Source of the DNA: Candidatus Bathyarchaeota archaeon
Lineage (GTDB): Archaea > Thermoproteota > Bathyarchaeia > 40CM-2-53-6 > RBG-13-38-9
Length of the DNA stretch: 64,000 nt
Direction of reading: 5' to 3'
Assembly (NCBI GenBank): GCA_963807605.1
Contig: CAWECG010000004.1
Coordinates: forward strand, 416,001-480,000
In this document: piece after piece, positions 1-64,000 of the stretch
Layout of the letters: every line of letters begins with the position of its first letter
How positions within the stretch are numbered: the first letter of the stretch is position 1
Program-made: the position numbers and the translations under genes
The notes under the pieces: generated by a model
What the model saw: the letters and a program-made list of their open reading frames with translations, nothing else
Told to the model about the DNA's origin: nothing
Database searches by the model: none

Positions 1-503
1 CCGTTTACGGTGCGATAGGGCATGCCGGGCTTCAAGCCACTGTCATAGATGTAGTTTTCAACGTATTTTATGTCGGCCTCCCAAGCTCGTATTATCTCTC
101 TTATAGTTCCTGATGGTCTGCCTCCTATCGAGAGCGGGTCTTTGGCCACTATCATGGACATAGAGACTTCTCTATCTCTCAGAGCGTCATACCTGTTGAC
201 TGTTTCAAAATGGTCAAGTCCCGAATGAGCCATTAGTGATGAATTCTCTTTCAACTTCTCTATGGGTAGATCCGAAAGACAGTAAGGTTTGTGGGCCGTG
301 TCATCATACCACAGTACAATCTTCTCAGTTGATATGTCGTACAATTTGAGGTAAGCAGACTTCTTCGCTCCATCATAACAGCAAGCGACAAGATACGATT
401 CCTTGGTTGAATCTCCAAGATCTGCCAAGCGAGAGGGAGGTGTCTCGATAACGTTCTGTGGCCTCTGTATTACTGGAATGTAATCTTCCAAGCTTTCCTT
501 CAC
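1..503 (-). CDS. polB: Family B DNA polymerase (PolB1-type), N-terminal part, runs off window
   Basis: Manual translation from GTG at 503 (GGTGAGG SD upstream): ...YLVACCYDGAKKSAYLKLYD...LWYDDTAHKPYCLS...KDPLSIGG...AWEADIKYVENYIYD..PGMPY, typical TACK PolB1 N-terminus; absent from ORF track because truncated. Confidence 0.8.
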   Translation of the reverse strand, partial: MKESLEDYIPVIQRPQNVIETPPSRLADLGDSTKESYLVACCYDGAKKSAYLKLYDISTEKIVLWYDDTAHKPYCLSDLPIEKLKENSSLMAHSGLDHFETVNRYDALRDREVSMSMIVAKDPLSIGGRPSGTIREIIRAWEADIKYVENYIYDSGLKPGMPYRTVN

Positions 504-710
504 AGACAGACCCTCACCCGAAACATGCTCTAAGGGAATTCCTTGCAGCCATTCTATTGAAAGCTGTCTTGACTTGCCTCGGGACTTTCGGAACTGTTTT
601 GCACCCAGGCTATCCTCAGCCGCAACGGCCTTACTGATCGCTCCCTTTCAGATGCTATAAAAGCTAGTAGCATAACTTAAGCTAGTATCTTCGCAGTACG
701 GGTTTAATAA

Positions 711-1784
711 TTGACAGTACAAATGACATCTTGTCGGCAAATGACACCTTCGATTACAACGGATAGGTCAAGCTATTCTAATGCAGCTGAAATGATCCAG
801 TGGTCGGGGACAGGATTCACTCCGAATGGTCAAGTTGTTGGAGCGATCTCCATTGATAACGTGAACCCTCATTTTTTCGCATGGACATTTACTGCTTCTG
901 CCGATGGTTCAGCATCAGGGCAGTTCCAAGTCGGCGGAAATGTGCCTGCCGGCTATCAGAAGTTTTGGGTAAAAGACATCTCCACTGACACGCTCTCTAA
1001 CGCTGTACAACTCATCATAATCCACTCATCGGCTTGGTCGCTTGTAACGGAAACGATGCACTGGAAAGTGTACTCGCAGGGAGACTACTTGACGACCTAT
1101 GAGCCCGACATTCTTGCGTTGACTCCATTCCTAGATCAGATATTTCCTAAGATAGCTGCAGACTTCGGCTATTCTCTTCCTACCTCGCCTAAGATGGAGA
1201 TTTACCTCGATCCAGCGAGTCACGGTGGAGCTACAGGAACACCGACTGGTGGCGCCATGGGAATCACTATCGCAGCTGATTCAGTGATAAACGTGGTATA
1301 CGGCATCAAGGGATTTTGGTTCTACATCCTTACATTGCACGAAACCGTGAACGTGTGGACGGGATATATTACTCCTGGATGGCCTTGGGCCAACGGCTCG
1401 TATATTTGGAAGGGGGGTAGTCAATTTCCAGGTATGTGTGACGGAATTATCACTAGAGCGCTTGGATATACTGCTGTGAGCAATGCAAACCTAGCGACTT
1501 CACTTAATGATCCTGGCGTAAAGTTGTTGCACGATTTGCAGCAAACCTTCGGCTGGGAAATATACCAAGGTATGTTTTCTTTGTTGAAGACGTATAGGGT
1601 AATATTGGCAGATCTTATTGAACCAGCTAAAACAGCTACACTCATTGCATTCATGAGTATTTCTGCTGGAGTAGACTTACTTCCTCAGTTTATATCAGCT
1701 GGGGTAGCTGGAATTTCTGATGATATGCTTGCTAGTGTTTCTAGTAGCTTCAACTTGAAATGGCCGCGCGCTAATAGAGCTTGA
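711..1784 (+). CDS. Hypothetical protein; N-terminal beta/Ig-like segment plus possible zincin-like domain
   Basis: 357-aa ORF; LHETVN resembles a degenerate HExxH; WSGTGFTPN segment typical of Ig-like modules. Confidence 0.5.
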   Translation: MTVQMTSCRQMTPSITTDRSSYSNAAEMIQWSGTGFTPNGQVVGAISIDNVNPHFFAWTFTASADGSASGQFQVGGNVPAGYQKFWVKDISTDTLSNAVQLIIIHSSAWSLVTETMHWKVYSQGDYLTTYEPDILALTPFLDQIFPKIAADFGYSLPTSPKMEIYLDPASHGGATGTPTGGAMGITIAADSVINVVYGIKGFWFYILTLHETVNVWTGYITPGWPWANGSYIWKGGSQFPGMCDGIITRALGYTAVSNANLATSLNDPGVKLLHDLQQTFGWEIYQGMFSLLKTYRVILADLIEPAKTATLIAFMSISAGVDLLPQFISAGVAGISDDMLASVSSSFNLKWPRANRA

Positions 1785-1926
1785 AGTCAAAGTCGGCAGA
1801 ATAGGCAACAGCCTCAAAGTGACTATACCCCAAGAGATCGCCTATCACCTAGACATTAGAGAGGGCGATATGGTGGGGCTCAAACCGACCAATGGCGAGA
1901 TTTGAATGCGTAAACTGGAAAAGTAA
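1774..1926 (+). pseudogene. AbrB/MazE/SpoVT-family DNA-binding protein remnant
   Basis: IELEVKVGRIGNSLKVTIPQEIAYHLDIREGDMVGLKPTNGEI*MRKLEK*; internal TGA at 1903, no canonical start. Confidence 0.7.
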
Positions 1927-1971
1927 ACCGACCATAAAAAAAGGTCATGTGACTATTTCTTAACTAGAGAC

Positions 1972-2469
1972 TTGTCTTTTCCAGGTGGGGGAAAGAGTCA
2001 AGAAGTAGCTTTCAGCTTAGTTACCTACGTGCATCCCATGATCATAGCGAAAGAACACGTCATAAAATATAGAAAACTATTCTTGGACGCCATTGACTGG
2101 TATTCAAAGAATCTTGTTGAAGATCTTACGGAGAATAGAAAACACCTTTTGCCTTATGTTGAGAATCCAGATTATAATTTAGTCGCTGATTTGAAGAAAA
2201 GGATCGAGTCAGGGAATGAGATTATCGACGGAAAGACGAACCGTCTTCTTGAAAGCATTGTTGGCGGCTATCACACACACCTTCGTAAACTGAAAGAGGA
2301 ACCATGGATTAGAGGAGATACAATCGATGAACAAGTACGACAATTCGATGAAATGACTAGTCAAGACATCGTGAAAATCAAGGAGACCTCTGCACTCGTG
2401 AAAACCAAGGAGACCTCTGCACCCCTTCGTAGACGAACGCAGGATCATCATCGAGAAGACCGCCGGTAA
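1972..2469 (+). CDS. Hypothetical protein
   Basis: 165-aa ORF, no recognisable motif. Confidence 0.5.
   Translation: MSFPGGGKSQEVAFSLVTYVHPMIIAKEHVIKYRKLFLDAIDWYSKNLVEDLTENRKHLLPYVENPDYNLVADLKKRIESGNEIIDGKTNRLLESIVGGYHTHLRKLKEEPWIRGDTIDEQVRQFDEMTSQDIVKIKETSALVKTKETSAPLRRRTQDHHREDRR
2369..2422 (+). repeat. 27-bp tandem duplication (2 copies, 1 mismatch)
   Basis: tcgtgaaaa(t/c)caaggagacctctgcac x2, encoding VK(I/T)KETSA. Confidence 0.9.
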
Positions 2470-2547
2470 ACAAGCCCAAATCCCAAGATATAACATACGA
2501 AACCGTAAAACACTAAGCTTGTACCAAAACAGTAGTCAGGAAGAAGC

Positions 2548-3885
2548 TTGCTTCAGGACGCCGTTGCCATCGCAGTTGAAGCCTTGAGTTGGATGGAACT
2601 GGAAGGCCTCAGTGAAAGGCAGGCTCTAGCAAGAGCCTCCAGACAGCTTGGACTCCATGATGATGGCTCTTTGAGACTTGCTTTCAACTTTATTACTGAA
2701 ACAATCAGAAGACTCAGTCTCATAGATATGATTGGAACTCAAGCCCTCTCCCCCAGGAAAATGGATGAGTGGAGCTTGGGCGTAAAGAACTTCCTTCGAA
2801 TCTACATTTATTGGGTCCATTTCAGAAAGGCAACCTTCAAAGAAACCCTCAGCCTCCTCAACTCTGGCCGCAAGGTTCTAGGCCGAGAAGAGCTTTTTCC
2901 CGTTGAAGAGGCCTTCGGCAGATCCTCGGGTATCGACCCAAAGCAGCTGCTCATCAACGAACCGGAACAGATGAGAACATCTCATGAAACCGGCCATCCT
3001 GAATGGTTTGTTAAGTACTGTTACAAGCTTCTCGGAAGAGGAGACGCCCTAAGACTTCTAGACGAGGATTGCAGAGCCCCACCGACATACCTTAGAATCA
3101 ATAGGGTCAAACACAATTCAAATGAAGCGGTAAGAACACTTGAGAACGAAGGTGTCTCGCTGAAGGAGATCGAGAACTTCGAAGATCTATGGAGGGTCGA
3201 GAGGGCAGTAAGGCCGCTTGTGAAGCTTAAAAGCTATCGAAATGGAGTATTTCAAATTCAAGATCTCTCAAGCCAAGCAGCTTGCATTGCAGCAAGCCCA
3301 AAGCCTGGCGACTTTGTCTTAGATGTCTGTGCAGCCCCTGGAGTGAAGACATGCTCCTTGGCGCAGATGATGGAAAATACGGGAACAATTGTCTCGATAG
3401 ATATCTCAACGACAAGAATGAAGGTGTGGAAGGGTGAGGTCAGACGCATGGGAGTGGAAGTGGCTTACCCGACGATATGCGATGCCAAACAAGCCTTGCC
3501 CATAGATGGGGAGGCGGATCTCGTACTCCTCGATCCCCCTTGTAGTAGCACAGGGATTTTTTCCAAATCGCCCTCCATGAAATGGCGAATCAATCCTGAA
3601 GACATCACCAAACTCTCATCAACCCAGTCTCGTATGCTCGAGGTCTCTTCCAGTCATGTAAAACGGCCTGGAGCTTTGTTATATTCTACCTGCAGTATTC
3701 TTGTTGAAGAAAACGAATTGGTTATCGAAAAATTTCTTAGGACACACCCAGATTTCGAAATTGCCCCTGCATCTCTCCGAACAGGATCCAGTGGACTGAG
3801 AGGTTTGACTGAAGCCAGACGGTTCTATCCCCACACAGACCGGTGCAACGGCTTTTTCTTGGCTAGAATGAACCGCCTAGACTAG
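2548..3885 (+). CDS. RsmB/NOL1/NOP2/Sun RNA (cytosine-C5) methyltransferase with NusB-like N-terminus
   Basis: Motifs QDLSSQ, LDVCAAPGVKT, LLDPPCS, YSTCS..EENE, FYPH..CNGFF. Confidence 0.92.
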   Translation: MLQDAVAIAVEALSWMELEGLSERQALARASRQLGLHDDGSLRLAFNFITETIRRLSLIDMIGTQALSPRKMDEWSLGVKNFLRIYIYWVHFRKATFKETLSLLNSGRKVLGREELFPVEEAFGRSSGIDPKQLLINEPEQMRTSHETGHPEWFVKYCYKLLGRGDALRLLDEDCRAPPTYLRINRVKHNSNEAVRTLENEGVSLKEIENFEDLWRVERAVRPLVKLKSYRNGVFQIQDLSSQAACIAASPKPGDFVLDVCAAPGVKTCSLAQMMENTGTIVSIDISTTRMKVWKGEVRRMGVEVAYPTICDAKQALPIDGEADLVLLDPPCSSTGIFSKSPSMKWRINPEDITKLSSTQSRMLEVSSSHVKRPGALLYSTCSILVEENELVIEKFLRTHPDFEIAPASLRTGSSGLRGLTEARRFYPHTDRCNGFFLARMNRLD

Positions 3886-4057
3886 CTGGCGAGCTATCCA
3901 GCCCTTATCGACTAGAGAAATTGAACGTCGTTCACAACCTTTATCAGACTCAATCCGTTCAGATCCCGAGAAAACGTGGATTCGCTTAAAGAATTTGTCT
4001 CAGCCACTCTGGCTTAGCCTTCAGATCGCAAAAACTTAATGGGACCATATTAGATCG

Positions 4058-4537
4058 ATGGGTTCTAGCTTGAGTCACAAGGAAGACTCGGAACAGGAAG
4101 TAATCGTTTTCGATTCTGAAAGGTGTACGGGTTGCTCTTACTGTATGATCGCCTGCAGCTTCAAACATTATGGGATGACGGATTTTGAGAAATCACACAT
4201 CAAGATCATTGATGGCCCACAGAGACCAAAGATACGATTTGTGGGGATTCATTGCATACACTGCGATGATCCTCTATGTCTCGCATCGTGCCCTGTAGGA
4301 GCTGTAACCAAAGATAACAACACCGGTCTAGTCAAGATCAATTCCACTATCTGCATTGGCTGTAAAGCCTGTTTAATCGCATGTCCAATCTCAAACCCAA
4401 GCTTCGACGAAGAGAGGCGCGTAGCGGTCAAATGCGACTTCTGTGACGGAGATCCGCAGTGTGTCAAGTTCTGCACGTCAGAGGCACTCACAAGAAGCAG
4501 CAGGGAGAACGCTCGCAAAAGATTCGCGCAGTGTTGA
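4058..4537 (+). CDS. 4x[4Fe-4S] ferredoxin-like electron-transfer protein (HycB/DmsB-like)
   Basis: CxxCxxCxxxC clusters: CTGCSYCMIAC, CIHCDDPLCLASCP, CIGCKACLIACP, KCDFC..PQCVKFC. Confidence 0.9.
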   Translation: MGSSLSHKEDSEQEVIVFDSERCTGCSYCMIACSFKHYGMTDFEKSHIKIIDGPQRPKIRFVGIHCIHCDDPLCLASCPVGAVTKDNNTGLVKINSTICIGCKACLIACPISNPSFDEERRVAVKCDFCDGDPQCVKFCTSEALTRSSRENARKRFAQC

Positions 4538-4553
4538 GGATGGGTCAACCATA

Positions 4554-4835
4554 ATGTCTGAGGAAGAAAATTTGATCTATCCCCTAAGGAAAAAGGCGAG
4601 GAGTTCGGTCCCCGCCTCATTCCAAGGTGCTGTCACAAATCTCATCAACCAAGGGCAAATCCAGAGTCTCCTAGACTTCTGGATTGATGAGAGGACAGGG
4701 CTCGGTCTTCCCGAGAAACCAGTCTCGGCCTACTCCTCAGAGAAAGCGGTTCAACAGAGTCAAGATATCATCAAGGAGTTGGGATTCGACCGTAGCCTAC
4801 ACTTTGATTGGAAGCAGAAGAGGCTGAAGACATGA
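4554..4835 (+). CDS. Small protein resembling the C-terminal tail of HdrC, without Fe-S motifs
   Basis: ERTGLGLPEKP...KAVQQSQDIIKELGFDRSLHFDW resembles the methanogen HdrC C-terminus; no Cys; ATGA overlap with the hdrB-like gene. Confidence 0.55.
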   Translation: MSEEENLIYPLRKKARSSVPASFQGAVTNLINQGQIQSLLDFWIDERTGLGLPEKPVSAYSSEKAVQQSQDIIKELGFDRSLHFDWKQKRLKT

Positions 4836-5716
4836 TGAGACGGTCGACATACCGATCGAAGACGATGATGTTCTGGGGTTGTATGATCCCAACCGTTCAG
4901 CCATTTGTGGAGAAGGCTGCACGATTCTCGCTCGAGAGGCTTGGTGTGACATTCCAGGAAATGCCAGATGCGACATGTTGTCCGGATCCAGAGATCTCAA
5001 GAACACTCGGAGGTGACTTGTGGCTGACGTTGGCAGGTCGTAACATATCAATAGCCAATCAGGCCGGTGGGGATATCTGTGTAATCTGCAATGGATGCTT
5101 CGACACCCTGAGCAAAGCAAACTCCGAGCTGAACGTAGACAAGGCTCTGAGTCGGAAAGTCAACGCGACGCTCACAAAGTACGGGGCAAGACACGACGGT
5201 TCAAGCCGAATATTTCACATGATTGAGTACCTCCACGACATAGTCGGCCTCGAAGCCATCCAAGAGAAGGTCATCAGATCTCTCTCAGGCCTCAATTGCG
5301 CCCCCCAGTACGGCTGCCGCATACTAAGAGAGAAGCTGGACTTACGTGCAAAGTTTGACGACCTTATCACAGTTCTCGGAGGGCGACTGATCCATACGGA
5401 GACAGAGAGGCTTTGTTGCGGAGTGCCAGCGATGTATGCCAATCCTGACTTTTCACTCCACCAAAGAGCCAAGGTAAAACTTGAAGAGATCAAAGAATCG
5501 AAAGCAGACTGCGTAACCCTCTTCTGTCCAGCATGCGCCGAGAGGCTCGAAAGAGCCCAGATGACACTCAGAAATGATGGATACAACTTCGACATCCCCG
5601 TGGTAAATTACCTGGAGCTGCTTGCACTATGCTTGGGAGCCTCATCTTCAGAAATCGGTACACATCTTCACAGAATATCACTTGACCCAATCGTGGGGAG
5701 GATCCTGAAGACCTAA
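4832..5716 (+). CDS. hdrB: Heterodisulfide reductase subunit B-like protein (two CCG domains)
   Basis: FWGCMIP, TCCPDP, ICNGC, YGC, LCCG, CPAC motifs. Confidence 0.85.
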   Translation: MMRRSTYRSKTMMFWGCMIPTVQPFVEKAARFSLERLGVTFQEMPDATCCPDPEISRTLGGDLWLTLAGRNISIANQAGGDICVICNGCFDTLSKANSELNVDKALSRKVNATLTKYGARHDGSSRIFHMIEYLHDIVGLEAIQEKVIRSLSGLNCAPQYGCRILREKLDLRAKFDDLITVLGGRLIHTETERLCCGVPAMYANPDFSLHQRAKVKLEEIKESKADCVTLFCPACAERLERAQMTLRNDGYNFDIPVVNYLELLALCLGASSSEIGTHLHRISLDPIVGRILKT

Positions 5717-6063
5717 TGAAAATCAGGAGACTCCCTCTAGGCCTCTCGCTTACACTACTTACAGGGGGATCCCTAGGAATCGGGATTGCGCGAACAACGA
5801 TCGAGGTCTTCCTTTGCTCTGAACTGGTCACAATATCCGTTTTTTACATCTTCTTCACAGTCATAATCCCAGCAATACGGCCTTCAAGCGTCGATACGGA
5901 AGCCATCTTTCTCGGAGGACTAGCGAGATCGCCTTACCTTTCAGGATCTGAACTCTTTTCGCCTGGAATACCTGTCATCTCAGAAGACATTGATGATTCT
6001 TGGGAGAATTACTTCGATAGAAACAGACTTGAGCCAAATGAGGAGTCTAAGGAAGAAGCTTGA
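5716..6063 (+). CDS. Small membrane protein, probable hydrogenase-associated subunit
   Basis: Two hydrophobic helices; start/stop overlaps on both sides. Confidence 0.6.
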   Translation: MKIRRLPLGLSLTLLTGGSLGIGIARTTIEVFLCSELVTISVFYIFFTVIIPAIRPSSVDTEAIFLGGLARSPYLSGSELFSPGIPVISEDIDDSWENYFDRNRLEPNEESKEEA

Positions 6064-7604
6064 CAATCGCAGCCCTAGCCCCACCCATAATCCTCACATT
6101 CTCGGCAGTAGCATCAACCGTAATCGGACGCAGATCCATTGCTCGTAGAAATGTCGTAATCGCTTTTTCATTTGTGTCTGCCGTTCTCGTGAATACTTAC
6201 TTTCTTATCCTCTCGCTGAATGGAGGCTTCGGATACGCCAAAATCGGCGAATTTACCGTAAACGCTGCTTCAATCTTCATCTCTGAGCTTGTCCTGGTCC
6301 TAGCTTTTCTAGGAGCCCTTTACAGCTTCAGCTACATTGAGGAGAGATCTGAGACTTGGGCTTACTATCTCCTCTATCAACTCTTCACTGCAATGATGAT
6401 AGCGATGGTCTCAAGCTTCAATGTTCTAGTCATGTATGTCTTCTTGGAGGGAAGCAGCGTAACAAGTGCGATACTTGTGATGTTCAGCAGAAGAAGAAGC
6501 AGCATCCTAGCCGCTTACCGATACCTTGTGCTCAGCATCTTCGGCGGCATCATAATCATAGGAGGAATCTTCTGGCAGTACCAGCTGACTCACACTCTAA
6601 ACTTAGCTGGTCTGGCCAGCCTAGCCAAAACAGATGTGAACTTTCTGGCGACCATTTACCTGCTAGGGTTCGGCGTAAAGGCCGGACTGCTACCCTTCGG
6701 CCTGTTCTGGCTCCCACCGGCGCATAGCGAGGCACCTATCCCCATACATACCCTGTTGAGTGCCGCCCTTGTCCAGGTCGCTGCCTTCGATATAGCGCGA
6801 GTCTTAGGCGGCGTGGGCATTGGAAACATGTACATCTCCAATATGCTCCTAGCAACGGGCCTTGCAAGCATGATCGTCGGCGCACTATACGCACTCATCG
6901 AGGCGTGGTATGGAAGCAAATACACCAGACTTCACGTGGGTCTCCGGCACATTCGTGGAATTAAGAGAGTCTGGGCGTTCTCAACCATCTCGGAAATGGG
7001 TTACATAACCTTGTTTCTGGGATTGGCTGGACTCCTTGCGAACCAGAAAGCGGGGTATGAAGAGGCACTGGTCCTTGGATTTGGTGGTGCTCTCCTCCAC
7101 ATGTACAATCACGGATTCTCAAAAGCTCAACTTCTTTTCGATTCAGGTGTAATGATAAAAGTTAGCCACGCCGAGGATCTCAACCTCATGGGGGCCCTTG
7201 CAAAACGACTCCCCATCATGAAGGTATCTTTCGTAATTGGAGCTCTTAGCCTCGGACTGATCCCCGCCACGTTTGGTGTGAGAACACTCAGAGAACTAGT
7301 TTTCAACAACAACATTCCAAGCCTAGCAAAACTCGTAGTCATAGCCACAGCAGGACTCTCCCTTATTGCATGCCTTTCAGTCTGGTATTGCTGCTTCTTC
7401 TCTAGGTCTAACATCCAATCTGACGATCGCCCCAAGGTCCCGAGAACCATGTACCTGCCCGGCCTCCTAATGGGAGGCCTGATAATTCTTGTCGGAAGTT
7501 ACTTCACGTTAGAATGGGCTGGCTTAATATCATCGGGTTCAAGCCTTACTGATACCCTACGGATTCTCGCCGAGACAACGATTAAGAGTAGCGCGGGGTC
7601 CTAG
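6060..7604 (+). CDS. Antiporter-like membrane subunit (MrpD/NuoL-N/EchA/HyfB family)
   Basis: ~14 TM helices; MYVFLE, GFGVKAG, WLPPAHSEAP.PIH.LLS, AFSTISEMG, NHGFSKA. Confidence 0.9.
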   Translation: MTIAALAPPIILTFSAVASTVIGRRSIARRNVVIAFSFVSAVLVNTYFLILSLNGGFGYAKIGEFTVNAASIFISELVLVLAFLGALYSFSYIEERSETWAYYLLYQLFTAMMIAMVSSFNVLVMYVFLEGSSVTSAILVMFSRRRSSILAAYRYLVLSIFGGIIIIGGIFWQYQLTHTLNLAGLASLAKTDVNFLATIYLLGFGVKAGLLPFGLFWLPPAHSEAPIPIHTLLSAALVQVAAFDIARVLGGVGIGNMYISNMLLATGLASMIVGALYALIEAWYGSKYTRLHVGLRHIRGIKRVWAFSTISEMGYITLFLGLAGLLANQKAGYEEALVLGFGGALLHMYNHGFSKAQLLFDSGVMIKVSHAEDLNLMGALAKRLPIMKVSFVIGALSLGLIPATFGVRTLRELVFNNNIPSLAKLVVIATAGLSLIACLSVWYCCFFSRSNIQSDDRPKVPRTMYLPGLLMGGLIILVGSYFTLEWAGLISSGSSLTDTLRILAETTIKSSAGS

Positions 7605-7605
7605 C

Positions 7606-9282
7606 ATGGAACGTTCTGAAGAGATACTTACCGGACTCAAGCAAAGACTCGGTGCAGACTTCATCTCGGAATCAAGAAGCGCCCCGAACACCTTCTGGAT
7701 TCACATCCAAAGAGGAAGAGTGAGGGAAGTAGCTAGCTATCTTACCAATGAGATCCATGGAAGGCTAAGTCACATCTCAACGATCGACAAGGGCTTGGAT
7801 GGCTACGAGGTCGTATATCATTACGCCCTAGACCACCTTGAAAAATTCCTACACCTGAACCTCAAAGTCCAGCTTCCCATAGACGAAGCTGAAATCGAAT
7901 CCGTCTCCCGGGAAGCTCCGGAGTCGTCCTGGTCGGAGCGAGAGATGATGGAGTTTACTCCAGTACAGTTCAAAGGCCATCCGGATCCCAGGCATCTCTG
8001 GCTACCCTACGAGTGGCCAAACGCTGTTGAGAGTGAAAAGTGTGAACATTTCATCGACAAGGTCGGCGACCCGTCACCGTTAGGAAATTCATCTAGGAAT
8101 GCTGAGGCTACGCTAATACCTCTTGGCCCCTATCATCCTCTGCTCATAGAAGGCGCATACTTCCGAGTGAAAGTTGATGGTGAAGAAATAACAGACGTGG
8201 ATGTGAAATTGGGGTGGAATCACCGAGGAATAATGAAACTCTTTGAGGGGCGCAGCTACACAAGAGGTGTCTTTCTGGCAGAACGGATCTGCGGCATATG
8301 TAATGTTACCCACACCACGGCATATCTGAATGCAGTCGAATCTCTGAGTGGGGCAGAGATCCCTCCTCGCGCACGCTATATTCGAACATTGATGGCTGAA
8401 CTTGAGAGAATTCACAGTCACCTCCTTTGGTTGGGAGTTGCTGGAGACCTGATTGGGTTCAGGACGCTCTTCATGCTCTCTTGGAAGGTGAGAGAACAGG
8501 TACTGGACATTTTCGAGTTGTTGACTGGAAGCAGAAGAGCTCCTGCAATGAACCTTATCGGTGGAGTAAGGAAAGATGTGACTGGCGAAACCTCCACCAA
8601 GATAGAAACGCGTCTTCGTAGCGTAAAGAAGGAAGCGGAGAAACTAATCGAAATAGTCTACAACCACTCGGTTGCGAGAAAGAGGCTTCAAGACATTGGA
8701 AAACTAGATCTTGACACGGCAAGGAAAACCGGAGTTGTAGGACCCACTGCGCGAGCCAGTGGATGGAAACTCGATACTCGCTTGTCAAGCCCCTACGCAG
8801 CATACGCGGCTGAATACACAACATGGGATGTCGTGACCGATGACGGAGGGGATGTCTGGGCTAGGACAGTCGTTCGACTAAAGGAGATTATCGTCTCGAT
8901 CAGCATAATTCTACAATGCCTTGAGGGGCTGGACCGCGTAAGCGGAGGAATACTGAGTGAGCCTGTCGATCCTAAAGACTTCAAACTGACTGAGGCCATC
9001 GGAAAGGCTGAGGCGCCAAGAGGCGAACTTTTCTACTATATCGTGTCAGACGGAACAAACATACCCCATAGCGTACGAATAAGAACCCCGAGCTTCAGAA
9101 ATATCTCGATAGTGCCAAGACTTCTGAAAGGACACACGGTTGCAGACGCACCAATAATCGTGGGAAGCATAGACCCTTGTTACTCTTGCACAGACCGCGT
9201 AGTAATTGTGAAAGACTCACCATCAGACTCTTCAAACAAATTTCTGCCTGACACGAATCGGAAGGGAGTGAAATGGCCGTAG
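7606..9282 (+). CDS. Group 4 [NiFe]-hydrogenase large subunit, fused NuoC/NuoD-like (HycE type)
   Basis: Ni-binding L1 ERICGIC and L2 DPCYSCTDR intact; N-terminal 30-kDa domain (EREMMEF..FKGHPDPR); EAPRGE; C-terminal extension after L2. Confidence 0.92.
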   Translation: MERSEEILTGLKQRLGADFISESRSAPNTFWIHIQRGRVREVASYLTNEIHGRLSHISTIDKGLDGYEVVYHYALDHLEKFLHLNLKVQLPIDEAEIESVSREAPESSWSEREMMEFTPVQFKGHPDPRHLWLPYEWPNAVESEKCEHFIDKVGDPSPLGNSSRNAEATLIPLGPYHPLLIEGAYFRVKVDGEEITDVDVKLGWNHRGIMKLFEGRSYTRGVFLAERICGICNVTHTTAYLNAVESLSGAEIPPRARYIRTLMAELERIHSHLLWLGVAGDLIGFRTLFMLSWKVREQVLDIFELLTGSRRAPAMNLIGGVRKDVTGETSTKIETRLRSVKKEAEKLIEIVYNHSVARKRLQDIGKLDLDTARKTGVVGPTARASGWKLDTRLSSPYAAYAAEYTTWDVVTDDGGDVWARTVVRLKEIIVSISIILQCLEGLDRVSGGILSEPVDPKDFKLTEAIGKAEAPRGELFYYIVSDGTNIPHSVRIRTPSFRNISIVPRLLKGHTVADAPIIVGSIDPCYSCTDRVVIVKDSPSDSSNKFLPDTNRKGVKWP

Positions 9283-10286
9283 GAAACCTGTTCGCGATGA
9301 CTTCTTTAGCGGGCATTATACTTGTGCCTCTCGCAAGCTTCTTCCTGGGCGTAATCTATAGCTATGAGATACGGAAGATCTCGGCCCGACTCCAATCGAG
9401 GAGTGGCCCGTGGCTTCTTGTTCCCAAGTCTCTCAGACATGCTCTCGGCACAACTAGGATTTTCCAGCCTCTCTTTGACATCCTCAAGCTGCTCTACAAG
9501 GAATCTCTGGTTCCTCACACCGCCAAGACCAGACTCTTTCGATTAGCACCCTACACTGGTCTGATCTGTTTGGTCGCCGCCGCCACTCTGATACCCTTTG
9601 CCGGCTACTCGCCCTTTGCCTCTTTCGAACTCAGCCTTGTCGCTGTTTTGTATCTCCTTCTAGGCGTCCCCTTCGCATCCATACTGGGCGGTGCTGCGAG
9701 CTCCTCACCTTGGGGAGTGCTGGGAAGTCAGAGGGAGGCAGAGCTGATGCTGGCATGTGAGACACCCCTTGCTATCGGAGCATTTACCGCCGCAGTAATG
9801 GCTAACACTCTATCAATACAGAAGATCCTCAGCGTACAGATATCCTGGTACCCCTTCCTGATTCTGAACCCATTTGCAGCGGCCGCCTTCCTACTCGCAA
9901 TCGTCGGCAAACTCCATCTCAAACCATTCGACATGCCTGAGGCCGAAGTTGAGATCGTGGCAGGACCGACAACGGAGTACAGTGGAAGTCTGCTTGGAAT
10001 CATTGAGATAGGTAAGGTTCTTCTGATCTCAGTCATCGTAACTCTCTTCATCGACCTGTTCTTGGCAGGCGGATTCATACTAGGGCTTGAATATCCCCTG
10101 AGGACTCTCGCATTCGTTATCGAAGGCATTGTGATCATTTCCTTGATCGCTCTCATACACACGCTGAACCCTCGGTTCAGGATCGATCAGGCCTTAGCAT
10201 GGTATGTGAAGGGCCCCACAGTTCTAGCTGCAGTAGGACTAGCTTGGGCCTACGTCCTACGATACTTATACCCAGCCATCCTGTGA
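9273..10286 (+). CDS. NuoH/HycD/EchB-like membrane subunit
   Basis: RKISARLQSRSGP, QPLFDILKLL.KE, PFDMPEAEVEIVAGP.TEYSG, PRFRIDQ. Confidence 0.92.
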   Translation: MAVGNLFAMTSLAGIILVPLASFFLGVIYSYEIRKISARLQSRSGPWLLVPKSLRHALGTTRIFQPLFDILKLLYKESLVPHTAKTRLFRLAPYTGLICLVAAATLIPFAGYSPFASFELSLVAVLYLLLGVPFASILGGAASSSPWGVLGSQREAELMLACETPLAIGAFTAAVMANTLSIQKILSVQISWYPFLILNPFAAAAFLLAIVGKLHLKPFDMPEAEVEIVAGPTTEYSGSLLGIIEIGKVLLISVIVTLFIDLFLAGGFILGLEYPLRTLAFVIEGIVIISLIALIHTLNPRFRIDQALAWYVKGPTVLAAVGLAWAYVLRYLYPAIL

Positions 10287-10296
10287 GGTTGCAACG

Positions 10297-10875
10297 GTGA
10301 AATCGGGCTTAACCAAGCTTACCAGAGTACTCATCGGGAACGTCTTTCGCCCCGTTACTGTGGACTACCCAGTGAAAAGTCAACAAGTCGGAGATGTTAC
10401 CATTAACCAAGAGGAGGCTAGAGGGAAACATAGCTTCGATGACGAAAAGTGCATCGGGTGCGGAGCCTGTACCGTCGTATGTTCCAGTGGCGCAATCACA
10501 GAATCAGATGTGCAATTTGAGAGGAGCCTAAAGGTAGAGCTCGGTCGGTGCATATTCTGCGGGAGATGTCGCGACATCTGTCCTGAGAAAGGACTTGAAT
10601 TGACACCTCAATTTGAACTCTCCCAGACCGGAAAGGGTGCAGAAGATTCAATAAAAGTTGAACATACGATCCAGCTTGGAAAATGCGAAAGCTGCGGTCG
10701 AGCAACCTTTCCAATGAAACAGATAGACACGGTCGTCAAGAGAGCTCTTGAGAAGATAGATCTAGCGAACAAGATAACTGCCGGCAGGGACATGGAAGTC
10801 TACGTGAGATATTGCTCTGACTGTCGAAGAACCCAGAGTTACCTCCTGAATATTCACCCACGCAAATCGTACTAG
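10297..10875 (+). CDS. NuoI/HycF-like 2x[4Fe-4S] subunit
   Basis: CIGCGACTVVC and CIFCGRCRDICP plus C-terminal CxxC...CxxC. Confidence 0.9.
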   Translation: MKSGLTKLTRVLIGNVFRPVTVDYPVKSQQVGDVTINQEEARGKHSFDDEKCIGCGACTVVCSSGAITESDVQFERSLKVELGRCIFCGRCRDICPEKGLELTPQFELSQTGKGAEDSIKVEHTIQLGKCESCGRATFPMKQIDTVVKRALEKIDLANKITAGRDMEVYVRYCSDCRRTQSYLLNIHPRKSY

Positions 10876-10890
10876 ACCCACGGTGAGATT

Positions 10891-11340
10891 GTGAGGCTCG
10901 ATCTGAAAGGTAAGGTACGTTCATATTCACCTTGGATCTTCCACGCCCATGCTGGTGGCTGCAACAATTGCGATATCGAGCTGGCTGCATGTTTTGCTCC
11001 GCGCTTCGACCTCGAGAGGATGGGTGTTCAACTTAGAAACAACCCTCGCCACGCAGACATATTTCTGGTAACGGGACCCGCGCCAAAGCAGATCGCCCCA
11101 ATTCTACAGCGGATATACAGTCAAGTACCTAACCCGAAGGTCACGATCGCGTGCGGATCTTGCGCCATCACTGGCGGGATATACAACCGCGACGACGGAA
11201 AAGCAAACTACGCACTTGGCGGTCCAATAGAGAAACTCATTCCCGTCGATGTCTTGATTCCCGGATGCCCACCAAGACCAGAATCTATAATAGAAGGCCT
11301 CATGTTAGCTTTGGAAAAGCTTAGGAAGAAGACGACTTGA
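10891..11340 (+). CDS. Group 4 hydrogenase small subunit (NuoB/HycG/EchC-like)
   Basis: GGCNNCDIE, PRHAD, GSCA, PVDV.IPGCPPRP. Confidence 0.92.
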   Translation: MRLDLKGKVRSYSPWIFHAHAGGCNNCDIELAACFAPRFDLERMGVQLRNNPRHADIFLVTGPAPKQIAPILQRIYSQVPNPKVTIACGSCAITGGIYNRDDGKANYALGGPIEKLIPVDVLIPGCPPRPESIIEGLMLALEKLRKKTT

Positions 11341-11365
11341 GATTCCTAGGCAGGTGATTTTTTAA

Positions 11366-11800
11366 TTGGTCAAAGTTGATGAATTCGACTTACCAGACGA
11401 ACTGTACTACCTCGAAGAGGGAAGAAGCTGGGCAAAGGTCGAGCCTGATGGTAACGTGCGGGTCGGACTCTCTGACATAGCCATCAAGATGGCAGCGGAT
11501 ATAATCTACATACGCCTCAAGCCAAAGGGTGCAGTCGTCGAGCGGGGTAAAGGCTTCGGAACAATGGAAAGCTCAAAATGGGTTGGACCTCTCAAATCAC
11601 CAGTATCAGGAACAATAATCAGCGTCAATGAAGTGCTAACCAAGAATCCAAGCGTGATGGTGAAAGACTCGTATGGCGGAGGGTGGACCGTGATCATCCA
11701 ACCGACAAACCTAGAGAATGACATAAAGGGTCTTCTTCATACGCCCGAACAACTCACCGCATGGGCGACAAAGGAAAAGGCGAACCTTCAGAAAAAATAG
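11366..11800 (+). CDS. Lipoyl-carrier protein (GcvH family, LbpA-like)
   Basis: VRVGLSD, MESSKWVGPLKSPVSG (lipoyl Lys), DSYGGGW. Confidence 0.88.
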   Translation: MVKVDEFDLPDELYYLEEGRSWAKVEPDGNVRVGLSDIAIKMAADIIYIRLKPKGAVVERGKGFGTMESSKWVGPLKSPVSGTIISVNEVLTKNPSVMVKDSYGGGWTVIIQPTNLENDIKGLLHTPEQLTAWATKEKANLQKK

Positions 11801-11861
11801 AGCAATGCCGATGAAACGGTAAGCAACTTCATCAACAATAGATTCTTGCCGGACATCTAAG

Positions 11862-13244
11862 ATGAATAAGGAACAAGTAGACGAGCTCGCCTCGATTGTC
11901 GGGCCGCAGAACGTATCCACCGAGATTCTTGAATTAGAGGTCTATTCACGCGACCCTACGGTCGTCAGGGGAATAGCGGAGGCCGTAGTCTGGCCCATAG
12001 ACGCTGAACAAATAAGTAAGGTCATGGCATTTGCCAACAAGACCAAGATTCCTATCTACCCAAGAGGGGCGGGAAGCAGCCTCTGTGGCGGCCCAGTCCC
12101 TCTGGAACGTGGAATCGTTCTCTCCCTCGAGAGGATGAATAAGATCCTTGAGATAGACGTTGAGAACCTCCAATTTCTAGCCGAGGCGGGCGCGAGCATC
12201 CGGGAGATAAACGACGCACTCAAACCCCTCAATCTGTTCATTCCGCCCGACCCTGCCAGTGAGGTAGCATGCACGATAGGAGGATGCGTCGCAAATAATG
12301 CCGGTGGCATCCATGCGGTGAAATATGGCACCTTTAAGGACTGGGTTCTAGGCGTTGAGCTGGTCTTACCCACTGGGGAGATAGTCTCGACAGGAACAAA
12401 GACGAGGAAGAGCGTCTCTGGGTATGATCTGACGGGCCTAATAACGGGTTCCGAGGGGACTCTGGCAGTCATAACCAAGGTCCGGGCAAGAGTTGTAGCA
12501 GTTCCGGAGAGTCGAATGGTAACCACCGCATACTTCAACACTGCCGAAGATGCCGGCAGAGCATCGTTCAAGATAATGGTCAGAGGCCTCAATCCCTCTG
12601 CAATCGAACTCCTTGACAAGACTACTATGCAGACAATCTCACAGTACCTGACGATGAAGTTGCCACCAGCTGGTGCAATGCTCATCTTGGAATTTGATGG
12701 CCCCCGAGGTGACGTCGATTACCGAATGGGTGTGGCAGAGAACATCTGCAAAGAGGAGGGGGTGATAGAAGTCAAGGTCTCTGCTACAGAGGACGAGAGC
12801 TTAAGCCTTTGGAGTGCTAGGAAAACCGCCTTTCAGTCTCTGGCTGTCCTAGGCAAGACATCAATCCTGATAGAAGACATCACGGTGCCTATCAGCAGAG
12901 TCCCTGAGATGCTCCGCCACATACATGAGATAGCTGAGAAATACGCAATATTAGTCCCAACATTCGGTCATGTTGGAGATGGGAATCTCCATCCCCACGT
13001 ACTCTACGACGAAGAGAACCGAGATGAGTACGACAAGGCCATGGCGGCCACGGACGAGATCTTCAAGACGGCCGTGGAACTTGATGGGACTATATCAGGT
13101 GAACATGGAATAGGCGTACTCAAGAAAAAGTTCTTTCCCCTCGAACACGATTCAATAGAGACAGCCGTAATGAAGAGGATCAAAAAGCTCTTCGATCCCA
13201 ACAATATCCTAAATCCACATAAAATCTTCCCAGAAGAGGAGTGA
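11862..13244 (+). CDS. glcD: FAD-linked 2-hydroxyacid dehydrogenase (GlcD/Dld family)
   Basis: PRGAGSSLCGG, PPDPAS, GSEGTL, GHVGDGNLHP, SGEHGIG, FDPNNILNP. Confidence 0.9.
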   Translation: MNKEQVDELASIVGPQNVSTEILELEVYSRDPTVVRGIAEAVVWPIDAEQISKVMAFANKTKIPIYPRGAGSSLCGGPVPLERGIVLSLERMNKILEIDVENLQFLAEAGASIREINDALKPLNLFIPPDPASEVACTIGGCVANNAGGIHAVKYGTFKDWVLGVELVLPTGEIVSTGTKTRKSVSGYDLTGLITGSEGTLAVITKVRARVVAVPESRMVTTAYFNTAEDAGRASFKIMVRGLNPSAIELLDKTTMQTISQYLTMKLPPAGAMLILEFDGPRGDVDYRMGVAENICKEEGVIEVKVSATEDESLSLWSARKTAFQSLAVLGKTSILIEDITVPISRVPEMLRHIHEIAEKYAILVPTFGHVGDGNLHPHVLYDEENRDEYDKAMAATDEIFKTAVELDGTISGEHGIGVLKKKFFPLEHDSIETAVMKRIKKLFDPNNILNPHKIFPEEE

Positions 13245-13247
13245 CCC

Positions 13248-14402
13248 TTGAACTTCAGGCCGACTCTTGGCAAAGAATTGAGCTACGAACTGAACAAGTG
13301 CTTCAGATGCGGTTTCTGCAGAAGCCAGTGTCCCATCTACCAATCGAAGCAGAATGAGACATGGAATGCACGAGGAAGAATGATGACCGTCCAGCTTATG
13401 AGAGAGGGAAAGTTGGGACTGGATGAAAAAGTGCTTGACCGGATCTACACATGCGCCCTATGCAAAGCATGTGAGAAGATTTGCCCCGGACTGGTAAAAG
13501 TCACAGATATCGTTAGAGAAGTCAGACGCCAACTTGTTGAGATCAATAGCGGGCCTCTTCCTGAACACCTTAAGATGTCGGAGAACATCGCTTCCACAAA
13601 GAACATCTTGGCTATGAAATCGAGAACTCCCGAACTCCAAGGAGCTATTGACAGGCTGCCCAAGACGGCCGACACAATCGTATTCATGGGATGCGTAGCC
13701 CAATACGTCTATCCCAAGCACCTGACCGCACTCTTCAAGATACTAGAAAAAACAAAGACAGAATTCACAGTCCTAAATGACGAACTCTGCTGCGGAAGCT
13801 TCCTAGCCGAACTCGGCCTGACGAAGGAAGCAAAGAATGTTCTGACGGAGACAGCCAACTCGCTTAGAGAGTGGGATGTTAAGAGAATAGTCACCCTATG
13901 TCCAATGTGCTACAACACGTTCAAGAATGACCTTCCCAAGCTGGAGATCACACCAGCCATCAAGGTCCAACACTCGACACAACTACTGGAGGAAGCCCTC
14001 ACAAAAGGAACCCTCAAGCTCTCATCGCCGGTGAAGATGAAGCTGGCTTACAAAGATCCATGCCACCTTGGAAGATACGCCGAAGTCTACGATACGCCTA
14101 GGAACATACTCAAAATGATCGACGGGGTAGAACTCGTCGAGTTAGATCGGACCAAAGAATTTGCGAGATGCTGCGGAGGAACCATAAGAATTCCCTACTC
14201 CGAATTACGGAATGATCTGTGCAAGAACTTCTTCGATGAGGTCTTGAAGTCTAAGGTTGAGGGTGTCGTTACATCATGCCCCTCCTGCTTCCACAACCTC
14301 TACTCAACAGCACCTTACGAGATAAAAGGCATATTCGACATCCACGAGATTCTTGCTCACGCACTCGGCACACTTGAGAAGATCCCATCTTACGAGTATT
14401 AG
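13248..14402 (+). CDS. Fe-S oxidoreductase, GlcF/HdrD family (2x[4Fe-4S] plus two CCG domains)
   Basis: CFRCGFCRSQCP, CALCKACEKICP, LCCG, CPMC, DPCHLGR, RCCGG, SCPSC. Confidence 0.88.
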   Translation: MNFRPTLGKELSYELNKCFRCGFCRSQCPIYQSKQNETWNARGRMMTVQLMREGKLGLDEKVLDRIYTCALCKACEKICPGLVKVTDIVREVRRQLVEINSGPLPEHLKMSENIASTKNILAMKSRTPELQGAIDRLPKTADTIVFMGCVAQYVYPKHLTALFKILEKTKTEFTVLNDELCCGSFLAELGLTKEAKNVLTETANSLREWDVKRIVTLCPMCYNTFKNDLPKLEITPAIKVQHSTQLLEEALTKGTLKLSSPVKMKLAYKDPCHLGRYAEVYDTPRNILKMIDGVELVELDRTKEFARCCGGTIRIPYSELRNDLCKNFFDEVLKSKVEGVVTSCPSCFHNLYSTAPYEIKGIFDIHEILAHALGTLEKIPSYEY

Positions 14403-14449
14403 ACTCGCCAAAGTACGTAGGACCGTTATCTCTTACCCAGTTCTCTTCT

Positions 14450-15349
14450 TCATTCTCGTTTTCGTTCATTCGCAGCTAGAACTTCAAAAAGAATCTTGGC
14501 AGCCTGTGCTGCAGTGGTCCCATGATCATAGTTGGGACAGACCTCAACCAAGTCCAGTCCGACCAGATCTCTGCCCACGATTCTCTCCAGAATATCTATC
14601 ACTGAGAAGTTTTCAAGACCGTCTCCCTCTGGGTTTCCAACCCCTGGAGCGTAGGCAGGATCGAGGACATCGATGTCCAAGGTGATATATCTGCTCTTGA
14701 ACCTGCTCAGCTTTGAGTTAATTAACTCGGCTATCTTTCCTGTCCCTTGATTTCGAACGTCGTAAGTTGAATAGAAGGTTATTCCGCTCTCTCTGGCAAA
14801 CTGCAACTCTTCTCTTGCGACGGCTCTTGTTCCAACCTCGATTATTCGCTCAGGCCCTATCTGCTCAGCGAGTCTCCGCATGTAGGTTGTATGCGAGACC
14901 CGCTCACCCATGTATTCATCCCTAAGGTCTAGGTGAGCGTCGAAGTCTACTACTGCAACGTCTTTCCCAAGTGCTTTGACGGAGCCATATGTTAGGGTGT
15001 GTTCGCCGCCGAGTAGAAGTGGCACCTTTCCTGCTTCCCTTATTTCGCGAACGGAAAGTTCCAAGCGTCTTAGCGTCTCTTCGATATTATCTACAACGAC
15101 GAGATCTCCCGCATCGCATATCTCAATGTCTTCTACATCTAAACCTGATCTGAGGCTGTAAGTCTCAATATTGAGAGATGCCTCTCTGATCGCGCTCGGT
15201 CCCAGAGCCGATCCGCTCCTGTACGTGCTTGTCCGATCGTAGGGAAAGCCAATTACCACATATTTCGCTTGGTCAAAATCTTGGTTGTAACCACTGAAAG
15301 GCTTCTCCACAGACGTATAGAGTCTAAGGTTGTCTCCCCTTATTGGCAA
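14450..15349 (-). CDS. speB: Agmatinase
   Basis: GGEH, DAHLD, DIDVLDPAYAPGVG arginase-family motifs. Confidence 0.9.
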   Translation of the reverse strand: MPIRGDNLRLYTSVEKPFSGYNQDFDQAKYVVIGFPYDRTSTYRSGSALGPSAIREASLNIETYSLRSGLDVEDIEICDAGDLVVVDNIEETLRRLELSVREIREAGKVPLLLGGEHTLTYGSVKALGKDVAVVDFDAHLDLRDEYMGERVSHTTYMRRLAEQIGPERIIEVGTRAVAREELQFARESGITFYSTYDVRNQGTGKIAELINSKLSRFKSRYITLDIDVLDPAYAPGVGNPEGDGLENFSVIDILERIVGRDLVGLDLVEVCPNYDHGTTAAQAAKILFEVLAANERKRE

Positions 15350-15424
15350 AGCCTAATCTCACCCACAGCCATCACCTTGACTAAAGACACGACATGATTA
15401 GATGCGGAACACTCGCCTTATAGT

Positions 15425-15946
15425 ATGTGGTTTTTCAGTAATTGGTCTCAAAGCGAGCACATCGAAGATTCAAGACAATCTATTTATTACCTTTCCAAGA
15501 TAGCTTGGGGTCTATCGGTGCAAAAGATGAGCGAATCCTCCGGAAAGTCTAGAAGTCGATCCCTGCTGTTTGCAGCCGGATTCTATGTCGCGGTGGGCCT
15601 CTACTTAATTGCCTTCAGTTTGGGCTCAAGCACTGATCTGCTTAGCCTGATTGTACTGGCTGTTGCATCAATTCTTGGTGGCGTCGGACTCTATATGTTG
15701 AAGCGTTGGGGCTTCTGGCTTGCGATAGCGGTCTTCCCTTTGCTTGCCACGGTGGCGGCTTCTACACTGTCCTTCTCAATCGGTATTCCGTCGGAAAGCA
15801 CTGGTGCAAGAGCGATGCTTTTTGACGTGTCCTTGGGAATCGTGCTCATTCTCTCGTTTGTATCTGTCCTAATTGTTCTGGACAACAGGAGCAGTTTCAA
15901 GAAGGGCTCTTCTGAACCTCCTCTTTCCAAGCCTGATCGCAGTTAG
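15425..15946 (+). CDS. Membrane protein, ~4 TM (true start probably 15527)
   Basis: Hydrophobic helices. Confidence 0.6.
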   Translation: MWFFSNWSQSEHIEDSRQSIYYLSKIAWGLSVQKMSESSGKSRSRSLLFAAGFYVAVGLYLIAFSLGSSTDLLSLIVLAVASILGGVGLYMLKRWGFWLAIAVFPLLATVAASTLSFSIGIPSESTGARAMLFDVSLGIVLILSFVSVLIVLDNRSSFKKGSSEPPLSKPDRS

Positions 15947-16672
15947 AAAGAACTCAAGAATATCTTTCTTGGAGAGCTTTGAGACTCCTTCCGCCCTGTC
16001 TTGGAATACTATTGGAACGGTGCCGATTCTGAATCCTTTTTCGGAAGCCACTGCCAGAATTTCTATCTGAAAGGCGTAGCCACTTGACTTGAAGTTTTCA
16101 AAATCGATCGACTCGATCATTTTGCGGCGGTAGAGCCTGAATCCCGATGTTACATCTGAAATCTTTATGCCGGCGAGCCACCTTCCTAACATATTGCCAA
16201 ACTTGGAGACCGCCTTTCGGTAGACCCCCCATCCGACGATAGAACCCCCTTCAGTTCTTCTTGAACCAACAACGACATCAAATCCTTCAGAATACTTTTG
16301 TAGAAATGCAGGTATATACTTCGGGTCATGTGACAGGTCCGCATCCATGACTATAACTGGGTCACCTTGCGTTGCCTTCAGAGCCTCAACAATTGCGCCC
16401 CCAAGGCCGGTGCTCTTCTGTTCTATTACTTTGACACCCATTGTTCGGAGTCGAACTGGGGTGTCGTCATCAGATTTGTCAATCGCCAGTATGTCAAAGT
16501 CTTGGTTTTGTGACTGCATCGTCTGCCTGAGCTGGGTGACTAAATCTTCGACCCGAGGTTCATTTCTTGTCGGGATAGCTATTGAGAGCACGTCGTTTAC
16601 CGGCTTTTCATAGTTTTCGGTGACTGCAGTCTTACTGGGTATCGATGGCTCCGTACTTTGTGGTTCTCTCAA
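15869..16672 (-). CDS. Dolichol-phosphate mannose synthase-like GT2
   Basis: IPTRNE, MDADLSHDP, VVGSR, DVTSGFR, GYAFQIE. Confidence 0.88.
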   Translation of the reverse strand: MREPQSTEPSIPSKTAVTENYEKPVNDVLSIAIPTRNEPRVEDLVTQLRQTMQSQNQDFDILAIDKSDDDTPVRLRTMGVKVIEQKSTGLGGAIVEALKATQGDPVIVMDADLSHDPKYIPAFLQKYSEGFDVVVGSRRTEGGSIVGWGVYRKAVSKFGNMLGRWLAGIKISDVTSGFRLYRRKMIESIDFENFKSSGYAFQIEILAVASEKGFRIGTVPIVFQDRAEGVSKLSKKDILEFFLTAIRLGKRRFRRALLETAPVVQNN

Positions 16673-17933
16673 AAGGGGAAGGCTTTCTGAATAGACCCTC
16701 GAAGGTAGCCTTGGAGTTTGTCAACAAGGTTCCTGCTCCAACTAGTGATATCCCGATAATATTTGCAAGCCTCTTGAAGTCTCGATGTCTTCCAGTCGCT
16801 AGCTCAGATACCGTTGTTCCGTAGAGGAGTAGCGGCGAAACGTAGATGACGGCTGAGAAGCCTGAGGCGATAGGCCCAACGATGGTTCTCCAGTAGTCGT
16901 TAAAGAAGAAGGATAGAGGAAAGACGGCGAAGTATGGTACCATGAGTGCCAGACTGAAGATCGAGATCGGGCAAACAAAGTACGTTGCCAAAAGCATCAG
17001 AGCTTCAAACTTCTGAAATATCGACAGCCTGGTTGACTCCAATATTGAGTGATAATGCTTTCGAAAACATTGCGCAAACCCCTTCGCCCATCTATACTGT
17101 TGTTTCCGCATCAATTCAAAGGAGGGAGGAATTTCTCCTGGACAAACAATCTCTGGGAGATAGATGTACCTCCAACCCTTCAACTGCAGCCTTATCGATA
17201 GGTCCAAGTCTTCAGTCAAAGTATCGGAGGTCCAGCCACCAACAGATTGGATGGCCGAGCGCCTAAAGAGTCCACCTGTCCCGCTGAAATGAGCCAGAAG
17301 ATTTGCGGTATACCTTGCCCTCTGGTCTATGATCCCGTAGCCATCAATGGCTAGCGAGACTGCTTTTGTAACCCACGTCTGTCTCAAGTTCAGGTATGTT
17401 GATCGTGTCTGGACGAAGGCCACATCGTCACCCAGGTACATGTAAGGAACGAGCCGTCGGATCAGATCCGGTGGAGGAATGTAATCAGCGTCAAAGATCA
17501 TTACAAAGTCGCTATTTGTGTTCTCGAGTGCTGTCTGCAGTGCTCCTGCCTTGTATCCGACCCTCTCCTCTCTGTGGATGACCTTTACAATACTGGGAAA
17601 CTTCTTCTCGAAGGATCTGACGATGTCTGTTGTTCCATCATCAGAGTCATCTATCACAATTATCTTCAGTCTGTCAGCCGGATAATCCATTTTCAGACAT
17701 GATTCTATGAGGCGGGCAGCGACTCTTCTCTCGTTGAAGAAGGGGACGTGAATCGTCACCCCTGGCAGATCCTTCAATTCTGGTGCTGAAGGTGTCTTAC
17801 CTCGGCCTCTGATAGACAGTGTTGTTAGAAGTGACCAATTGATCGCGTACAGTCCCAGCAGTACGGCTGCCACGGTTGTAAGTATGAGCATCAGTTGCTG
17901 AGCAACGGACAGTTGAGAGAATATTGCTGACAT
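16632..17933 (-). CDS. Processive GT2 glycosyltransferase (cellulose-synthase-like)
   Basis: DDSDD, GYKAGAL, FDAD, TEDLD, QQYRW (D,D,D,QxxRW). Confidence 0.88.
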   Translation of the reverse strand: MSAIFSQLSVAQQLMLILTTVAAVLLGLYAINWSLLTTLSIRGRGKTPSAPELKDLPGVTIHVPFFNERRVAARLIESCLKMDYPADRLKIIVIDDSDDGTTDIVRSFEKKFPSIVKVIHREERVGYKAGALQTALENTNSDFVMIFDADYIPPPDLIRRLVPYMYLGDDVAFVQTRSTYLNLRQTWVTKAVSLAIDGYGIIDQRARYTANLLAHFSGTGGLFRRSAIQSVGGWTSDTLTEDLDLSIRLQLKGWRYIYLPEIVCPGEIPPSFELMRKQQYRWAKGFAQCFRKHYHSILESTRLSIFQKFEALMLLATYFVCPISIFSLALMVPYFAVFPLSFFFNDYWRTIVGPIASGFSAVIYVSPLLLYGTTVSELATGRHRDFKRLANIIGISLVGAGTLLTNSKATFEGLFRKPSPFERTTKYGAIDTQ

Positions 17934-18021
17934 CGATCATCGCTGGGATTTCAAATGACTATACCTTGACTTGCATCAAATTCCGTTATCTTAATTGGTC
18001 CGGAGCGTTTATTGATAGGTC

Positions 18022-20112
18022 TTATCTCTCGAAGTTTTTCTTAGGTGTTTCCACGTAACATTTTGGGCATGTGATGAGAGGTCGACCTCTCATGCCTCTG
18101 GACTTGACCATTTGGAAGCCGCACCTCTGACAATACCTATTAAGTAACTGGAGTGTCCCGAATTGTGGTAGGGGTAGTGAGAATCTACAGTTGCCTGTCC
18201 AAGCTCCTGAGCATCCTATGAATCTCTTTTTGGTACTCTTGCTTCTAATGACCCTGAGTTGAAGGCCACAATTGGGACACGGCACTTTGAGCGTAATTCT
18301 CTGTAAATTCATCTCTCTTACAGCATCACTGAGGTCTCGTCCTATCTCCTCTTCGCTACTCTTGATCTGACGCATTATAGGCTTCAACTGTTCGATGGCC
18401 ATAGCAACCACATTTTCATGTTTGGCTTCTCCGAACTCTATTTTACTCATCTGGAGTTCTAAATCTCTGGTGAAGGTTACGTCGACGATCTTGGGGCAGT
18501 GCTTCTCAAGAACCTCGATTACTTTTTCTGCAAGAGGGCTTGCCTTGATGGATTCATCTAAAATATAGCCCCTTCTGTAGAGGATGTCGATTATCTCGGA
18601 TCTGGTTGCTTTGGTGCCTATTCCATTATTCTCCATCTCTATCAGGAGGCTGCTGGGGTTGTAGCGTGTAGGCGGAGCCGTGAAATGTTCTTGGGCCGAA
18701 ATTCTGTTGAATGTAATCTCTTGCCCCACCCGAAGGGGAGGCAATGATACTTCGGTAAATTCGGAGTAAGGTTCATAGTACCGGATCCAGCCGGGGTAGG
18801 TAAGCCTCGAGCCATGAATGTGGAACGTGTATTCATCAGCAACTTTGATTGTGGCTCTTTGTATTAGCCTTGTTCCCGTTGATGCAAAGGCAGCCATAAA
18901 CCTCTTTGTTACCAAGTCCAGGATTCGTCTTTCTCTTGGTTCAAGTTGTCTCTTCGGCTGCTGGCCTGTTGGATAGATCGCAGGGTGAGCGGAGTCGGTT
19001 TTATTCCCTTCTGTGGGCTTGAGGGCGGATTGAGACATTAGCTCAGCTGAGAGTTCCCTATACTCTGGGTTCCTTTTGAGTCCCTCCAGTATTGTCCTGT
19101 AGCCTATTGAGGCTGGGAGTTTCTGGCTTGAAGTCCTGGGGTAAGAGATCAATGCATCCAAGTAAAGGCGCTCTAATATCCTCAAGGTCTGACTTGGGCT
19201 GGCGCGGAAGTGCTGGTAGGCTTCTGACTGAACGGAGGTTAGATCAAAGGGGATTGGCGGTCGAACCTTTACGTTACTTTCCTGAAGTTCCTCAATGTAT
19301 CCGGATTTTCCACTAATCTGTGTGACTATGCCTTCGGCCTCTGCCTTGTCATCAATCTTCTTCCTTGAGTACTGGGTTTCTACTAGAACCCCACTTATGT
19401 CCACCGTCGCATCAATCGTCCAGTACGGTATCGAAACATGGGTTACGATCTCGATCTCTCTGTCGACAATGAATCGAAGCGTAGGCCCTTGAACTCTTCC
19501 CGTGCTGATTGTTGCATACCGGCCGCTATGACTCCGGGCTGACTCCGTAAGCGCCCTGGAGAGATTGACACCATAAAGCCAGTCTATCTCATGCCTGCAC
19601 ATACCGGCCTGAGCAAGCTGGTAATCAAGCTCGGGCGATAGATTGAGATAGGCTTCTCTAAGGTCAACTCTTGTCAATGTGCTGAATCGCATTCTGCTCG
19701 CTTTGCGGTCGGCGCCGTTGCAGGCGTACTTCAGAATCATATATCCGATCAGGGATCCCTCGATGTCGTAGTCGCATGCGTTGATGAAACGGTCAACGCC
19801 GATCCCGAGCTCTTGAATTGCTCTCAGCCACCCCCTCTGGCTTTCGTAGCCCTTCTCAACCCGATACTTGGGTTTCCAAGAGAACTCCCAAACGGGATAG
19901 GCTCTCCGTGAAGAATCATCTTTCGAATCTACAACATAGAGGTGCCCGAGCGCAGGACAGATCGCCGTCTCTTCGCCTTGTCGGACGATTTCGTAATATG
20001 TCAGGCCATATTTCCGGTGTTCAGATACTGGGTCATCTGTCAATGCCTCTGCCAGTCTTCTGGCGGCATCCGGCTTCTCACAGATGATGAGCGTCCTACT
20101 CAGTATTTCCAC
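18022..20112 (-). CDS. topA: Type IA DNA topoisomerase
   Basis: CEKPDA, DYDIEG, GRVQGP, ISYPRT, AHPAIYPT, GIGTKATR, C-terminal Zn ribbons. Confidence 0.95.
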   Translation of the reverse strand: MEILSRTLIICEKPDAARRLAEALTDDPVSEHRKYGLTYYEIVRQGEETAICPALGHLYVVDSKDDSSRRAYPVWEFSWKPKYRVEKGYESQRGWLRAIQELGIGVDRFINACDYDIEGSLIGYMILKYACNGADRKASRMRFSTLTRVDLREAYLNLSPELDYQLAQAGMCRHEIDWLYGVNLSRALTESARSHSGRYATISTGRVQGPTLRFIVDREIEIVTHVSIPYWTIDATVDISGVLVETQYSRKKIDDKAEAEGIVTQISGKSGYIEELQESNVKVRPPIPFDLTSVQSEAYQHFRASPSQTLRILERLYLDALISYPRTSSQKLPASIGYRTILEGLKRNPEYRELSAELMSQSALKPTEGNKTDSAHPAIYPTGQQPKRQLEPRERRILDLVTKRFMAAFASTGTRLIQRATIKVADEYTFHIHGSRLTYPGWIRYYEPYSEFTEVSLPPLRVGQEITFNRISAQEHFTAPPTRYNPSSLLIEMENNGIGTKATRSEIIDILYRRGYILDESIKASPLAEKVIEVLEKHCPKIVDVTFTRDLELQMSKIEFGEAKHENVVAMAIEQLKPIMRQIKSSEEEIGRDLSDAVREMNLQRITLKVPCPNCGLQLRVIRSKSTKKRFIGCSGAWTGNCRFSLPLPQFGTLQLLNRYCQRCGFQMVKSRGMRGRPLITCPKCYVETPKKNFER

Positions 20113-20396
20113 CTCTGTTGCGAAGCACTAGTCTAGCCAACACAACTACGTAATGACCAGTTACTAAGAGCCCGATCAAGGATTTGAGATAATCCTCATA
20201 ATTGATGCCATCATAGGCCATCTGCCATAGCGGATAGCATCGTTTCAATTTCTCTCCTACTAGCTCGTGGGTCCCACATAAATTGCCAGCTACCGCCGGG
20301 CTCACGGATTCACTACATTTCCGAATCTCATATGCACGGGGCATATCTTCGCCGCCGCCAGCAGTATCCTCTGACTATTTCGTACCGATCTGTCGA

Positions 20397-20981
20397 TTAC
20401 CGAGTTCGTATGCGCCTTCTCGATCCGCTGGCGAAAACCAACACTACGACTACGATGATTATGTATGCTGCAAGATTCGATAGGACATATTTCCAGATAG
20501 GACTGAGGTCCATCGCCCCTGAAGCGCCACTGTAGAACCATGAGAGGGGGGCCGCGAAAGCTGAAGATGACTGCTTCAACGAGAAGAGATTGTTGATCAT
20601 CCAATTGGAGGCTAAGATGTAGGGCAGATATAATGCTGCAGCCAGAACAGCCAACAGGATAAAGGCTGCCTCAAACATCCTAGCAGGCATGATCGTATAC
20701 GAAATGGCGACTCCGCGTTTGGCCCGTATGAATGACCGTGCCTCAGTCAGATATGTCCAAGAGGAAAGCATTACAGCGAGAAAACCAATGATCGGTATGT
20801 AGACGTAGGGTATGGCCGGAAGGGAATCAAGCGGGTATGATAGGTATTCCAGACCAGTAGCTGCAAGGTAGTCTATGAAGAAGATCTCGACGAGGACTGT
20901 TGCGACAACGAGTATCAAGATTGAGGCTAGCGCTGGTGTTGAGGTCCATCGAAAAATAATTCTTCTCTGCATAGTGCTCAA
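20397..20981 (-). CDS. Membrane protein, ~4 TM
   Basis: Hydrophobic helices, basic C-terminus. Confidence 0.6.
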   Translation of the reverse strand: MSTMQRRIIFRWTSTPALASILILVVATVLVEIFFIDYLAATGLEYLSYPLDSLPAIPYVYIPIIGFLAVMLSSWTYLTEARSFIRAKRGVAISYTIMPARMFEAAFILLAVLAAALYLPYILASNWMINNLFSLKQSSSAFAAPLSWFYSGASGAMDLSPIWKYVLSNLAAYIIIVVVVLVFASGSRRRIRTR

Positions 20982-21136
20982 CTAAGACGCCTCCAATAGC
21001 CCAGAATCGCCGGTTTCCATTCTATTCTTCGATGAGAGATTAGATGCGACAATTAAGAGTATCTGTGAGTTTCATCCTCAGTCAAATTCTAGCGTGTAAT
21101 CTTTAGAGGTAGCTTCAAAGGTGGCCTTGATGGATT

Positions 21137-21285
21137 TCACTTGACCGCTTCGGGCTCTCTCCTTCTCATGAAGTCTGTATCTATAAATACGCACACAAGA
21201 TTGTCGCCGATTGCTTTCCTTGTCAATTCAGCACACGTAGTGCTGTCAACACCTCCTGAGACAGCGATTATTGCTCTGTCATCCC
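21137..21285 (-). pseudogene. GMP synthase (ATPPase subunit) fragment
   Basis: [37 protein letters not shown] then stop; only ~50 aa. Confidence 0.8.
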
Positions 21286-21545
21286 AAGGATCCAAGGGTG
21301 GAGGGCGGATAATGTTGGACCTATATTCGGTGGATAAAACGGCTACCCACGGGCTTTCTCTCATGCTTCTTGACTGACTCGTCTAAGCCATCTCTTGTAT
21401 TCTGAGTTAGCAAATACTGACGAAGATCTCGACGTAACCGTTGTGTTCAGAGATCATAGGCTTAGACGCTTCTGAGGGAACGACTTGCTGTCAGCTGCAG
21501 TCATAGAGCAAGGTTTTATCATGGTCCGCATCTAATTCTGCAAGG

Positions 21546-23159
21546 TTGGCTGAGATACACGTGGCCAACGATATAATAGGCAAAGGCACCTGGCTTGACA
21601 AGACCGCTTATGAGCTTCTTGATAGAGAGCGGAAGCTGGGAAGAAAGAATGAGGTCATAAGAACCGAGAGCGGCCTCGGGGCATCGGGCATCCCACATGT
21701 GGGAAGCCTCGGAGACTGCGTAAGAGCATTTGGACTCAAGCTTGCGCTCGAAATTCAAGGTCAAAATGCTGAGTATATCGCTTTCTCAGACGACCTAGAT
21801 GGCCTGAGAAAGGTTCCTTCAGGGTTTCCTGAGTCTCTCAAGGAGCATCTCGGACGTCCTGTATCCTTCATTCCTGATCCCTATGGATGCCACCCAAGTT
21901 ATGGGGATCACATGAGCTTCATGTTGAGAGACGCGCTTGATAGATGTGGAGTTGAGTATCGATTCTACTCTGCAACAGAGGCTTACCGCCGAGGCCTATT
22001 CAACGAACAGATAGAGCAGATCCTCACAAACGCGTCAAGAGTCGGCGAAATCATCAAGCAAGAATTGGGCCAAGAAAAATATACTGAGGTCCTACCCTAC
22101 TTCCCGATCTGTTCAAACTGCGGGAGAATCTACACAACCAGGGCATACGAGTTCCTCCCTTCAGCCAAGAGGGTTCTCTACGTCTGTGAGGACGTCAGCC
22201 TGCGGGCCAACACAGTCAAAGGTTGCGGTCACAAAGGCGACGCTGACTATACCAAAGGCGAGGGGAAGTTGAGCTGGAAAGTCGAGTTCGCAGCAAGATG
22301 GGACGCACTGAAGATCGGCTTTGAAGCATATGGAAAGGATATCGCAGATTCGGTCAAAGTCAACGATAGAATCTGTGAAGAGATCCTTGGCTATCCACCA
22401 CCTTATCACGTACGCTATGAGATGTTTCTTGATAGTGGTGGAAAGAAGATCTCAAAATCCTTGGGGAATGTCTTTACACCTCAGCTCTGGCTGAAGTATG
22501 GAACCACTCAATCACTTCTATTGTTGATGTACAAGCGAATCGTAGGAGCTAGAGTTGTCAGACCGGAGGACATCCCGTCATACATGGATGAGCTGGACGC
22601 TCTTGAGGATGTGTACTTTGGAAAGAAAAGAATTAGCGACAATAAGGAGGCTGCCAAGCTGAAAGGTCTTTTTGATTATGCTTGGCTCCTTAAGCCGCCT
22701 GATAGGGCAGACATCCATGTCCCTTATGCACTGCTAGTCAATCTCGCCTCAGTAGCTCCTGAAGGCTCTGAGGAAGAATACGTGTTGGCCAGACTCCAGA
22801 AGTACAGATACCTGAAAGACCAACCAACAGATTTGCTACTCAAGAAGATTAAATGCGCCATAAACTGGTCTAAGGACTTTTTAAAGATCGAGGCTGAACC
22901 AGTCGAACTCAGCCCTGAAGAACGTGTCGCTCTCAGGGAACTTACTGAAGCTATTCCTAAGGAAGAAGATGAGAACAGCCTACAGAACACCATCTTCAGA
23001 ATAGCTGATGGCCATGCCGTGAAACCAGGCAGATTCTTCAAGATTTTATATCTACTTCTTATAGGGTCACCATCGGGCCCTAGACTTGGAACCTATATTT
23101 TCGATCTTGGAAAGGAGAAAGCCGTGGAGACCCTGAATCGGGAACTTAAGGCTTCATGA
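21546..23159 (+). CDS. lysS: Class I lysyl-tRNA synthetase
   Basis: SGIPHVG, DDLDGLRKVP, GKLSWKVE, KISKS, SGPRLG. Confidence 0.95.
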   Translation: MAEIHVANDIIGKGTWLDKTAYELLDRERKLGRKNEVIRTESGLGASGIPHVGSLGDCVRAFGLKLALEIQGQNAEYIAFSDDLDGLRKVPSGFPESLKEHLGRPVSFIPDPYGCHPSYGDHMSFMLRDALDRCGVEYRFYSATEAYRRGLFNEQIEQILTNASRVGEIIKQELGQEKYTEVLPYFPICSNCGRIYTTRAYEFLPSAKRVLYVCEDVSLRANTVKGCGHKGDADYTKGEGKLSWKVEFAARWDALKIGFEAYGKDIADSVKVNDRICEEILGYPPPYHVRYEMFLDSGGKKISKSLGNVFTPQLWLKYGTTQSLLLLMYKRIVGARVVRPEDIPSYMDELDALEDVYFGKKRISDNKEAAKLKGLFDYAWLLKPPDRADIHVPYALLVNLASVAPEGSEEEYVLARLQKYRYLKDQPTDLLLKKIKCAINWSKDFLKIEAEPVELSPEERVALRELTEAIPKEEDENSLQNTIFRIADGHAVKPGRFFKILYLLLIGSPSGPRLGTYIFDLGKEKAVETLNRELKAS

Positions 23160-23243
23160 AAAGATATCTTTCGAGTCCTCGATTCGCCTTAGAGCAACGT
23201 AAAAATAGCGAGACAGAGTACAACTTAATGTTGGTGAAAGCCG

Positions 23244-23474
23244 GTGTCCGAAGTAGTTCTTGCCTATGAGATTGCCCTGAGAGCCCTTGACATGCGCGAT
23301 CTCGAATCAACGAGACTCTTCATCGAGATAGGGAGAACTCTGAGGGAAATAGAACCCGCGCGTCGAGGTCTAGGTCTAGGTAAAGGTCTAGGTCTAGGTA
23401 AAGGTCTAGGTCGAAGTCTTTTGACTAAGAAGTCTTTTTCGCAAGAAGCAGTCACCCCGAGGCCACGTCGGTAA
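23244..23474 (+). CDS. Small hypothetical protein with GLGLGK repeat
   Basis: GTG start with GGTGA SD; 76 aa. Confidence 0.4.
   Translation: MSEVVLAYEIALRALDMRDLESTRLFIEIGRTLREIEPARRGLGLGKGLGLGKGLGRSLLTKKSFSQEAVTPRPRR
23367..23412 (+). repeat. 18-bp tandem repeat (GGTCTAGGTCTAGGTAAA x ~2.5)
   Basis: Directly visible. Confidence 0.9.
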
Positions 23475-23600
23475 CGGAACAGCCTGATTACACAAAGATT
23501 CTTTCTCTAAGTGATGCGGACGCGCAGCAGTCAAGTTTTTGATATCTTGTCGCGTAGCTGGAAACCTTATACGGAATAAAGGCGAAGAAGGCTGACCAAC

Positions 23601-23696
23601 GGGCCCGTAGTCTAGTCAGGATCAAGACGCTGAAGCAAACGCTGCGTAAGCCTGCGAAGCCGGAGATCCGGGGTTCAAGTCCCCGCGGGCCCGCCA
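23601..23696 (+). tRNA. tRNA-Arg(GCG) with 17-nt non-canonical intron at position 29/30 (23633-23649)
   Basis: Acceptor GGGCCCG/CGGGCCC; D stem GTCT/AGAC; T arm CGGGG-TTCAAGT-CCCCG; CCA encoded; removing the intron gives anticodon stem CTGGC/GCCGG with loop CT-GCG-AA; BHB helix ACGC/GCGT with TGA and AAG bulges. Confidence 0.92.
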
Positions 23697-23743
23697 CAAT
23701 ATTGGCTCAGATACGTTAATATGTAAGCCAGATACTCATACTC

Positions 23744-25270
23744 TTGAGCCACTTTACCTTGAAACCAGTCAAGAAATACGCTCATCTGCTCAAGGATGAA
23801 GATGTACGTCGCTGGCTTGAAAATCTGGAACGTGGAAGCCCAATAACGGCCGAGGTTGCCTGGAGAAGAATTGGGCGAGCATGCGAACTACTCAACACAA
23901 CCCCACAACAGATGGTAGAGTCTGCAAAGAAAAACCTGAATCAATTACAAGACTCACTCGCAGACATGGTTGCGGATCTCGAGAACCAGAAGAAGGCCCC
24001 AAGCTACATCCTAGGAATCCTGAAGGCAGCAAAGTCCTGGCTCAAATACAACAACATCACCATGACAAGAACGATAAAGGTCAGCAACGCAAGCGCTACT
24101 CCAACCGTCGATGACGAACAGGTCCCAACCAAGGAGGAGCTAGCCAGGATATTGCATGCCTCTCCACCGAGAATAAAGGTTGCCGAGGTTTTGATGGCAT
24201 TCGCAGACCTCAGACCCGAAACCATAGGAAACCACAACGGAAGCGACGGACTAACCATTGGCGACTTGCCCGAACTCAAGATCGAGAATAACCAGATATC
24301 TTTTACGAAGATGCCTACCATGCTTGTGGTCAGACGACCACTCAGCAAGACTAGAAAGAAATACTTCACCTTCCTCTCAAAGGAAGGATGTGACATCCTC
24401 AAGGAATACCTTGAACAACGCCTACGCGCCGGCGAGAAACTGACTCCCGACACTCCATTAATCGGCTATGAAAAACCCGGCAACGTGAAGAACCGGTTCT
24501 CATCAACCAGAAGAATAGGATACTTGATCAGAAACTATATGCGAGCAGCAGGAGTCCACAAGAGACCCTACGTGCTGCGAGCCTACGCAGAGACACAGCT
24601 GATCATAGTTGAAGGAAAGGGAAAGATCAGCCACCCCTACTTACAGTTCATAGCAGGACACAAAGGCGACATCGAAGCCACCTACAGCACAAACAAGGGA
24701 AGACTCTCCCCAGACATGATAGCAGACATGCGATCGCAATATCAAGCATGCGAACCCTTCCTGAATACAACAGCCACAATCTCGGATCAAAGCGACGTCG
24801 TCAAACAGACAAAGCTTGAAGTCTTGAAATCCCTCGCCAGAAGCATGGGAATAGACGTCAAAGACATCACACTAAACAAAGCAACAATGCTGAAGAGAGA
24901 ACTGACCATAGAAGAAGAACTTGAACTATACGAAGACAACCTCAAAAACCTCACAGAAAGACCAGCACCCATACCTGAAGACGAAGAACACAGATACAAG
25001 AGCAAACTCGTCACAGAAGACAAGCTGGAAAAGTACCTGAATAACGGATGGGAAATGGTCCAGATCATAAACAGCAAAATACTCATACGCAGAAGACTCC
25101 CCACTCCAGAAACAAAAGAAAAACAGGAAACAATAGAATCTTACCTCGAAGCAGAAGAGAAGAAAGCACGAAAGCCTCACACCGAGGCTGAAGAGGAAAC
25201 TGAAGTAAAACTCACAAGAGAAACCAAGAAAGCCTTAGCAGGACTCAGCGAACTAGCGGACAAGAGGTAG
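23744..25270 (+). CDS. Tyrosine recombinase/integrase with C-terminal extension
   Basis: Catalytic R (DLRPE), K (SKT), YxxR (PYVLR, in place of HxxR), H (AGH), Y (EATY); starts 47 bp after the tRNA. Confidence 0.88.
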   Translation: MSHFTLKPVKKYAHLLKDEDVRRWLENLERGSPITAEVAWRRIGRACELLNTTPQQMVESAKKNLNQLQDSLADMVADLENQKKAPSYILGILKAAKSWLKYNNITMTRTIKVSNASATPTVDDEQVPTKEELARILHASPPRIKVAEVLMAFADLRPETIGNHNGSDGLTIGDLPELKIENNQISFTKMPTMLVVRRPLSKTRKKYFTFLSKEGCDILKEYLEQRLRAGEKLTPDTPLIGYEKPGNVKNRFSSTRRIGYLIRNYMRAAGVHKRPYVLRAYAETQLIIVEGKGKISHPYLQFIAGHKGDIEATYSTNKGRLSPDMIADMRSQYQACEPFLNTTATISDQSDVVKQTKLEVLKSLARSMGIDVKDITLNKATMLKRELTIEEELELYEDNLKNLTERPAPIPEDEEHRYKSKLVTEDKLEKYLNNGWEMVQIINSKILIRRRLPTPETKEKQETIESYLEAEEKKARKPHTEAEEETEVKLTRETKKALAGLSELADKR

Positions 25271-25421
25271 ACTCGTTTAAGAAAACAAGCCAGAAAAGAG
25301 ACCTAAACACAAGCCTGCATCTGTATAAAGCTGAGCATAGTTTCATATAATTCTCAGCCGACACACCCGACACGACACGACGGGGCATCCCACCAGTTTT
25401 TCAAGGGTAGTAGGGTGAAAG

Positions 25422-25589
25422 ATCGGTTTTACACGAAAAAATCGGTTTTACACACGACGGACATCGGTTTTACAACCCCCACATCTCTCATTTTGTATAG
25501 ATGTAAGCCCTAAATCCTATCAAAATGACGGATTTACATGCCCATCTCAAAAGGTGCCATAGATCCCTCCTGTGTGAATCGGTTTTACA
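25422..25589 (+). repeat. Four direct repeats of ATCGGTTTTACA (25422, 25441, 25463, 25578)
   Basis: Exact 12-mers; iteron-like or arm-site-like. Confidence 0.85.
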
Positions 25590-26228
25590 AGCTCCGTCTT
25601 TCTCGGTTTTGCTTGCTAGAGGGTGTCTTTTTTACTGTTTTTAGCTGTTCTGGGATGGTTATTTTAGGGTTTTACTGTGATTGTTGTTTTTGCTTTGTTG
25701 TTTGTGGTTATTGCTCTATTGTTATTCTTACCTGGTTCTTTTCTATTTCCTGTTTTGTGTTCTTACCTTGTTATCTTGCTCTTTACTGTTGTTAGCTTAT
25801 GCTGTGTAGTCTTTAGGGTTCTTTTCCTCTGTGTATGAAGGATTGATTGTTATCCTGCACTCTATCTTACCCTTTATTGCTCTTACGCTCTCCTGCAGCA
25901 CTTTCGCCAAATCTCGATCATTCTTCTTCTCTCCATCTATGCACAGCTCCAAAGCCCTTGATCTACACAGTGATCCATCATCAGACTTGCCCTCTATCCG
26001 CCTCTTTCCCTTTGTCCCTAGCGATCGCTAACACATTGTTCTTTACGGTTTACGGAATGGTCTGTCTATTCTCTCAATCAGATTTACTATGTCCTGCTCT
26101 TTCACTTCTTACATGTCGAACCAATTCAGAAGATAGGTGGTGCGGGGAGTGGGATTTGGATTAAGTTCGGTTCCCTAACCTTACACTAATTACCAGCTGA
26201 TGATCAACGTTTCTCAGATATCACACTT

Positions 26229-26315
26229 GTCGTTCTAACAGTTCAAATTCGGGCGCTCTCACCAGCATGTCACACACACAAAATTGCGTGTTCCTCGCTT
26301 CGCTCGCATAACCAT
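26229..26315 (+). repeat. Degenerate direct repeat R, copy 1, containing tRNA 3' fragment GTTCAAATTCGGGCGCTCTCACCA (26241-26264)
   Basis: Shares gtcgtt..cagtt, ctcaccagc.atg.cacacac, ctcgct..cgctcgc, aaccat with 28394-28476. Confidence 0.65.
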
Positions 26316-26464
26316 TCCTTTGGTTTTCCTTTTTTGTTGGTGGTAGGCGATATGGTACCAATCTCGGATCGCTCTACATTTAGAAGCAAAGGCGACCAGG
26401 TTAGGTCACGGTGCCCACGCTGACGCTAGCAGCGCATTATCGTTTCGATAACGATACGATACTC

Positions 26465-26842
26465 TCAGAGATGTAGCTGCAGGACTGTGACGACAAAGCC
26501 TCTACGTTTCGCGTACTTCATGAAACGCCTCTGACCTGGCGTGAGGCTGCTGTTATTGACCTTGACCTCCAGAAACGCCAGGGTCGAGCCTGTATTCACA
26601 AGATAGTCCACACCAGAAGCTCCAGGCCGAGGATCCCTCAAGAAGTGCCTTAAGACCGCTGCGACTTTCTGCTGCTGCTCCTCTGATCCCTGGCTGTATG
26701 TTGCCAGGCTTGAAGTGTCCGCACGTGTGAATTGCCAGCGCTTCCCCTTAAGCCAGCTCTCGACCGCCTGCTCTCCTCTCTCCCCTACCGATAGCCAAGG
26801 CTTGCCGTCCATTTCATCAAACATTCCTGATAGTGCGGACAC
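26465..26842 (-). CDS. Small PD-(D/E)xK nuclease (VRR-NUC/Hjc-like)
   Basis: GERGE..V..WL, GVDYLV, FLEVK, LTPGQRRF. Confidence 0.75.
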   Translation of the reverse strand: MSALSGMFDEMDGKPWLSVGERGEQAVESWLKGKRWQFTRADTSSLATYSQGSEEQQQKVAAVLRHFLRDPRPGASGVDYLVNTGSTLAFLEVKVNNSSLTPGQRRFMKYAKRRGFVVTVLQLHL

Positions 26843-26866
26843 CTAGACCCTCTCGGACGTTGCAGG

Positions 26867-27958
26867 TTAGGTCAGCAGATACGATTTAACGCACGAAATC
26901 ACGTCCTTAAGATCGAGGGACGCAAGGTCTTCAAAGTACTCGTGGAGCTGCGGCTTGTGTCCTCTCGCCTCAGATGACAGCTCAAACCTCCGCTCTGAGG
27001 GCAGGTTCAGAAGTAGAGCGCATCTTATCAGAGTTCTAACGGCGCTTTCGTGCTCCTCTTGCGCATCTCTGAAATGCTTACTTTCCTTGAAAACAATTCT
27101 CCCCTCCTCATCGCAGCTGCAAAGTCCAACGTCTTCCTTAGCAAAATCGTCTCTCGTGCAATAAGGTCCCGCAACAAAACCTTGGGTGTAAAATGTGCTC
27201 ACGCTTATGTATTTCTCCAGTTGGCCTATGCCGCTTCCGGTCGAATGAGATTTCGTTCCCCTATCATAAGATTCAGCTTCAACGCAAGCTATCTCTGTCT
27301 TCCCGTCAAGGCGTGGAAGCTTCTCCGCATTCTCACGCTGGGGAAGCAACTCCAATTCCTCAATGAACGCCCCTTTTGACAGTAGACCCCCATCGACCAG
27401 AGCTTTAAGATATTCAGGAATGTAGTAACCGTAAATGTCTCCACCGCCGACTGTGTAATTTCCCACGAAGTATCCCATTTCTCTAAGCTTCAAACCGGTC
27501 ACGTATTCCCAGAAATCTTCCCCAGAACCGCATGCAGCCCAAACAATACAATCAGTGGGGTTAAGTCCAAGGCTTCGGGTCTCTTCCACGAACTCTTTGA
27601 AGCGAAATGGCCCTATGTTCCCCCTCCTAGAGACTGGTGGATCTCTGATAAACAGGTACTTTTCAGACTTGAAGTCTGGAAATAGCTCTAGATATTTTGA
27701 GATTGGAAGAGAGAGTAAAGCAGTAAGTTCGTTGGTCCTGTAGATATATTCGAGATCGGTCCCTGGGTATGATCGTAGTTGTAGCTGTTCTTGGTAGGAT
27801 GAGCCTCCTACAAGGGGGTTGAACTTGATTCCGAGTCTCTCGTTGTAGACGAAAGTTGCACTTGTATAGATCGATAGAATGATAGCGTCTCTGGCACTGA
27901 TTACAAAATCTGCTTTGTTGCTGGGGTCTTTTCGGAAGATCGAGAAGTTACTCAACAC
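26867..27958 (-). CDS. Restriction-endonuclease-fold protein
   Basis: GEDFWEY..LREMGY, GDIYG, VEAES, GIGQLEKY. Confidence 0.55.
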   Translation of the reverse strand: MLSNFSIFRKDPSNKADFVISARDAIILSIYTSATFVYNERLGIKFNPLVGGSSYQEQLQLRSYPGTDLEYIYRTNELTALLSLPISKYLELFPDFKSEKYLFIRDPPVSRRGNIGPFRFKEFVEETRSLGLNPTDCIVWAACGSGEDFWEYVTGLKLREMGYFVGNYTVGGGDIYGYYIPEYLKALVDGGLLSKGAFIEELELLPQRENAEKLPRLDGKTEIACVEAESYDRGTKSHSTGSGIGQLEKYISVSTFYTQGFVAGPYCTRDDFAKEDVGLCSCDEEGRIVFKESKHFRDAQEEHESAVRTLIRCALLLNLPSERRFELSSEARGHKPQLHEYFEDLASLDLKDVISCVKSYLLT

Positions 27959-28062
27959 CTTTTTGGCGGTCTGCGAATCTAGCAGACGCTCTCTTGTCTT
28001 GGGTATTGCTCGTTCCCTCCTATGAGGTGCTCATCTAACAGGATTGAGCCCATTACACGAGA

Positions 28063-28335
28063 TTAACGCTTTATCTGAAGGTTAGACCGTAGAGACGTTA
28101 ACTCAGCGTTGACTCGCACCACTTTTTCCTCTGTATCAAGTTTCAACACTTGTTTGAAATGTCTTTCTGCGCTTTTGTTGAGTTTTGGTATGAAGTCAAC
28201 TTTTTGCCCTTTGGTACTCCAAACAGGTGAGACTCCTCGGTCAGCAAGCCATTTTAACACTCCCTCCGGAGAACCGAGATTCCACTCTCGAAGAAGCGAC
28301 TTTGGCATACTAGAACCAACGGACACGTTCAACAC
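28063..28335 (-). CDS. Hypothetical protein or gene fragment
   Basis: 90-aa ORF upstream of the nuclease pair. Confidence 0.3.
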   Translation of the reverse strand: MLNVSVGSSMPKSLLREWNLGSPEGVLKWLADRGVSPVWSTKGQKVDFIPKLNKSAERHFKQVLKLDTEEKVVRVNAELTSLRSNLQIKR

Positions 28336-28393
28336 TTGCTTGCTATTTAGTTTTTGTTGATTAGTCGGTCACGCTTCAGGAGGAAGTTGAACC

Positions 28394-28494
28394 GTCGTTT
28401 CTGTCAGTTTTGTGCGTGTGCTCACCAGCTATGGCACACACGTCGTAACGGCTCGCTATCGCTCGCCGTGAACCATCAGGGGAAGAACCCCTGA
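28394..28494 (+). repeat. Repeat R, copy 2, including hairpin ACGGC..GCCGT and followed by hairpin TCAGGGG-AAGAA-CCCCTGA
   Basis: Similarity to 26229-26315; inverted repeats at 28448-28469 and 28476-28494. Confidence 0.65.
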
Positions 28495-28552
28495 AACCCC
28501 TCTCTGCCGAAGATCTTAAAGGATAGCATCTTGCACTCTAAATAGGGTCTTA

Positions 28553-29101
28553 ATGACCCAAGATAAACTAAGATGGTGGAAGATAGTACTATTTGCAGTG
28601 CCTTTACTCGTTACAATAATTCTTGCAGTCTATGTTTCAGCCGCTATCCTGTACACTTCAACCTTAACAAGTCAATACTCTATATCTTCGGCTAATTATC
28701 AGATAACTGTTCGACTCATTGGGTCAGGTGGTGGTGGTACCATCATAGACCCAACCAGTACAATCTATTGGAATAACGCTATAGCTTTGACTGCCGGACA
28801 TACATACGACTCACAATTTCTTTTTAGTGGTTTAATATATGCTACTCTCTGCATGCAAGTGATAAATACTGGAGCAAACACTGTTACACTAAGCGTTTCA
28901 TCAAATCTTCCGGCTAGTCAAGGAACAATAAGTTGGTCCGACTATACTGGGGTTAACGCTATCAGTGGAAACTCAGTTAATAGTCCCTTGGCTCCAGGAG
29001 GTTCCACGGGGACAATCATTCTACATCTCAATTTAGCATCGACCGCCCAGCCAACAACGGGTATTGCGACATTTCACATATATGTCAATGCAAATGGCTA
29101 G
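28553..29101 (+). CDS. N-terminally membrane-anchored Ser/Thr/Asn-rich surface protein
   Basis: Signal/TM helix followed by a beta-rich domain. Confidence 0.7.
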   Translation: MTQDKLRWWKIVLFAVPLLVTIILAVYVSAAILYTSTLTSQYSISSANYQITVRLIGSGGGGTIIDPTSTIYWNNAIALTAGHTYDSQFLFSGLIYATLCMQVINTGANTVTLSVSSNLPASQGTISWSDYTGVNAISGNSVNSPLAPGGSTGTIILHLNLASTAQPTTGIATFHIYVNANG

Positions 29102-29154
29102 CAAGATTACTCTGCCATCGCATGCTGTCCGCTTTATAATGCGGGGGAATTGAC

Positions 29155-29874
29155 CTGAGGGGCCGGCTCAAATACGTAGTAGCCATGTTAGCTTTTCTTA
29201 GCCTTGTGGCTCTAGCTAGAGCAGCAGTCCAGTACACATCCACGTTCACAAGCGAATATAGTGTGGCTCCCATCACAACAACTACCTCAACCCCTGCCAC
29301 AACAACAACTACTTCGGGAAGCACGTCAACAACAACTACCTCAACCATTACCACTCCTCACGCACGTGTCCCCCCAGGATTAGAGGGAGCCTGGGCACAT
29401 TCAAATATGAGTGTTGGCGCAAGGGCAGTGACTCAGGCCATATTTCTGAGAGGGCACCACGCGGTAGAGCTAGCATCTATAGCCATAACGGCAAACTCTA
29501 GCAACCAAATGATCCGGAATGTCGCTTACAACGATACGATTGTCCAAGTAGGGTTTGATCATAATGCGTCCTGCCAGTTGCTCATCAACTCATCTGCGAT
29601 GCCAACTGCAGTGTACGCAGATGACATAGTGCTCTTGGAGAAGCAATCAACGGCTGGATTGACGCCTCAGAGTGAGGCATGGGTCTACAACCAGAATAGT
29701 AGCGCCATTACAATCTTCGCTGATCCGTCAACCGTTACCATCTTCTATGGCTCAGCACCAGTTCCGGAATTTCCTGTCGCTTCAACTAGTCTATTGCTGC
29801 TCGTAACCTTCACTGCAGCCATAATTGTGGCCACACTAACAAGAAGAGAAGAAGGAAGAGGGCAAAAGCAGTAG
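29155..29874 (+). CDS. Thr-rich cell-surface protein with PEF-CTERM-type sorting signal (probable CTG start)
   Basis: Signal peptide, poly-Thr linker, VPEFP + TM + RR tail; CTG at 29155 in frame with ATG 29185 supplies the basic n-region. Confidence 0.75.
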   Translation: MRGRLKYVVAMLAFLSLVALARAAVQYTSTFTSEYSVAPITTTTSTPATTTTTSGSTSTTTTSTITTPHARVPPGLEGAWAHSNMSVGARAVTQAIFLRGHHAVELASIAITANSSNQMIRNVAYNDTIVQVGFDHNASCQLLINSSAMPTAVYADDIVLLEKQSTAGLTPQSEAWVYNQNSSAITIFADPSTVTIFYGSAPVPEFPVASTSLLLLVTFTAAIIVATLTRREEGRGQKQ

Positions 29875-30132
29875 AGGCGCCGCCACAAGCCTAACGACAA
29901 ACTTCCACGATCCCCTGAAACCTCTGAACCAGCCTCAGAACTTCATAAGAATGCCCCTACATATGTAGAGTCAGAATTCGGTCCAATTATAACCGAACAG
30001 GACCCCACCACGCCACAAAACACAGAGAAAGAGTTCTAAGAGATGTGAATAGTCGGTCAATCGACCTTGAATGCGCTCTATGGTGTCATGCTTTCCATCG
30101 TTTTGTTTCAGTTCAATGTCTGACGTGATTGG

Positions 30133-30480
30133 TCAATCTTGCTTCGGAGAATAGGCATGAGCAATGAAGAACGATACGAGATCTTTTGAAGCGTGCCATG
30201 CTGCGACATGTATCCCTTCGTGTGCCAACTGAGCTCCATATCGGACTAATTCATGTTGCGGAATAAGTGCGACCCATACGCAGTTTGGCATCCTTCGCCT
30301 TCTGGCCTTTATCTTCTGGAGCACGTTAGACACATCTGGCATCCTGAAATATACCTCGAAGCATACACGGTTCCCCGAAGCTGTCGTAGCAGTAACGTCA
30401 ATCTCCCCAGCTCTCTGCCCTTTTACAGGTGCTTCCCTTTCATATTGGCGGTAGTCCTCGTGGGTCAACTCTCTGACCAA
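30133..30480 (-). CDS. PD-(D/E)xK-fold protein or fragment
   Basis: GEIDVTA..RVCFEVY. Confidence 0.5.
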   Translation of the reverse strand: MVRELTHEDYRQYEREAPVKGQRAGEIDVTATTASGNRVCFEVYFRMPDVSNVLQKIKARRRRMPNCVWVALIPQHELVRYGAQLAHEGIHVAAWHASKDLVSFFIAHAYSPKQD

Positions 30481-30783
30481 TGCATTTAACCCATCGCCAT
30501 GTGAAACAAAATAGTCGATAAGCTCATCCTGATTTCGGAACGTGTCAACACCTCATAGTCTAAAGTTACATTATCACAAAGATAAAGTCTAGAGAATGAA
30601 GCACTTCGCCTTGATGTCGTCACTGCTAATGATCGTGATCCTCTCCAGATTCATAGTAGCCTTCGGTGTTGCATACGTCAGGTCTAAACGCATGAGCCTT
30701 AGCCATATTATGGTGAGTTCTATGCCTTCCCACGGTTATAGGATAGCCCTTCAGATAAGAAACCCTAAAGGACTCGATGTGGC

Positions 30784-31416
30784 ATGGTCAGAATATACCT
30801 GGACATAGAAACATACAGGCCCAAAAAAGAAGGCGCTTTCACAGATGAGAAGATAGTCTTAGTCGGGTTAATCCGAGACGAAACTCTCTACAAGGAGAAC
30901 AGTCTGAGAGAACGTGCCGAACCCATCCTCTTTTCCGAGTGGCCGGAAGGTTCAGAGAAACAGATACTCGTGTCCACATTTGAATTCATAGAGCAAATGA
31001 CCCAAACCCACAAGTTCACTATAATCGTAGGGTTCAACATTCTCCGGTACGACATCCCCTTGATGATCGTTAAGGCGACCGACCACGGGATTCAGAAAGT
31101 TGACGATATTTCTAAGTTCTGGTACAATGTTTTCACTGCAGACTATTTTCAAGAACTTTTACCAGCCAACCAGAACTTGTTCAAAGGACTAAGACTGGAC
31201 AGGCTCGTAGAAAAGGCAAAAGAGCTTGGTGCGGATCCTCCTGAGATCTTCGGAACTGGTGCGGATGTCAAAGAATGGTATGAAAAAAAGATGTACGACA
31301 AGATTGAGAAGCACATCACACAAGACCTGCAGATTGCCCGCTGGCTTGACCTATTTGGTGCGAAGCGTCTAATTGCCGAATCGCTTCGACTTCAAGCTCC
31401 GCTTTTCCGGGAGTGA
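30784..31416 (+). CDS. RNase H-like DEDD 3'-5' exonuclease
   Basis: YLDIET, GFNILRYDIP, HITQDL. Confidence 0.8.
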   Translation: MVRIYLDIETYRPKKEGAFTDEKIVLVGLIRDETLYKENSLRERAEPILFSEWPEGSEKQILVSTFEFIEQMTQTHKFTIIVGFNILRYDIPLMIVKATDHGIQKVDDISKFWYNVFTADYFQELLPANQNLFKGLRLDRLVEKAKELGADPPEIFGTGADVKEWYEKKMYDKIEKHITQDLQIARWLDLFGAKRLIAESLRLQAPLFRE

Positions 31417-31440
31417 GCCAACAAAGCACTTGACTCCGAC

Positions 31441-31629
31441 ATGACGCTACAACCTAGCACATAAGCTACAACAGCAACACCTACGCCTACCATAGGACCA
31501 TCTACCGCTCAACCAAGCTTAGACACCAGTACTCTCGAAATGTTAGCTGGAGTGGTAATCGTCGTTCTTGTAGTTGCTGGAGTCTTCATCAGAAAAAGAA
31601 GGAAAGCCCCCACGAAGGCTTCAGAATAA
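31441..31629 (+). pseudogene. C-terminal remnant of a surface protein (Thr/Pro linker, TM, basic tail)
   Basis: ATTATPTPTIGPST...MLAGVVIVVLVVAGVFIRKRRK; in-frame TAA at 31462. Confidence 0.6.
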
Positions 31630-32095
31630 ACTCGCCAGTGGAGCTTTGTTTATCTTATTACACATCTTTGCCCAAGTTTTCTATCCTCCTAACACTTTCT
31701 TCGATCGACGCTAAGCATCAGTCGTCCAGCCTAGCAAGACGTCAGATTCTAGTGGTGGGTATCTTTTGATGAGGGCGTCCAAATCTGAACCGCTGGGCAC
31801 TAGAGTACTATTTGCTGCATCCAGTAAATTCATTTGACCAAGTGCGATGTAATGATGCGATCGCCGGGACTCAAATTGCTAGCCTTCTATTTCTAGGACT
31901 TGGGAAATTGGTCCGAGTCTACTCCACTTCTGCGACCCTTATCTTCTCTATTGACTTCTTCCAAGCTCTTTTTCATGGTCCAGCCAAGGGAAGAGAGGTA
32001 TATCTCTCTACCCAACTATCTCCAGCGACCTGAAGACCCGCCACGCCAGCCATGTGGATGTAGAACCTTAGGGGCCCCTCTAGTGGAGGATTGTC

Positions 32096-32726
32096 ATGGT
32101 AAATAGAGATGAGATGCTTGACCGTTGGATTAGAGCCTCGATGATAAGGAATTTCAAAGCTAGCTGGAAGCCGATTGCACTGGAAAGAGAGGAGACATAT
32201 GAGTCTGTGAGACCGGATAAACCATCTCACTCATATAGAGGCAGGCGATCGCCTGAAGGCGTTCTGGTAACAGGGTTCATTCGGTTGAAACCTCTTGGTG
32301 AAGGAGACTATTCGAGGCGTGAGTTCAGTGTAGGCAGAGAGTGGGGACCGAGAAGCCTCACTACATAATTGACCGTACACGCGGAGTTAAGAGACGAATA
32401 TATCCGTCGGACGAAGCTTACAAACAGTGGCTCAATATATTCCCGCCAGAAAGGGTAATAACGAGTCCACCGAGAAGAATCAACCTCGTATTCGAGAACG
32501 ACTATGAAATGTGGCTTCTAGAAGCTAAAGCTGACCCAGACAAGCTGGAGGAAGCCCTAGGACAGGTGCTGGTGGACAGAACTCTATTCAAAAAGATAGC
32601 ATCTCTCATAAGCCTATTCGACTTGGCATGATCTGTAAGGAGTGCCCTCGACATATTGAAGAGACTTGTGAGGAGCTCGACATAACGGTCTTCGAGAGAA
32701 CATTGAATGGTTTTGGGGGAAGCTAA
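32096..32726 (+). pseudogene. Frameshifted PD-(D/E)xK nuclease
   Basis: Three consecutive frames give ..RINLVF..WLLEAK..EALGQVL.. then IRLGMICKEC..IEETCEELDITVF. Confidence 0.6.
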
Positions 32727-33408
32727 AAGAGAAGGAGAGAAAAGGGTAGACTTGGTATTGACATGGTTAGTTAGACGCAGGGAACATCACAATGTGGACC
32801 GATGGCTTCTCATTGGGCCAATCATATTTCTCGTCCTTACGATTGGGATATTTGTTGAGGCGCCTGCATTCTACTTCGGACCCAAGGTACGAAATGTAGA
32901 GACCGACTCGTATACTACAATTAACTTCACTGAGATTCTGTATCAGATCCCGCTTATTGTTGCTACGGGCCTTGTCGCAGTCGCCACATATCTTGTATTT
33001 CGCGCAACAAAGGAGATGGCACATAACATTATTAGGCCATTCCTTATCGTAAGGCCTTCCACACCTCATGAAAGAGAAGAATATTTTCTCTGCCGCAACT
33101 TCCCCGATGGCAGTCAGCCAGAGCGGTGGGAATTCATCAATAAGAAAGGCATCATTTTGGAGAACGTGGGTCTTGGTCCTGCTGTGAAGGGTAAAGTCAC
33201 AGTGAGGGTCGACGGAAGATCCATGAGCGAAACTTTCGGTAGACTATATAGATCTGAGGCTGATGGAGAATTTCGCTACTTCTATCCGAGCCCCAGCTCG
33301 CGCAATATTGAGATTCCTGAGGACGTTCACGAGATATCGGTCGGGATGCAGTACTACGACATAGCAGAGAAATACTACTCTCAGAGGGCCCAGCGTATCG
33401 CGGTTTAG
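32707..33408 (+). CDS. Membrane-anchored hypothetical protein
   Basis: Two TM helices plus LENVGLGPA Ig-like motif. Confidence 0.6.
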   Translation: MVLGEAKREGEKRVDLVLTWLVRRREHHNVDRWLLIGPIIFLVLTIGIFVEAPAFYFGPKVRNVETDSYTTINFTEILYQIPLIVATGLVAVATYLVFRATKEMAHNIIRPFLIVRPSTPHEREEYFLCRNFPDGSQPERWEFINKKGIILENVGLGPAVKGKVTVRVDGRSMSETFGRLYRSEADGEFRYFYPSPSSRNIEIPEDVHEISVGMQYYDIAEKYYSQRAQRIAV

Positions 33409-33972
33409 GATTTAGCCATAATAATTTCAATCAATCTCTCATACTAACTGATGCCTACAGTTCATTTCGCCTCTACGCCTACGAACAACATGATAGCGCG
33501 CGCTTTGAGCCTTTTCCTATATGTTTTACCACTGAAAGTCATGTTTAGTCTCCTGTCTCGAATATCCATCAATCTTTGTCCGCACTAGAAATGGACACAC
33601 CTATGTCTCCATTTCCCTGGCAATTATGGAGCATCCCTATTCAATATACATAGAGTGCAGGCGCTTGAGAACTCACCATTAAAAGCGTAATTGTACACGA
33701 GATATCAAGTTTCAAACTAAGTATTCATACCTATTAGAGATGGGAAAGAGAGAGCAAAATACAAGATAACAAGAAATAAGGACAATACAACCACTACATC
33801 CAAACAAGCCAATAAAGAACAAATCGAAGAGAAGGAACGACATATCAAAACACATAATAAAACAAGAAGATAGGACCAACAAAGAGATAACAAACAATAC
33901 AGACAAGATTTGGTGTGGGCCCCTCTAGAAGGAGAACACTTGAAAACAGATACCTGCCAAGAGGGGTAGGCT

Positions 33973-34218
33973 ATGCTTCATGGGCGATGGACAGCAGAAG
34001 AGAAGATCAGGATAGTTCTGGAATCATTGAATACCCACATAGGTGTGGCTGAGCTATGCAGGAAATACGCTGTGAACCCAACTGTATTCTACATATGGAA
34101 AGAGAAGTTCATCCAAGGAGGAAAACAGGCTCTCACCCGATCCAGAAGAAATAGTGGGGAAGGGACGCTCCAAGCAGAGAATGAGTGCTTGAAGCAACGA
34201 TCGGTGAACTCACCATAA
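33973..34218 (+). mobile_element. Truncated IS transposase OrfA (HTH_Tnp_1, IS3-like)
   Basis: RWTAEEKIRIVLESL..VAELCRKY.V....Y.WKEKF..L.AEN; no DDE domain follows. Confidence 0.8.
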
Positions 34219-34232
34219 CGAATGATGCATTC

Positions 34233-34358
34233 AAAAAATTTTGCGTTGACTACATGAGGATATACATCGTATCCGAGTTCGCTCTCAAGAACATCTCTGA
34301 CGATGGCCCATGTCCTCCCACGTTCATGATTCTCGAAATATGCAACGTTTTCCAGCAA
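34233..34358 (-). pseudogene. DNA cytosine-C5 methyltransferase internal fragment
   Basis: LLENV..F.NH..GRTW..V..L.SELGY.V...VNAKFF (motifs VI-VIII). Confidence 0.7.
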
Positions 34359-34411
34359 CGTTGACTTATGGAACTGCCGGGGGGGGAAGCCTCAATTGTT
34401 CCTGTTACCTG

Positions 34412-34541
34412 CGCGTAACTAGGAAGCTACAGGATGACCCTAATCGAAGATGTTGTCAAAAAGCTCCAAATAAAAAAAGGCGACAAAGGTCTATTCATGC
34501 TGGATGAAGGGTCAGGACGCATGTACATAAAGAAAGCATAA
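34412..34541 (+). pseudogene. Frameshifted AbrB/MazE-family gene
   Basis: RVTRKLQ / MTLIEDVVKKLQIKKGDK..FMLDEGSGRMYIKKA. Confidence 0.6.
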
Positions 34542-34609
34542 ATTGTCCAAAGCGCGTTTATTCATATTCTGATCAGAAGCGTGTTAGATACGTTCAAGAG
34601 AGGAAACTA

Positions 34610-35173
34610 ATGGTTTGGACGGCTTTCATTTTTCATGGGAATTTGGATGATTTGATGTTATTCGCTGTCGAAACACTGCGGCCTCTTATGAGGAGATTTG
34701 AGGTCGAGAAGTGGATTCAAGGATTCAACTTCAACTTCTATTCAGGTCAAAATACGCACATGAGCTTACGTTTGGATCTTGCCAAGAAACATCAGAGACA
34801 AGCCAGAAAAGAGTTGAGCAAGCTGCCTTTGAAACCTGAGCCTGGAGAATATGTTGAGCAGGATAAGATAGCGAAATTCTATGAATTGGGAAGTAGATGG
34901 GCTTTCCTTCTGTATGAACAGATTGAGAAGAGAAGATTTCAGAAAGAGTGGATCAGAGATGAAAACTTCATACTCGCTTTTCACGCCTTGTGCAATTCAT
35001 TGGGCTTCGGTTACGAGGAGGAAATTGCGACTTACCTTAAGGCCATTAGCAGAATAGGCGACAAACTCGGCAAATTCGATGAAATCAAGGATGATCTAAG
35101 AATGATTAATGAGAAATCTAGACAATGGTTCCTAAAGCAAAAAACCAGCAATCAGGATTCATTTGAAGGGTAA
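34610..35173 (+). CDS. Hypothetical protein resembling a lantibiotic dehydratase C-terminal / thiopeptide-type domain
   Basis: LRPL..WI..F.F.FY...HMSLRL ... FH.LCNSLG...EE pattern. Confidence 0.45.
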   Translation: MVWTAFIFHGNLDDLMLFAVETLRPLMRRFEVEKWIQGFNFNFYSGQNTHMSLRLDLAKKHQRQARKELSKLPLKPEPGEYVEQDKIAKFYELGSRWAFLLYEQIEKRRFQKEWIRDENFILAFHALCNSLGFGYEEEIATYLKAISRIGDKLGKFDEIKDDLRMINEKSRQWFLKQKTSNQDSFEG

Positions 35174-35212
35174 ACTCGTGGGCATGGGAAGTATGTATTT
35201 GGTGGTAAACTG

Positions 35213-35867
35213 GTGGGCGAATCCCACTCCACGCACTATAGTACTGGCAAATTAGTATCCATCAACCGCGCAAGTGTGGCGATGTCATAGTATGGTTCAT
35301 TCCAATCCCTGCAATCGGACGCTTCTCGCTCTGATCCCTCGAGGCACTCGAAAATAATCAGGAGTATGTGTGCCCTAGCGGGTTAGAGCACGCGAATTTG
35401 AACTGATGGTTCTTCTTGTGCGTCTTTTGGTGAGGACACAAAAACACGAATCGTATAATAATGTGTGATATCTAAGGAATGCTGATCCTCTGTTAGAAAC
35501 TAGTGTAGTTTAGGGAATCGAACTTTATCCATACCCCGCCCGGAGCTTCATGTTACTAATTAGAGGCTTTTCCGCTCAATTATTATTCATAGTTGTTCCA
35601 GTGAGAAAGAATTTAAGCCACAAAACCGTACTATCCAGAAGAGATGCTTCTGGAATGGGTTTTTCCATGAAAAAAGAGCGGGATTTAGACCCTAATGGGT
35701 TTAAAACCCACCCGGTCCACTATTGCTTGGCTCATTTGACTCTCATGACTTCCGCCCACTATTCAAGCCCTAACCAAAGTGAATTGGCCTAACAGCTGAA
35801 CCGTTCAGATCAGTCAATCTTGATGGTATCTGACCCTTTATTTAGTCCAACACCCGCGGGTCCATTA
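35213..35867 (+). repeat. Cluster of tRNA 3'-end fragments (35213-35238 Leu-like, 35534-35550 Thr-like, 35696-35722 Ala-like, 35845-35867 degenerate)
   Basis: T-arm plus acceptor-strand patterns ending in CCA-like triplets; isotype labels inferred. Confidence 0.6.
35721..35860 (+). repeat. 140-bp direct repeat Y, copy 1
   Basis: 9 mismatches to 49698-49837 by manual count. Confidence 0.95.
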
Positions 35868-36141
35868 TGATGTACTTGTTGGACGCGCCCGAGATTGTTT
35901 TGCCAGTATTATGTGAGCCACAATTATAGCTAGACTTTGTACAGATTAACACTTCATTCAAACTATGCGTATCATAAGGGTTCCACGCGACTCCTTTCAT
36001 GTATAGACATGACATAAATGCTCAGTTGCCAAAGAACACGAGGTTTCAAAGAACGAGTGAAACGCGTCTAAGAGACACGGAGCGCACGAAGGGGGTTTAG
36101 CACAAGGAGAGTGAAGAACTACCGCCTTTTTGGTGATCCGT

Positions 36142-36657
36142 ATGGACGTCATCGTTGACGATTTGGACATTAAGATTCTCAGAGAGTACTTGAAAGATGC
36201 TCGGCTTTCATGCAGGGAGGTAGCAAGGAGGCTCCACACCTCAATCAAAACGGTTCTTGTGAGGCTTCATGAACTGGAGAAAGAAGGTGTAGTTAAAGGA
36301 TACTCAGTAGTTCTAGATTATGAGAAGCTTGACTTCACTATCACAGCCATCATTGAGGTCGTTGTCTCGAGAGGACGACTGATTGAGATGGCGGAGCAGA
36401 TCGTTAGGTTACCCAATACCATAGCAGTTTACGATGTGACAGGCGACACAGATGCAATAGTGATCTCCAAGTTCAAGAGTATGGATGACTTGAGCACTTT
36501 CACAAAGTGGATGTTGAAACTGCCCTCCATAGAAAGAATAAACACCCACGTTGTCCTGACATCCCTCAAGGAAGACCTAAGACTGGATCCGCAAGTAAAA
36601 GAAGGGCCCGCCGTAATGTTCAATAGACATCCAAATTCCCTTTGTGCTGAGCTTTAG
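36142..36657 (+). CDS. Lrp/AsnC transcriptional regulator
   Basis: DDLDIKIL..DARLS..LEKEGVVKGY, VYDVTGDTD. Confidence 0.92.
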   Translation: MDVIVDDLDIKILREYLKDARLSCREVARRLHTSIKTVLVRLHELEKEGVVKGYSVVLDYEKLDFTITAIIEVVVSRGRLIEMAEQIVRLPNTIAVYDVTGDTDAIVISKFKSMDDLSTFTKWMLKLPSIERINTHVVLTSLKEDLRLDPQVKEGPAVMFNRHPNSLCAEL

Positions 36658-36696
36658 GCATTAGCGTGTACACAAAAAACGATCAGATCACGCTAA

Positions 36697-37626
36697 TCAA
36701 TACTTCCTTATTCCACTGAAGGATGCGTTTAGTATAGTCCTCCTCGTGATGTCGACTGCCCGATAGATTGTATTCCTGATCTCGTCAGCCACCTCGCTCA
36801 ACATTCTGACCAATACACCTGAGTTGTGAGGGAGACTCGTTGCACCTCCCAAAATGTTAGGAGTTTGTTTCAGACTGGCATTTATTTCATCGACCAGTTG
36901 TTTTACGTAGTCCTGTTTTGTAATTATGTACAGACTGCCTACAACAGACTTCTCGCCGAGTATTCCCAAGGTCTTAAGGTTGAATTTCTTTGGTTCTAAT
37001 ATGAAGATGTCTGTAAATTGTATAAGATTATTCTGATTTGTCGCCTGTGTTTTCAGGTAGCAAACATCATATTCGAATGATTCACCGCTCGCGACCCTGC
37101 CAGGGGTTAATATTTCCGAATATAACGCTGTTCCGTTATCGTGGACTTTCAATGCTGTCGTTTGGTAGAACCGTGAATTGCGGTAGGGGATTATTTGGTC
37201 AGGGATGTACTCAAAATAGCAACCGTCATCTACGAAAATAGTAACGACTTGCGTGGCATAATTTCGCTCCATCCTGTATATTCTGGTTGCACCTTGAGTG
37301 GTGATATGGGCGCAAGCGTTTTTAGTTAAAGATAAGTCGATTCGATACCTATCGCCCTGCAGTATCCCGCCGGAGGCAGTCATCACATACACATACGCCA
37401 TTGAAGGGAGCGACTCTTCCAAATAGAGAGCTTTCTGAGTGAAAAGAGGCACTTTAGCGAACTGATCCTTAATCACCGTCTTTCCTATTTCAGGGTTATT
37501 TTCCAATAGAAGTACCAATGCACCTAGTTTACCAGCTCTTCCAGGCTTCAGTTGCAGCAGTTCCGATTCGTACGCCAAAATCTCAGGCGGAATATCTTCT
37601 GGCGTATAGAATTCTACATCATACAT
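36697..37626 (-). CDS. ureD: Urease accessory protein UreD
   Basis: SGGILQGD, TTQGATRIY, PGRVASGE. Confidence 0.92.
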   Translation of the reverse strand: MYDVEFYTPEDIPPEILAYESELLQLKPGRAGKLGALVLLLENNPEIGKTVIKDQFAKVPLFTQKALYLEESLPSMAYVYVMTASGGILQGDRYRIDLSLTKNACAHITTQGATRIYRMERNYATQVVTIFVDDGCYFEYIPDQIIPYRNSRFYQTTALKVHDNGTALYSEILTPGRVASGESFEYDVCYLKTQATNQNNLIQFTDIFILEPKKFNLKTLGILGEKSVVGSLYIITKQDYVKQLVDEINASLKQTPNILGGATSLPHNSGVLVRMLSEVADEIRNTIYRAVDITRRTILNASFSGIRKY

Positions 37627-37631
37627 TTCCT

Positions 37632-38294
37632 TTATCCATTCGTCACCAATTCTTTTGGAGGAGCGTCAAAGATGACGTCTCGTATTATATGTTCGACAAC
37701 TTTGTCGATATTTTGGTCTGTCTTACAGTTGATGAATAGGTATGGTTTGTCACGTCTTATCACCTTGGCATCTCGTTCCATCACTGAGAGATCCGCCCCG
37801 ACATACGGGGCAAGGTCTATCTTGTTGATAAGGAGTAGATCGCAGTTCTCTATCCCTAACCCCCTCTTCCTTGGATACTTATCCCCTCCGGCAACGTCTA
37901 TGATGTAGATGAAATAATCCGCGAGGGCCGGGCTAAAGGTGGTAGTAATGTTGTCCCCCCCGCTCTCTATGAGTATAAGATCCAATTCACTGTGTTCTGA
38001 CTCCATTTCCTCAACTAGGGATAGATTCATCGATGGGTCTTCCCGAATTGCTGTGTGAGGGCAGCCTCCTACTGCCAATCCTACTACCAAATCTTCAGGT
38101 ACTAGACCTCTTTCGAATGACAGGTTCTTTCGCATCCTATCAGCATCTTCTTTGGAGACGACGTCGTTCGAAATTATGCCTACTTTGTATCTTCTCTCTG
38201 CAAGATATGGAACGACCCGCTCTATCAGGGCAGTCTTTCCAGAACCAACAGGACCGCCGATTCCGACTCTCGGTATATGTTTCAAACTTTGCAT
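37632..38294 (-). CDS. ureG: Urease accessory GTPase UreG
   Basis: GGPVGSGKT, GGCPHTAIRED, ESGGDN, NKID. Confidence 0.95.
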   Translation of the reverse strand: MQSLKHIPRVGIGGPVGSGKTALIERVVPYLAERRYKVGIISNDVVSKEDADRMRKNLSFERGLVPEDLVVGLAVGGCPHTAIREDPSMNLSLVEEMESEHSELDLILIESGGDNITTTFSPALADYFIYIIDVAGGDKYPRKRGLGIENCDLLLINKIDLAPYVGADLSVMERDAKVIRRDKPYLFINCKTDQNIDKVVEHIIRDVIFDAPPKELVTNG

Positions 38295-38305
38295 TTTCAC
38301 AGGCC

Positions 38306-39010
38306 TCAAGTCGCAAACATTCTGACTGGTAACTCTTCATGAGCAATTTGCGCTATATCGATTACAGGGGCAAACTGCCACATATCCGACAGTTTCCTGC
38401 TGATATTCTTCTTTACGGTTTCCAATATCAGGGGTTTTAACTGATTGATTATTCTCTGGGCTTCAAAATGATCCACCATGCCCAGCCTTAGAGCTGCCCC
38501 GACGATGCTGGCGACGAAGGAATATATCAATACCATGCCAGCCCTACTCTTTGGGATTTCGAAGATGGCGCAAGCCAAAGCCAGCGCTACTGGATAGATT
38601 CCTGTGACCTGCCCGTTTTGAACGGCACTTTGATAATCGTCGAGAGCTCTGTTACCTCTAATAAATGATCCTAAACATTTCAGTACTTGTCTACCTGATC
38701 TGACTGAGGTTTCCCTAATCTCGCGGACAAGCTTCATTGAGTAAATTAGCTGATCTGCCTCTTTCAATTTCTCAAAATCAAAGTTCTTGACAAATTCGTA
38801 GGCGTTGCCAAGGACTACGCAGTCCGCAGGACCAATCTGGTTTTCAATGTATGCTTTTAGAAGATCCTGCAGCTTGTCAGCAGTCCTCACTTTCTTCTCG
38901 TAAAAAAATGTCTCAAGCCCGCTCGATGTCAAAAACATGCCGGTCGGGAAGAGTGAGTCTGAAAGTTGCAACATACTAATGTCGCATTCATTAATTTCAT
39001 CAGTGTTCAT
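38306..39010 (-). CDS. ureF: Urease accessory protein UreF
   Basis: LQLSDSLFPTG..SSGLE, AALRLG, HE....RMF. Confidence 0.92.
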   Translation of the reverse strand: MNTDEINECDISMLQLSDSLFPTGMFLTSSGLETFFYEKKVRTADKLQDLLKAYIENQIGPADCVVLGNAYEFVKNFDFEKLKEADQLIYSMKLVREIRETSVRSGRQVLKCLGSFIRGNRALDDYQSAVQNGQVTGIYPVALALACAIFEIPKSRAGMVLIYSFVASIVGAALRLGMVDHFEAQRIINQLKPLILETVKKNISRKLSDMWQFAPVIDIAQIAHEELPVRMFAT

Positions 39011-39515
39011 GCTCTTCCATTCCTTTGCTCGGTTCAAATACCATCGTTTCTTTTGTTATTTGAAGATGGTCAGATATTGGGGCAAAAAGTAAATTTAGCA
39101 TATCAATTTCGCTGTCGGCTTGAATTGGCAGGTAGATCTTATAGTCGTCAATACTTATTGGGCGATGTAGATTACCAAGAGCATGCCCTATCTTCACAGT
39201 AAGTTCAAAGCACTCATGATCTTCATGATGATCTTTCATCTGGATTACCGCTACACGCTCTGGCTCTATCTCCACAACGATCATTTTTTCTTTCTCAAGA
39301 AAAATCACATCCCCGTTCCTCATGATTGTGCCGGGTGCCAGTTGAATCCCAACATCCGTGCCTTCGTCAGTCTTCTTCCTCATCCTGATGCGCTGTGATT
39401 CCAGCCTGCTTATTCTCAGCTTCTCACAAAGATGATTCTTGCACATCGTCCTATACTTTTCATCGAGTTTCGCATCATCCTTTATGTTACCAATAACTGA
39501 TTGAGCCAAAATCAT
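39000..39515 (-). CDS. ureE: Urease accessory protein UreE
   Basis: GHALGNLH, C-terminal HEH. Confidence 0.9.
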   Translation of the reverse strand: MILAQSVIGNIKDDAKLDEKYRTMCKNHLCEKLRISRLESQRIRMRKKTDEGTDVGIQLAPGTIMRNGDVIFLEKEKMIVVEIEPERVAVIQMKDHHEDHECFELTVKIGHALGNLHRPISIDDYKIYLPIQADSEIDMLNLLFAPISDHLQITKETMVFEPSKGMEEHEH

Positions 39516-39889
39516 TTCTTATCATCTTTCTTCCGTTTTCTGGATTTGCGGAGCTTTCCCACTCGCTTTCTCATCTCGTCAAGTCTCTGTGCATAATCAA
39601 CGGATCCCAAGTGGGCAAACGCCTCTCTGTGTACGGTAGCGAATATGAATCCTTCATCTCTGAATCTGATTTTTGCTCCTCTTTCGAATTTCTCCGCGAT
39701 GATGCAGAGAGCAAGTCGGTGATCTGGAAAATCAAGGTTTAGATGCGTCAAGGTGTCAACTGGGCCGGACATGTCGTCTATCTGTTTTGCTCTGACTGTT
39801 ACATGCCGTATTCTGGTTGGATCCAAAACGTAGAGACTTTCGTTAACATTGTTGCTCTCGACGCAGTGGCGCACTAACGAGGTTTTCAC
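39512..39889 (-). CDS. Hypothetical protein within urease operon
   Basis: 4-nt overlaps with both neighbours. Confidence 0.65.
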   Translation of the reverse strand: MKTSLVRHCVESNNVNESLYVLDPTRIRHVTVRAKQIDDMSGPVDTLTHLNLDFPDHRLALCIIAEKFERGAKIRFRDEGFIFATVHREAFAHLGSVDYAQRLDEMRKRVGKLRKSRKRKKDDKK

Positions 39890-41461
39890 CTCTTGATTTC
39901 AGAGACGGCTTGAGTGGTAAGTTCTTCTGCAGCCAGGTTCCTGTCAATCCGTAGAACGGATTTGGCTATTTCTCCTGCAGACTCTAGAGCAGTTGTCTTG
40001 ACTAGAAGAGGGTCAATAATGCCTCTTTTCCACATGTCTATTAATTCGCCGCTCTCTATGTCTATGCCAAAACCTTCTGGCGATGCTTTCACAGCCATGA
40101 CTTTTTCAAGCCCGTTGAAACCGGCATTTGTCAGTATCTGACGCATTATGCTCTCAAGTGCCGCAATCACGACATCGAGGCCAATACTTTCCAAACCTTT
40201 CAAGTTAACATTCTTGACTTTTTTTATTAAGTGAAGTTCTGCAGCGCCACCACCGGCGACAACTCCTGTGTTCAGAGCTGCTTCAGCAGCATTGACGCCA
40301 TCTCTAGTGGCCCTCCACCTTTCAAGGGATGTTTCTTTTGTTGCCCCAGATATGATGATGGTAACTATGTTCTTGCCTGACCCATTTTCTATGTATACTA
40401 CACCTTCCTTCTCGTCCTCATAGATGCGGTCTGCTTCCCCCAGGATGTCGGGTTGCTTTAGGTCTTCAAGCATTCTTACCAGCTTTGCGCGTGTATGCCG
40501 TGCTAGGTGTTCTATCTCATCTGTGGAAATTCGGATTGCGAACACTTTGTTCTTGATAAGCAAATTCTCAATGAACTCATCCACCTCGGGAGATGCGATA
40601 AGAAGGGTGTTGACGCCGGTGGCTAGGATTTCATTCACTATTTCTTTCGATTTTCTGATTCGGTCATTTTCCATAGCGGCTATATCGTCATATTTGTTGC
40701 TGTCTTTCATCCATTGTTCTTTGATAGGCTTCAGGTCAAGCTTGCACAACATTATCTTTGGAGTTTTGACCTCCTTGGGCATATCAACGTCCATTCTCTT
40801 TCTTTCCAAGACGATGCCATCGACGACTCTATCCTTCATATTCAGTTTCCTAATGACCATTACAGCCTTGTCGAAGTCATATTTCCCGTCAAATAATGCG
40901 TTATCACCAATAGACCTTATTGCGGATATTACTAAGGGCGCGAGTATTTGTCCATCCAGTTTTGATGCTAAGGAAGTTCTAACAACTTGTTCGAGCTCAA
41001 TTTCATTTATCTTGATTCTTTTTTGCTTCTTCTTCCATCATCTTACAGGCATACTTTACTCCGCTATCTATGCCGCCGACGATCTTTGATGGATGGACCC
41101 CCAGTTCTTTTATGAATTTTTTACCTTCCTTAATCATTTCTGCGGCCATGACTACTGCCGTAGTGGTGCCATCGCCGACCATTTCTTCCTGTCTTTCCGC
41201 TATCTCCACAATCATCCTTGCTACAGGATGTATCGTCTTCAGGGAGAGAAGGATTGTTACTCCATCATTAGTGACGTGTCTGTTCAAAGTCTGATCTATG
41301 AGGAGTTTATCCAGTCCTTTGGGGCCCAAAGTTGTCCTAACTGTTTCAGCTACAGCTACTACGGCATTGCAGTTGGACTCTAGAGCGTCCATCTCCACAT
41401 TTTGAGCCACAGGCCGCCAAACACTATGACCTGGACTAGACACCATTATCCCCCTTTCCAT
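39886..41461 (-). pseudogene. Thermosome-like (Cpn60/TCP-1) chaperonin split by a +1 indel at T6 (41019-41024)
   Basis: TTLGPKGLDK, TNDGVTIL, GDGTTT, GGGAAE, IIDP..VK; removing one base joins both ORFs into ~524 aa. Confidence 0.85.
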
Positions 41462-41524
41462 TAGGAAATAGGTACTTAAAAAAAGGAGTGCGCGCGTAGG
41501 CGCGCATATGTTTGATCGGGTATG

Positions 41525-43252
41525 TCACGCCATGAAGTACCTTTGGGCCAAGGCTAGCTCTTTCGCCGGTTCTACTGTAGCAATCTCTCCGTCAAGTCTT
41601 ACCTCGTAGGTTTCAGGGTCTACTGTTATCTTGGGAGTACTATCGTTCCACACCATGTTCTTCTTGCCTATGTTCCGGCAGTTCTTTACTGGCAATATGA
41701 CCTTTTCGAGTCCTAACTTTTGAGGCACTCCAAGCTCTGCGGCTGCTTTTGATATGAATGTGAAGCTAGTTTTCTTTACTGCCCGACCGAGTGCACCGAA
41801 CATTGGTCTGTAGTAAACCGGCTCCGGAGTTGGTAGGGACGCATTCGGATCTCCCATTATAGACCAAGCTATGAATCCTCCCTTGAAGATCATCTTTGGT
41901 TTCGCTGCAAAGAAGGGCGCCTGATACATTACTATATCTGCGTACTTACCGACTTCAAGGGAGCCGAGATATTCTGCAACACCATGAGTGATTGCTGGGT
42001 TTATTGTTGTCTTTGCGATGTACCGCTTAGCTCTAAAGTTGTCGTTCTCCGGGGAGTCTTCCTTCAGCTTGCCGGTCATCTTTTTCATCTTGTCCGCAGT
42101 CTGCCAGCAACGGATTACTACCTCCCCAATCCTACCCATAGCTTGACTGTCTGCGGAGTACATGCTCAAGACACCTTTATCATGCAGAACATCCTCTGCA
42201 GCGATTGTTTCGGCTCTGATTCTGGATTCTGCAAAGGCGACATCCTCTGATACCGCAGGATTCAGGTGATGACAGAACATCAACATGTCCAGATGCTCAT
42301 CCACTGTATTGACAGTATAAGGTCTTGTCGGGTTTGTTGAAGAAGGAAGTACGTTTGGCTCTCCTGCTATCTTCATAATATCGGGCGCGTGACCTCCGCC
42401 AGCTCCCTCTGTGTGGTAGGTGTGTATTGTTCTACCGTCGATCGCATTTATCGTGTCCTCGACGTAACCGCATTCGTTAATCGAGTCGGTGTGTATCGCC
42501 ACTTGTGTATCCGTGAGGTCCGCTGCTCTAAGCGAAGCGTCTATAACTGCGGCGGTTGTCCCCCAATCCTCATGGTCTTTAAGACCGCATGCTCCAGCCT
42601 CTATCTGTTCCAGCTGAGTGGCGAGTGTTGGGTGTGAGTCGTTGCCTTTGCCCAGGAAGCCCCAGTTCATCGGTGTATCCTCTACAGCTTCCAACATTCT
42701 ATGCATGTTAAAGACGCCAGGAGTACATGTAGTAGCGTTGGTACCGTCTGCAGGCCCGGTTCCTCCACCGATCATATTGCATATTCCATTACTTATCGCG
42801 TCGACGTATTGCTGTGGGCTTATCATGTGAACGTGTGTATCAAAATGACCTGGAGTGCAGATTGTATGTTCCCCGGCGGTGGCTTCCGTACATGCCGAGA
42901 CTACCATGTGAGGATCAACGCCATCCATTACATTGGGATTGCCGCCTTTTCCAATCCCTGCTATTTTGCCGTCTTTTATCCCGATATCGGCCTTCAGGAT
43001 TCCCAGGATAGGATCTAGTATGATGGAATTGGTGATTATGAAATCCAAAGCCCCATTCGCATTTGTAACTCCTGGCGTTTGGCCTAGTCCATCTCTTATT
43101 GTCTTGCCTCCACCGAAGACCTCCTCGTCTCCGTGGGTTATCAGATCTTTCTCTATCTCGATGAGTAGGTCTGTGTCACCTAGTCTTACTTTATCTCCGG
43201 TTGTGGGCCCATAAAGATCACTGTACTGTTTTCTTGTTAGTTTCAAAACCAT
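41525..43252 (-). CDS. ureC: Urease alpha subunit
   Basis: [39 protein letters not shown]. Confidence 0.97.
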
Positions 43253-43258
43253 TTTTCT

Positions 43259-43675
43259 TCACGCTCCTTTGAAGTCTAGTTTCTTCGCCTTTTCAAGAGC
43301 GGCGGACTTGACTGTACTTGACAGTAGACTGCCCATCGTTAGTGCATTGAATCCGTAGACAACCTTCTTGCCGCCTAATTCGCAGATCTCAACTTCTTTT
43401 GAGTCACCCGGCTCAAACCTTACAGCTGTTCCTGCCGGGATATTCAGTCTATACCCGAATGTTTGTCCTCTTGGGAAATCGAGTTTCTTGTTTACCTCGA
43501 AGAAATGCGTGTGGGAGCCTATCTGTATTGGCCTGTCACCGGTGTTCTTCACCGTAATCTTAATGGTCTTTCTATCTTTGTTGCAGATGACTTCTCCGGG
43601 AGCTAGAACGTATTCGCCCGGTAGGACGTGTGTTGGGTGTTCCTCTTTCCTTTTTTCTTCTTTCTGCTTACTCAG
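43259..43675 (-). CDS. ureB: Urease beta subunit (probable CTG start)
   Basis: LPGEY..NTGDRPIQIGSHTHFFEVN..PAGTAVRFEPG; conserved PGEY lies upstream of the ORF-track GTG. Confidence 0.92.
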   Translation of the reverse strand: MSKQKEEKRKEEHPTHVLPGEYVLAPGEVICNKDRKTIKITVKNTGDRPIQIGSHTHFFEVNKKLDFPRGQTFGYRLNIPAGTAVRFEPGDSKEVEICELGGKKVVYGFNALTMGSLLSSTVKSAALEKAKKLDFKGA

Positions 43676-43686
43676 ATTTCATCACC

Positions 43687-43989
43687 TTACTGAATAGGAT
43701 CGTGTACGGTCACAAGTTTGGTGCCGTCTGGGAACGTGCCTTCTACTTGTACAGTGTGTATTAGCTCAGAGACACCGGACATTACATCGCCTCTTCTTAG
43801 TACGGTTCTTGCGGATTGCATCAGTTCTGCAACGCCTTTTCCCTCACGAGCGCCCTCGACTATGTAGCTTGCAATGAAAGCGACCGCTTCCGGGTGATTC
43901 AGCTTTATTCCTTTCTTCTTGCGTTGTTCTGCTATTTGTGCCGCTGTCCAAATCATCATTTTTTCAATTTCTCTTGGAGCCAACATCAT
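43687..43989 (-). CDS. ureA: Urease gamma subunit
   Basis: [23 protein letters not shown]. Confidence 0.97.
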
Positions 43990-44138
43990 TTTATTTTCTC
44001 TCTCCTAATTTTATTTTCTCTCTCCTATTTTCATCCTGACTTTTACGCTCACCTTTCATTTGGAAATTTCTTCTCGATTCGAAATCATCTCAGTATTCTT
44101 TTGTAGTTTGTATCCATCTCCTCATGGCGCAGCACTTG

Positions 44139-45194
44139 TCAGGGCCTAGCCCATCCGATGCCAGCTGGGATATTCAACGCGAACGGAGCTGCTAGCAGAA
44201 ATGCCCACGCCGTAAAGACGAACGGTCCAGTCAAAGCTGGAAGCCCCCATTTGCTAAAGAAGTTCTGGAAGGCAGGCATCGTAACCAAGCTGCAGACTAT
44301 TGTTGCAAATACCGCGTACAGGAAGGTTTGCCAAGTCAACGGCAGGAAACTTGTAAGCGCGATCATGACCAGGACTTGGTTGAATCCGTGTACGCCAACC
44401 CTAATTTCTGAAGTCGGAAGCCTCGCCATTATTGCCAGAGCTGCTCCTATCGCGGATCCTATCAGTGCCATCAAACCAGCCAACCAAAGCGTAGATGTCG
44501 GATCCCACCCACTAGTGAAGGCATTCGTGAATAATCGGTCTGGAGGAAAGAGCTCGAAAGAAAGGGTTAGGCCCACAACCCAGAATATTCCCGTCTTCCA
44601 ATTTTCAACAAATGTGACTTGGGAAACCCCATTGAGAACTGCCTTCGTGAATTCTTTTGCCGTCCATTTGAATCCAGCTATCACTGTATCAGCTGGCGCA
44701 CTTGGCCATATGTCATGGCCGTATCTTTTGGTTGCATACATTAGAAGCCATGTTGAGAATATGAAAGATGAAGTAAAGCCCGGAATAGCCCAACCTTTTC
44801 CACCTAAGACGAACCAATCACCCATGACGTGAGCCATCGTCATCCAGACTACCGCAGTGAATGCAGCGCCAAATAATGAAAGTACAAGTGTTGCTCTGTT
44901 GGTCTTTGCGAATGGCCCAGACCAGAATGCCATCCCAGTCAAGATGGAGTTAAATCCGAAAAGACCAAAAGTAACCAGACCATAGGGAGCACCCAATATT
45001 AACGCAACTGCTGCGCCTATTAATCCAGAAACCACCATCATTACACCTGCTTTTCGAGAGGCGATCAAAACTCCAATTAGGATGAGCAGACCAGTAAGTG
45101 CTGAACTAATCAGAGGTACTTCTGAAATCCCATTGAAGAGAATGTAGATGAAATCCAATATTGGATTTCCAGTTACAAAACCTGGTGCCGACAA
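44139..45194 (-). CDS. Urea transporter (UT family)
   Basis: Internally duplicated halves NGISEV/NGVSQV, GLFGFN/GVHGFN, LPALTGPF; adjacent to ureA. Confidence 0.85.
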   Translation of the reverse strand: MSAPGFVTGNPILDFIYILFNGISEVPLISSALTGLLILIGVLIASRKAGVMMVVSGLIGAAVALILGAPYGLVTFGLFGFNSILTGMAFWSGPFAKTNRATLVLSLFGAAFTAVVWMTMAHVMGDWFVLGGKGWAIPGFTSSFIFSTWLLMYATKRYGHDIWPSAPADTVIAGFKWTAKEFTKAVLNGVSQVTFVENWKTGIFWVVGLTLSFELFPPDRLFTNAFTSGWDPTSTLWLAGLMALIGSAIGAALAIMARLPTSEIRVGVHGFNQVLVMIALTSFLPLTWQTFLYAVFATIVCSLVTMPAFQNFFSKWGLPALTGPFVFTAWAFLLAAPFALNIPAGIGWARP

Positions 45195-45875
45195 GTATCC
45201 ATAACCTCCATTGGATTACCCGTACTCAGTTAGATCTTAACACAATACTCTAGTTTTGCCTGGTAGCGCCTTAGCTCGGTGAACCCCACCGGCAGCGCTG
45301 CGCCAGTCCAGTTAATGAGCAGATTATTCATATAAGATAAATGGAAGAAAATCGATACGAATGTCTAAAATTGATAGAAAATCCTATCATTTGTTTAGAC
45401 TAGCATCAGATTTTCTGACCTCCTCGCCTATTGCTACTCGAACGCGTTATGTCAAACGCGCTCGAAACAAGAAATACCTTAAGCACCTAACTTGTTGAGC
45501 AAGACAGGAAGACTGGTTTCATCTGTCATACCCCGTACTAATCTAAATCCTTCAACAATCAAAGACTGGAGGAGATCGTCGGATGCACTAATACGTAAGC
45601 AAACACCCTAAGGAAGTAGCCATTGACGACTACCATTACAAAAATCTGCATAGAGACGCACACACAAATTCATCACACTGGGAAAAAGAACTTCAGGTCT
45701 GAGATGCAGTTAGCGCAGGCTTCATAGATCCTTTTCGACATTCAGACGGTTATGGGTGTGAGATGTTGACGAATCCTATTGGTAGTAGAACCAACCGTTT
45801 TCCTGGCATGGCTTGGATTGTTGTAGAATAAGGCACTTCTGAACGATAAAGGGCTCTAATTCACACTTAGATGAG

Positions 45876-45896
45876 CAAGTCCCGGCGGCCGCACCA
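45876..45896 (+). repeat. tRNA-Gly-like 3' fragment CAAGTCCCGGCGGCCGCACCA
   Basis: 1 mismatch to 49667-49687. Confidence 0.85.
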
Positions 45897-46041
45897 CTCT
45901 AGCAATGAATAGATACAACTTGCCCCCATACTTGCTATTGCTTGCAGGTTTTCATATCGTTCAGAATGGAGAGTTGGACTATGGGTGGCTCTGTAGGCAA
46001 ATTAGCGCGCTTGTCCTGTCAGTTTTTTTGTCAGTCCCACT

Positions 46042-46650
46042 TCAATTTTTTGTGATGTCAAGAAAATATTCATAGATTCTCAAATCTTCAGTGAGCTCAG
46101 GGTGGAAACAGGTTCCTATCATGTTGCCCTGTTGGACAGCAACCGTTCTGCCCTCTAGTTTGCTGAGTACCTTTACGCCTGAGCCAATTTCGACGACTGT
46201 TGGAGCTCTTATGAAGACTCCTCTAAATCTCTCTCCCAAGATGGGAATGTCTAGGTCTGCCTCGAATGATTCACGTTGCCTTCCGAAGGCATTTCTCTCA
46301 ACCGTTACATCCATCAACCCTAAAGTCGTTTGAGCAACCTCCCCCACATTCCGATCGTGGACTTTCTTAGCCAGCATTATTAGCCCTGCGCATGTGCCCA
46401 TTATGGGCATGTCTTCATACGCGCGTTTCTGGAGGGTTTTGGTCACATCGTTAAGGTTGGCGAGTATGCCTATGACTGTGCTCTCTCCGCCTGGAATTAT
46501 TAGTGCGTCTGCTCTTTGAATATCGGTGGATCCTTTGACTGTTTCAACTATACCTTTGAATCCTTTTCGATCCATCGCGTGCCTAGCCGCTTTTACGTGT
46601 TCTTCGATGTCGCCTTGAAATCCTAAGATGCCTACAGTTATATCGCTCAA
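46042..46650 (-). CDS. pdxT: PLP synthase glutaminase subunit
   Basis: PGGEST, GTCAG, RNAFGRQ, FIRAP, FHPEL. Confidence 0.95.
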
Positions 46651-47612
46651 CCACTGCCACGCTCCTGCATTCTCAACTCCAGAGTCTGGAGGTCCATACC
46701 GATCATGGACTTCTTCTCGTCGACCATGCTCTGGGCCTCAGCAACTTTGGATGGATCGTCATGGAATGTTACGGCCAAGACTATTGAGCGTGCACGCTCA
46801 GCAGGATCCTCCGATTTGAATATTCCTGAGCCAACGAAGACCCCGTCACATCCCAGATTCATCATTAAAGCAGCGTCTGCAGGTGTAGCAATCCCTCCGG
46901 CTGCGAAATTAACCACAGGTAACCTTCCAAGCCTTCCAGTCTCGTTCACTAGCTCGTAGGAAGCCCTCAACTCCCTCGCGATCTTAATCAGTTCCTGCGT
47001 GTCTTGTACCTCGTAGATAGATTTGATCCGTCTGATCTCGTTGTTAACAATCCTAGTATGTTTGACAGCTTCTGCAACATTTCCAGTGCCAGGTTCACCT
47101 TTTATCCTGATCATGGCTGCACCTTCTTCTATCCGACGAAATGCTTCTCCAAGATCTCTGGCACCGCACACAAACGGCGTTGTGAAATCCCATTTCCATA
47201 TGTGCCTCTCCTCATCTGCTGGGGTTAAAACCTCGGATTCGTCTATCATATCCACGCCAGCAGTCTCTAAGATCTTTGCTTCCCAAGTGTGGCCTATGCG
47301 GCATTTCGCCATAACCGGGATCGTAACGTTATCCAATATCTCCTTGATCGCGTTGAGGCTGGCGGTTCTGGCTACACCTCCAGATTTCCTTACATCGTAG
47401 GGTAGCTTATCCAGAACCATGACGGCTACCGCCCCAGCCTTCTCAGCAATCCTAGCCTGTTCCACATTTGTGACATCCATTATCACACCGTGCTTAAGCA
47501 TATGGGCGAAGCCACGTTTCAGAAGGGTGCTCCCTTGAACGGTATCAGCCCCCTCGATCCTTGCGTTGTGTACTCCTTTAGGCTGATGTATAGTTCCAGC
47601 TATTGAAATCAT
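46647..47612 (-). CDS. pdxS: PLP synthase lyase subunit
   Basis: [34 protein letters not shown]. Confidence 0.96.
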
Positions 47613-47636
47613 GGTATATAAGAGGGGGAAGAGATT

Positions 47637-47674
47637 ATATAAGTTTGAACCTATATATCAGTTCGGACTTATAT
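47637..47674. promoter_or_regulatory. 38-bp imperfect palindrome overlapping the divergent pdxS / thrC-padR promoter region
   Basis: ATATAAGTTTGAAC-N10-GTTCGGACTTATAT (12/14 arm match); TTATATAA at 47635-47642. Confidence 0.7.
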
Positions 47675-49139
47675 GGTTCTGCTATGTTCAGATTGTGGCG
47701 TCAATTACGCGGACTCTGAGGCGCTCAGGGTCTGCCGAAGATGCGGGCAGCCTCTATCGGTAACCTATGACTACGACAAGATCAGGGAGACACTTAGCAT
47801 CAAAGAGATCTCCAAGAGACCTTTTCGGCTATGGAGGTATCTCGAACTGCTGCCCATCACAGAGGAGGCTCATGTGATCTCACTGGGCGAGGGCGGAACC
47901 TACCTGCATAGATGCGATAGGCTCGCCAAATCATTGAGGTTAAAGAAGCTATACTTGAAAAATGAGACCACCAACCCTACTGGCTCATTTATGGATCGGG
48001 GCGTAACGGTCACTGTCACCAAGGTTAAACAAACAGGAATCAGAACCGTCTGCTGTGCCCCAACAGGGAATCTTGGCTCCTCCCTAGCAGCCTACGCAGC
48101 CAAAGCAGATCTAGAATGTAGAGTCTTCATCTCACATGAGGTGGACCTTGGTAAGCTCTACCAGATGATAGCCTTCGGTGCCGATGTCCAGACCGCCAGA
48201 GACATAGACGATGCATATCAAAAGGCCACTAGGATCGCTGATAAGAGCTACTTGGTAACCCCAGAAGATCCATACCTCCTCGAGGGAGAGAAGACTATAG
48301 GATATGAAATATGTGAACAACTCGATTGGCACACACCAGACTTGATAGTAGTTCCAATGGGAAGCGGCGGAAACCTCTCAATGATCTGGAAGGGAATTCA
48401 GGAATTCCTCCAAATCGGCTTAATCCGGAATAGTCATGCAGCCATGGTCGGCATTCAGAGCTCAAGCCACTCACCGATAGTAGACGCCTTCAAGGGCGCT
48501 CGTAAACTAGAAAAATCCAAGGGAGAAGGAAGATCTTTAGCTGTTGACATAGCTGTCAAGAATCCCGCTCTTGGAGACGCAGCCTTGAAGGTGATAGAGG
48601 CCTCAAAAGGCATAGCAACAAGCGTCTCCGACAACGAGATTCTAGAAGCAACACGATTACTTGCAAAGACAGAAGGGATCTTCGCCGAACCTGCTGCAGG
48701 CTCCACAATTGCCGGGCTTACGAAACTGGTAGAGTCTGGAGAGGTGGCCAGAGACCAAGAGGTCGTCTGCATAATAACAGGCTCAGGGCTCAAAGACCCT
48801 TACACCGCCCGTAAGTTTGCAGATGAAATGAAGCGTACTCGCAAACTCGTAAACAGTATCGACGAAGGTAGGGATGTCAGGCTCGGCGGTACAAAAATGA
48901 ACATCCTCAAGATCCTTCAGAATAGAGAACTTTATGGTTATGGCATATGGAAGGAGCTGTTAACTTATCATTCGAAAAAAGTCACCATGCCAACAGTGTA
49001 TCAACATCTACAAGAGATGGAGATGCGGGGATTGCTCAAACGTACAAGAAGAGAGGAATCAGTGGGAAGACCAGACCGCTGGTATTACATCCTAACAGAG
49101 AGGGGCAGGGAGGCTCTAAAAGCCTTCAGCAGACTATAG
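47673..49139 (+). CDS. Threonine-synthase-like fold-II domain (catalytic Lys replaced by Met) fused to C-terminal PadR-like wHTH
   Basis: SLGEGGT, NPTGSFMDRG (canonical SFKDRG), EGIFAEP, TGSGLKD; then ILKIL..YGYGIWKEL..PTVYQHL..LE..GLL..YYILTERGRE. Confidence 0.85.
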   Translation: MVLLCSDCGVNYADSEALRVCRRCGQPLSVTYDYDKIRETLSIKEISKRPFRLWRYLELLPITEEAHVISLGEGGTYLHRCDRLAKSLRLKKLYLKNETTNPTGSFMDRGVTVTVTKVKQTGIRTVCCAPTGNLGSSLAAYAAKADLECRVFISHEVDLGKLYQMIAFGADVQTARDIDDAYQKATRIADKSYLVTPEDPYLLEGEKTIGYEICEQLDWHTPDLIVVPMGSGGNLSMIWKGIQEFLQIGLIRNSHAAMVGIQSSSHSPIVDAFKGARKLEKSKGEGRSLAVDIAVKNPALGDAALKVIEASKGIATSVSDNEILEATRLLAKTEGIFAEPAAGSTIAGLTKLVESGEVARDQEVVCIITGSGLKDPYTARKFADEMKRTRKLVNSIDEGRDVRLGGTKMNILKILQNRELYGYGIWKELLTYHSKKVTMPTVYQHLQEMEMRGLLKRTRREESVGRPDRWYYILTERGREALKAFSRL

Positions 49140-49344
49140 CACCTGATCCAATAGAGAATATCGAGGGTCAGTATCACGTCGGGCCGCCCAAGGTCAGACA
49201 GCTCAGACTCAAATGTCGAATGTTATGTTATGAACCTCAATTTCAACCCAATTTCCTCAACAAAAATGCTCTGGGCCCGGTTCGAACATCAGAGGTATGA
49301 ACCCGCGTGAATTTTGAGCCCAAATCTAGCACCGTTAACGCATC

Positions 49345-49442
49345 GAATCCCGTCGGGCTCGCCAACAATAATCGATAAAAATTGTGGCATAATAACGGCG
49401 ATTGTGGTCTACAGGCAATTCAGGTATTCGCACCTAATAAGG
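49345..49442 (+). repeat. 98-bp direct repeat X, copy 1
   Basis: 11 mismatches to 56662-56759 by manual count. Confidence 0.95.
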
Positions 49443-49697
49443 GGTGCATACCGGCGGCTGCACCATTCTAGCGGTTCACAGTATCATCTGTAGACAAGAT
49501 TCCTGAACCTAAACAATTCGCCTTCGACACGGCTGTGAAAGTGTGAATCCCGCCCGGTCCACCATTCTGCACGTTCCGAATGAAAACGGTCTTTTTACGC
49601 ACTATCTTGGAGCTGTGGAAGAGCCACTTGCGAGAGGTAGATAGTTCTTATTCATATCTAGCTAATCAAATCCCGGCGGCCGCACCAATGATTTTTG

Positions 49698-49837
49698 TAT
49701 TGCTTGGTTCATTTGACTGTCATGACTTCCGCCCGCTATTCGAGCCCTAACCAAAGTGAATTGGCCTAAATGCTGAACCGTTCAGATCGGTCAATTTTGA
49801 TGGTATCTGACTCTTTATTTAGTCCAACACCCGCGGG
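49698..49837 (+). repeat. 140-bp direct repeat Y, copy 2
   Basis: Matches 35721-35860. Confidence 0.95.
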
Positions 49838-49854
49838 CCGGCAATTCTCAGTGC

Positions 49855-50700
49855 CTACGTGCTACCGTCTTCTGTTTCAGATCTTTTCGTATGCTGAAGG
49901 GTGGCCATCTTGAGGCGGGACGTCATTTTTCTCAGTTTCTCCGTTGTCCTAATGGGTGATCCATGATTCTGCTCAATCACTTTGACAAACACGCTTCCAA
50001 CGATAGCCCCATCAGCTCCAGCTGCCACAATCTCTCTGATCTGTTCAGGGGTTGATATTCCAAAGCCGGTTGCAAGTGGAATCTCGTCCCTTATGTAGGA
50101 ACGAAACTCCTTAACTAACCTCACAGTCGAATCTGGGAGCCTTCTCCTGGCTCCAGTTACACCAAAGAGTGAGACTAAGTATAGAAAACCTGATGTGTAT
50201 TTCAGGATTTCCTGCAGTCTTTCCGCTGTGGTGGAGGGTGCTGCGAGAAATATTGTGTCGATCTTGGCTTCATCAGCGATCCTCTTGTAAGTGTCTGCCT
50301 CTTCAAAGGGCAGATCAGGGATTACTATCCCGTCAACCCCATTCATCTTTGCTAGTTCCAAGAAATTCTTCAGTCCGCTTTTGTAGATTATGTTATAGTA
50401 GGTCAGAAGTACGACGGGGATCCTGTGTTTTTCCTTGATCTTCTTTACGATCTTCATGACCAGTGGGGGCTTGGTTCCGGCTTTCAATGCTCTGACTGTT
50501 GCAGCTTGAATCGTCGGCCCATCCGCAATTGGATCAGAGAATGGGATGCCAAGTTCAATTACGTCTGCACCTCCTTCAACTAGAGCATCCACAATTCTAG
50601 GAGTGAATTTTGGAGATGGATCGCCCGCGGTCACGTACGTGATCAGCGCGGCCTCATTCCTCTCGCTCAGATCTCTGAAGGTTTCTGCAATAATGGTCAA
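49855..50700 (-). CDS. trpA: Tryptophan synthase alpha
   Basis: [28 protein letters not shown]. Confidence 0.96.
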
Positions 50701-51896
50701 AGTCTTCGCCCCATTCTTCCAGCCACAACCTCCACATCCTTGTCACCTCTTCCTGAGATTGTGACCACGACACCTTCTTCGCTGTTCATCTTGGGTACTA
50801 TCTTCTTCATGTGTGCTAGCGCATGGCATGTCTCCAAAGCTGGAATAATCCCCTCTGTCCTGGAAAGCTCACAGAAGGCTTCCAGGGCCTCTTTGTCTGT
50901 GGCTGTGGCATACTCGACACGCCCTATACTGTGAAGATAGGAGTGTTCTGGGCCGACTGCTGGGTAGTCGAGGCCTGCAGAGACACTGTGGGTTGGCTGT
51001 ACCTGGCCATAGGCGTCTTGGAGAAGATAGGTTAGCATGCCATGGAATACCCCCTCTGACCCTGCACAGATTGAGGCTGCATGCTTTCCAGTCTTAATTC
51101 CTCTTCCTCCGGCCTCGACGCCATACATCTTTACGTTGTCATCATTAAGGAAGTGGTGGAATGTTCCTATGGCGTTGCTGCCGCCTCCAACGCATGCGAA
51201 GAGTGCGCTAGGTAACTTCTTCTCCTTCAGCAGGATCTGTTCCTTGATCTCCTTTCCAATGATACTCTGGAGGTCTCTTACGATCATTGGGTAGGGGTGA
51301 GGTCCTACCGCTGATCCAATCAAGTAGTATGTTGTCTGGGGGTTGGTCGTCCAGTCTCGGAGGGCCTCGTTTATCGCATCCTTCAGTGTCCTTGAACCCG
51401 AATCCACAGGGTGGACCTTCGCCCCGAGTAGCTCCATGCGGAAGACATTGAGCCTCTGCCTCTTCATATCCTCGGTTCCCATGTAGATCTCCGCATCCAG
51501 ACCTAGGGTAGCGCATGCTATCGCCGTGGCCACTCCATGCTGGCCTGCGCCGGTCTCCGCGATAACCCTCTTCTTGTTCATCCTCTTGGCCAGGAGAGCT
51601 TGACCTAGTGTGTTGTTGATCTTGTGGGCTCCTCCGTGAGCCAGATCTTCCCGTTTCAGATAGATCCTTGGGCCCCCGTACCTGCTGGATAGATTCTTGG
51701 CATAGTAGAGGGGTGTCGGTCTGCCAGCGAACTCTCTTAGATAATGGTCGAGCTGGTTCTTGAAATCAAGGTCCTCCTTGAAGCTAAGGTATGCATCTTC
51801 CAGCTCGCTGAGCACAGACATCAGAGTCTCAGGTACAAAGCGTCCTCCATACTTACCGAATTTGCCCTTGAACAAATTGGCCTGTTGCAGGTTCAA
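50697..51896 (-). CDS. trpB: Tryptophan synthase beta (TrpB1)
   Basis: [30 protein letters not shown]. Confidence 0.97.
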
Positions 51897-52537
51897 TATG
51901 CAGCCTCCCTAGCTTTCCTGATGAACTCGGTCATCTTCTCAGGATCCTTAACCCTAGGACGCACCTCGACCCCCGTTGAGACATCGACCCCGTATGGCCT
52001 AACCGTACTTATCGCGTGGCCGACATTCTCTGGAGTGAGCCCTCCGGCAAGAATCATGGGTGCCGGGTATATTGCGTCCCTGATTTTTCTGCTTAAACTC
52101 CAGTCGTGTACAAGGCCTGTCCCTCCACGACCAGTCTGATCATGGGTGTCTACCAATACGGCTTGAGAGAATCTCGAGTATGACAGAGCTTGTTCGATCG
52201 CATCAAGCGCTCCAACATCAACAGCTACTATTACCTTGACTCTTGATGCCAAACCATTCCGGCGATACGATTCAGAAGCCACTCCATGAAGTTGTAGGAA
52301 TTTTGGAGCCAGCTCTTGGCAGATCTCCGCGGTTCTTTTTATTCCGTTGAAGACCGTCACTACCACGCTGTCCACGTTGCTTGGCAATCGGTCTATCAGG
52401 TTCTTTGCTTCTCTGAAAGAGAGATTTCTCGGTGATGCGGCTATGTCGACAATGAATCCTATGGAATCAACACCGGCCTGGACAGCTATATCCAAATCTT
52501 CCTGTTGAGTTACTCCGCAGATCTTTACTTTCACCAT
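51893..52537 (-). CDS. trpF: Phosphoribosylanthranilate isomerase
   Basis: [30 protein letters not shown]. Confidence 0.95.
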
Positions 52538-52543
52538 CTGGAT

Positions 52544-53317
52544 CTATGCCTCCGCCAGCTCCCGGACTTTCTCTTCAGGGTTGAGAGCTGACATGATGGA
52601 TGATCCAACTAGGAAAGCACTCGCTCCACACTCTCTGAGGAAACGAACATGATCTCCGGTGTCGATTCCACTCTCACTCACGACAACATGGTTGCTTGGG
52701 TGGCGTGAACTCAATATCTTCCTTGTGACATCCAGATCTGTCTGCAGGGTCGAGAGATCTCGATTGTTTATTCCAATGAGGTCAGCCTCGGTGCTGAGAG
52801 CTCTTTCGAACTCTTCTGTGGTATGGGCCTCAAGCAGAATCTCCATACCTCTGTCATGCGCTAGATCTATCGTTCCTTCAAGATCGTTATCGCATAGGTT
52901 TCTCTCGAAGAGAGATTCGATCAGCAGTATCGCTTCAGCTCCGATCCTGGATGCGGCTTCAACCTGGATTGGATCGACGATTATGTCTTTCATGAGCCGC
53001 GGAAGGCCACATCTACGCGCGGTTATGAGGTATTCAGTTCTGCCTCTGAAGTGTTTCGGCTCGGTCAAGATCGATAAGCCGACTGCACCACCCAGTTTCA
53101 TCATCGACGCCAAAGCTTCAACGTTAATGTTCTGAGTGATGATCCCCTTCGAGGGTGAGGCGGGTTTGATCTCAGCTATTACTGGATTCCTCTTGCATTT
53201 GAGAATCGACTCTTTGAGCCCCATGCCGACTCTCTCATGAGATTGCTCAATATGATAGTAGCCTTCCGCAACGGTCTCTCTGGCATCCCTTGCCAGGATA
53301 TCTAGATAGTCACGCAG
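52544..53317 (-). CDS. trpC: Indole-3-glycerol phosphate synthase (probable CTG start)
   Basis: IAEIKPASPSKG, GINNRDL, SESGI; frame open upstream of ATG 53224 to CTG 53317. Confidence 0.93.
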   Translation of the reverse strand: MRDYLDILARDARETVAEGYYHIEQSHERVGMGLKESILKCKRNPVIAEIKPASPSKGIITQNINVEALASMMKLGGAVGLSILTEPKHFRGRTEYLITARRCGLPRLMKDIIVDPIQVEAASRIGAEAILLIESLFERNLCDNDLEGTIDLAHDRGMEILLEAHTTEEFERALSTEADLIGINNRDLSTLQTDLDVTRKILSSRHPSNHVVVSESGIDTGDHVRFLRECGASAFLVGSSIMSALNPEEKVRELAEA

Positions 53318-54368
53318 TTATCTCCAGCTCCTCAAGTCTCGACAGGTTGCCGCCAGTGAACTCGATCAGCGAGACGAGTTTTCCGTAAGCTGCACCGCTC
53401 TCAATTGACTGGGCAGCGAGCTCGAGGCCTTCTTCGAAGCTTTCTGCTTTCCCTCCGACTACGATGCCTGCGGCTGCATTGAGTAGTACTATGGCTTGCT
53501 TGGGATCCCTGTGGGTACAGTGGCCTCTCATAATCCTAAGAGTCGCCACCGCGCTCTCATGGGTAGTTGAGCATCGCAGCGCCTCGGGTTTGGCTTTCTC
53601 TATACCAAAGTCCTCTGGCTCGATCGTGAAGCTGCATATCTCATCCTCTCTTAACCAAGAGATCTTGGTCCCTCCGACTGTGGAGACCTCGTCTAAGCCG
53701 TCGAGGCCGTGCACAACCATTGCTTGCTTGACACCAAGGTTTGAAAGTACGCTCGCTAGTGGTTCGGTCAAGGATTCTTGGTATACACCCAGAAGCTGGG
53801 CTGTTACGTTGGCCGGATTGGTCAGAGGACCCAGAATGTTGAACACTGTTCTGATCCCGATCTGACTCCTAGGGTTGACTGCATACTTCATTGCTGGGTG
53901 AAATGCTGGAGCGAACATGAATCCAATCCCAACCTCCTCTATTGCTTTCTCCACCGTCTCTGTTGGTATGTTGAGCCTGAGCCCCAGGGTCTCCAGAACG
54001 TCGGCGCTTCCACATCGGCTTGTCACAGACCGGTTCCCATGCTTTGCAACAGGTATGCCTGCGCCAGCGATGACAAAGGCGGACACTGTACTGATGTTGA
54101 ATGTCTTGACCTGATCGCCGCCTGTTCCACATGTGTCGACTAGGTTGCCTGCAACTTCAGGGTTAATCCGGTGGCAACAGCTTCTCATTACTCTTGCAAG
54201 TGATGTGATCTCGTCTACGGTCTCACCCTTCATCCTGAGGGCTGTCAGGAATGCGGCGATCTGTGCGTCTGTGGCTTTGCCCTCCATGATCTCCTGCATG
54301 ACCTCCCGTGCCTCTTTCTGTGTCAGGTCTCTTCGCTCAACGAGTTTTGCAATGGCTTCCTTAATCGT
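53310..54368 (-). CDS. trpD: Anthranilate phosphoribosyltransferase (probable ACG start)
   Basis: DTCGTGGD, NIST, KHGNR; upstream in-frame IKEAIAKLVERRDLT with GGAGGT SD. Confidence 0.93.
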   Translation of the reverse strand, partial: TIKEAIAKLVERRDLTQKEAREVMQEIMEGKATDAQIAAFLTALRMKGETVDEITSLARVMRSCCHRINPEVAGNLVDTCGTGGDQVKTFNISTVSAFVIAGAGIPVAKHGNRSVTSRCGSADVLETLGLRLNIPTETVEKAIEEVGIGFMFAPAFHPAMKYAVNPRSQIGIRTVFNILGPLTNPANVTAQLLGVYQESLTEPLASVLSNLGVKQAMVVHGLDGLDEVSTVGGTKISWLREDEICSFTIEPEDFGIEKAKPEALRCSTTHESAVATLRIMRGHCTHRDPKQAIVLLNAAAGIVVGGKAESFEEGLELAAQSIESGAAYGKLVSLIEFTGGNLSRLEELEITA

Positions 54369-54954
54369 CTCGGTAACCTCCGTCTAGGAAGTTTCTGAGA
54401 ATTCTTTTTCCTTGGTTGGTCAGGATAGACTCCGGATGGAACTGTAGGCCCTCGATTGGGTACTTGGTGTGGCGAATACCCATTATTTCGCAATCATCAA
54501 GAGAGTAGGCTGTTGCCTTCAAACAGTCTGGGAGCGAGAACAGATCAGCTACGAGGGAGTGGTATCTGGTGGCCTCAAGTGGATTTGGTGTGTCTCGGAA
54601 GATCCCTTTTCCGTCATGTTTTATCAGGCTGGTCTTGCCGTGCATCAGCCTCTGTGCTCTGATGATCTTTCCTCCAAAGGCATGTACGATCCCTTGATGC
54701 CCAAGGCAGATACCTAGTGTTGGTATGTGTCTGCTTAGATCTCTCAGGATGGCCAAGCAGTTGCCGAAGTATCGGGTTTCTGCTGGTGTTCCAGGTCCAG
54801 GGGAGAGAATCACTCTGTCGGGGTTGAGTCGTCTTGCCTCTCCTAGAGTCACCGTGTTGTTTCTGTGGACAACTGGTGTTCCGCCAAGTTCACCGACATA
54901 CTGTGCGATGTTGTATACGAATGAGTCATAGTTGTCTATTATCAGGACTTTCAA
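54361..54954 (-). CDS. trpG: Anthranilate synthase component II
   Basis: IDNYDSF, SPGPG, GICLGHQ, QFHPES. Confidence 0.95.
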   Translation of the reverse strand: MKVLIIDNYDSFVYNIAQYVGELGGTPVVHRNNTVTLGEARRLNPDRVILSPGPGTPAETRYFGNCLAILRDLSRHIPTLGICLGHQGIVHAFGGKIIRAQRLMHGKTSLIKHDGKGIFRDTPNPLEATRYHSLVADLFSLPDCLKATAYSLDDCEIMGIRHTKYPIEGLQFHPESILTNQGKRILRNFLDGGYRDD

Positions 54955-56373
54955 ATCATTTCACCCGCCTTCTCCAAGGCCTTCATGAGAGCCGCGGCTT
55001 TTTGTTCTGTTTCAAACCATTCTTTCTCGGGGTCTGAGTCAGCCACTATCCCTGCGCCTACTTGGATTGAGGCTTTATTCTGATGGGTTGTCAGGGTACG
55101 GATGGTTATGGCAAAGTCTGCGTTTCCGTTGTTCGAGAAGTATCCGACGGCGCCCGCGTATGGTCCTCTTCTTGTGGGTTCAAGTTCCTCAATTATCTCC
55201 ATGGCTCTGACTTTCGGTGCTCCTGAGACAGTTCCGGCGGGGAGCATGGCTTTGAGTGCGTCAAAGCAATCCATGTCTGGACGTATCTTTCCGACGACTC
55301 TGGAGACGATGTGTTGGACATGACTGTATTGGTGTACAGTCATGAATTCAGGTGTGTGGACTGACCCAAACTCAGCTATTCTGCCGATGTCGTTCCGTGC
55401 CAGGTCTACAAGCATCACATGTTCAGCCCGCTCCTTCGGGTCTGAAAGCAACTCTTCAGCCAAGATCTGGTTCTTGGCTTGATCGTCGGTTCTTGGTCTG
55501 GTCCCGGCTATCGGATAGGTCTCCACGAGACCATTTTCAACTCTCACAAGCATCTCAGGACTTGAACCTACGACCTGTCTTTCTCCCATTTTGAGAAAAT
55601 ACATGTATGGGGATGGGTTGATGTTTCTCAACGTTCTGTAGAAGTTGATGAGGCTGCCCTCGAAGTTGAAGTTATAACGTTTTGAAAGGACTGCCTGGAA
55701 GATGTCTCCCGAAGAGATGTAGTTCTTGGCTTTCAAAACAGCCTCTTGAAAGTCGTCTTTTGAAGTATTCGATGTTGGGGTGGTGTATCTGAAGGGTTCT
55801 GGATCGGTGATGGCCTCTTGGATTCTGCTTTTGATCTCTGCCAATCGATCCCTGTTTTGAAAGTAGTAGTATGCTGTTCTGTTGATGTGATCGAAGACTA
55901 TCCCATCGTCAAAGAACGCCATCTCGAGATCTGGGAACTTGAGATCATCGGTGGCGGATTCCGGAATCTTTTCCCAGTACCTTACCGCATCATACGAGAT
56001 GTATCCTACGGCACCACCTGCGAGACGAAACTGGTCGAATGTTAAATGATTCCTCTGAATCTCACTTCGCATGATGTCAAGTGGATTGTGCGTTTCTTGG
56101 CATTCGTCTCCTGATGTCATGCTAGTGGTTCTTGCCACATGTCCTTTGACAGAGATCACTAGGTGTGGGTCAAACCCTATGAACGAGAACTTCGCCAGTT
56201 TTTCCGGGCCTTCAACTGACTCTAGAAGATATGTGTACCCGCTGTCTCCCTCAAGTCTTGCAAAGATATCTGCTGGCGTGTCGGTGTAGGGGATCTCTTC
56301 AAGATTGACCTTAGGCGATTTTCTGGAAGTTGGCTCCTCTAGTCTTGAGGTTTGTCCAAAGGCGATACCCCAT
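54951..56373 (-). CDS. trpE: Anthranilate synthase component I; N-terminus lacks an in-frame canonical start
   Basis: NPSPYM, SSPE, PAGTVSGAPK; conserved YLLES..FIGFDP lies upstream of the ORF-track start; nearest ATG (56373) is one base out of frame. Confidence 0.9.
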
Positions 56374-56381
56374 TTACGCTA

Positions 56382-56410
56382 GTCCCCTGCATATCTGATG
56401 CATTAGGGAC
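56382..56410. promoter_or_regulatory. Inverted repeat just downstream of the putative trp TATA box
   Basis: GTCCC-c-TGCAT-atctg-ATGCA-tta-GGGAC; TTAAATA on - strand at ~56421-56427. Confidence 0.5.
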
Positions 56411-56660
56411 ACACGAGTTCTATTTAAGGTTAGTGAGTACACTATTGTACATCTATATGCCTCACAACTTGAGAAGACCGACCATTATGTGCTTGACAGG
56501 ACAGAACACGAACACTGAAGCCTGTCCTCACGGTCCAATCGCACGCTGCTGAGAAAATCCGGCATAGTCAGAAAGTTCCTTCGCGGAGCTTGAAAGTGTA
56601 AGTTCGAATTATAGGAGAAAAAAATCAATTTTGAGCTCGGTCATGGCAACTATAACGTTA

Positions 56661-56782
56661 CGAACCCCGTCGGGCCCGCCAACGGTAATCGATACAACTT
56701 GCGGCATAATAACGGTCATTGTGGTCTGTAGGCAATTCAGGTATTCGCACCTAATAAGGCTCGAGTACCCGCGGGCCCGCCA
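56661..56782 (+). repeat. Repeat X copy 2 between two tRNA 3' fragments (56661-56681; 56758-56782 = candidate attR)
   Basis: CGAACCCCGTCGGGCCCGCCA and GGCTCGAGTACCCGCGGGCCCGCCA. Confidence 0.88.
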
Positions 56783-56799
56783 TGATGACGTTCCTAGTG

Positions 56800-57273
56800 C
56801 TAATTTGTGTGAGGAAACATCACGCGGTGTACCGACGGGATCACCACTTCGAGGTTTCGATGTATATCTGAAGTGGGATTTACGGGGCTTGTCACAAAAT
56901 TGGGGGGTAGAATTCCAGAGAATACTCGACGGGGGAACTGCCAACAACTTTGGATCAGGAGTCCATTAAGTTCTCGGCGTATTCTTTGTTTCAACAGGGT
57001 TTCTAGAAGCCTCCCCTTTTCCAAAGAAGCGTAAAAAAGCCTTCTTGAATTCATTGAATTCCTTGGGTAAGTTCTTCCTTTGTCACTTATCTGATATGTC
57101 TTGCCGAATGCGTCTCGTGTCAGAAGTCCAGTATTCAAAGCCTGATCCATATACTTCTTCAATAGAGTATAGCTCAGTCTTGCGTCGTACATTATGTGCG
57201 CCTTCTTTCGCGATCTTTCTGTGGATCTAAGGATAAATGCGATTATTTCCAGGGAGTTCCGATTTTTCCCCAT
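56800..57273 (-). CDS. Small archaeal winged-helix DNA-binding protein, 3' part probably degenerate
   Basis: RNSLEIIA.IL..AHIMY.ARLSY..L..Y..GLL..Y.IS.KG. Confidence 0.65.
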   Translation of the reverse strand: MGKNRNSLEIIAFILRSTERSRKKAHIMYDARLSYTLLKKYMDQALNTGLLTRDAFGKTYQISDKGRTYPRNSMNSRRLFYASLEKGRLLETLLKQRIRRELNGLLIQSCWQFPRRVFSGILPPNFVTSPVNPTSDIHRNLEVVIPSVHRVMFPHTN

Positions 57274-57573
57274 TAAGGGTAAAAATGTTCTTTCTGGATA
57301 GCTGCAATCTTTCTCGAGTTAGAGATAACAATGGGTTCAGGGCGTACAGGCTCTCGTATGGCTCAGTTGATCTCTCTCTGAGTCATATCACAGCAGCAAT
57401 AGTGTACGTTAGCATTCGTTAATGAAGAGGGGTTAGGCACAACATGAATGACTACCAAAGTCACTTCTGGGCGATTTCCGAGATTGCCCGAATCAAATCG
57501 ATTATGTCGCATATCCGTTAAACATCGACATGTTAGGCAGAGCGTACTTGAGAATGAAAATGTCTGCCTATTG

Positions 57574-58359
57574 TTACATGATTAGACGCTTCTTCATCAA
57601 ATTTATTGACAATGCGTACAGGACGAAGCTCACAATCACAATCCAAGCTAAACTTGGAATTATAGCGAAGTTGATCTGGCCCGTCGCGAGGCTACGTGTA
57701 ATGATGACTACGTGGACAAGTGGTAGGAATACCTTTGCGAAATACTGTATCTGCAGTGGAAGAACTGAGAACGGGAAGAAGGTTCCGCTGAACAAAAACA
57801 TTGGAGTTATGAACAGATAGATGGGGTAATTCAGGGAATCGATGCTGACTGTCAGAGATGTGAAGCACATGGCTATCGTGGAGAAGAGGAGTCCTGCTAG
57901 GAAAGAGAATGGTATTACCAGCAGGGCAATTGGGAGCTGAGCAAGCCCAAAGAGTACAATTACTATCAGCATGATTGTCGCGTATATCGCGCTCTTGGTT
58001 GCCCCCCACAATAGTTCTCCTGCAATTACCTCCTCGAGGCTGACTGGCGTGGCTATTATCGCGTCGAAGGTCTTTTGGTAATACATGCGCACAAATGAAC
58101 CGTAGGTACATTCGAAGAATGCGGTGTTCATCATTGATATTGCTAGTAGTGCGGGGGCGATGAATTTAATGTAAGGGACACCCTCAACCTCTTGGACGAA
58201 GAGGCCCAAGCCAAATCCCAGAGAGAAGAGGTAAAGAATCGGCTCGAGTATGGGAGGAATGAAGTTCGTGCGATATGTCTTCATGAAGACATCTTTGTCT
58301 CTAAGCCAGACCTTCCAAGCTCTTACGCCTACTTTGGGTATCGATAGAAGACTGCCCAT
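57574..58359 (-). CDS. ABC-2 exporter permease (NodJ-like)
   Basis: EPILYL..LGFGLG, FIAP, PMFLFSGTFFP. Confidence 0.9.
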   Translation of the reverse strand: MGSLLSIPKVGVRAWKVWLRDKDVFMKTYRTNFIPPILEPILYLFSLGFGLGLFVQEVEGVPYIKFIAPALLAISMMNTAFFECTYGSFVRMYYQKTFDAIIATPVSLEEVIAGELLWGATKSAIYATIMLIVIVLFGLAQLPIALLVIPFSFLAGLLFSTIAMCFTSLTVSIDSLNYPIYLFITPMFLFSGTFFPFSVLPLQIQYFAKVFLPLVHVVIITRSLATGQINFAIIPSLAWIVIVSFVLYALSINLMKKRLIM

Positions 58360-58365
58360 GCCTTT

Positions 58366-59277
58366 CTATTCCCTCAGCGCTCGACCTGTCAATTTTAAGA
58401 AGACATCTTCCAGGGTCGATCGTCGGATAGTCGCCTTTTCGATCTGACATGCCTCAAACAGCTCATCCATGGTCTCCCTCGGAGACTCGGAGTATACGTA
58501 AATGGTTTCTCCCACTACGTCGAAACTTAGGCGCTCCTTCTTCTTGAGGCATAGAAGGGCATCAGGATTAGTCTTTGTCTCTATGACATTCTCTCCGGCG
58601 TATTTCCTGACGAGCCCCTTTGGACTACCTTCTTCGATGATCTTTCCTTGATCCATGATAACGAGCCTGTCACAAAGCGCCTCTGCTTCCTCCATATAGT
58701 GTGTTGTCAATAGAACCGTGACACCGAGTCGTCGGAGATCCGTCAGCTTATCCCATATGAGGTGCCTTGCCTGCGGGTCTAAGCCTACCGTAGGTTCATC
58801 CAAGACGAGTAGCCTAGGATCGTTGATGAGTGCTCTCGCCAGTTGGAGTCTTCTCTTCATCCCTCCTGAGAGTTTCTCGACTATTGTGTCTCTCTTATCT
58901 TCAAGTTGGACAAGGTGTAGCAGCTCCAGCGCTTTCTTCTTTGCCGCATCCCCCGGAATATCATAATACCGCGAGTAGATCATGAGATTCTCATAAACTG
59001 TGAATTCAGGGTCGAGATTGATTTCCTGAGGGCAAACACCTAAGATTTTCTTTATCTCTCTTGGATGTTCATCAACACTTAAGCCTGCGACCTCCACCCT
59101 CCCAGATGTTTTTGGATATACACACTGAATAATCTTCATTGTTGAAGTCTTCCCAGCACCATTCGGGCCGAGGAAGCCGAAACATTCGCGCTCTCTAACC
59201 TGGAAACTAATGCCTGATACCGCAGTGAAATCTCCGTACTTCTTGGTCAATCCTTCAGCTATTACTACGTTTGACAT
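58366..59277 (-). CDS. ABC exporter ATP-binding protein (NodI-like)
   Basis: GPNGAGKT, LSGGMKRR, LDEPT, TTHYMEEA. Confidence 0.93.
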   Translation of the reverse strand: MSNVVIAEGLTKKYGDFTAVSGISFQVRERECFGFLGPNGAGKTSTMKIIQCVYPKTSGRVEVAGLSVDEHPREIKKILGVCPQEINLDPEFTVYENLMIYSRYYDIPGDAAKKKALELLHLVQLEDKRDTIVEKLSGGMKRRLQLARALINDPRLLVLDEPTVGLDPQARHLIWDKLTDLRRLGVTVLLTTHYMEEAEALCDRLVIMDQGKIIEEGSPKGLVRKYAGENVIETKTNPDALLCLKKKERLSFDVVGETIYVYSESPRETMDELFEACQIEKATIRRSTLEDVFLKLTGRALRE

Positions 59278-59389
59278 TTAATTCGTCCTTGCTCCAGCTC
59301 TGCGATCGACTTTTGATCTCAGATGTTTCGTGGTCTGTGGGATGGAAATTAGTGCAGCTATCTTAGACAACTGAGAACGGAAGAAATTG

Positions 59390-59713
59390 TTAGCTCGGCC
59401 CCTTCTTCGCAGCTGCCTCTGCCACGATGAAAAGCCCGATTACCACTATTATCGTAGGAATCAATGGGAGCATAAGTCCTCCTACCATGGAGAACCCAAT
59501 TAGTAATGCTACAATGCCCAAGCCGAGGCTGAACTTGCTCATCTTAGCTCCGATACTGCGGCGAGCCAGATTAAGACCGATCAATATCAGGCCGACGCCA
59601 AGCGCAAAGTACGAAACCACGTTGAGCTTAGTGATGTCATCAACGATCCAGAGACCACCTATGAGGATTATGAAAAGTCCCCAAGCCACACTGGTTAGCG
59701 TTCCCTCTCTCAT
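59390..59713 (-). CDS. Small 4-TM membrane protein
   Basis: WGLFIILIG pattern; GGGGGTGA SD before ATG 59713. Confidence 0.65.
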   Translation of the reverse strand: MREGTLTSVAWGLFIILIGGLWIVDDITKLNVVSYFALGVGLILIGLNLARRSIGAKMSKFSLGLGIVALLIGFSMVGGLMLPLIPTIIVVIGLFIVAEAAAKKGPS

Positions 59714-59780
59714 GACCAAGAGTTCACCCCCCAAATCTTTGAAGTGCCACGAAACTTGTGTTCATCGCATATCACCTTCA

Positions 59781-60104
59781 TCAACCATAGGCCGGGCTCT
59801 TCGACTCTTCTTTTTCTGATTGTTTCTTCAATATCTCACCGAGCCCTCTTGTTGCTGAGATATCGAATTCCAGAAACTCAAGAGCGAACTTCTTGAAGTT
59901 GTTGAAAATATCGTCAAGTTTCTCTTGGTTGAACTGCCCCACAATCATCGGGTTATAGACCCACTGCATCCATCCTTGGCAGCTGCTGGCAATGTACTGG
60001 TTTATCTCGGTTATCGCCTCAACGAGACTCAGGCGATCGTGAGGCTGTAGACTCTTTATCCTTTCTATCTGCTTCTCCTTAGCCTTAGACCAATCATCAC
60101 TCAT
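59781..60104 (-). CDS. DUF2153-like archaeal protein
   Basis: DRL..S..GW.QW..NP.I...F...L......FLE.DI..T. Confidence 0.7.
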   Translation of the reverse strand: MSDDWSKAKEKQIERIKSLQPHDRLSLVEAITEINQYIASSCQGWMQWVYNPMIVGQFNQEKLDDIFNNFKKFALEFLEFDISATRGLGEILKKQSEKEESKSPAYG

Positions 60105-60206
60105 GTGATCACATAACCAAATGAGGTTAGCACTGACTCACTAATATATCAAACGATAATCGACTCGGCATGTCAGGCACGCCTTGCTCCGCAAGACAAA
60201 GTTTTA

Positions 60207-61256
60207 GTGGAACAAGACATCTGCAAGATGCGGACATGGCGAGGGTTATTGGGAGAAGATCTTTACAGGCTCCTGCGTCCCAAATTTGAATTACCGTATA
60301 CCCAATACCCTGGCAAGGTAAATGAAGTCCGAATTGGCAATATTCCCCCTACTGGGACAAGGAATTACACCATAACTCTTGGCGGGAGCAGAGATCTCCC
60401 GTTCTTCAGCGATCCAACAAGAGTAGTTGAGAGACCTAGGCTTGCTATGCGGGTTCAGACCTCACCAGCCGATATTCCAGCGACGGTATTGATGGCGCTG
60501 GGTGACCGAGCAAATCATCCAGTTGCATGGGCAAGATTCTGTATCGAGGAGTGCGGCGCTGAAATAATCGAGATTAAGTTCAGTCTGCCGGACAGGACTC
60601 TGAGCAATGAGTCTCTCAAGGAGTATGCGAACCTCTCACAACAACTCGTGAATGAATTTGATGTGCCCCTCATTTTTTCAGGCCCAGATGTTAAAGAGGC
60701 AGACCACCTGATCCTAGAGGCTGTTGCCAACGCAGTCAAGGGAGAACGAGTATTGCTGGCATCGGCACGACCAGAGAACGACTATACTAGAATAGCCAAA
60801 GCAGCAATTGACAATCAGCATCTGATTCTTGCACACACTGACTGCGATCCGCCATCACAAAAGATGCTAAATGACAGATTGTTGAATCTCGGCCTTTCCC
60901 ACGACCAGATTGTCATCGATCCTACAACCGCTGCTCTCGGTTACGGCCTCGAATACTCGCTCTCAATAACTGAACAGATCAGGTTGAATGCACTGAAAGG
61001 TGACCAGAGCCTTCAGATGCCAATAGCCGCATTCCCACTCAACAGCTGGACAGCTAGGGAGGCGAATTTTGAAGATGCACGGTATGGCGACCTTCAGTCA
61101 AGAGGGATCATCTGGGAGCTTACGACATCTCTTGCGATGTTCCTTGCAGGCGCTGAACTTCTCGTGCTGCTGCACCCGGAATCAGTTAGACGATTTAAAC
61201 TCATGACTAAAGAAGTCGGATTGGCTGAGCCCCGGGACATTGGAAAGGGAGCTTGA
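60207..61256 (+). CDS. cdhD: Corrinoid Fe-S protein small subunit
   Basis: VIDPTTAALGYGLEYS, IRL.AL.GD..LQMP, W.ARE, WE, LHP. Confidence 0.88.
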   Translation: MEQDICKMRTWRGLLGEDLYRLLRPKFELPYTQYPGKVNEVRIGNIPPTGTRNYTITLGGSRDLPFFSDPTRVVERPRLAMRVQTSPADIPATVLMALGDRANHPVAWARFCIEECGAEIIEIKFSLPDRTLSNESLKEYANLSQQLVNEFDVPLIFSGPDVKEADHLILEAVANAVKGERVLLASARPENDYTRIAKAAIDNQHLILAHTDCDPPSQKMLNDRLLNLGLSHDQIVIDPTTAALGYGLEYSLSITEQIRLNALKGDQSLQMPIAAFPLNSWTAREANFEDARYGDLQSRGIIWELTTSLAMFLAGAELLVLLHPESVRRFKLMTKEVGLAEPRDIGKGA

Positions 61257-61264
61257 GCTCATAG

Positions 61265-62623
61265 ATGCCTCAAAAACCCTCTCTGCTTAGCCTTTACGGA
61301 AACTTGCCAAAGAAGAACTGTAATGAGTGTGGCTTTCCTACTTGCATGGCTTTTGCCGCCGCGATACTTGAAGGAAAGGTCAGGCTTGCGGACTGCCCCT
61401 ACATCTCAGAGGAGGAGAAGACGCTAATAGAGGGTTTGATTGCGGCTCCGGTTGCTAAGCTCGTATTCGGCAAGAGAAAACCGCTGGCAATTGGTGACGC
61501 GAGGGTAATGCATCGTCACGAACTCAAGTTTTACAATCCTACAGCTATCGCAGTCGAGTTATCTGATTCTTACAATGAGACCAAACTGGAAACTGCCATC
61601 AAGAAGGCCCTTGATGTTAAAGTGGAGAGGCTAGGCGAGACCTACAGCATCGACGCATTCGCGATTAGATCAGATTCTGGAGATGCCCAATCATTCGCTG
61701 AGGCTACAAGTCAGATAATCAAGACCATAGACCACCCACTCATATTGAATTGCTGGGACCCCACAATCCTTGAGGCGGGACTTGAAGCCTGTGGCGACGA
61801 AATCCCCCTCATCTTTGCGGCGACGAAAGAGACTCTTGAATCGTACGTAGACCTTGCAAAGGGTCATGACGCCCCGCTTGTGGTTGCCAATGAAGACCTA
61901 GGTGAAATCAGGCTAATGGCAAAGAGGGCTTCAGACAGTGGTTTGAAGGTCGCATTGTACCCTATCACCATGTCGTTCCAGGAGACGCTGAAAAGCTGTA
62001 TCACGATAAGGAGGGGAGCTATCGAAAACAAAATTCAGGAGTTCGGGCATCCACTCATCGGAGTTCCAGCCTCACTAACGGGAAAAATTGACTCCTCCAA
62101 AGAGCTCTGGTGGCGCGAGTCTCTGGTCGCTTCGGCTCTGGTTTTCAGATATTCTGACGCACTAATCATCAAGCAAGCGGAGATCGAAACGCTCCTCCCA
62201 GTAATTACTCTCCGCCAAGGAGTCTTCTCCGATCCTAAGGTTCCTGCAAAAGTCAAACCAGGACTCTACAGATGCGGCTCACCTAATAGAAGCTCACCAG
62301 TCCTGCTCACAGTCAACTATGCCCTAACCTACTATTTAGTCACCGCAGACATAGACAAGGCCGGAATACACTGCCACCTGCTTGTGGTCGACACTGGAGG
62401 TATGTCCGTGCTGAACGCTCTAGCCGGCGGACAACTCAAACCAGAGACGGTGTCGGAAGTGATCAAACAGACAGGACTGGAATCGACAGTAAGTCACAAG
62501 AAGCTGATCATACCCGGCTTAGCTGCTAGGCTTCGCAGCGAGATAGAGGACCTAAGTGGCTGGGAGGTCCTCGCGGGACCCGTTGAGTCCAGAGACATAC
62601 CTCTCTTCCTCCAAAAAAAATAG
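61265..62623 (+). CDS. cdhE: Corrinoid Fe-S protein large subunit
   Basis: LPKKNCNECGFPTCMAFA..CP, HRHE, SPVLLT.NYALTY, GP.ESRDIP. Confidence 0.9.
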   Translation: MPQKPSLLSLYGNLPKKNCNECGFPTCMAFAAAILEGKVRLADCPYISEEEKTLIEGLIAAPVAKLVFGKRKPLAIGDARVMHRHELKFYNPTAIAVELSDSYNETKLETAIKKALDVKVERLGETYSIDAFAIRSDSGDAQSFAEATSQIIKTIDHPLILNCWDPTILEAGLEACGDEIPLIFAATKETLESYVDLAKGHDAPLVVANEDLGEIRLMAKRASDSGLKVALYPITMSFQETLKSCITIRRGAIENKIQEFGHPLIGVPASLTGKIDSSKELWWRESLVASALVFRYSDALIIKQAEIETLLPVITLRQGVFSDPKVPAKVKPGLYRCGSPNRSSPVLLTVNYALTYYLVTADIDKAGIHCHLLVVDTGGMSVLNALAGGQLKPETVSEVIKQTGLESTVSHKKLIIPGLAARLRSEIEDLSGWEVLAGPVESRDIPLFLQKK

Positions 62624-62721
62624 AACTGAGATCGAAGACGCTCTTGGAATGGGGTCTCAAGTGACTAGACCTGCAGTTAGCTTCAACTAGTATGGTGGTC
62701 TAAAGAGAACTCGGGAAGCAT

Positions 62722-63234
62722 ATGACCGTTACAGTAGTTCATGATCTTGATTTCCCTATCTACTCTAGGAAAACATGCCTCAGAAGAATCTACTGGCTAG
62801 TCTATTACCTTCTACTCGGCTGGTCTGTAAGATTTCGAAGAAGAATTCCTGATTGGTTTTTACTAGAAAAATACTATTACGCACTCGCTTTAGCAAAGAT
62901 CGACGAACTACTCGAGGCCAAAGCCTTCTTCGGCCTCACGAAAGAAGTGCAGGAATTGTTTCCAGATCTCAAGCGCAGATTGGAGGAGATGGGCTTCGAG
63001 GTCAGGAATCACTATCACGTCAAAGGTCCGCCTGAGTATGGCAAGGGAAGATGGGATCCACCTCTTCCCCCAGTGCCCAAGAAGTATGCGACCTACGATC
63101 GGAGATACACCTTCTTGGGCGATAGAGAACTCCCCCCTCACGGCGCCATCGTTGCTTGGCACGTAGACCATCCACTCAACCTTTACGACTATCTCGATTT
63201 TGTTGTGAGCTGCAAGAAGGTAGGCAAAATGTAA
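62722..63234 (+). CDS. Hypothetical protein, possibly polysaccharide-deacetylase-like
   Basis: HDLD, EVRNH, WHVDH. Confidence 0.45.
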   Translation: MTVTVVHDLDFPIYSRKTCLRRIYWLVYYLLLGWSVRFRRRIPDWFLLEKYYYALALAKIDELLEAKAFFGLTKEVQELFPDLKRRLEEMGFEVRNHYHVKGPPEYGKGRWDPPLPPVPKKYATYDRRYTFLGDRELPPHGAIVAWHVDHPLNLYDYLDFVVSCKKVGKM

Positions 63235-63356
63235 GTCTTGGACCTTTCTCTCTATCAACGCTTTCCGCTACCAAGATCGGACTGAATCAACCAGGTCTGT
63301 TCATCATAGGTAAACTTGAAAATGGACAACCCTATACTCCAGTGTGATGAAAAGGC

Positions 63357-63950
63357 ATGTTTGAAAGTTTTCTGCAAGAACTTCTCAAAGCGACTATCGC
63401 GTTACTCATAGTCGTTGATCCTCTAGGAAATGTGCCGATCTTCATTTCTCTCACAAAAAGCTTGCCTAAGGGTGACCGAAAAAGAGTCTTCAACACCGCA
63501 ACCGTAGTAGCCTTTGTTATTGCAATCGTTATCGTCCTCGGCGGTCAGCAAATCCTGAAGCTCTTCGGAATAGACATCTACAGCTTCATGATAGCTGGAG
63601 GAATCCTGCTGGGATTCGTAGCAATGAAGATACTAGTATATGGAGAGTGGTTGGAGGTGTCAGAGTCCAAAGAGGAGATTGGGGCAGTTCCCATAGCATT
63701 CCCCCTCCTTATAGGTCCAGGTGCAATAACTACACTTCTGGTCTTCCATGAAACCTCCGGCGTTGCTATCGCAGTCCTCTCCGTGCTGATAGTCACTATT
63801 ATTACCAGGTTAGTAATGCAATTCGTAGATACCATCTATCGAATTCTAGGCAAGATTGGCTCCGTTGTAATCGCCAGATTGATGGCCGTATTCATTACGG
63901 CGATAGCTATTGAGTTCATCATAACAGGAATAAAGCACTCCTTCCCCTGA
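63357..63950 (+). CDS. MarC family membrane protein
   Basis: VDPLGNVPIF, IAGGILL, VPIAFPLLIGPGAIT. Confidence 0.92.
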   Translation: MFESFLQELLKATIALLIVVDPLGNVPIFISLTKSLPKGDRKRVFNTATVVAFVIAIVIVLGGQQILKLFGIDIYSFMIAGGILLGFVAMKILVYGEWLEVSESKEEIGAVPIAFPLLIGPGAITTLLVFHETSGVAIAVLSVLIVTIITRLVMQFVDTIYRILGKIGSVVIARLMAVFITAIAIEFIITGIKHSFP

Positions 63951-64000
63951 AGAGCTACTGCCACATATGACGATTAAGCGAAGCTGTGACATCCTCCCAC

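Follow-up and report, generated by a model that had tools for sequence, protein, structure and literature searches.

The 12-gene operon examined here combines genes for an HdrB-linked membrane-bound [NiFe] hydrogenase, a putative lipoyl carrier protein and a dehydrogenase of the lactate/glycolate type, and we conclude that the disulfide partner of its HdrB is most likely the operon's own lipoyl carrier, from which electrons would pass on to the dehydrogenase. The full wiring that we favor, from H2 through HdrB and the lipoyl carrier to a 2-oxoacid/2-hydroxyacid couple and probably ion coupled, is in our judgment fairly probable. The host is a member of the Bathyarchaeia, a common sediment archaeon and not a methanogen, with a genome that is 94% complete.

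Results

Layout of the operon

The operon lies in the window (the whole 64,000-nucleotide stretch of DNA that was analyzed) at 4058-14402 (Table 1). As the preliminary description had it, the 12 genes are co-oriented and tightly spaced: all are on the + strand and free of internal stops, and neighbors overlap by up to 10 nt or lie at most 61 nt apart, the widest spacing (61 nt) being that before glcD. Inspection by eye revealed no conserved promoter or terminator upstream of or between the genes. The gene order is the same in four further genomes of the host's family, and the arrangement is therefore not due to chance.

Table 1. Genes of the operon, with coordinates in the window
Gene	Product	Position	Strand	Basis or remark
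1	HycB/HydN-type 4x[4Fe-4S] protein, 159 aa	4058..4537	+	PF13247; adjoins tail and HdrB in every mapped cluster
2	Cys-free HdrC C-terminal tail, 93 aa	4554..4835	+	profile vs PDB, E 3e-9
3	HdrB, 294 aa, two CCG domains, 5+5 cysteines	4832..5716	+	
4	Small membrane subunit, 115 aa, weakly NuoK-like, invariant Glu36	5716..6063	+	
5	Single Mrp/NuoLMN-type antiporter subunit, 514 aa	6060..7604	+	
6	Fused NuoC+NuoD-type [NiFe] large subunit, 558 aa, C-terminal extension	7606..9282	+	both Ni-binding CxxC motifs
7	NuoH/HycD-type membrane subunit, 337 aa	9273..10286	+	PF00146
8	NuoI/HycF-type Fe-S subunit, 192 aa	10297..10875	+	
9	NuoB/HycG-type small subunit, 149 aa	10891..11340	+	PF01058
10	Putative lipoyl carrier, 144 aa, Lys71 in ESSKWVGP	11366..11800	+	LbpA side of tree
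11	GlcD/LctD-type FAD 2-hydroxyacid dehydrogenase subunit, 460 aa	11862..13244	+	TIGR00387; LctD 7qh2; motifs
12	HdrD/TfrB/GlcF-type protein, 384 aa, 2x[4Fe-4S] + two CCG domains	13248..14402	+	

Genes 1 to 9 correspond to a known hydrogenase core

Judged by their sequences, genes 1 to 9 are the known Ehd/Ehe/Drh core, an HdrB-interacting type of group 4 hydrogenase; the nine genes, hdrB, the hdrC-like gene and the antiporter gene included, are the same as those of Methanosuratincola Ehd and Culexarchaeum Ehe. The large subunit is indeed fused and carries both Ni-binding motifs (ERICGIC and DPCYSC). A classification and phylogeny had been called for, and the tree that was run places this subunit inside the HdrB-linked Ehd/Ehe/Drh clade (SH-aLRT 95-99 in a quick tree with no bootstrap), together with sequences from Culexarchaeum, Methanosuratincola, Methanomethylicus and Methanocella. 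Formate hydrogenlyase was ruled out, since the cluster has no fdh gene and the clade is not that of HycE; Hyc/Hyf enzymes made up most of the matches listed in the search for related loci. The genome also contains the hydrogenase maturation genes hypABCDEF and HycI.

Gene 1, initially called a polyferredoxin, is not a long polyferredoxin and had to be reassigned to the HycB/HydN/CooF type on the basis of its 16 Cys and its match to PF13247; it may act as a wire in place of the Fe-S half of HdrC. The small membrane protein resembles NuoK only weakly (E 0.004 in one search and 0.36 in another) and had no significant match in the PDB, but it has an invariant Glu in helix 2 and recurs in Ehd, in Ehe and in a Methanoregula cluster. 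The antiporter subunit keeps the TM5 Glu and TM7 Lys, but the TM8 Lys is replaced by Gln and the TM12 Lys is absent. We counted the loss of these two usual central lysines against ion coupling in our main reading; the same signature is found in the Methanosuratincola Ehd.

HdrB and the HdrC tail as a predicted docking site for the carrier

The gene preceding hdrB, described beforehand as an HdrC-like tail, starts at ATG 4554, and its Cys-free product aligns with roughly residues 113-184 of HdrC structures (E 3e-9), HdrC C-termini being its only profile matches in the PDB. The HdrB start (ATG 4832) overlaps the stop of the tail gene, and in many other Bathyarchaeia the tail is fused to the NuoC-like subunit.

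Multimer modeling of HdrB with the carrier, which had been proposed as a check, gave a passing result: HdrB plus tail plus carrier scored 0.76, whereas the best of three controls scored 0.00. Of the solved pairs, 58 of 80 reach the mark used, as against 2 of 110 among the mismatched ones. Agreement between runs was at least 94% of contacts, the partner pLDDT was at least 88, and Lys71 was at the interface. In the model, the lipoyl-lysine hairpin sits on HdrB plus the HdrC tail, with tail residues 38-45 in the interface, so that the tail is predicted to be an HdrB-binding arm that touches the carrier. A search by sequence found no solved complex of HdrB with a lipoyl protein. Charges at the tail-carrier interface suggest a swap across 14 lineages (rho −0.46, permutation p 0.05; values as extreme came from 8% of window pairs); a placement four residues away gave rho −0.81 but was selected after the fact, and G383 is an exception. 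Also counted against the main reading was the replacement by Arg of His154, the proposed proton donor of methanogen HdrB, which the HdrB of Ehd and Drh retains.

The carrier and the genes around its chemistry

The carrier groups with LbpA, and a 100/99 split in the tree sets it apart from both true GcvH and the carrier of Ehe. Its Lys71 is invariant in 46 alignment rows, and the protein has no Cys, a basic patch (Arg50/Lys52) and a pI of 6.6. A true GcvH, the identity that would have undone the original interpretation, was rejected on the split, the pI and the failure to find gcvP or gcvT; two paralogs on the GcvH side of the tree are encoded elsewhere in the genome.

The preliminary description had also noted that hdrA, gcvP and gcvT are missing from the window, and they were not found in the 94% complete genome either, nor were mcrA, comA, ComE, mvhD, sHdrA and DsrE. 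There is thus no visible basis for CoM/CoB chemistry, and a methanogen-type Ehd was rejected on the failure to find mcrA, comA and ComE; mcrA was also not found in five relatives. Lipoylation genes, which were to be looked for, are present (lipA and four ligases); LipS1/S2 were not found in the genome. The ligase at C4:613711-614826 is a candidate for a dedicated carrier ligase, and its ortholog adjoins the carrier in the HdrB-hydrogenase cluster of G383. The corresponding Nezhaarchaeota clusters contain LipS2, LplA and LplB, and those of Culexarchaeum contain LipS/LplB-like genes. A dihydrolipoyl dehydrogenase is encoded elsewhere in the genome, within a 2-oxoacid dehydrogenase operon.

The dehydrogenase module

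GlcD matches TIGR00387 with an E of 5e-137 (below cut-off), its best PDB match is LctD (7qh2), and its metal-binding His/Glu motifs are intact. Its substrate is not readable from the sequence, nor is it identified by the LarA-family genes present in all 12 genomes checked. Gene 12 scores better against TfrB (1e-49) than against GlcF (4e-23) and keeps both CxxC ends in its two CCG domains (5+5 cysteines). It thereby differs from Escherichia coli GlcF, which lacks both ends, and no separate glcE was found. A glcD/glcF-like paralog beside a serine hydroxymethyltransferase gene also has the 5+5 pattern, which therefore does not mark carrier partners.

Energetics and direction of electron flow

In the mechanism that we propose, genes 1 to 9 would form a membrane Ehd/Ehe-type hydrogenase with HdrB anchored by the HdrC tail, and a lipoyl arm on carrier Lys71 would serve as the disulfide substrate of HdrB instead of CoM-S-S-CoB. 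The carrier would then act as a two-electron shuttle linking HdrB to the CCG sites of gene 12, with which contact is presumed, and from there the path would reach the FAD site of GlcD. The potential of lipoamide, −0.29 V (PMC6067878), is close to that of CoM-S-S-CoB, −281 mV (PMC12054007). Electron flow from H2 (−0.41 V) through lipoamide to pyruvate (−0.19 V) or another 2-oxoacid, yielding the 2-hydroxyacid, would be downhill under standard conditions, and the hydrogenase step could translocate about one ion at most. By calculation, the H2-to-lipoamide step is at equilibrium at 10 Pa H2, so pumping would need a strongly oxidized carrier pool or high local H2.

A possibility distinctly less probable than the forward wiring is that the carrier is reduced by oxidation of a 2-hydroxyacid (lactate) and the hydrogenase releases H2, driven by ion influx or by a very low H2 level kept by a partner, as in syntrophic fermentation. 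Many group 4 enzymes evolve H2. The step from dihydrolipoamide to H2 is calculated to be downhill below about 10 Pa H2, the closest solved relative of GlcD is the lactate-oxidizing LctD, and lactate oxidation has been suggested for HdrD/GlcD (PMC10667645). However, electron transfer to lipoamide is calculated to be uphill by ~19 kJ/mol from lactate and ~39 kJ/mol from glycolate, the operon has no bifurcating flavoprotein and hdrA was not found, and the Ehe partner is TfrA-like, a type for which the sole downhill reaction is thiol-dependent reduction of fumarate.

Neighborhoods of the cluster in other genomes

The cluster proved to be conserved, in keeping with the check suggested at the outset. 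Among Bathyarchaeia clusters of this type, all 12 whose contigs extend far enough have the carrier alongside, in six families and several gene orders. GlcD and gene 12 accompany it in three of these families; another family has a LutAB-type CCG lactate dehydrogenase, and yet another a dihydrolipoyl dehydrogenase. All seven distant carrier relatives looked up (outside Bathyarchaeia/sHdr, or sHdr LbpA) adjoin CCG proteins.

An unlikely arrangement is one of two loose modules, in which the carrier serves gene 12/GlcD, other CCG enzymes or Lpd, and HdrB takes a small disulfide or polysulfide, or else the complex is a ferredoxin:H+ oxidoreductase working through gene 1. It would fit a Sulfolobales locus in which GlcD+CCG and LutAB flank the carrier with no hydrogenase within 8 kb, the 61-nt gap before glcD, the aldehyde:ferredoxin oxidoreductase gene that adjoins the cluster in G022 and G027, and the many HdrB-hydrogenase clusters with no carrier. 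A second type of HdrB-hydrogenase cluster in Bathyarchaeia, the Ehd-like cluster of Culexarchaeia and the G185/G280 clusters mostly lack a carrier in their surroundings, which also counts against the main reading, as their HdrB may use another disulfide. Against the two-module arrangement, the carrier stays with the hydrogenase where GlcD is absent (G017, G372, G383, Ehe and Ehg), and HdrB, tail and carrier passed the docking test. In addition, a single clade of hydrogenase-linked carriers was rejected (AU test, p 1e-4, for a group named after the tree was seen and with a simpler model), which suggests that carriers were recruited repeatedly.

We consider it very improbable that the carrier is an LbpA-like carrier of sulfane sulfur or an intermediate of lipoate synthesis or glycine metabolism, apart from hydrogenase electron flow: it lies on the LbpA side of the tree, close relatives adjoin DsrE/TusA genes and the genome has tusA-like genes, but both LbpA cysteines are missing from it, sHdrA, DsrE, LipS1/S2, gcvP and gcvT were not found, and the GcvH-side paralogs exist elsewhere. 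The same missing cysteines, sHdrA and DsrE led us to reject sHdr sulfur oxidation.

Discussion

The use of a lipoyl group as the HdrB disulfide is already a published concept for a related complex: Kohtz et al. (2022; PMC9723716) proposed lipoylated GcvH in this role for the Ehe of Culexarchaeia. The earlier proposal of an ion-translocating complex with lipoamide in place of CoM-S-S-CoB is partly supported, by cluster conservation, the carrier's place in the tree, genome content and docking, but it is not new as an idea. The new elements are the LbpA-side carrier, the GlcD/HdrD-type partner and a genome with lipA and a candidate dedicated ligase in which mcrA, comA, hdrA, mvhD, gcvP, gcvT and sHdrA were not found.

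Ehe shares the nine-gene core, the fused large subunit, the clade and a GcvH-family gene in the cluster, but it has HdrA2B2C2 and TfrA/SdhAB-like genes where this operon has GlcD and an HdrD-like protein; SdhA, CdhA and HdrA2B2C2 are not in the operon, and in the tree the carrier of Ehe falls across the split, with GcvH. Among the Methanomethylicia, the Ehd of Methanosuratincola has the same nine genes and antiporter signature, and the Drh of Methanocellales (Methanocella) belongs to the same clade, but both were proposed to reduce CoM-S-S-CoB in methanogens, and their loci have no carrier or GlcD. The arrangement thus matches a described core, yet not a biochemically characterized one, as we found no biochemical papers on H2:disulfide activity or ion translocation by Ehd/Ehe/Drh members in the literature searched.

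With the sHdr-LbpA-sLpl(AB) system (Cao et al. 2018, PMC6067878; Kumpel et al. 2026, 10.64898/2026.10.01.755906), the operon shares a CCG protein and carrier, a KWVGP-type motif, a basic surface, a raised pI and a fused ligase candidate. It differs in that sHdrA, DsrE and LipS1/S2 were not found and in its link to a hydroxyacid dehydrogenase as well as a hydrogenase, the host being an anaerobe; the two terminal cysteines missing from its carrier are also missing from some archaeal LbpA. An FAD dehydrogenase with a two-CCG subunit is shared with TfrAB and with the HdrD/GlcD of Bathyarchaeia, Methanomethylicia and Korarchaeia, for which coupling of lactate to a disulfide was proposed, with other disulfides suggested for nonmethanogens (PMC10667645); here, one operon also holds a named candidate disulfide and a hydrogenase. 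DsrK-DsrC (10.64898/2026.08.25.746951) provides a precedent for a CCG enzyme acting on a protein-borne sulfur substrate, albeit with one noncubane cluster, a trisulfide substrate and a quinol donor.

Several papers have raised the question of which disulfide Hdr uses in the absence of methanogenesis (PMC9723716, PMC10667645, 10.1101/2023.11.21.568159). A single operon here holds the donor side, the acceptor side and a candidate for the disulfide between them, and the competing users Mcr, HdrA, Mvh, glycine cleavage P/T and sHdr were not found in the genome. Few loci would allow so clean a test of the lipoyl-carrier idea, and the soluble parts (HdrB plus tail, carrier, ligase, and GlcD plus gene 12) are small enough to be tested directly. 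More tentatively, the operon might encode a complete respiratory chain that needs no further parts: an H2:lipoyl-protein oxidoreductase that pumps ions, followed by a dihydrolipoyl-protein:2-oxoacid reductase. Bathyarchaeia would then conserve energy through H2-dependent 2-oxoacid reduction, and a dedicated lipoyl protein would generally take the place of CoM-S-S-CoB, connected in different lineages to modules for lactate, fumarate or NAD. If the favored wiring is correct, lipoate would be a respiratory electron shuttle, and an abundant sediment lineage would gain a defined energy-conserving route.

Operon and hydrogenase core

Family scans bore out each of the gene assignments made in the preliminary description and refined those of genes 1, 2 and 12 and the start of HdrB (table). 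The twelve co-oriented genes fill the operon at spacings of -10 to +61 nt and are flanked by a gene for an RsmB-type methylase on one side and a convergent agmatinase gene on the other. The same nine core genes (1 to 9) occur in the Methanosuratincola Ehd locus, the Culexarchaeum Ehe loci and one Odinarchaeia locus, and in a tree the large subunit fell inside the clade that holds those of Ehd, Ehe and Methanocella Drh, apart from HycE and the host's other group 4 enzymes; a Methanoregula large subunit (L051) was sister to Drh. The core is of the known type described by Kohtz et al. 2022 (PMC9723716); the whole is neither Ehe proper nor Ehd proper. We concluded that the operon is real and conserved and belongs to the Ehd/Ehe/Drh family.

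The HdrC tail occurs fused to the NuoC-like subunit across many other Bathyarchaeia, which argues that HdrB would be a physical subunit of the hydrogenase. Other families of Bathyarchaeia carry a membrane-less variant, a candidate soluble H2:disulfide oxidoreductase that lacks both NuoH and antiporter and consists of an Fe-S protein, the NuoC-tail fusion, HdrB, the large subunit and a fused NuoB/NuoI-like protein.

Features of the window and of compared loci
Feature	Position	Description
ORF	711-1784	357 aa; no Pfam or NCBIfam match
Operon	4058-14402 (+)	genes 1-12
Gene 1		HycB/HydN-type four-cluster protein
Gene 2 (tail)		93 aa, Cys-free; matches the C-terminal third of solved HdrC and no other part
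HdrB	start 4832	10/10 cluster cysteines kept
Large subunit		NuoC+NuoD fusion; both Ni motifs
Gene 12		scores higher as TfrB/HdrD than as GlcF
Urease alpha subunit	41525-43252 (-)	
CdhD-/CdhE-like pair	60207-62623	corrinoid Fe-S proteins, separate from main acs cluster (C4:379520-383480)
Host second HdrB-hydrogenase	L047:6046-11506 (C4:56045-61505)	different clade, no antiporter or carrier; NuoC-tail fusion and large subunit broken by frameshifts/stops (pseudogene or assembly error)
Host group 1-like hydrogenase	L138/L140 (C1:307119-314550)	with NarI-type and two-CCG HdrD-like genes
Host second glcD/glcF-like pair	L240:2056-6005 (C3)	immediately upstream of serine hydroxymethyltransferase
Odinarchaeia	L231:6506-18760	nine core genes, order as in window; LbpA-side carrier 3 kb upstream, second hydrogenase immediately downstream
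Methanoregula MAG	L051:5976-13100	same core with antiporter, downstream of acetyl-CoA synthase genes
Membrane-less variant	L167, L168, L176, L246, L247, L252-L255, L259, L260	carrier and ligase adjoin the cluster in L246
Sulfolobales MAG	L195:5283-10514	LbpA-side carrier between GlcD+CCG and LutAB; CoA transferase and AOR close by; no hydrogenase found within 8 kb of the carrier and its two CCG hydroxyacid dehydrogenases
Nezhaarchaeota Ehg	L170:12601-17063, L172, L173	beside GcvH, CoA-disulfide-reductase-like gene, LipS2, OsmC, LplA, LplB
OsmC-like genes	L036:15845-16285, L160:1332-1793, L170:15478-15927, L228:15491-15952	next to carrier/CCG clusters

Putative lipoyl carrier

Lys71 of the carrier was invariant in its alignment. 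A 100/99 split in the tree placed the carrier with the LbpAs of sHdr systems and further carriers linked to CCG proteins, opposite canonical GcvH, so that the grouping with true GcvH considered in the preliminary description was not seen. It shares the basic patch and raised pI of LbpA but lacks its two cysteines. Because the Ehe and Ehg carriers fell on the GcvH side, recruitment of a carrier to these hydrogenases seems, with caveats, to have happened on more than one occasion. The passage on Ehg in Kohtz et al. 2022 (PMC9723716) leaves the genes adjoining Ehg (table) unmentioned.

Among 301 Bathyarchaeia genomes, 15 had an intact free tail, and the carrier was present in all 12 clusters of the operon type with enough contig, from six families, these genomes being kin rather than independent. 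In three families the carrier is partnered by GlcD plus gene 12, in shuffled order, and in others by LutAB or Lpd; more distant carriers adjoin HdrB, HdrD-like or LutAB genes. Six of the 12 cluster-bearing genomes encode close orthologs of one fused ligase, which adjoins the carrier in one of them; it was not found in the three with an acidic carrier.

OsmC/Ohr proteins take lipoylated proteins as reductant; no OsmC-like gene was found in the host genome, whose proteins have their closest named matches in Bathyarchaeia. In that genome (94% complete), mcrA, comA, ComE, hdrA, mvhD, gcvP, gcvT, sHdrA, DsrE and LipS1/S2 were likewise not found, and lipA, four lipoate ligases, hypABCDEF, HycI, a 2-oxoacid dehydrogenase operon including Lpd and two further GcvH-family genes were present, as fits the lipoamide proposed earlier in place of CoM-S-S-CoB. 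The L138/L140 CCG enzyme could also use the carrier pool, and the gene adjoining the L240 pair hints at glycolate/glyoxylate use by that paralog.

Docking and energetics

A model of HdrB, tail and carrier scored 0.76 (best control, 0.00). Of 80 solved complexes, 58 attained the score mark, as did 2 of 110 mismatched pairs; for a three-chain model these counts are only a rough guide. At least 94% of contacts agreed between runs, with partner pLDDT of at least 88. The predicted interface takes in the hairpin that bears Lys71 and, on HdrB, Val22, which is five residues away from a cluster ligand; it sets acidic tail residues opposite carrier Arg50/Lys52. A sequence search found no solved complex of like kind. 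The model supports binding, short of demonstrating it.

Lipoamide (-0.29 V; PMC6067878) is nearly isopotential with CoM-S-S-CoB (-281 mV; PMC12054007), so an Ehd module would need no retuning. From textbook potentials we calculated -24 kJ/mol for H2 to lipoamide and -19 kJ/mol for dihydrolipoamide to pyruvate. We favor a reading in which H2 would drive the reduction of 2-oxoacids and no more than one ion would be moved. Its main rival is the reverse direction; at 10 Pa H2 the step to lipoamide was calculated to be near zero. Ion pumping is uncertain from the residues: the antiporter retains the TM5 Glu and TM7 Lys, and the NuoK-like protein its Glu, but the lysines of TM8 and TM12 are missing, as in Methanosuratincola Ehd. 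HdrB His154, the proposed proton donor, is Arg in the operon and Arg/Lys in the clade's other free-tail clusters.

Kohtz et al. 2022 (PMC9723716) noted GcvH in the Ehe cluster and have already suggested, as a proposal, that its lipoyl group serves as HdrB's disulfide. With its LbpA-side carrier, hydroxyacid module, stripped genomic background and docking result, the operon is a good test case for this idea.

Follow-up and report, generated by a model that had tools for sequence, protein, structure and literature searches.

The 33-kb gene island examined here, which carries urease, vitamin B6 and tryptophan genes in a Bathyarchaeia archaeon from sediment, appears to have grown by accretion, with several integrase families cross-recombining related tRNA tails and leaving arrays of mobile adapters behind; a probability of roughly 0.6 is given to this reading. 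The island lies in a window of 64,000 nucleotides, the whole stretch of DNA that was analysed, and consists of the following features.

23601-23696, plus: tRNA-Arg(GCG) with a non-canonical intron; left end of the island (attL)
23744-25270, plus: intact non-suicidal tyrosine integrase, 508 aa
26138-26226, minus: inverted att site, arm U2 and Leu tail (tail 26138-26165)
26234-26284, plus: copy of an unrelated dispersed repeat of about 50 nt (46 copies), covering the 26241 fragment
26465-35173, strand not assigned: element-type cargo, mostly unknown ORFs, with one VRR-NUC-like and one PolB-exonuclease-like protein
35203-35238, plus: Leu-family arm and Leu tail, a site present in 9/151 genomes of the class
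35364-35405, minus: inverted copy of the repeat of about 50 nt
35463-35550, plus: arm U2 and Glu-type tail
35595-35722, plus: arm 7 and Ile/Ala-type tail
35721-35866, plus: gene-less unit, copy 1, with a degenerate Arg-type tail at its end; 94% alike to 49698-49837
36130-45194: Lrp (plus) and urease module (minus), gene order by homology: UT, ureA, B, C, cpn60 (split here), ORF, ureE, F, G, D
45831-46005, plus: Gly-family arm, Gly tail (45869-45896) and downstream arm, ending in a cut at a short GC run ahead of pdxT
46042-49139: pdxT-pdxS (minus) and ThrC-like/PadR fusion (plus)
49175-49190, plus: degenerate Lys-like tail, 13/16
49279-49364, plus: arm A and Lys(CTT) tail, opening a five-tail array
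49365-49465, plus: gene-less unit with arm B and Gly tail at its end, sister of 56682-56782
49451-49563, plus: gene-less Gly-to-Ala unit
49565-49687, plus: gene-less unit with Gly-family arm and perfect Gly tail at its end
49688-49843, plus: gene-less unit, copy 2, its terminal Arg-type tail fused 11 nt from the trpA stop
49855-56159, minus: trp operon (trpE, G, D, C, F, B, A)
56627-56681, plus: arm A-like sequence and Lys(CTT) tail
56682-56782, plus: 101-bp gene-less unit with arm B and Arg tail at its end, the likely attR of the window integrase

The urease, pdx and trp modules lie between tails where the original prediction had placed them, and the tRNA-Arg(GCG) with its downstream tyrosine recombinase was likewise located correctly at the island head. 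The "regulator" reported beside pdxST is actually a fusion protein, combining a ThrC-like PLP enzyme with a PadR domain.

As read from sequence, one end of the island holds a tyrosine recombinase and an intact tRNA, and the other end a duplicated tRNA 3' end. The attL (23669-23696) and attR (56755-56782) sites are alike at 18/20 nt and occur with arm B, the arm used by the clade to which the window integrase belongs. The catalytic residues R157, K202, YxxR (276-279), H306 and Y314 are present in this enzyme. NCBIfam profiles gave no match to it, and a PDB sequence search gave none either, its placement coming only from a fold search in which XerA was the best match, followed by IntI, Cre and lambda Int. 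Suicidal integration of the SSV type, in which att lies within the integrase gene and splits it, does not apply, since the gene is intact. The tRNA-Arg(GCG) locus is a hotspot behind lysS, where relatives have other integrases, tails or contig breaks. The claim that only one integrase is involved holds locally but not genome-wide, at least 10 integrase genes or remnants of several families having been found in the genome. No integrase sequence was found within 300 bp upstream of any tail, and an integrase search in the genome contigs gave no match.

The tails themselves were only partly described correctly. Ten of the fragments listed in the prediction agree with real 3' ends of host tRNAs in 16-20 of the final 20 nt, at 35211 (Leu), 35523 (Glu), 35695 (Ile/Ala), 45869 (Gly), 49337 (Lys(CTT)), 49438 (Gly), 49537 (Ala), 49660 (Gly), 56654 (Lys(CTT)) and 56755 (Arg), and two others, at 35841 (10/13 of the core) and 49818 (11/13 of the core), are degenerate Arg-type tails. 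Leu, Glu, Ile/Ala, Gly, Lys, Ala and Arg types are thereby mixed in one island. The fragment at 26241 belongs to the dispersed repeat and is not a tRNA tail; the supposed Thr-like fragment is of Glu type, with no Thr-type tail present; and the tails are not all co-oriented, the real Leu tail at 26138-26165 being on the minus strand. The 5' T-stem is gone from the tails, and 10/36 Bathyarchaeia tRNAs end in CGGGCCC. Across the genome, 45 non-tRNA tails with a score of at least 14 were observed, compared to 1-2 in shuffles. The island is their densest cluster: it has 9 tails where its length would predict 0.56 (P 4e-9) and shuffled island sequence gives 0.04, which bears out the anticipated enrichment. 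The other 36 are found elsewhere, mostly behind other tRNAs, indicating that such tails are not peculiar to the island.

Judging from its sequence context, each tail is the core of a putative tyrosine-recombinase att site made up of an upstream arm, the tRNA tail and a downstream arm. At least 7 arm families can be distinguished, and in 3 of them the upstream arm mirrors the one found behind an intact tRNA and, in most cases, before an integrase; arms are assigned to integrases by symmetry and adjacency only. A candidate origin of the arms as integrase 3' ends was rejected, with tblastn giving no match. Arm A is paired with five tail types, and arm B (Arg, Gly, Lys) and arm 6 with three each, while Leu tails are combined with 2 upstream and 2 downstream arms in all four possible ways. 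Sister integrases on branches of 0.03 and 0.04 sit at Arg(CCG) and Val(TAC) with the same downstream arm, and one integrase clade spans Arg, Met/Ile, two Val tRNAs and one Lys tail. In genome G175, a Val-tailed integrase unit lies 82 bp behind an intact tRNA-Lys. The proposal of one recombinase using the T-arm of all tails finds no support, given the lost 5' T-stem, the number of arm families and the several integrase families.

Comparison with relatives shows that units of about 100 bases have been gained, lost and passed between genera at tails. The 101-bp unit (56682-56782) is missing in a soil strain (run X1), where 56670 is joined to 56772 with 10 shared letters. The 113-bp unit (49451-49563) recurs at 96% in G008, a member of another genus, with breakpoints at both tails and within another five-tail array; no integrase like that of the window was found near this array in the 16 kb examined. 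At the trpA end the junction is fixed in place and the arm and T-stem vary, the tail being Arg, Lys(TTT) or Lys(CTT) (including Logan X5 and X7), and in four metagenome loci the trp end is joined to differing arms and Arg or Lys tails. Breakpoints at tails had been predicted, and these joints, the trp junction and the 113-bp unit show them even where the two tails come from different tRNAs. Among close tail pairs, 21/22 from 10 genomes combine different tRNA types, a near-random mixing in loci that were chosen for holding an arm or a tail, and the counts reflect that choice. The Logan joints come from single low-depth contigs placed at 85% likeness, and a joint from 45904 to 49541 was left out, one side being under 30. 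The contigs of related strains showed no excised circle. No habitat claim is made from the sequencing runs because they contain at most 0.22 of the words. An assembly artefact is unlikely because arrays and junctions recur in independent assemblies. Viral contigs gave no arm or integrase match, which does not amount to absence.

The cargo is patchily distributed, with the urease module in 0/40 relatives and pdxS in 7/40; this agrees with the prediction, but most relatives have trp and pdx without tails, which does not. The nearest named relatives of the island urease are Nitrososphaeraceae, and trpB identity is out of step with kinship among the relatives. In the same genus, G001 also has a tail on either side of trp, followed by the start of an integrase. 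Run X7 matches the pdx module only from one stop codon to the other, short of the tails, and the upstream side of one relative's trp copy ends at a GC-run junction. The suggestion that whole operons travel as tail-bounded cassettes does not hold in every case, given the tail-free trp and pdx copies and this GC-run junction. GC runs were rejected as a specific cargo-capture site, being a separate genome-wide feature: of 320 such runs at least 8 nt long, 91% lie in non-coding DNA and just 9 come within 300 bp of a tail. A CRISPR array was also rejected: the repeats differ, periods are 99-160 bp, and spacers recur elsewhere.

A passive origin is the leading alternative, though an unlikely one. 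Strictly specific elements would each have used their own tRNA, and their dead att sites would later have been piled together by co-integration, homologous recombination and deletion, with the short units as inert passengers. Elements are known to accrete in tandem and to decay (PMC5704250; 10.1101/2020.12.28.424599), many of the sites here are decayed, most arm families favour a single tail (Leu arm 11/11, Gly arm 3/3), and direct repeats of 140 and 157 bp around modules could serve homologous recombination. Internal att copies between integrase-less modules were indeed found, as tandem accretion entails, but they do not all derive from the anchor gene, several tail types being mixed, and accretion at the same site would not give near-random mixing in close pairs. 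Likeness between genera that stops exactly at both tails and the swapping of T-stems of different tRNAs at the trp junction also argue against passive piling. The prediction's own option of long accretion from many tRNA loci comes closer, but leaves gene-less units moving between genera unexplained.

The other option of the prediction, a true integron-like system in which the neighbouring integrase would act on every kind of tRNA tail, taking up operons and shuffling them as cassettes, is very improbable. The interpretation given in the prediction is, taken together, supported in part. Gain, loss and reordering at a repeated site are observed, a single intact integrase stands at the island head, and its arm B occurs with three tail types. 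Against this stand the many arm and integrase families, the G008 array without such an integrase nearby, and operon cargo on the strand opposite to the tails with its own upstream regions. The cargo consists of 3-11-gene modules on either strand or of gene-free units, not of co-oriented single-gene cassettes. IntI was not found in the genome (TIGR02249 best 34 bits, cut-off 265), and attC-like folding was rejected on 0 attC core pairs and fold z-scores of -1.7 to +1.0. Slightly less credible again is the maintenance of the arrays by selection, as decoy landing sites sparing essential tRNA genes or as tRNA-like signals for RNA processing or termination. Gene-less arrays do persist and spread, and a tail abuts the trpA stop in every close relative found; but, with neither a 5' T-stem nor a partner for the acceptor strand, the tails would form no tRNA-like fold, those at trp and ure are antisense to the mRNA, and elements still occupy intact tRNAs in the genome.

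Among known systems, tandem ICE/IME/CIME accretion (PMC5704250) shares integrase-less att-flanked modules and cis-mobilisation by a neighbour's integrase, and its chimeric internal att sites remain usable. However, its sites all come from one target gene, whereas at least 5 tRNAs are mixed here and gene-less units move between genera. Prochlorococcus tycheposons (10.1101/2020.12.28.424599) are also tRNA-anchored, with nutrient cargo, scattered partial tRNAs and tyrosine integrases, but are reported to have one tRNA and integrase per island, while sister integrases here differ in target and tRNAs are mixed. Integrases of the archaeal pT26-2 family show, in the accessible portions of PMC7253208 and PMC8371274, a similarly relaxed specificity for tRNA 3' ends, with relatives at many tRNAs; the biochemically studied ones are suicidal, with att inside the gene, unlike the intact gene beside its site here, and those portions describe no mixed att arrays. 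Cryptic integrated elements of Thaumarchaeota, as far as the accessible part of PMC6563490 describes them, carry short att repeats at the 3' ends of tRNAs, use targets with introns and can be nested one within another, but have a single att pair each and no multi-tRNA adapter arrays. Integrons, including archaeal ones (PMC9668308), likewise add and drop modules at repeated sites beside an integrase, and their sites can be served in trans; here, IntI, attC and folded single-strand sites are missing, the cargo is multi-gene and several enzymes would act. No mixed-tRNA att arrays were found in the open-access papers searched.

In the preferred accretion by several integrase families, the island would be an Arg-tRNA element of the window integrase that grew by adding modules served by several integrase families whose genes lie at other places in the genome. 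The same acceptor strands recur among many Bathyarchaeia tRNAs, and the integrases readily change targets. Away from an essential tRNA gene a mismatch would be free of cost, and therefore att sites of different tRNAs may recombine with each other, as the junctions in relatives suggest; homologous recombination between short GC-rich tails, needing no integrase, is also conceivable. Deletion of cargo would then leave 50-160-bp units with the arm of one family and the tail of another. Since these units are mobile between genera, they resemble adapters shared by several insertion enzymes rather than a true integron, and may act as landing pads at which any resident integrase adds, drops or relocates flanking operons. 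A more speculative extension, possible but doubtful, is that Bathyarchaeia possess a distributed form of gene capture, in which selected mobile gene-less adapters link att sites of different tRNAs and let the integrase pool insert whole metabolic operons at any tRNA locus and move them among such loci. Such an arrangement, just as tentative, would resemble an integron as a platform but have neither an enzyme nor a site of its own, being served by integrases that overlap in specificity.

Bathyarchaeia dominate many sediments, and their metabolism is very patchy. The island suggests one specific way for capacities in tryptophan, vitamin B6 and urea use to be gained and lost in this class. Adapters would also explain, in a manner open to testing, how non-suicidal integrases change their tRNA target without wrecking the tRNA, the swap being made first at spare sites. 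Programs that search for islands on the assumption of a single att pair will misjudge regions of this kind, and the natural combinations of arms and tails may reveal what governs specificity in an uncharacterised integrase family.

The window is positions 416001-480000 of contig C4 in a host genome of 2.65 Mb, assembled in five contigs, whose tRNAs include non-canonical introns. The island begins at the following feature:

23601-23696: tRNA-Arg(GCG), behind lysS

A short tandem repeat of two 18-nt units lies between lysS and the tRNA (23360-23420). In G030, a genome of another family, a trp operon follows the same lysS-tRNA-Arg pair at a distance of 2.5 kb (L034:5445-16207), oriented as in the window and without tRNA 3'-end fragments (tails). 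Downstream of the tRNA, ORF 23744-25270 has no match of its own in Pfam or NCBIfam, while PF00589 is matched by 5 of 15 aligned relatives. The R, K, YxxR, H and Y residues needed for catalysis are invariant in the alignment, and the predicted model resembles XerA, IntI, Cre and lambda Int in its fold; this ORF is an intact tyrosine integrase. The non-coding block behind it (25422-25700), which has repeated motifs and is shared by three other genomic sites, is a possible origin or regulatory region. The original prediction counted a single integrase; at least 10 integrase genes or remnants, belonging to several families, were found in the host genome. The small contig C2 (88.8 kb) of genome G000 is dense in integrase fragments and tails and may represent either an island or a separate element.

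When 36 host tRNA 3' ends were scanned against both strands, 45 non-tRNA matches scored >=14, compared to 1-2 in shuffles. Nine of these matches fall in the island, compared with 0.56 predicted from its length and 0.04 obtained by local shuffling, and other 33-kb stretches never exceed 5. The predicted tails were largely correct as real, enriched host tRNA ends: 10 of those listed agree at 16-20 of 20 nt with Leu, Glu, Ile/Ala, Gly, Lys, Ala or Arg ends, and two more are decayed Arg types. Three details did not hold. None of the tails is Thr-like, the fragment at 26241 is one among 46 copies of another repeat, and co-orientation is broken by a genuine, inverted Leu tail (26138-26165). The repeat to which the 26241 fragment belongs is dispersed genome-wide with a tRNA-end-like geometry (26234-26284 and 35364-35405 in the window); cas1 homologues are encoded elsewhere in the host genome. 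Genomes also share back-to-back units of about 50 bp whose two strands carry different tails, Leu on one and Ala or Gln on the other:

Back-to-back Leu/(Ala or Gln) units
G000 C3:765452-765499
L074:12521-12568 (related locus)
L075:1701-1744 (related locus)

Sites of tyrosine recombinases consist of inverted binding arms flanking a short asymmetric core. In the tails, tRNA likeness begins in the T-loop, and conserved arms, grouped into families, lie upstream. Three arm families are the reverse complement of sequence after an intact tRNA. For arm A this is tRNA-Lys(TTT) and for arm B a tRNA-Arg; in both cases an integrase comes directly next, the one at tRNA-Arg being 68% identical to the window integrase. 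For the Leu arm it is tRNA-Leu, with an integrase start about 0.5 kb away. The Arg tail at 56755 bears arm B and is likely the attR of the window integrase. Sequence comparison ruled out that the arms are integrase gene ends. One site is common to the host, a same-genus relative and other class members, with matches only in Bathyarchaeia-named records.

Arms and tails are paired in mixed combinations. Arm A is joined to tails of five types, Lys(CTT), Lys(TTT), Ala, Gly and Val, and arm B to tails of three, Arg, Gly and Lys. Around Leu tails, two upstream and two downstream arms appear in each of their four possible combinations. Near-identical integrases in two genomes occupy tRNA-Arg(CCG) and tRNA-Val(TAC), respectively, and share their downstream arm, and one integrase clade occupies five different tRNA ends. 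Because one acceptor strand is common to 10 of the 36 host tRNAs, cross-reaction between tRNA sites would be easy. Target switching of archaeal integrases among tRNAs is described in PMC7253208 and PMC8371274.

Comparison with relatives located gain and loss at the tails, as the original prediction proposed. The trpA end is also fused to a tail at L114/L117, L115, L116 and L125, where arm and T-stem vary (Lys(TTT), and Lys(CTT) with two arms; Arg in the window). Logan metagenome contigs add two variants of this junction and one strain in which the 101-bp unit separating the Lys from the Arg tail (56670-56772) is missing, all as single contigs of low depth. In the same-genus G001, a partly different trp operon is likewise flanked by two tails, followed by the start of an integrase; just upstream of the att site that flanks this operon, a glyA-like gene is interrupted at a GC run (L040:7050-7720). 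Short gene-less units move as well: G008, which belongs to another genus, carries a separate array of five tails including the 49451-49563 unit at 96%, and similarity to the window stops at both tails.

The urease module is absent from the 40 relatives searched. Its nearest copies (90-91%) are found in different settings: behind a tRNA-Leu, next to another integrase, or surrounded by housekeeping genes. The next-nearest are in Nitrososphaeraceae. Of 40 relatives, 7 have pdxS, in most cases with no tails; trp is common, and its copies usually lack tails; no examined relative has all three modules together. From this distribution, the island operons are therefore captured chromosomal blocks. GC runs, a genome-wide feature, form some arm-cargo joints. 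Alternating runs of 8 nt or more number 320 in the whole genome, are 91% non-coding and cluster in variable regions; several lie where arms or genes are cut. Those noted in the window are at 33495, 41490 and 46005. Inside the urease operon, the cpn60 chaperonin gene (39889-41461) is split into two ORFs, whereas three related loci have it in one piece of 517-518 aa. At L142 (16500-16900 and 7550-7750), a related urease module adjoins a PF00589 integrase, with a tRNA-like tail after ureD and a 25-bp direct repeat on both flanks.

Regarding known systems, the island works partly like an integron, the likeness first suggested for it. By the integron criteria of PMC9668308 it fails: no IntI, attC or hairpin was found in the island, nor IntI in the host genome. 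The island belongs to the tRNA-targeting tyrosine-integrase islands; among described systems, CIME accretion (PMC5704250) and the tycheposon islands (10.1101/2020.12.28.424599) come nearest. Unlike these, its tRNA types are mixed and its gene-less units are mobile, features for which no description was found in the open-access literature searched.

Accretion at one and the same site would predict matching tail pairs. Ten genomes gave 22 distinct pairs of tails separated by 45-260 bp, and 21 of them unite different tRNA types, in loci selected for holding a site, which thus show mixing rather than array frequency. Passive accumulation of dead att sites is unlikely. Of the original interpretation, which proved partly right, the version in which one promiscuous enzyme acts on all tails is improbable, and decoy or RNA roles of the arrays are the least probable. 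Accretion by multiple integrases with cross-recombination is the favored explanation of the island, with a probability of roughly 0.6. Under multi-integrase accretion, a particular integrase family would serve a particular arm family, crossover would take place near the T-stem and acceptor, and the integrases would be truly cross-specific between tRNA sites; the gene-less units, as adapters, may confer some benefit.

Follow-up and report, generated by a model that had tools for sequence, protein, structure and literature searches.

CIMEs of Streptococcus thermophilus (ICESt1/ICESt3) are stretches of integrase-less DNA which are bounded by att sites, are kept beside an integrase-bearing element and are presumed to be mobile in cis or in trans. 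In Prochlorococcus, tycheposons have a tRNA-adjacent tyrosine recombinase, and newcomers push older elements into the island (Hackl et al., bioRxiv 10.1101/2020.12.28.424599). A survey of Thaumarchaeota described integration into the 3' part of tRNA genes, intron-bearing ones included, with short att repeats, many cryptic elements and the capacity of one element to piggyback inside another (PMC6563490). For Thermococcus nautili, the pTN3 study describes an integrase that also recombines sites outside its own att pair and reshuffles the chromosome, with large inversions between any similar segments (PMC5495485).

Here we examine a locus of Candidatus Bathyarchaeota archaeon (GCA_963807605.1), an archaeon of sediments that is uncultured; the window analysed is the 64,000-nt stretch of contig CAWECG010000004.1 from position 416,001 to 480,000, and all unprefixed coordinates refer to it. 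With a probability of roughly 0.6, we read positions 23601-56782 as a 33-kb composite genomic island on tRNA-Arg(GCG) that grew by tycheposon- or CIME-like accretion, its builders being elements that target tRNA genes and belong to a Bathyarchaeia integrase family with a member directly after the anchor tRNA, and its duplicated spacers X and Y being cargo-less arm modules. Islands of this kind are known; unusual here are joints that carry the tails of several different tRNAs, and these mixed tails are only partly explained.

The Anchor tRNA and the Integrase

The anchor is a tRNA-Arg(GCG) gene (23601-23696, plus strand) whose anticodon stem is interrupted by a 17-nt intron; it was found by ARAGORN with introns allowed and by the Rfam tRNA model (41.7 bits); parsed manually, it has the anticodon loop CTGCGAA and a variable loop of 5 nt. 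ARAGORN run without introns had returned Leu(CAA), an assignment which we rejected in favor of the intron-aware result. Odd introns, including in the T loop, are present in many true tRNA genes of this genome. Linkage of the anchor to LysRS is conserved in relatives, and the 3' end of the gene is predicted to serve as the attB/attL core.

Beginning 47 nt after the tRNA is a gene for a putative tyrosine-type site-specific integrase of 508 aa (23744-25270, plus strand) with the invariant residues R157, K202, R279, H306 and Y314. Neither Pfam nor NCBIfam matched it, and the assignment combines the residue motif, source names (several of its >1000 homologues are called 'site-specific integrase' by NCBI) and one weak profile match (E = 0.094) in which the catalytic region aligns with Pyrococcus XerA (4A8E), with no family model, a point that counts against the island reading. 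Identity within the family is 57-65% across hundreds of homologues. Several paralogous copies adjoin other tRNA genes, and one intact 23.6-kb element of the family, with a clear attL/attR pair, is located at C4:65889-89485. Two classes were rejected. An SSV-type ('suicidal') integrase element does not fit an integrase gene that is whole, and none of 19 arm and tail units is traversed by an open frame of >131 aa; an integron does not fit an integrase which lacks those database matches, lies inside the first block and has paralogues beside other tRNAs.

Order of Parts Along the Island

The 33 kb between tRNA-Arg and the Arg tail ending at 56782 comprise four large blocks (integrase and ORFans; AsnC, urease and urea transporter; pdxST and thrC-PadR; trp), with tRNA 3' tails cutting exactly at the operon borders. 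Operon ends lie 12-270 nt from the tails, which split the island into functional modules.

Cargo of the first block (A, 25271-35648) consists of ORFans, a VRR-NUC protein and a PolB-exonuclease fragment, with Leu/Ser-type tails inside it at 26138 (minus strand) and ~35209-35238 (plus strand) and an inverted repeat (I3) at 26239-26266 and 35378-35405. It is followed on the plus strand by an arm with an Ala/Ile-like tail (35649-35720), 86% identical over 72 nt to C4:89412-89483 and a homologue of the attR arm with which the 23.6-kb integrase element ends on the right, and then by Y1 (35721-35866), a cargo-less inter-tail module with a GGCTCA box close to its left end, a palindrome enclosing a GAACC box and a degenerate Arg-like tail (35841-35866). 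Block B (35867-45830; Pfam assignments) holds an AsnC regulator (36130-36657, plus strand) and, on the minus strand, ureD-G-F-E, a split chaperonin, ureC, ureA and the urea transporter (36697-45194). Its right end is an arm of repeat family D4 with a perfect Gly tail (45831-45896, plus strand); the tail matches tRNA-Gly ends at 19/19 positions, and the arm is 73% similar to that of unit D.

Block C (46042-49139; Pfam) carries pdxT and pdxS on the minus strand and thrC-like-PadR on the plus strand, and is closed by a family-1 arm with a Lys-type tail (49279-49364, plus strand; nhmmer). A run of cargo-less plus-strand modules comes next: X1 (49365-49465), a 78-nt spacer with the conserved arm GGTATTCGCACCTAATAAGG at its end and then a Gly-variant tail (49443-49465); unit C (49466-49564), ending in a perfect Ala tail; unit D (49565-49687), ending in a perfect Gly tail; and Y2, the second Y copy (49698-49843), whose degenerate Arg-like tail (49818-49843) lies 12 nt from the trpA stop. 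Block D is the trp operon (49855-56159, minus strand; trpA, trpB, ..., trpD, ..., trpE by Pfam), bounded on the right by a decayed family-1 arm with a Lys-type tail (56596-56681, plus strand; nhmmer E = 7e-12) and by X2 (56682-56782, plus strand), which is made up of spacer, conserved arm and an Arg tail (56760-56782). The last 15 nt of this tail are identical to the end of the anchor tRNA, and we read X2 as the probable outer attR of the whole island.

Anchor-type partial tRNA copies thus border segments at 35841-35866 and 49818-49843 (both degenerate) and at 56760-56782. However, not all internal att repeats are anchor-derived: Gly tails end at 45896 and 49687, Lys at 49364 and 56681, Ala at 49564, Ala/Ile-like at 35720 and Gly-variant at 49465. 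Serial insertion at one tRNA should leave tails of that tRNA only, and the order found (Arg-like, Gly, Lys, Gly-variant, Ala, Gly, Arg-like, Lys, Arg) therefore counts against the island reading.

We also considered that the units might be functional RNAs or tRNA-related genes, i.e., split tRNA halves, tRNA-like processing signals or unit-encoded small RNAs. That they end in ...CCA, that ARAGORN read the reverse complement of one unit as tRNA-like and that true tRNA genes of this genome so often have odd introns, T loop included, would suit such a role, but the T-stem 5' strand is missing from the tails, whose sequence begins inside the T loop, and no 5' acceptor partner was seen for them, bar a possible match upstream of X1. 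Furthermore, the units gave no Rfam match and contain no through-running reading frame, the arms did not fold better than shuffled sequences (z = 0.2 to 1.8), with the pre-Y1 arm as the one exception, and 19 aligned arm and tail units yielded no consensus structure, all of which makes an RNA function very improbable. A tRNA gene, split half or tRNA-like RNA was rejected as a class, the window containing only one tRNA and the tails an incomplete T arm; integron attC hairpins were rejected on the folding result.

Duplication of X and Y

The original prediction, made from the letters of the window, was that X and Y are duplicated in the interleaved order Y1..X1..Y2..X2, with Y bracketing the ure and pdx genes and X the trp genes, that unlike tRNA tails flank the copies, and that similarity stops at or inside a tail. 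Our measurements bear this out. The Y copies (35721-35860 and 49698-49837) are 92-94% identical (94% over 140 nt; body 111/120) and the X copies (49365-49442 and 56682-56759) 88% (69/78), a repeat finder extending the latter to 157 nt at 78% (49310-49466 and 56627-56783). Identity between the X copies is a step function of segment, at 59% in the left arm, 86% in the Lys tail, 88% in the spacer, 57% in the right-hand tail and 49% (background) beyond, with a significant difference between arm and spacer (Fisher p = 5e-5). For both repeats, identity falls to background within a tRNA 3' tail or at its edge. An Ala-like tail directly precedes Y1 and a perfect Gly tail ends 10 nt before Y2; X1 is followed by the Gly-variant tail and X2 by the Arg tail. 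Shared by both copies are the Lys-type tail before X and, at the end of Y, the degenerate Arg-like tail, which has 2 and 4 mismatches and a common 4-nt insertion. The predicted palindromes were located in Y (35796-35808, 49773-49785) and in X (49422-49435, 56739-56752), and both repeats are short non-coding modules between att-type tails.

The last ~20 nt of X, its terminal arm, has further copies at C2:544-590, at C3:577267-577296 and in 7 metagenome contigs. In the contigs it is always joined to an Arg tail while its left neighbours differ, and the same junction is present at C3:577296; altogether the observed pairing of X arm with Arg tail holds in 10/11 copies (one of them decayed), the Gly-variant tail being confined to X1. 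Because the arm is elsewhere always found with an Arg tail, and because the break between arm and Gly-variant tail in X1 falls exactly at the T-loop edge of the core, the Gly-type tail of X1 is read as a swap at that edge. One exchange between unlike tails is thus well supported. In this genome and in the metagenome contigs alike, the other terminal-arm copies are tail-associated, with similarity that does not run past the tails, so that the original prediction passes both of the checks set for it; for Y the same statement concerns two copies. Y occurs twice in the genome and in none of the 104 other genomes of the order, and an exact 21-mer of it is absent from the metagenome contigs.

It had further been proposed that crossover takes place in the T arm between unlike tails. 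X1 fits this; breakpoints, however, are not at one fixed position, as the right edge of X coincides with the left edge of a tail, the right edge of Y lies inside the acceptor part and the left edge of Y is at a tail end or 10 nt after one. Crossover confined to the T loop would leave Y with one and the same tail on its left, and its left tails differ; as a general rule the claim is not supported. Non-uniform breakpoints count against the island reading as well. For most of the pattern, related elements with the same arms give a simpler explanation than repeated in-place crossovers. The companion idea that X and Y are elements with recombinase arm sites may stand in part, since both have features common to the arms of integrase elements, namely the GAACC box in Y and the terminal arm in X. 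The match between Y and the arm after the anchor tRNA is limited to 8 nt; this and the degeneracy of the two Y tails count against the island reading.

Alternatively, X and Y could be passive relics, either local duplications of intergenic DNA with old att scars or products of host homologous or microhomology recombination between 20-nt tails, the integrase having no part in the duplications and the copies no present role. Just two copies of Y anywhere searched, the degeneracy of its tails, the heterogeneous breakpoints and the plentiful dispersed tails that could serve as microhomology would all agree with this explanation. It is nevertheless quite unlikely given that both repeats are bounded by tails on both sides, that other populations have kept the X arm, where it is always linked to a tail, and that Y has the positioned GAACC box of the arm families. 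Additionally, the blocks between the copies are unrelated, so that there is no larger segmental duplication.

Arms and Tails Across the Genome

Approximately 47 orphan tRNA tails, each with a conserved arm before it, are present in the genome beside ~35 tRNA genes (our own count), X and Y being part of this set, and the tails exceed chance, with 53 matches vs 10 in a reversed-genome control. The family-1 arm has 25 copies in the genome (nhmmer), carries tails of four tRNA types and occurs in 8 of 105 genomes of the order, spread over 3 families. Outside the island, most family-1 arms of the genome are without a matching tRNA gene close by, an observation which counts against the island reading. 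Of 47 orphan tails, 15 have a GAACC box 58-78 nt ahead of the tail end, a position at which it was found for none of 30 tRNA genes and for 2% of random sites; the box is common to Y (60-70 nt before the tail end), unit C and the family-1 arms. Unit C is 98% identical over 82 nt to a copy in G008, a genome of another genus, in an unrelated genomic context and against a coding background of 73-77%.

These data also bear on a more active model, an integron-like cassette platform in which arm and T-loop core would form an attC-like site, operon-size and empty cassettes, instead of being decay products, would routinely be excised, re-inserted and exchanged among islands and genomes, and the integrase family would accept sites regardless of the tRNA from which the acceptor part came. 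Tails at functional module borders, four tail types on the same arm family, a conserved arm-core-flank joint with variable DNA on either side in the metagenome contigs, the near-identity of unit C across genera with differing neighbours, the X1 swap exactly at the T-loop edge and the unusually high conservation of the integrase family (57-65% identity) are all compatible with it. Yet the arms have no conserved fold, many tails are decayed, the integrase sits inside the first block with several copies beside different tRNAs, as ordinary element integrases do, the cassettes are whole operons with their own regulators, and 100-bp cassettes are too small to circularise. We regard the platform as unlikely, and equally doubtful is its fuller form, a tRNA-tail-based gene-cassette system in Bathyarchaeia with integron-like working but different parts, in which tyrosine recombinases of a highly conserved family (~450-500 aa) would read a short arm (GAACC box and terminal motif) and the T-loop edge of any tRNA core, and in which urease, B6, tryptophan and empty cassettes could thereby move from genome to genome and among sites of unlike tRNA identity.

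Cargo and Locus in Relatives

Consistent with a composite island, its cargoes are flexible, being patchy in relatives at a locus whose content depends on the genome. UreC was found in 2 of 105 genomes of the order, and the copy in G090, 86% identical, is again located behind a tRNA that has a tail repeat. PdxS occurs in 7 of 16 family genomes, the pdxT-pdxS-thrC/PadR module being conserved as a three-gene unit with differing neighbours in G002, G005, G011 and G013, and TrpA in 9 of 17 relatives searched. What follows LysRS-tRNA-Arg is different in every relative (G001, G004, G007, G020), and contigs of metagenome-assembled genomes often break at this point. After the same tRNA, G007 has 7.5 kb of metabolic cargo that lacks an integrase and ends in a family-1 arm with an Arg tail matching that genome's own tRNA variant; in G020, cdhD lies 9 kb after the tRNA, vs 36.5 kb in the genome studied.

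Proposed Assembly of the Island

Under the composite-island reading, the locus would be a chain of blocks, each ending on the right in a short element-derived arm and a 22-23-nt copy of a tRNA 3' end that spans T loop to CCA, together an attR-type joint. X, Y, unit C and unit D would be blocks of the same build minus cargo, reduced to the sequence that normally flanks the core on both sides (~80-150 nt). Y would occur twice because two successive blocks were closed by the same Arg-type arm module, and X twice because two blocks were closed by the same pair, a family-1 arm with a Lys tail and then the X arm. Cargo-less modules of ~100 bp are the product of no standard integrase reaction, which counts against this reading. 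The joints may have been made by the integrase or, in trans, by its paralogues. Gly, Lys and Ala tails might have arrived by two routes, with blocks first assembled at other tRNA genes, or with T-loop-edge exchange between sites having nearly the same T-loop/T-stem part; this part is AATCCCG in the Lys, Ala and Gly tails alike.

If this reading holds, urea use, vitamin B6 synthesis and tryptophan synthesis are plug-in blocks between integrase docking scars, which would help explain the patchy metabolism reported for abundant sediment Bathyarchaeia. The mixed tails and cross-genus arm families also offer concrete substrates on which an archaeal integrase might join sites of different tRNAs; such joining, if true, would extend the rules of tRNA-targeted integration and provide a route for module exchange between islands.

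Comparison With Known Systems

An integron resembles this locus in having an array of modules separated by mutually differing recombination sites beside an integrase, and empty or non-coding cassettes exist there too; here, however, there is no IntI-type enzyme and no hairpin-forming attC, whole operons lie in either orientation, and the sites are tRNA 3' ends. The pTN3 integrase is likewise an archaeal integrase of a tRNA-targeting element, whereas the Bathyarchaeia enzyme belongs to another integrase family and is known here from its sequence; the relaxed activity is that of pTN3. With the thaumarchaeal elements the island shares 3'-tRNA integration, an intron-bearing tRNA, short att repeats and cryptic elements, but that survey describes single elements with matching attL/attR and has no arrays of unlike tails or conserved arm families (PMC6563490).

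Integrase-less, att-bounded DNA beside an integrase-bearing element is the feature held in common with CIMEs, which differ in having like att sites on both sides and a size of kilobases, compared with ~100-150 nt and unlike tails for X and Y. Tycheposon islands likewise have a recombinase beside a tRNA, partial tRNA copies and decayed elements scattered through the island, and nutrient-acquisition operons as plug-in blocks. Unlike in tycheposons, no replication module was seen in this island; moreover, each tycheposon island belongs to a single tRNA, while the present island, in an archaeal host, mixes Arg, Gly, Lys and Ala tails and has an integrase of another family and chains of ~100-nt cargo-less modules.

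X and Y are discrete modules with edges on tRNA tails

The two Y copies (35721-35860 and 49698-49837) are 94% identical, and the genome-wide count proposed in the original prediction gave these two copies only. By segment, identity is 92% in the Y body and 81% in its terminal Arg-like tail, with both flanks at 40-50%. Comparison of X1 with X2 (spacers 49365-49442 and 56682-56759) gave 59% for the left arm, 86% for the Lys-type tail, 88% for the X spacer, 57% for the right-hand tail and 49% for the DNA past that tail, the last value being the background of such alignments. Because identity drops at these edges, X and Y are discrete modules bounded by tRNA tails, where a tail is a 22-23-nt copy of a tRNA 3' end, from T loop to CCA, outside a tRNA gene, and an arm is the conserved sequence just before it. 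The duplicated spacers of the original prediction are therefore real, and its Ala-like, Gly-like and Arg-like labels for the tails were right; tail type CCCGCCCGGTCCACCA is Ala, matching tRNAs with G3:U70 whose anticodons were read manually as CGC, TGC and GGC.

Y was found in none of 104 genomes of the order, one exact 21-mer of Y had no match in metagenome contigs, and the 20-mer of X had none in species-representative genomes. The exact palindromes of X and Y, listed in the original prediction, were found solely in the X and Y copies themselves and are not recurrent sites, the X palindrome being only partly conserved, with a left half-site of AGGT, GGGT or TGGT across 11 copies.

tRNA genes and orphan tails

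The assembly comprises 2.65 Mb in 5 contigs at 47% G+C, the window being C4:416001-480000, and homologues of the window's proteins carry Bathyarchaeota/Thermoproteota names. ARAGORN reported few tRNAs unless introns were allowed; a T-arm/acceptor search gave ~35 tRNA genes, nearly all encoding CCA and many bearing introns. The anchor tRNA at 23601-23696 was identified by intron-aware ARAGORN and manual parsing as Arg(GCG), its anticodon stem interrupted by a 17-nt intron, a better reading than the Leu(CAA) produced by an intron-blind run. Several further tRNA identities in the genome also shift when introns are allowed. Outside the window, the tRNA genes at C4:91990, C4:224105, C4:321632 and C3:273315 have T-loop introns of 13-37 nt and, if the split of the T arm is overlooked, pass for orphan tails.

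We scanned the genome with the 3'-terminal 16 nt of every tRNA type, allowing ≤2 mismatches and requiring CCA. This resulted in 83 sites, 53 of them outside tRNA genes compared with 10 matches in a reversed-genome control; from the 53 we removed six, of which five proved to be genuine tRNA genes (T-loop introns in four, a complete T arm in the fifth) and the other was a match judged unreliable. Every orphan tail starts inside the T loop, ends at CCA and follows a recognisable arm. Within the window, plus-strand tails end at ~35238, 35720, ~35866, 45896, 49364, 49465, 49564, 49687, ~49843, 56681 and 56782, and one minus-strand tail ends at 26138. Unlike tails are also stacked in threes, 80-110 nt apart, at C3:577100-577480 and C3:162300-162600, and one of these stacks ends in a (GC)n run.

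Arm families and their link to integrase elements

Family 1, the first of the arm families, has 25 copies in the source genome, with Lys-, Ala-, Gly- and second-Lys-type tails, and most of these arms have no cognate tRNA nearby. A BLAST search with one copy as query found it in 8 of 105 genomes of the order, spanning three taxonomic families at 79-96% identity. The second family consists of ~ten near-identical copies of ACTGGTGCGCGAAT with a Leu/Ser-type tail, the arm being also given as ACTGGTAAACTGGTGCGCGAAT and the tail as CCCACTCCCCGCACCA, often preceded by a TATA-like run; it occurs in the window at ~35209-35238 (+) and 26138-26167 (-), with ~10 further copies genome-wide. The third arm type is the last ~20 nt of X, GGTATTCGCACCTAATAAGG. 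Among 47 orphan tails, 15 have a GAACC box 58-78 nt upstream of the tail end, against none of 30 tRNA genes and 2% of random sites; the box is common to family 1, Y and unit C (a cargo-less module at 49466-49564), and the left palindrome half of Y consists of it.

The ORF at 23744-25270, 47 nt after the anchor tRNA, has >1000 homologues, some named site-specific integrase, and R157, K202, R279, H306 and Y314 are invariant. It had no match in Pfam, PHROGs, NCBIfam or a single-sequence PDB search, and a profile of 20 members matched the catalytic region of Pyrococcus XerA (4A8E) weakly (E = 0.094). Integrase paralogues or fragments adjoin four other tRNA genes of the genome, and one of these lies at the head of an intact 23.6-kb element (C4:65889-89485) that has an attL/attR pair of 28 nt. 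The right-end arm of this element is 86% identical to the arm immediately before Y1. In a related genome (G002), a family-1 arm and tail are followed by an integrase fragment. In another (G007), a 7.5-kb segment without an integrase comes after the orthologous tRNA-Arg and encodes a glycosyltransferase, a GH130 enzyme, an octopine-dehydrogenase-like protein and an MFS transporter, and this segment is closed by a family-1 arm and an Arg tail bearing that genome's own sequence variant. Taken together, the arm match, the family-1 closure and the integrase fragment show that arms are element-derived sequence at attR-type joints.

Other readings of the arms and units were considered. Had the arms belonged to an integrase gene split at an att core within its frame, a long frame should cross them, and none crosses any unit. 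As for large-intron tRNA genes or split halves, the units lack the 5' strand of the T stem and an acceptor partner, and neither Rfam nor ARAGORN supported them as tRNA genes or halves. The alifold consensus was empty, giving no conserved RNA fold in the arms. As for a viral origin, IMG/VR contained neither the family-1 arm pattern nor the Y pattern. A T-loop-like box 7 nt past the end is present after tRNAs with an adjoining integrase; it is not a general mark of orphan tails because it was found in just 2 of 32.

In the integrase block of the window, two Leu/Ser-type tails lie inverted 9.1 kb apart, beside a 28-nt inverted repeat (26239-26266 and 35378-35405). Separately, a C-terminal remnant of a Pfam-type phage integrase (…YLGWVGDSRMASTYVHLSG…) lies directly after an X-arm and Arg-tail joint in another extracted locus (L072, ~7200-7370, minus strand), with 83% DNA identity to a broken integrase at C2:56897-57058.

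Evidence for module movement and possible exchange between unlike tails

Unit C, 82 nt between Gly and Ala tails, is 98% identical in a genome of a different genus (G008), flanked there by other arms and placed in an unrelated genomic region; the two genomes share 73-77% identity in coding DNA. Seven metagenome contigs contain the terminal arm of X, in each case joined to an Arg tail, with at least four different kinds of DNA to its left. In 5 metagenome contigs a conserved flank of 75-128 nt follows the tail before divergence, and one contig carries this flank twice.

The original prediction held that crossover occurs in the T arm between unlike tRNA tails, and this interpretation of X and Y is partly supported. 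Of 11 X-arm copies, 10 have an Arg tail joined to them, among them X2, C3:577296 and a decayed C2 copy; the exception is X1, whose tail is the Gly variant ACCGGCGGCTGCAC, which also occurs just upstream of the X arm in two metagenome contigs. The break in X1 falls exactly where tRNA identity starts, at the T loop. As Williams reportedly argued in 2002, a tRNA-targeting integrase should cross over on this side of the block of identity. This swap is the best single support for exchange between unlike tails. Y, however, does not fit: a T-loop crossover would carry the same left tail with both copies, whereas the two left tails are unlike, the left edge of Y lying 0 and 10 nt after the tail end and the right edge inside the acceptor part of a decayed tail. 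To our knowledge, no standard reaction leaves cargo-less modules of ~100 nt.

Island structure and flexible cargo

Tails in the island (23601-56782) coincide exactly with functional borders. The first block, from the anchor tRNA to Y1, holds the integrase and ORFans; the second, ending at the Gly tail at 45896, holds AsnC, ureDGFE, a chaperonin, ureC/A and a urea transporter; and the third, pdxT-pdxS with thrC-PadR, is closed by a family-1 arm with its Lys tail at 49364. Next come four modules without cargo (X1, unit C, unit D at 49565-49687, and Y2), then the trp operon, closed likewise by a family-1 arm with its Lys tail at 56681, and lastly X2, which runs to an Arg tail ending at 56782 whose final 15 nt are the same as those of the anchor tRNA.

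The LysRS-tRNA-Arg pair is kept throughout the family, with different downstream content in every genome; the cdhD pair lies 9 kb past tRNA-Arg in G020 versus 36.5 kb in the source genome. Contigs stop within ~1 kb past LysRS-tRNA-Arg in 5 of 9 family MAGs (G001, G002, G006, G008 and G009; loci L052-L057), which suggests repeated or variable DNA at that site in all of them.

The island carries flexible genes as cargo, and ureC, pdxS and trpA are each single-copy in the source genome. UreC was found in two of the 105 genomes searched from the order; the second copy, 86% identical, is in a genome of another family (G090), where the only other urease operon found (L065, G090:C5:2772-12977) lies behind a tRNA whose 3' end recurs 2.8 kb downstream. 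That locus also has a urea-transporter fragment beside the full gene. PdxS is present in 7 of 16 family genomes and TrpA in 9 of 17 relatives. The pdxT-pdxS genes and the divergent thrC-like-PadR fusion (46042-49139) form a three-gene unit that moves together, intact among unrelated neighbours in at least four other genera (L066, L068, L069 and L070).

Within the urease operon, a thermosome-type chaperonin (39886-41461, minus strand) is split into two frames of 152 and 324 aa, either by a frameshift or as a broken gene. An Rfam 5_ureB_sRNA match of 45.5 bits (42804-43102, plus strand), antisense to urease genes, is probably due to coding-sequence conservation and not to the Helicobacter sRNA, the host being an archaeon.

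Comparison with known systems

CIMEs, which are integrase-less elements bounded by att sites, are among the systems next closest to the island. The closest described are tycheposon islands (bioRxiv 10.1101/2020.12.28.424599), in which elements are likewise stacked, partial tRNAs are scattered and nutrient operons form the cargo; cryptic elements integrated at tRNA genes in Thaumarchaeota (PMC6563490) rank with CIMEs, and in Thermococcus an archaeal integrase recombines non-cognate sites (PMC5495485). As far as these descriptions were compared, they contain neither tails from four tRNAs in one island nor chains of empty modules nor arm families kept across genera. The island is best read as a variant of a known island type, with mixed tails, empty modules and cross-genus arm families.

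Follow-up and report, generated by a model that had tools for sequence, protein, structure and literature searches.

The window, by which we mean the whole 64,000-nt stretch of a Bathyarchaeota contig analyzed here, contains a gene for a threonine synthase (ThrC)-like protein that stands head-to-head with pdxS and pdxT (Table 1). A first-pass annotation had described this protein as a ThrC-like domain fused to a C-terminal PadR-like wHTH and separated by 60 bp from pdxS-pdxT, and each point holds. Pfam finds PALP at residues 69–370 (E 2.9e-69) and PadR (PF03551) near the C terminus (E 2.5e-14, 53.4 bits against a gathering score of 27), the spacer (47613–47672) is exactly 60 bp, and both pdx genes are intact, with a 4-bp overlap and with catalytic motifs present in PdxS and PdxT. 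The Cys4 ribbon of the regulator is formed by C5, C8, C21, and C24.

Table 1. Positions of the features discussed, in window coordinates
Feature	Position	Strand	Remarks
pdxT, PLP synthase glutaminase subunit	46042..46650	-	TIGR03800, 212.8 > 105.55; predicted target
pdxS, PLP synthase lyase subunit	46647..47612	-	NF003215, 463.8 > 395; predicted target
Candidate operator	47634..47661	.	left arm 47634–47643, 6-bp spacer, right box 47650–47661
Regulator gene	47673..49139	+	488 aa; Cys4 ribbon, Lys-less ThrC-like fold-II domain, C-terminal PadR wHTH
Met107 codon (ATG)	47991..47993	+	ThrC Schiff-base Lys position, by alignment to ThrC
PadR-like winged helix	48903..49121	+	residues 411–483; invariant K408, GY, Y-Q-H-L helix
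Group II chaperonin gene	39886..41461	-	Cpn60_TCP1
Urease and urea transporter genes	41525..45194	-	transporter PF03253
Gene-free repeat region	49170..49850		
trp operon	49855..56159	-	names by sequence inspection

Several other features of the window deserve mention in their own right. Genes for urease alpha, beta, and gamma and a urea transporter lie just downstream of pdxT. The chaperonin gene occupies two frames whose parts overlap out of frame near 41003–41060, which we read as a single frameshift, from an assembly error or in a pseudogene. A complete-looking trp operon (E, G, D, C, F, B, A) is convergent on the regulator gene. The gene-free region holds several imperfect direct repeats of 18–31 nt, 99–174 bp apart, that end in CACCA or CGCCA, like tRNA 3′ ends; no tRNA gene was called there.

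Linkage to vitamin B6 genes

Fused ThrC-PadR genes are strongly linked to vitamin B6 genes. A B6 neighbor, either pdxST or an HmpT/PdxU-like ECF S component, is present at 50/66 fused loci and at 0/33 unfused archaeal thrC loci, although the fused loci are related and their counts not independent. Ten of the 66 are divergent from pdxST and 40 lie beside one ECF S-component family (37 from the neighbor count, plus L115, L158, and L164, found by profile). Linkage to B6 genes, a test that the first-pass annotation had proposed for pdx genes, is borne out across the family, with the S component rather than pdxST as the commonest partner. The pdxST divergons occur at three separate positions in the regulator tree, and the window protein, instead of joining the pdxST-linked members of its own taxonomic family, groups with the S-component-linked proteins of L082 and L083. 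This distribution suggests that synthesis and uptake genes have been exchanged at the regulator promoter more than once.

The linked S component is a candidate B6 importer. Its sole PDB match is 4HZU chain S (HmpT/PdxU2; E 5e-13), the substrate of which is pyridoxamine (PMC4860826), and of the three prokaryotic B6 transporters that have been characterized, two belong to PF07155 (PMC9997740). Four of the six HmpT pocket residues (taken from PMC4860826) are conserved in the archaeal proteins: Y120 in 37/37, Q143 in 36/37, N140 in 30/37, and E/D41 in 37/37. We infer the archaeal substrate from this likeness, since Lys mostly takes the place of HmpT H84. In the window's own genome (G000), a search for a close HmpT-like S component preceded by the motif described below found none. 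At the subfamily B loci L146–L160, the regulator, the S component, and an AIR-synthase/ThiL/SelD-like gene occur together in 10 loci, and the ThiL-like protein may be a kinase of B6 salvage.

A ThrC domain without its Schiff-base lysine

The ThrC-like domain has lost the catalytic lysine. In alignments to solved structures, NPTGSFMDRG of the window protein matches SFKDRG of Bacillus subtilis and Aquifex aeolicus ThrC, and its APTGN lies opposite ASTGN, with Pro130 on the Ser, as the first-pass annotation had noted from the sequence. That annotation had also called for the ATG codon of Met107 to be checked, and three independent assemblies agree on it: contigs from three independent sediment or freshwater runs (X1, X4, X9) are identical there, with 16–29 differences from the window at other positions. 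Together with the family-wide loss of Lys, this rules out a sequencing error. None of the 121 top homologues has Lys at this position, and the top 120 all combine PALP and PadR; among the commonest replacements are Ile (83), Leu (16), Val (10), Met (6), and Asn (3). In a joint alignment the Schiff-base Lys is present in 0/105 fused proteins and 98/98 unfused ThrC, so that its loss, whose conservation among PALP-wHTH fusions the first-pass annotation had proposed as a test, is general. Close relatives of the window protein are labeled Bathyarchaeia, Nitrososphaerales, and Asgard archaea.

The fold has been retained. An AlphaFold2 model (pLDDT 85.4, pTM 0.75) shows a ThrC fold and then the wHTH, with three helices, a hairpin, and a helix at 406–487; the linker 372–402 has low confidence. 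The best Foldseek matches are bacterial ThrC structures (E 7e-29, 38% identity). A homodimer model scored 0.89 (0.00 for the best control), with contact agreement between runs of at least 85% and pLDDT of at least 84. Of solved proteins, 20/30 homodimers and 1/23 monomers attain the mark that it passes, and its pass is probably owed to likeness to solved ThrC dimers.

The cofactor pocket is conserved while the substrate loop decays. F106, N133, G230, G232, E339, and T369 are kept at 88–100%, and correspond to the PLP-pocket set of ThrC (the Phe before the Lys, the Asn of TGN, the Gly loop, the Glu of EP, and the Thr of TG), with roles assigned from alignments and general knowledge. The Ser of the ASTGN substrate loop is found in 99% of ThrC and 39% of subfamily A. 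A kept pocket with a decaying Ser and a lost Lys is the pattern expected of a cofactor site that may be under selection without catalysis.

The fused proteins form two subfamilies, each one side of a well-supported branch. In subfamily A, which includes the window protein, a hydrophobic residue replaces the Lys; in subfamily B, which passes NCBIfam PRK05638, Arg does so. Since the tree is a quick IQ-TREE search rooted at its midpoint, we do not claim a single origin of the fused family. PRK05638 (NF004170, “threonine synthase”) runs the full length of the fusion, wHTH included. It represents the sister subfamily in which Arg replaces the Lys, which it names as an enzyme, and the window protein falls below its cut-off (317.4 bits over residues 4–485, cut-off 421). 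The model had no match at E 1e-90 among 61 genomes of the phylum of G337, and none above cut-off in 14 control genomes. In databases the fusion architecture appears only under the threonine synthase name.

What the modified pocket binds bears on the likely effector. One alternative to free PLP is that the protein regulates the same B6 genes in response to an amino acid or phospho-amino acid held with PLP as an external aldimine, as in GabR, or to PMP only. The substrate-site residues K161 and Q164 are kept at 99%, and subfamily A has a new acid, D/E292, at 100% where ThrC has S/A/G, on a loop that we take to line the PLP face. Lys-mutant fold-II enzymes retain external aldimines, and entries of this kind, 1d6s and 1ubs, are among the structure matches of the regulator. 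The homologue of the linked transporter, moreover, prefers pyridoxamine (PMC4860826). However, the predicted targets are B6 synthesis and uptake genes only, with no amino acid pathways among them, and the ASTGN loop is degenerate, which makes this alternative unlikely, if not negligible, beside a sensor of B6 itself.

Far less probable is a working or bifunctional threonine synthase, a trigger enzyme like RbkR, that uses another lysine. The protein passes the cut-offs of TIGR00260 and PRK08197, the window's genome has homoserine dehydrogenase and no other ThrC-like gene, and K207 and K374 are invariant in fused proteins. Yet both residues are also at 100% in true ThrC, so they are not replacement lysines. 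Many fusion genomes also carry a separate unfused gene of ThrC length, all 98 unfused proteins examined keeping the Lys; no thr genes cluster with the fusion, and no thrB scores above cut-off in the window's genome. With hom present and neither a second thrC nor thrB found in this 94%-complete assembly, the organism probably lacks this route to threonine, unless the assembly has missed the genes.

An operator-like element at B6 promoters

The spacers of fused loci share the element ATATATAAG-N6-CCTATATATAGG. In the window its left arm contains the minus-strand TATA box of pdxS, at about −30 to −23 relative to the ATG, a position that suggests a leaderless or near-leaderless pdxS mRNA. Its right box lies directly upstream of the BRE and is flanked by the regulator gene's TATA box on one side and its start codon on the other. 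We scored the element with a PWM trained on 17 loci, all outside the family of the window's genome. The window site ranks first in the 2.65-Mb genome at 33.0, and the next non-overlapping site scores 12.6; a second weak copy in the window scores 14.8. A third arm beyond the right box, as in a tandem operator, is not generally conserved. A sigma-70 promoter scan was set aside as inapplicable to archaeal promoters. A repeat with core CCTTCACATAGGCGC occurs at at least seven places in the window's genome (on C2, C3, C4, and C5) and may be a small dispersed element.

The operator-like element resembles a TATA box, so core promoter function accounts for part of its conservation. We therefore tested whether it follows the predicted targets when they are not beside the regulator. 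It does so for unlinked pdxS (17.2 in G101, 23.9 in G301) and for unlinked or convergent S-component genes: 21–23 in G022, G030, and G036, 39.6 in G336, 26.6 in G301, 18.8 in G191, and about 21 in G235 and G305, while in G117 a second copy of the S-component gene scores 21.3 and the convergent one 9.2. The regulator's own upstream region is without the motif in G022, G030, G036, G336, G301, G191, G117, and G305. Conversely, the motif is absent where no regulator was detected: none of 26 pdxS promoters from such genomes scores above 5.1 (regulator absence was rechecked for seven). We give no P value, since related genomes are not independent. Some genomes depart from the pattern. The motif is present and the regulator undetected in the incomplete MAGs G085, G294, and G415, of which G085 is 88% and G294 91% complete and both have congeners that carry the regulator; G299, G323, and G327 have the regulator and no motif at the target examined (S component or pdxS).

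The element also varies with the regulator. A symmetric variant, CCCATATATGGG, occurs in one subfamily A clade at both linked and unlinked targets, and in subfamily B the promoters of S-component and pdxS genes carry a related palindrome, AG-N6-CT. G280 (L113, 4200–5000) is an exception of another kind: the operon opposite its perfect operator encodes a GNAT acetyltransferase and an EamA transporter, and may be an additional B6-related target.

Thermococcaceae, in which some sampled genomes lack the gene, provide a natural comparison. A subfamily B orthologue is present in 36/41 sampled genomes, with Arg at the Lys position in 30/30 copies examined; that of Thermococcus sp. SY098 (WP_324735294.1) reaches 799 bits against PRK05638 and reads SFRDR. 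Where the genome has the gene, AAG-N6-CTTGA closely follows the TATA box in 22/22 pdxS promoters; where the gene is missing, the count is 0/4. Allowing one mismatch, the site is also present at 27/27 S-component promoters of genomes that have the gene, compared with 1/3 of those that lack it, the lone exception being in a 1.4-Mb assembly. The four genomes without the gene may represent few loss events. At L307 (6001–7329) the Thermococcus orthologue has aCPSF1 (beta-CASP) directly upstream and rpiA downstream, and is not linked to its predicted targets.

It is correspondingly very improbable that the element is merely a pair of back-to-back TATA boxes, the linkage inherited synteny, and the protein a regulator of something else: the element is AT-rich with a TATA consensus, and its 12-bp right box alone is neither unique nor discriminating in the window's genome, but it follows unlinked B6 genes, is not seen at pdxS promoters where the genome lacks the regulator, shifts in sequence with regulator lineage, and is missing together with the gene in Thermococcaceae, and two unrelated B6 functions are repeatedly linked to the regulator.

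Predicted mechanism and relation to known regulators

Taken with the loss of the Lys and the linkage to B6 genes, an operator-like element that follows its targets supports the proposal of the first-pass annotation that a B6 regulator was built from a fold-II enzyme. We consider it likely that the protein is a homodimeric archaeal B6-sensing transcription factor, made from a dead ThrC domain and a PadR wHTH and acting on B6 genes. Control of pdxST by this protein is very probable, and a B6 vitamer is likely its direct effector. Since a Schiff base cannot form without the Lys, the dead domain, with its PLP pocket kept, would be a reversible, non-covalent sensor, and loss of the Lys would allow fast ligand exchange without turnover. 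The sensed ligand would be a phosphorylated B6 vitamer, most plausibly PLP itself, with PMP or a PLP-amino acid aldimine as possibilities.

The two wHTH domains would contact the inverted repeat in the 60-bp spacer, overlapping the pdxST TATA/BRE; a dimer is expected because the site is palindromic. The sign of regulation leans toward repression. If the site is the 24-bp inverted repeat centered on the 6-bp spacer, which shares its AG-N6-CT core with the subfamily B sites downstream of TATA, TBP/TFB would be blocked and the B6-loaded protein would repress pdxST and its own gene, somewhat the likelier case. If the protein instead binds the 12-bp palindrome, whose conservation exceeds that of the rest at some unlinked targets, the site would lie where archaeal activators bind, and the apo form would activate, as in PdxR and RbkR (PMC10450172, PMC5397151), with the ligand switching it off; we think this somewhat less probable. 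Either way, enough B6 would lower pdxST expression, and other family members would control the HmpT/PdxU-like importer.

The closest functional parallel is PdxR, of the MocR subfamily of GntR in Bacteria, which likewise joins a wHTH to a sensor derived from a PLP enzyme and is divergent from pdxST (PMC5320631, PMC10450172). Its regulon is pdxST and pdxU, with autoregulation, and the same is predicted for the archaeal family. The window has the pdxST divergon with a predicted operator in the spacer. However, PdxR has an N-terminal GntR wHTH and a fold-type I domain with the conserved Schiff-base Lys309, whereas the window protein has a C-terminal PadR wHTH and a fold-type II domain with no Lys. 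The two are convergent, not homologous. With ThrC of the Zn-ribbon type (TIGR00260, PRK08197; PDB 6cgq, 2zsj, 1v7c) the window protein shares the fold, the PLP-pocket residues, and a dimer-type interface, and differs in the lost Lys, the degenerate substrate loop, the added PadR domain, and its linkage to B6 rather than thr genes.

The archaeal enzyme-HTH vitamin regulators RbkR (PMC5397151) and ThiR fuse a DNA-binding domain to an enzyme-derived one and act on genes for vitamin synthesis and uptake by way of operators that lie close to the TATA box and vary between lineages, and the window family likewise has both the enzyme-derived sensor with its DNA-binding domain and conserved sites at such genes. 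It differs from them in the vitamin, the enzyme fold, and the C-terminal PadR domain, and RbkR is still an active kinase. The evidence supports well a new, separate family within this known kind of regulator. We found no description of it in the searchable literature, a coverage that leaves out subscription journals.

Archaea are reported to have no MocR factors (PMC5320631), the regulators named in a 2023 survey of PLP pathways are all bacterial (PMC9997740), and we found no B6 regulator described for archaea. We find it reasonably likely that the proteins described here are the first archaeal B6 regulator family and the first transcription factors on a fold-type II PLP enzyme, non-covalent and Lys-less, with members in Bathyarchaeia, other Thermoproteota, Asgard archaea, and Thermococcales that curated annotation has concealed as threonine synthases. 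Correcting the PRK05638 label matters in itself, as it can falsely complete threonine pathways in metabolic models, including that of the window's organism. The family is directly testable in Thermococcaceae, which have genetic tools and an orthologue with a clear site in most sampled genomes. It offers a candidate regulator, operator, and regulon for archaeal B6, points to an archaeal B6 importer, and, if the reading is right, would show that a PLP sensor has evolved from a PLP enzyme a second time, independently, on another fold and without a covalent link.

Follow-up and report, generated by a model that had tools for sequence, protein, structure and literature searches.

The gene-free array of tRNA 3' tails described here is probably composed of compacted attR-type element ends, which would have been built up by tandem accretion of integrating elements at non-cognate tails and then deprived of the element interiors. 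The array lies in a 64,000-nucleotide stretch of DNA (referred to in its entirety as the window) that represents C4:416001-480000 of a 2.65-Mb genome in five contigs (G000) from a sediment archaeon of the Bathyarchaeia. The window presents, in order, a tRNA-Arg with an integrase (23.6-25.3 kb), a first stack of tails (35.2-35.9 kb; listed in Table 1 as the second stack), a urease block, a site at 45896, pdxST-thrC, the array, the trp operon and a pair of tails at 56681/56782, and the att features across it share one orientation.

Six same-strand tRNA 3' tails are located within 680 gene-free bases, between the stop codons of thrC (49139) and trpA (49855). They end at positions 49190, 49364, 49465, 49564, 49687 and 49844, with periods of 101, 99, 123 and 157 between the last five, and each was scored by its matches over 21 bases to the tRNA 3' ends of the same genome (Table 1). 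CCA is kept in five of the six tails, the outer units are the most decayed (15/21 and 16/21) and the nearest tRNA gene is 25 kb away. Tails for which Val or Ala came into question are Ala on the basis of the anticodon. A weight matrix of tRNA ends produced 74 matches genome-wide at a score of at least 17 (real tRNA genes counted), as opposed to approximately one in shuffled sequence, while in a separate cluster scan of the genome the six-tail array was the largest of 14 clusters and shuffles generated one or two. A preceding sequence-only reading had placed tails at the last five of these positions and had pointed to the pair at 56681/56782, spaced by 101 bp, and both are borne out by matching to tRNA ends (Lys and Arg, 19/21 each, for the pair). 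It had additionally suspected degenerate copies near 49190 and 49280: the former is a Lys-like tail, whereas at the latter position a decayed arm carries a truncated tail, and the next arm begins behind it with its first box. The spacers are non-coding, as that reading had proposed, with 8-18 stops in each frame and translated matches limited to other arm copies and the overlapping end of thrC; they also differ from each other inside the array, but they are not unique, since they recur elsewhere in the genome and in other genomes.

Table 1. Coordinates of the att-related features and adjoining gene blocks of the window.
Feature	Position	Strand	Remarks
tRNA-Arg(GCG), intact, intron-containing; attL of the window's island	23601..23696	+	read as Leu if introns are ignored
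Tyrosine integrase	23744..25270	+	R157, K200, Y277-x-x-R, H306, Y314
Second stack: arm B + Leu tail, arm C + Glu tail, arm D + Ala tail, arm H + decayed Arg tail	35200..35867	+	
Lone site between urease block and pdxT: arm E + Gly tail + partly inverted flank	45836..45925	+	
pdxT-pdxS / thrC block, left of array	46042..49139	.	syntenic in five family members
Degenerate Lys-like tail	49170..49190	+	15/21; outermost, most decayed; no arm recognised before tail
Decayed family-A arm (~49228-49271) + truncated tail (49272-49279)	49228..49279	+	from alignment
Unit 1: family-A arm + tRNA-Lys(CTT) tail; putative attR-type	49280..49364	+	tail 19/21; arm: inverted match to flank of tRNA-Lys(TTT) C3:421410, 20/28
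Unit 2: 80-bp spacer with family-G arm at its end, Gly tail; chimeric site	49365..49465	+	tail 17/21; arm: inverted match to flank of tRNA-Arg(TCT) C1:9384, 19/28
Unit 3: 78-bp spacer with family-F arm at its end, Ala tail	49466..49564	+	tail 19/21; spacer 75/78 in G008
Unit 4: 102-bp spacer with family-E arm at its end, Gly tail	49565..49687	+	tail 20/21; arm E before Gly tails at 45896 and C3:555799
Unit 5: 12-bp flank, 124-bp segment ending in family-H arm, decayed Arg tail	49688..49844	+	tail 16/21, CCA lost; arm: inverted match to flank of window tRNA-Arg(GCG), 17/28
trp operon (trpE...trpA), integrase-free; 3' end abuts array; bracketed by att sites	49855..56159	-	
Diverged second copy: arm A + Lys tail + 80-bp spacer, ending in Arg tail	56627..56783	+	

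These features also bear on two readings of the array as something other than a stack of sites. An assembly artefact, or alternatively a single decayed gene in pieces, is scarcely credible although the genome is metagenome-derived, given that the units are non-identical and thus do not represent an expanded repeat, that one of them recurs in another genome (G008), with an independent metagenome contig from JGI (L093) containing the G008 stack as well, and that the stops in all frames and a protein similarity confined to other arm copies argue against a decayed gene. A CRISPR array was considered and rejected, as the repeats differ by isotype, the spacers (78-153 bp) recur as arm families, no phage match was obtained and there is no tandem period. 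Searches of viral contigs returned nothing for arm A or an integrase, and those of phage records returned no match.

The 3' parts of the spacers are recurring arms of 40-120 bp that precede orphan tails. Arm A occurs approximately 25 times in G000 and its relatives, arm G is also present at 56782, at C2:53712 and in G001, arm F is found in five other genomes (G008, G303, G319, G293 and G037), and further copies of arms E (45896 and C3:555799) and H (35867 and C3:162541) exist in the same genome. Each arm was reverse-complemented and compared with the flank behind every tRNA end in the collected loci, using a best-of-157 null. Arms A, G and H displayed inverted matches to such flanks (Table 1), as did arm D of the second stack to a tRNA-Met flank (18-20/28), against a null median of 13-14 (p ≤ 0.02). 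In all four cases a constant 24 bp separates the inverted halves and an integrase gene is located directly behind the matched tRNA; furthermore, the matches of G, H and D were repeated with independent integrase loci. Because their arms match inverted flanks of integrase-adjacent tRNAs, units 1, 2 and 5 are predicted to be attR-type right ends of tRNA-targeting tyrosine-integrase elements. Units 3 and 4 look to be of the same build, while for arms E and F no integrase-adjacent partner was present among the collected loci. Element-like combinations occur elsewhere in the genome: tRNA-Lys C3:421410 with its integrase versus arm A and the same tail at C3:356470, tRNA-Met C4:65889 with its integrase versus arm D and a tail at C4:89485, and tRNA-Leu C3:770909 with its integrase versus the arm-B tails. 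A full-length parent element was found for none of the array units, and neither an excised circle nor an empty site was observed.

The suggestion of the sequence-only reading that the array consists of stacked empty cassettes recording past integrations is thus supported, as its spacers carry integrase attachment arms. The same reading had also entertained a transcript processed into small RNAs with a cut behind each CCA, in which case the tails would act as tRNA-like processing signals. While CCA is present in five of six tails and thrC is oriented so as to read into the array, tRNA-processing enzymes need the elbow, which is missing since the T-stem cannot form in any tail (0-3 of 5 pairs). 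Additionally, folding is no better than that of shuffles (z = -0.7), there is no Rfam match and the spacers are explained as DNA-binding arms. This proposal is consequently unsupported and is regarded as most improbable; in all likelihood the array is neither a small-RNA nor a CRISPR-like locus.

Alignment of the integrase family revealed the tyrosine-recombinase catalytic residues R-K-(H/Y)xxR-(H/W)-Y, and a profile of the family matches the archaeal XerC-like/XerA structures 4A8E (1.8e-10) and 5HXY. As a single sequence, the window integrase had no match in Pfam, PHROGs or the PDB, and a single-protein scan of the genome contigs with the integrase found nothing, while PF00589 was matched by two family members. 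The family is present in 28 of the 105 genomes of the order, with a tRNA end shortly upstream at 25 of 29 integrase loci and closely similar flanks, and the tRNAs it targets across the order are those for Lys, Arg, Ala, Gly, Val and Met. No integrase homologue was detected from 25270 to 56782 of the window. In three other genomes (G002, L035; G171, L053; G128, L094), an integrase or its remnant starts straight behind a bare tail or a stack, which would represent accretion caught in place.

Several further observations were made on the tRNA genes and att sites of this genome. The tRNA-Arg(GCG) at 23601-23696 contains a non-canonical intron, and a prediction that disregards introns miscalls it as tRNA-Leu(CAA). 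Multiple introns are present in many of the tRNAs of G000, some of them inside the T loop (e.g. C1:69922, C3:909029, C4:91990, C4:224105 and C4:321632). A classical same-target tandem is located at C1:475480-490645, where tRNA-Leu is followed by four arm-B/Leu tails with cargo between them, and at two places (C3:347001/347029 and C3:765425/765526) a pair of oppositely oriented att sites, spaced by 30-100 bp, may represent inversion end points. A short transposase-like helix-turn-helix remnant lies inside the window's island at 33975-34230, beside low-complexity A-rich DNA.

The arms and tails of the array are encountered in different combinations. The 80-bp spacer of unit 2 recurs at 56682-56761 (69/80), where an Arg tail (ending at 56782) takes the place of the Gly tail ending at 49465, and the unusual bases with which its tail starts are found again in G003, there in front of an Ala tail, which places a switch near tail position 9. 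More generally, where the same arm stands before different tails, the switch is near tail position 7-10: arm D is combined with Met or Ala tails, arm C with Leu or Glu, and arm A with Lys, Ala, Gly or Arg. The 78-bp spacer of unit 3 is 96% identical (75/78) in G008, which belongs to a different genus (lysRS DNA 75% identical) and in which this spacer has other neighbours, with similarity that begins and stops inside tails. The 124-bp segment of unit 5 is repeated at 35723-35846 (115/124), where the tail in front of it is another one; the start junction of this unit lies 12 bp off the core and looks like a deletion. In G001, one identical flank is present behind both tRNA-Arg and a Lys tail. 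The units thus appear to be re-used with different neighbours, switching mostly inside tails, and it is from the chimeric arm/tail junctions that integrase-catalysed recombination at the array sites may be inferred.

Spacer length is in some cases retained as the sequence diverges. The length of 78 bp is conserved in three genomes, being found in G303 at only 48/78 identity, and that of 61 bp recurs in two genomes at 38/61 identity. This homologous 61-bp spacer (38/61) lies directly behind an intact tRNA-Lys in G171 (L053, 1516-1598) or tRNA-Arg in G299 (L052, 598-516) and ends in a second site that keeps its T-stem (Val or Ala), which in G171 is followed by an integrase. Of all the sites, this double one is the most promising candidate for a double attP or for a landing pad carried by an element.

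A search of related archaea, as had been advised in the sequence-only reading, identified compact stacks or pairs at several other places in G000 and in ten further genomes (G002, G008, G037, G128, G171, G176, G212, G299, G303 and G319), and a pattern built from the window repeats had matches in Bathyarchaeia records only. Strict two-tail patterns were detected in 8 and 7 of 105 genomes, although such patterns miss the window array itself owing to tail mismatches. Order and content differ in every stack. Periods cluster at approximately 65-175 bp, and few tails are 200-1500 bp apart. Neighbouring tails are of the same acceptor class in 3 of 30 pairs as opposed to an expected 7.7 (p = 0.02; 0.02-0.06 by other definitions), in a hand-curated list in which some units are shared and pairs are not independent; the excess of unlike neighbours is therefore no more than suggestive. 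Where genes lie between the tails, likeness is frequent (7 of 20, mostly Leu). The attP-like symmetry of junctions averaged 7.6/25 in stacks, versus 7.9 for lone tails and 6.2 for random sequence, and the idea that each junction constitutes a complete attP was thereby ruled out. The array may conceivably be a bank of landing pads, as the sequence-only reading had proposed: the stack appears re-used as a recombination point, but several of its sites are decayed and its junctions are no more attP-like than lone tails.

The trp operon is an integrase-free segment bounded by att sites, which are represented by a 157-bp direct repeat of 78% identity (49310-49466 and 56627-56783). In G001 (L034, C324 467-6727), a divergent trp operon is likewise bracketed by arm and tail sites. 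This operon is mosaic, with trpE/G/D/C being 69-77% identical to the window copy, while trpB is 52% and trpA, with two stops, 40% identical. A search for trpA in G002 and G008, which by lysRS are the nearest among four genomes, found none. A urease cluster with a urea transporter occupies 36100-45200, between the first stack and the 45896 site, and ureC/urease was not found in 15 other family genomes; an Rfam match to 5_ureB_sRNA (45.5 bits) at 42804-43102, antisense within ureC, probably reflects coding similarity. On the other side of the 45896 site, the pdxST-thrC block is family-typical and not demonstrably foreign. The notion of a foreign thrC (45% identity to relatives) was dropped, as thrC-pdxS-pdxT is syntenic in five family genomes. 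The threonine synthase (47673-49139) is fused to a C-terminal helix-turn-helix-like extension (PRK05638 type) and is approximately 45% identical to its syntenic orthologues, the adjacent pdxS being 76-80% identical.

From the arms, the integrases and the chimeric junctions, a course of tandem accretion and decay may be reconstructed, within which the order of docking, the deletions and the survivorship of units are conjectural. Strand exchange would occur in a short T-arm segment common to many tRNAs and, since this segment is shared, an incoming element could dock at a resident tail of another isotype (assuming such a crossover and a tolerance of non-cognate tails), an event that would be harmless at a spare tail and damaging at a real tRNA. 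Repeated docking would generate a composite island, and deletion of interiors would leave a short flank plus the arm and tail of the next element. Like neighbours would be lost by cognate excision or short-repeat deletion, and mixed neighbours would persist because those of the same type had been removed. The stack would ride on the end of the integrase-free trp block and be cut and re-joined at tails, which would explain why sub-arrays are common to loci and genera. Accretion has its difficulties: random deletion poorly explains the presence of a 40-120 bp arm and little else in every main unit, or the periods of ~65-175 bp and the recurring 78-bp and 61-bp spacer lengths, while the start junction of unit 5 is not at a core and arms E and F are without an integrase link.

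Accretion leaves unexplained why arms are so tightly retained and why certain spacer lengths recur, and this keeps alive a rival reading, to which we assign a minor but real share of the probability. According to this, the stack is a selected multi-specificity adaptor, i.e. an integrase-free cassette that is equipped at one end with a number of landing pads or att half-sites, which any of several resident or incoming integrases would excise, or dock beside, thus carrying the cassette to different tRNA genes, while selection would trim the spacers to a functional minimum. Arms are kept in all five main units, and divergence of the sequence has left spacer lengths unchanged (78 bp across three genomes, 61 bp across two). 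The 78-bp spacer reaches 96% identity between genera that share 75% identity in lysRS DNA, and stacks are positioned at the ends of both the trp and urease blocks; the bracketed trp operon of G001, together with the second site with its T-stem 61 bp behind an intact tRNA in G171 and G299, points in the same direction. Conversely, several tails are decayed (one is without CCA), as are the outer sites, stack order and content are never conserved, strict two-tail patterns are confined to 8 and 7 of 105 genomes, and stack junctions are not complete attP sites. The difference in acceptor class between neighbours (3/30 alike versus 7.7 expected, p = 0.02) would also be in keeping with an adaptor, but this excess is modest (p 0.02-0.06), was derived from dependent, hand-curated pairs and is also predicted by survivorship. 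The broader proposition that metabolic cassettes without an integrase in this order carry selected 'key rings', in which landing pads and att half-sites suited to several tRNA-specific integrases would be compactly lined up, is offered tentatively and is rather unlikely to be correct. It is just as doubtful whether any integrase that happens to be present could mobilise such a cassette or be recruited by it, with modules of ~100 bp being exchanged between genera.

The array shows how whole operons (for tryptophan synthesis and urease) can become bracketed by recombination sites in Bathyarchaeia. In addition, the catalogue of arm/tail chimeras within one genome indicates where crossover is likely to occur and suggests that this uncharacterised integrase family is not strict in its choice of target; enzymes with a tolerance for several tRNA ends would be useful tools. 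Should the stacks prove to be selected adaptors, passive cassettes would have a means, so far undescribed, of sharing many integrases, and if they are scars, they would still provide a readable record of integration history.

A family-2 casposon of Aciduliprofundum boonei targets the 3' end of tRNA-Pro, its casposase reading a TCAAATC motif, and tandem insertions are known (PMC6614799). As the genome studied here encodes two Cas1-like frames, one of 407 aa at C3:803636 and the other partial, the array might have been built by a Cas1-type casposase from casposon end pieces with 14-bp target duplications. The array resembles the A. boonei target in consisting of tRNA 3' ends, but lacks both the 14-bp duplication and the terminal inverted repeats: matches of tails to tRNAs extend to as many as 21 bases, 14-bp windows of neighbours agree at only 4-10 positions, and spacer ends pair at 5-8/15. 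Furthermore, the casposon-associated repeat is absent (the best match, 19/28, being on the Lys tail itself) and the arms map to tyrosine-integrase attL flanks. A casposase origin is thus largely refuted by these comparisons and would be very surprising. The two Cas1-like frames (C3:803636-804391 and C3:1057686-1058027) are each near a copy of a tRNA-tail-like repeat distinct from those of the array, of which there are about a dozen strict copies (e.g. C3:805421, C3:1061304 and window 26244-26264, the last beside an arm-C/Leu site at window 26138).

Integron cassette arrays and pdif modules contain integrase-free gene blocks that are bounded by recombination sites and reshuffled. The window is somewhat similar in having att-bounded integrase-free blocks with signs of reshuffling at the sites, but unlike in integrons the array sites are tRNA-derived and belong to several integrases, and attI, an attC bottom-strand hairpin and IntI are apparently lacking. 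Structure in the array, as judged by folding, was not above that of shuffles, and the integrase profile is closest to XerA/XerC, with IntI4 reached only at E = 0.2.

Closer parallels exist among tRNA-targeting elements. Archaeal tyrosine integrases of this kind are associated with a duplicated tRNA 3' fragment of ~20 bp, an integrase beside the intact tRNA and target switching among tRNAs within a family (PMC8371274, PMC6563490, PMC9897764), and arrays at re-used sites are known from the integrated elements of Thaumarchaeota (PMC6563490). The window system shares the ~20 bp duplication, the integrase beside an intact tRNA, the switching of targets within a family and the re-used-site arrays, but differs from the attL/attR sites described in its inverted arms of ~28 bp around a 24-bp centre, in an integrase family mostly missed by Pfam, and in its gene-free mixed stacks; no description of such arms, of this integrase family or of gene-free, mixed-target att stacks was found in the open literature searched. 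In CIMEs (Streptococcus ICESt1/ICESt3 and IME_Sag2603_tRNAlys), decayed elements keep their att sites, at which new elements integrate, and this accretion, the occurrence of which after decay is established, leads to chimeric junctions and composite islands with integrase-free cargo (PMC5704250). The array, with its att-bounded integrase-free block and chimeric junctions, is akin to these and works like accretion. CIME sites derive from one target gene, which canonically heads the tandem, and they enclose genes, whereas the array comprises five to seven gene-free sites of four tRNA types, 80-175 bp apart, in an archaeon, with the nearest tRNA gene 25 kb off. Elements are known to stack at attachment sites, and the array is probably an unusually compact form of this in which the targets are mixed.
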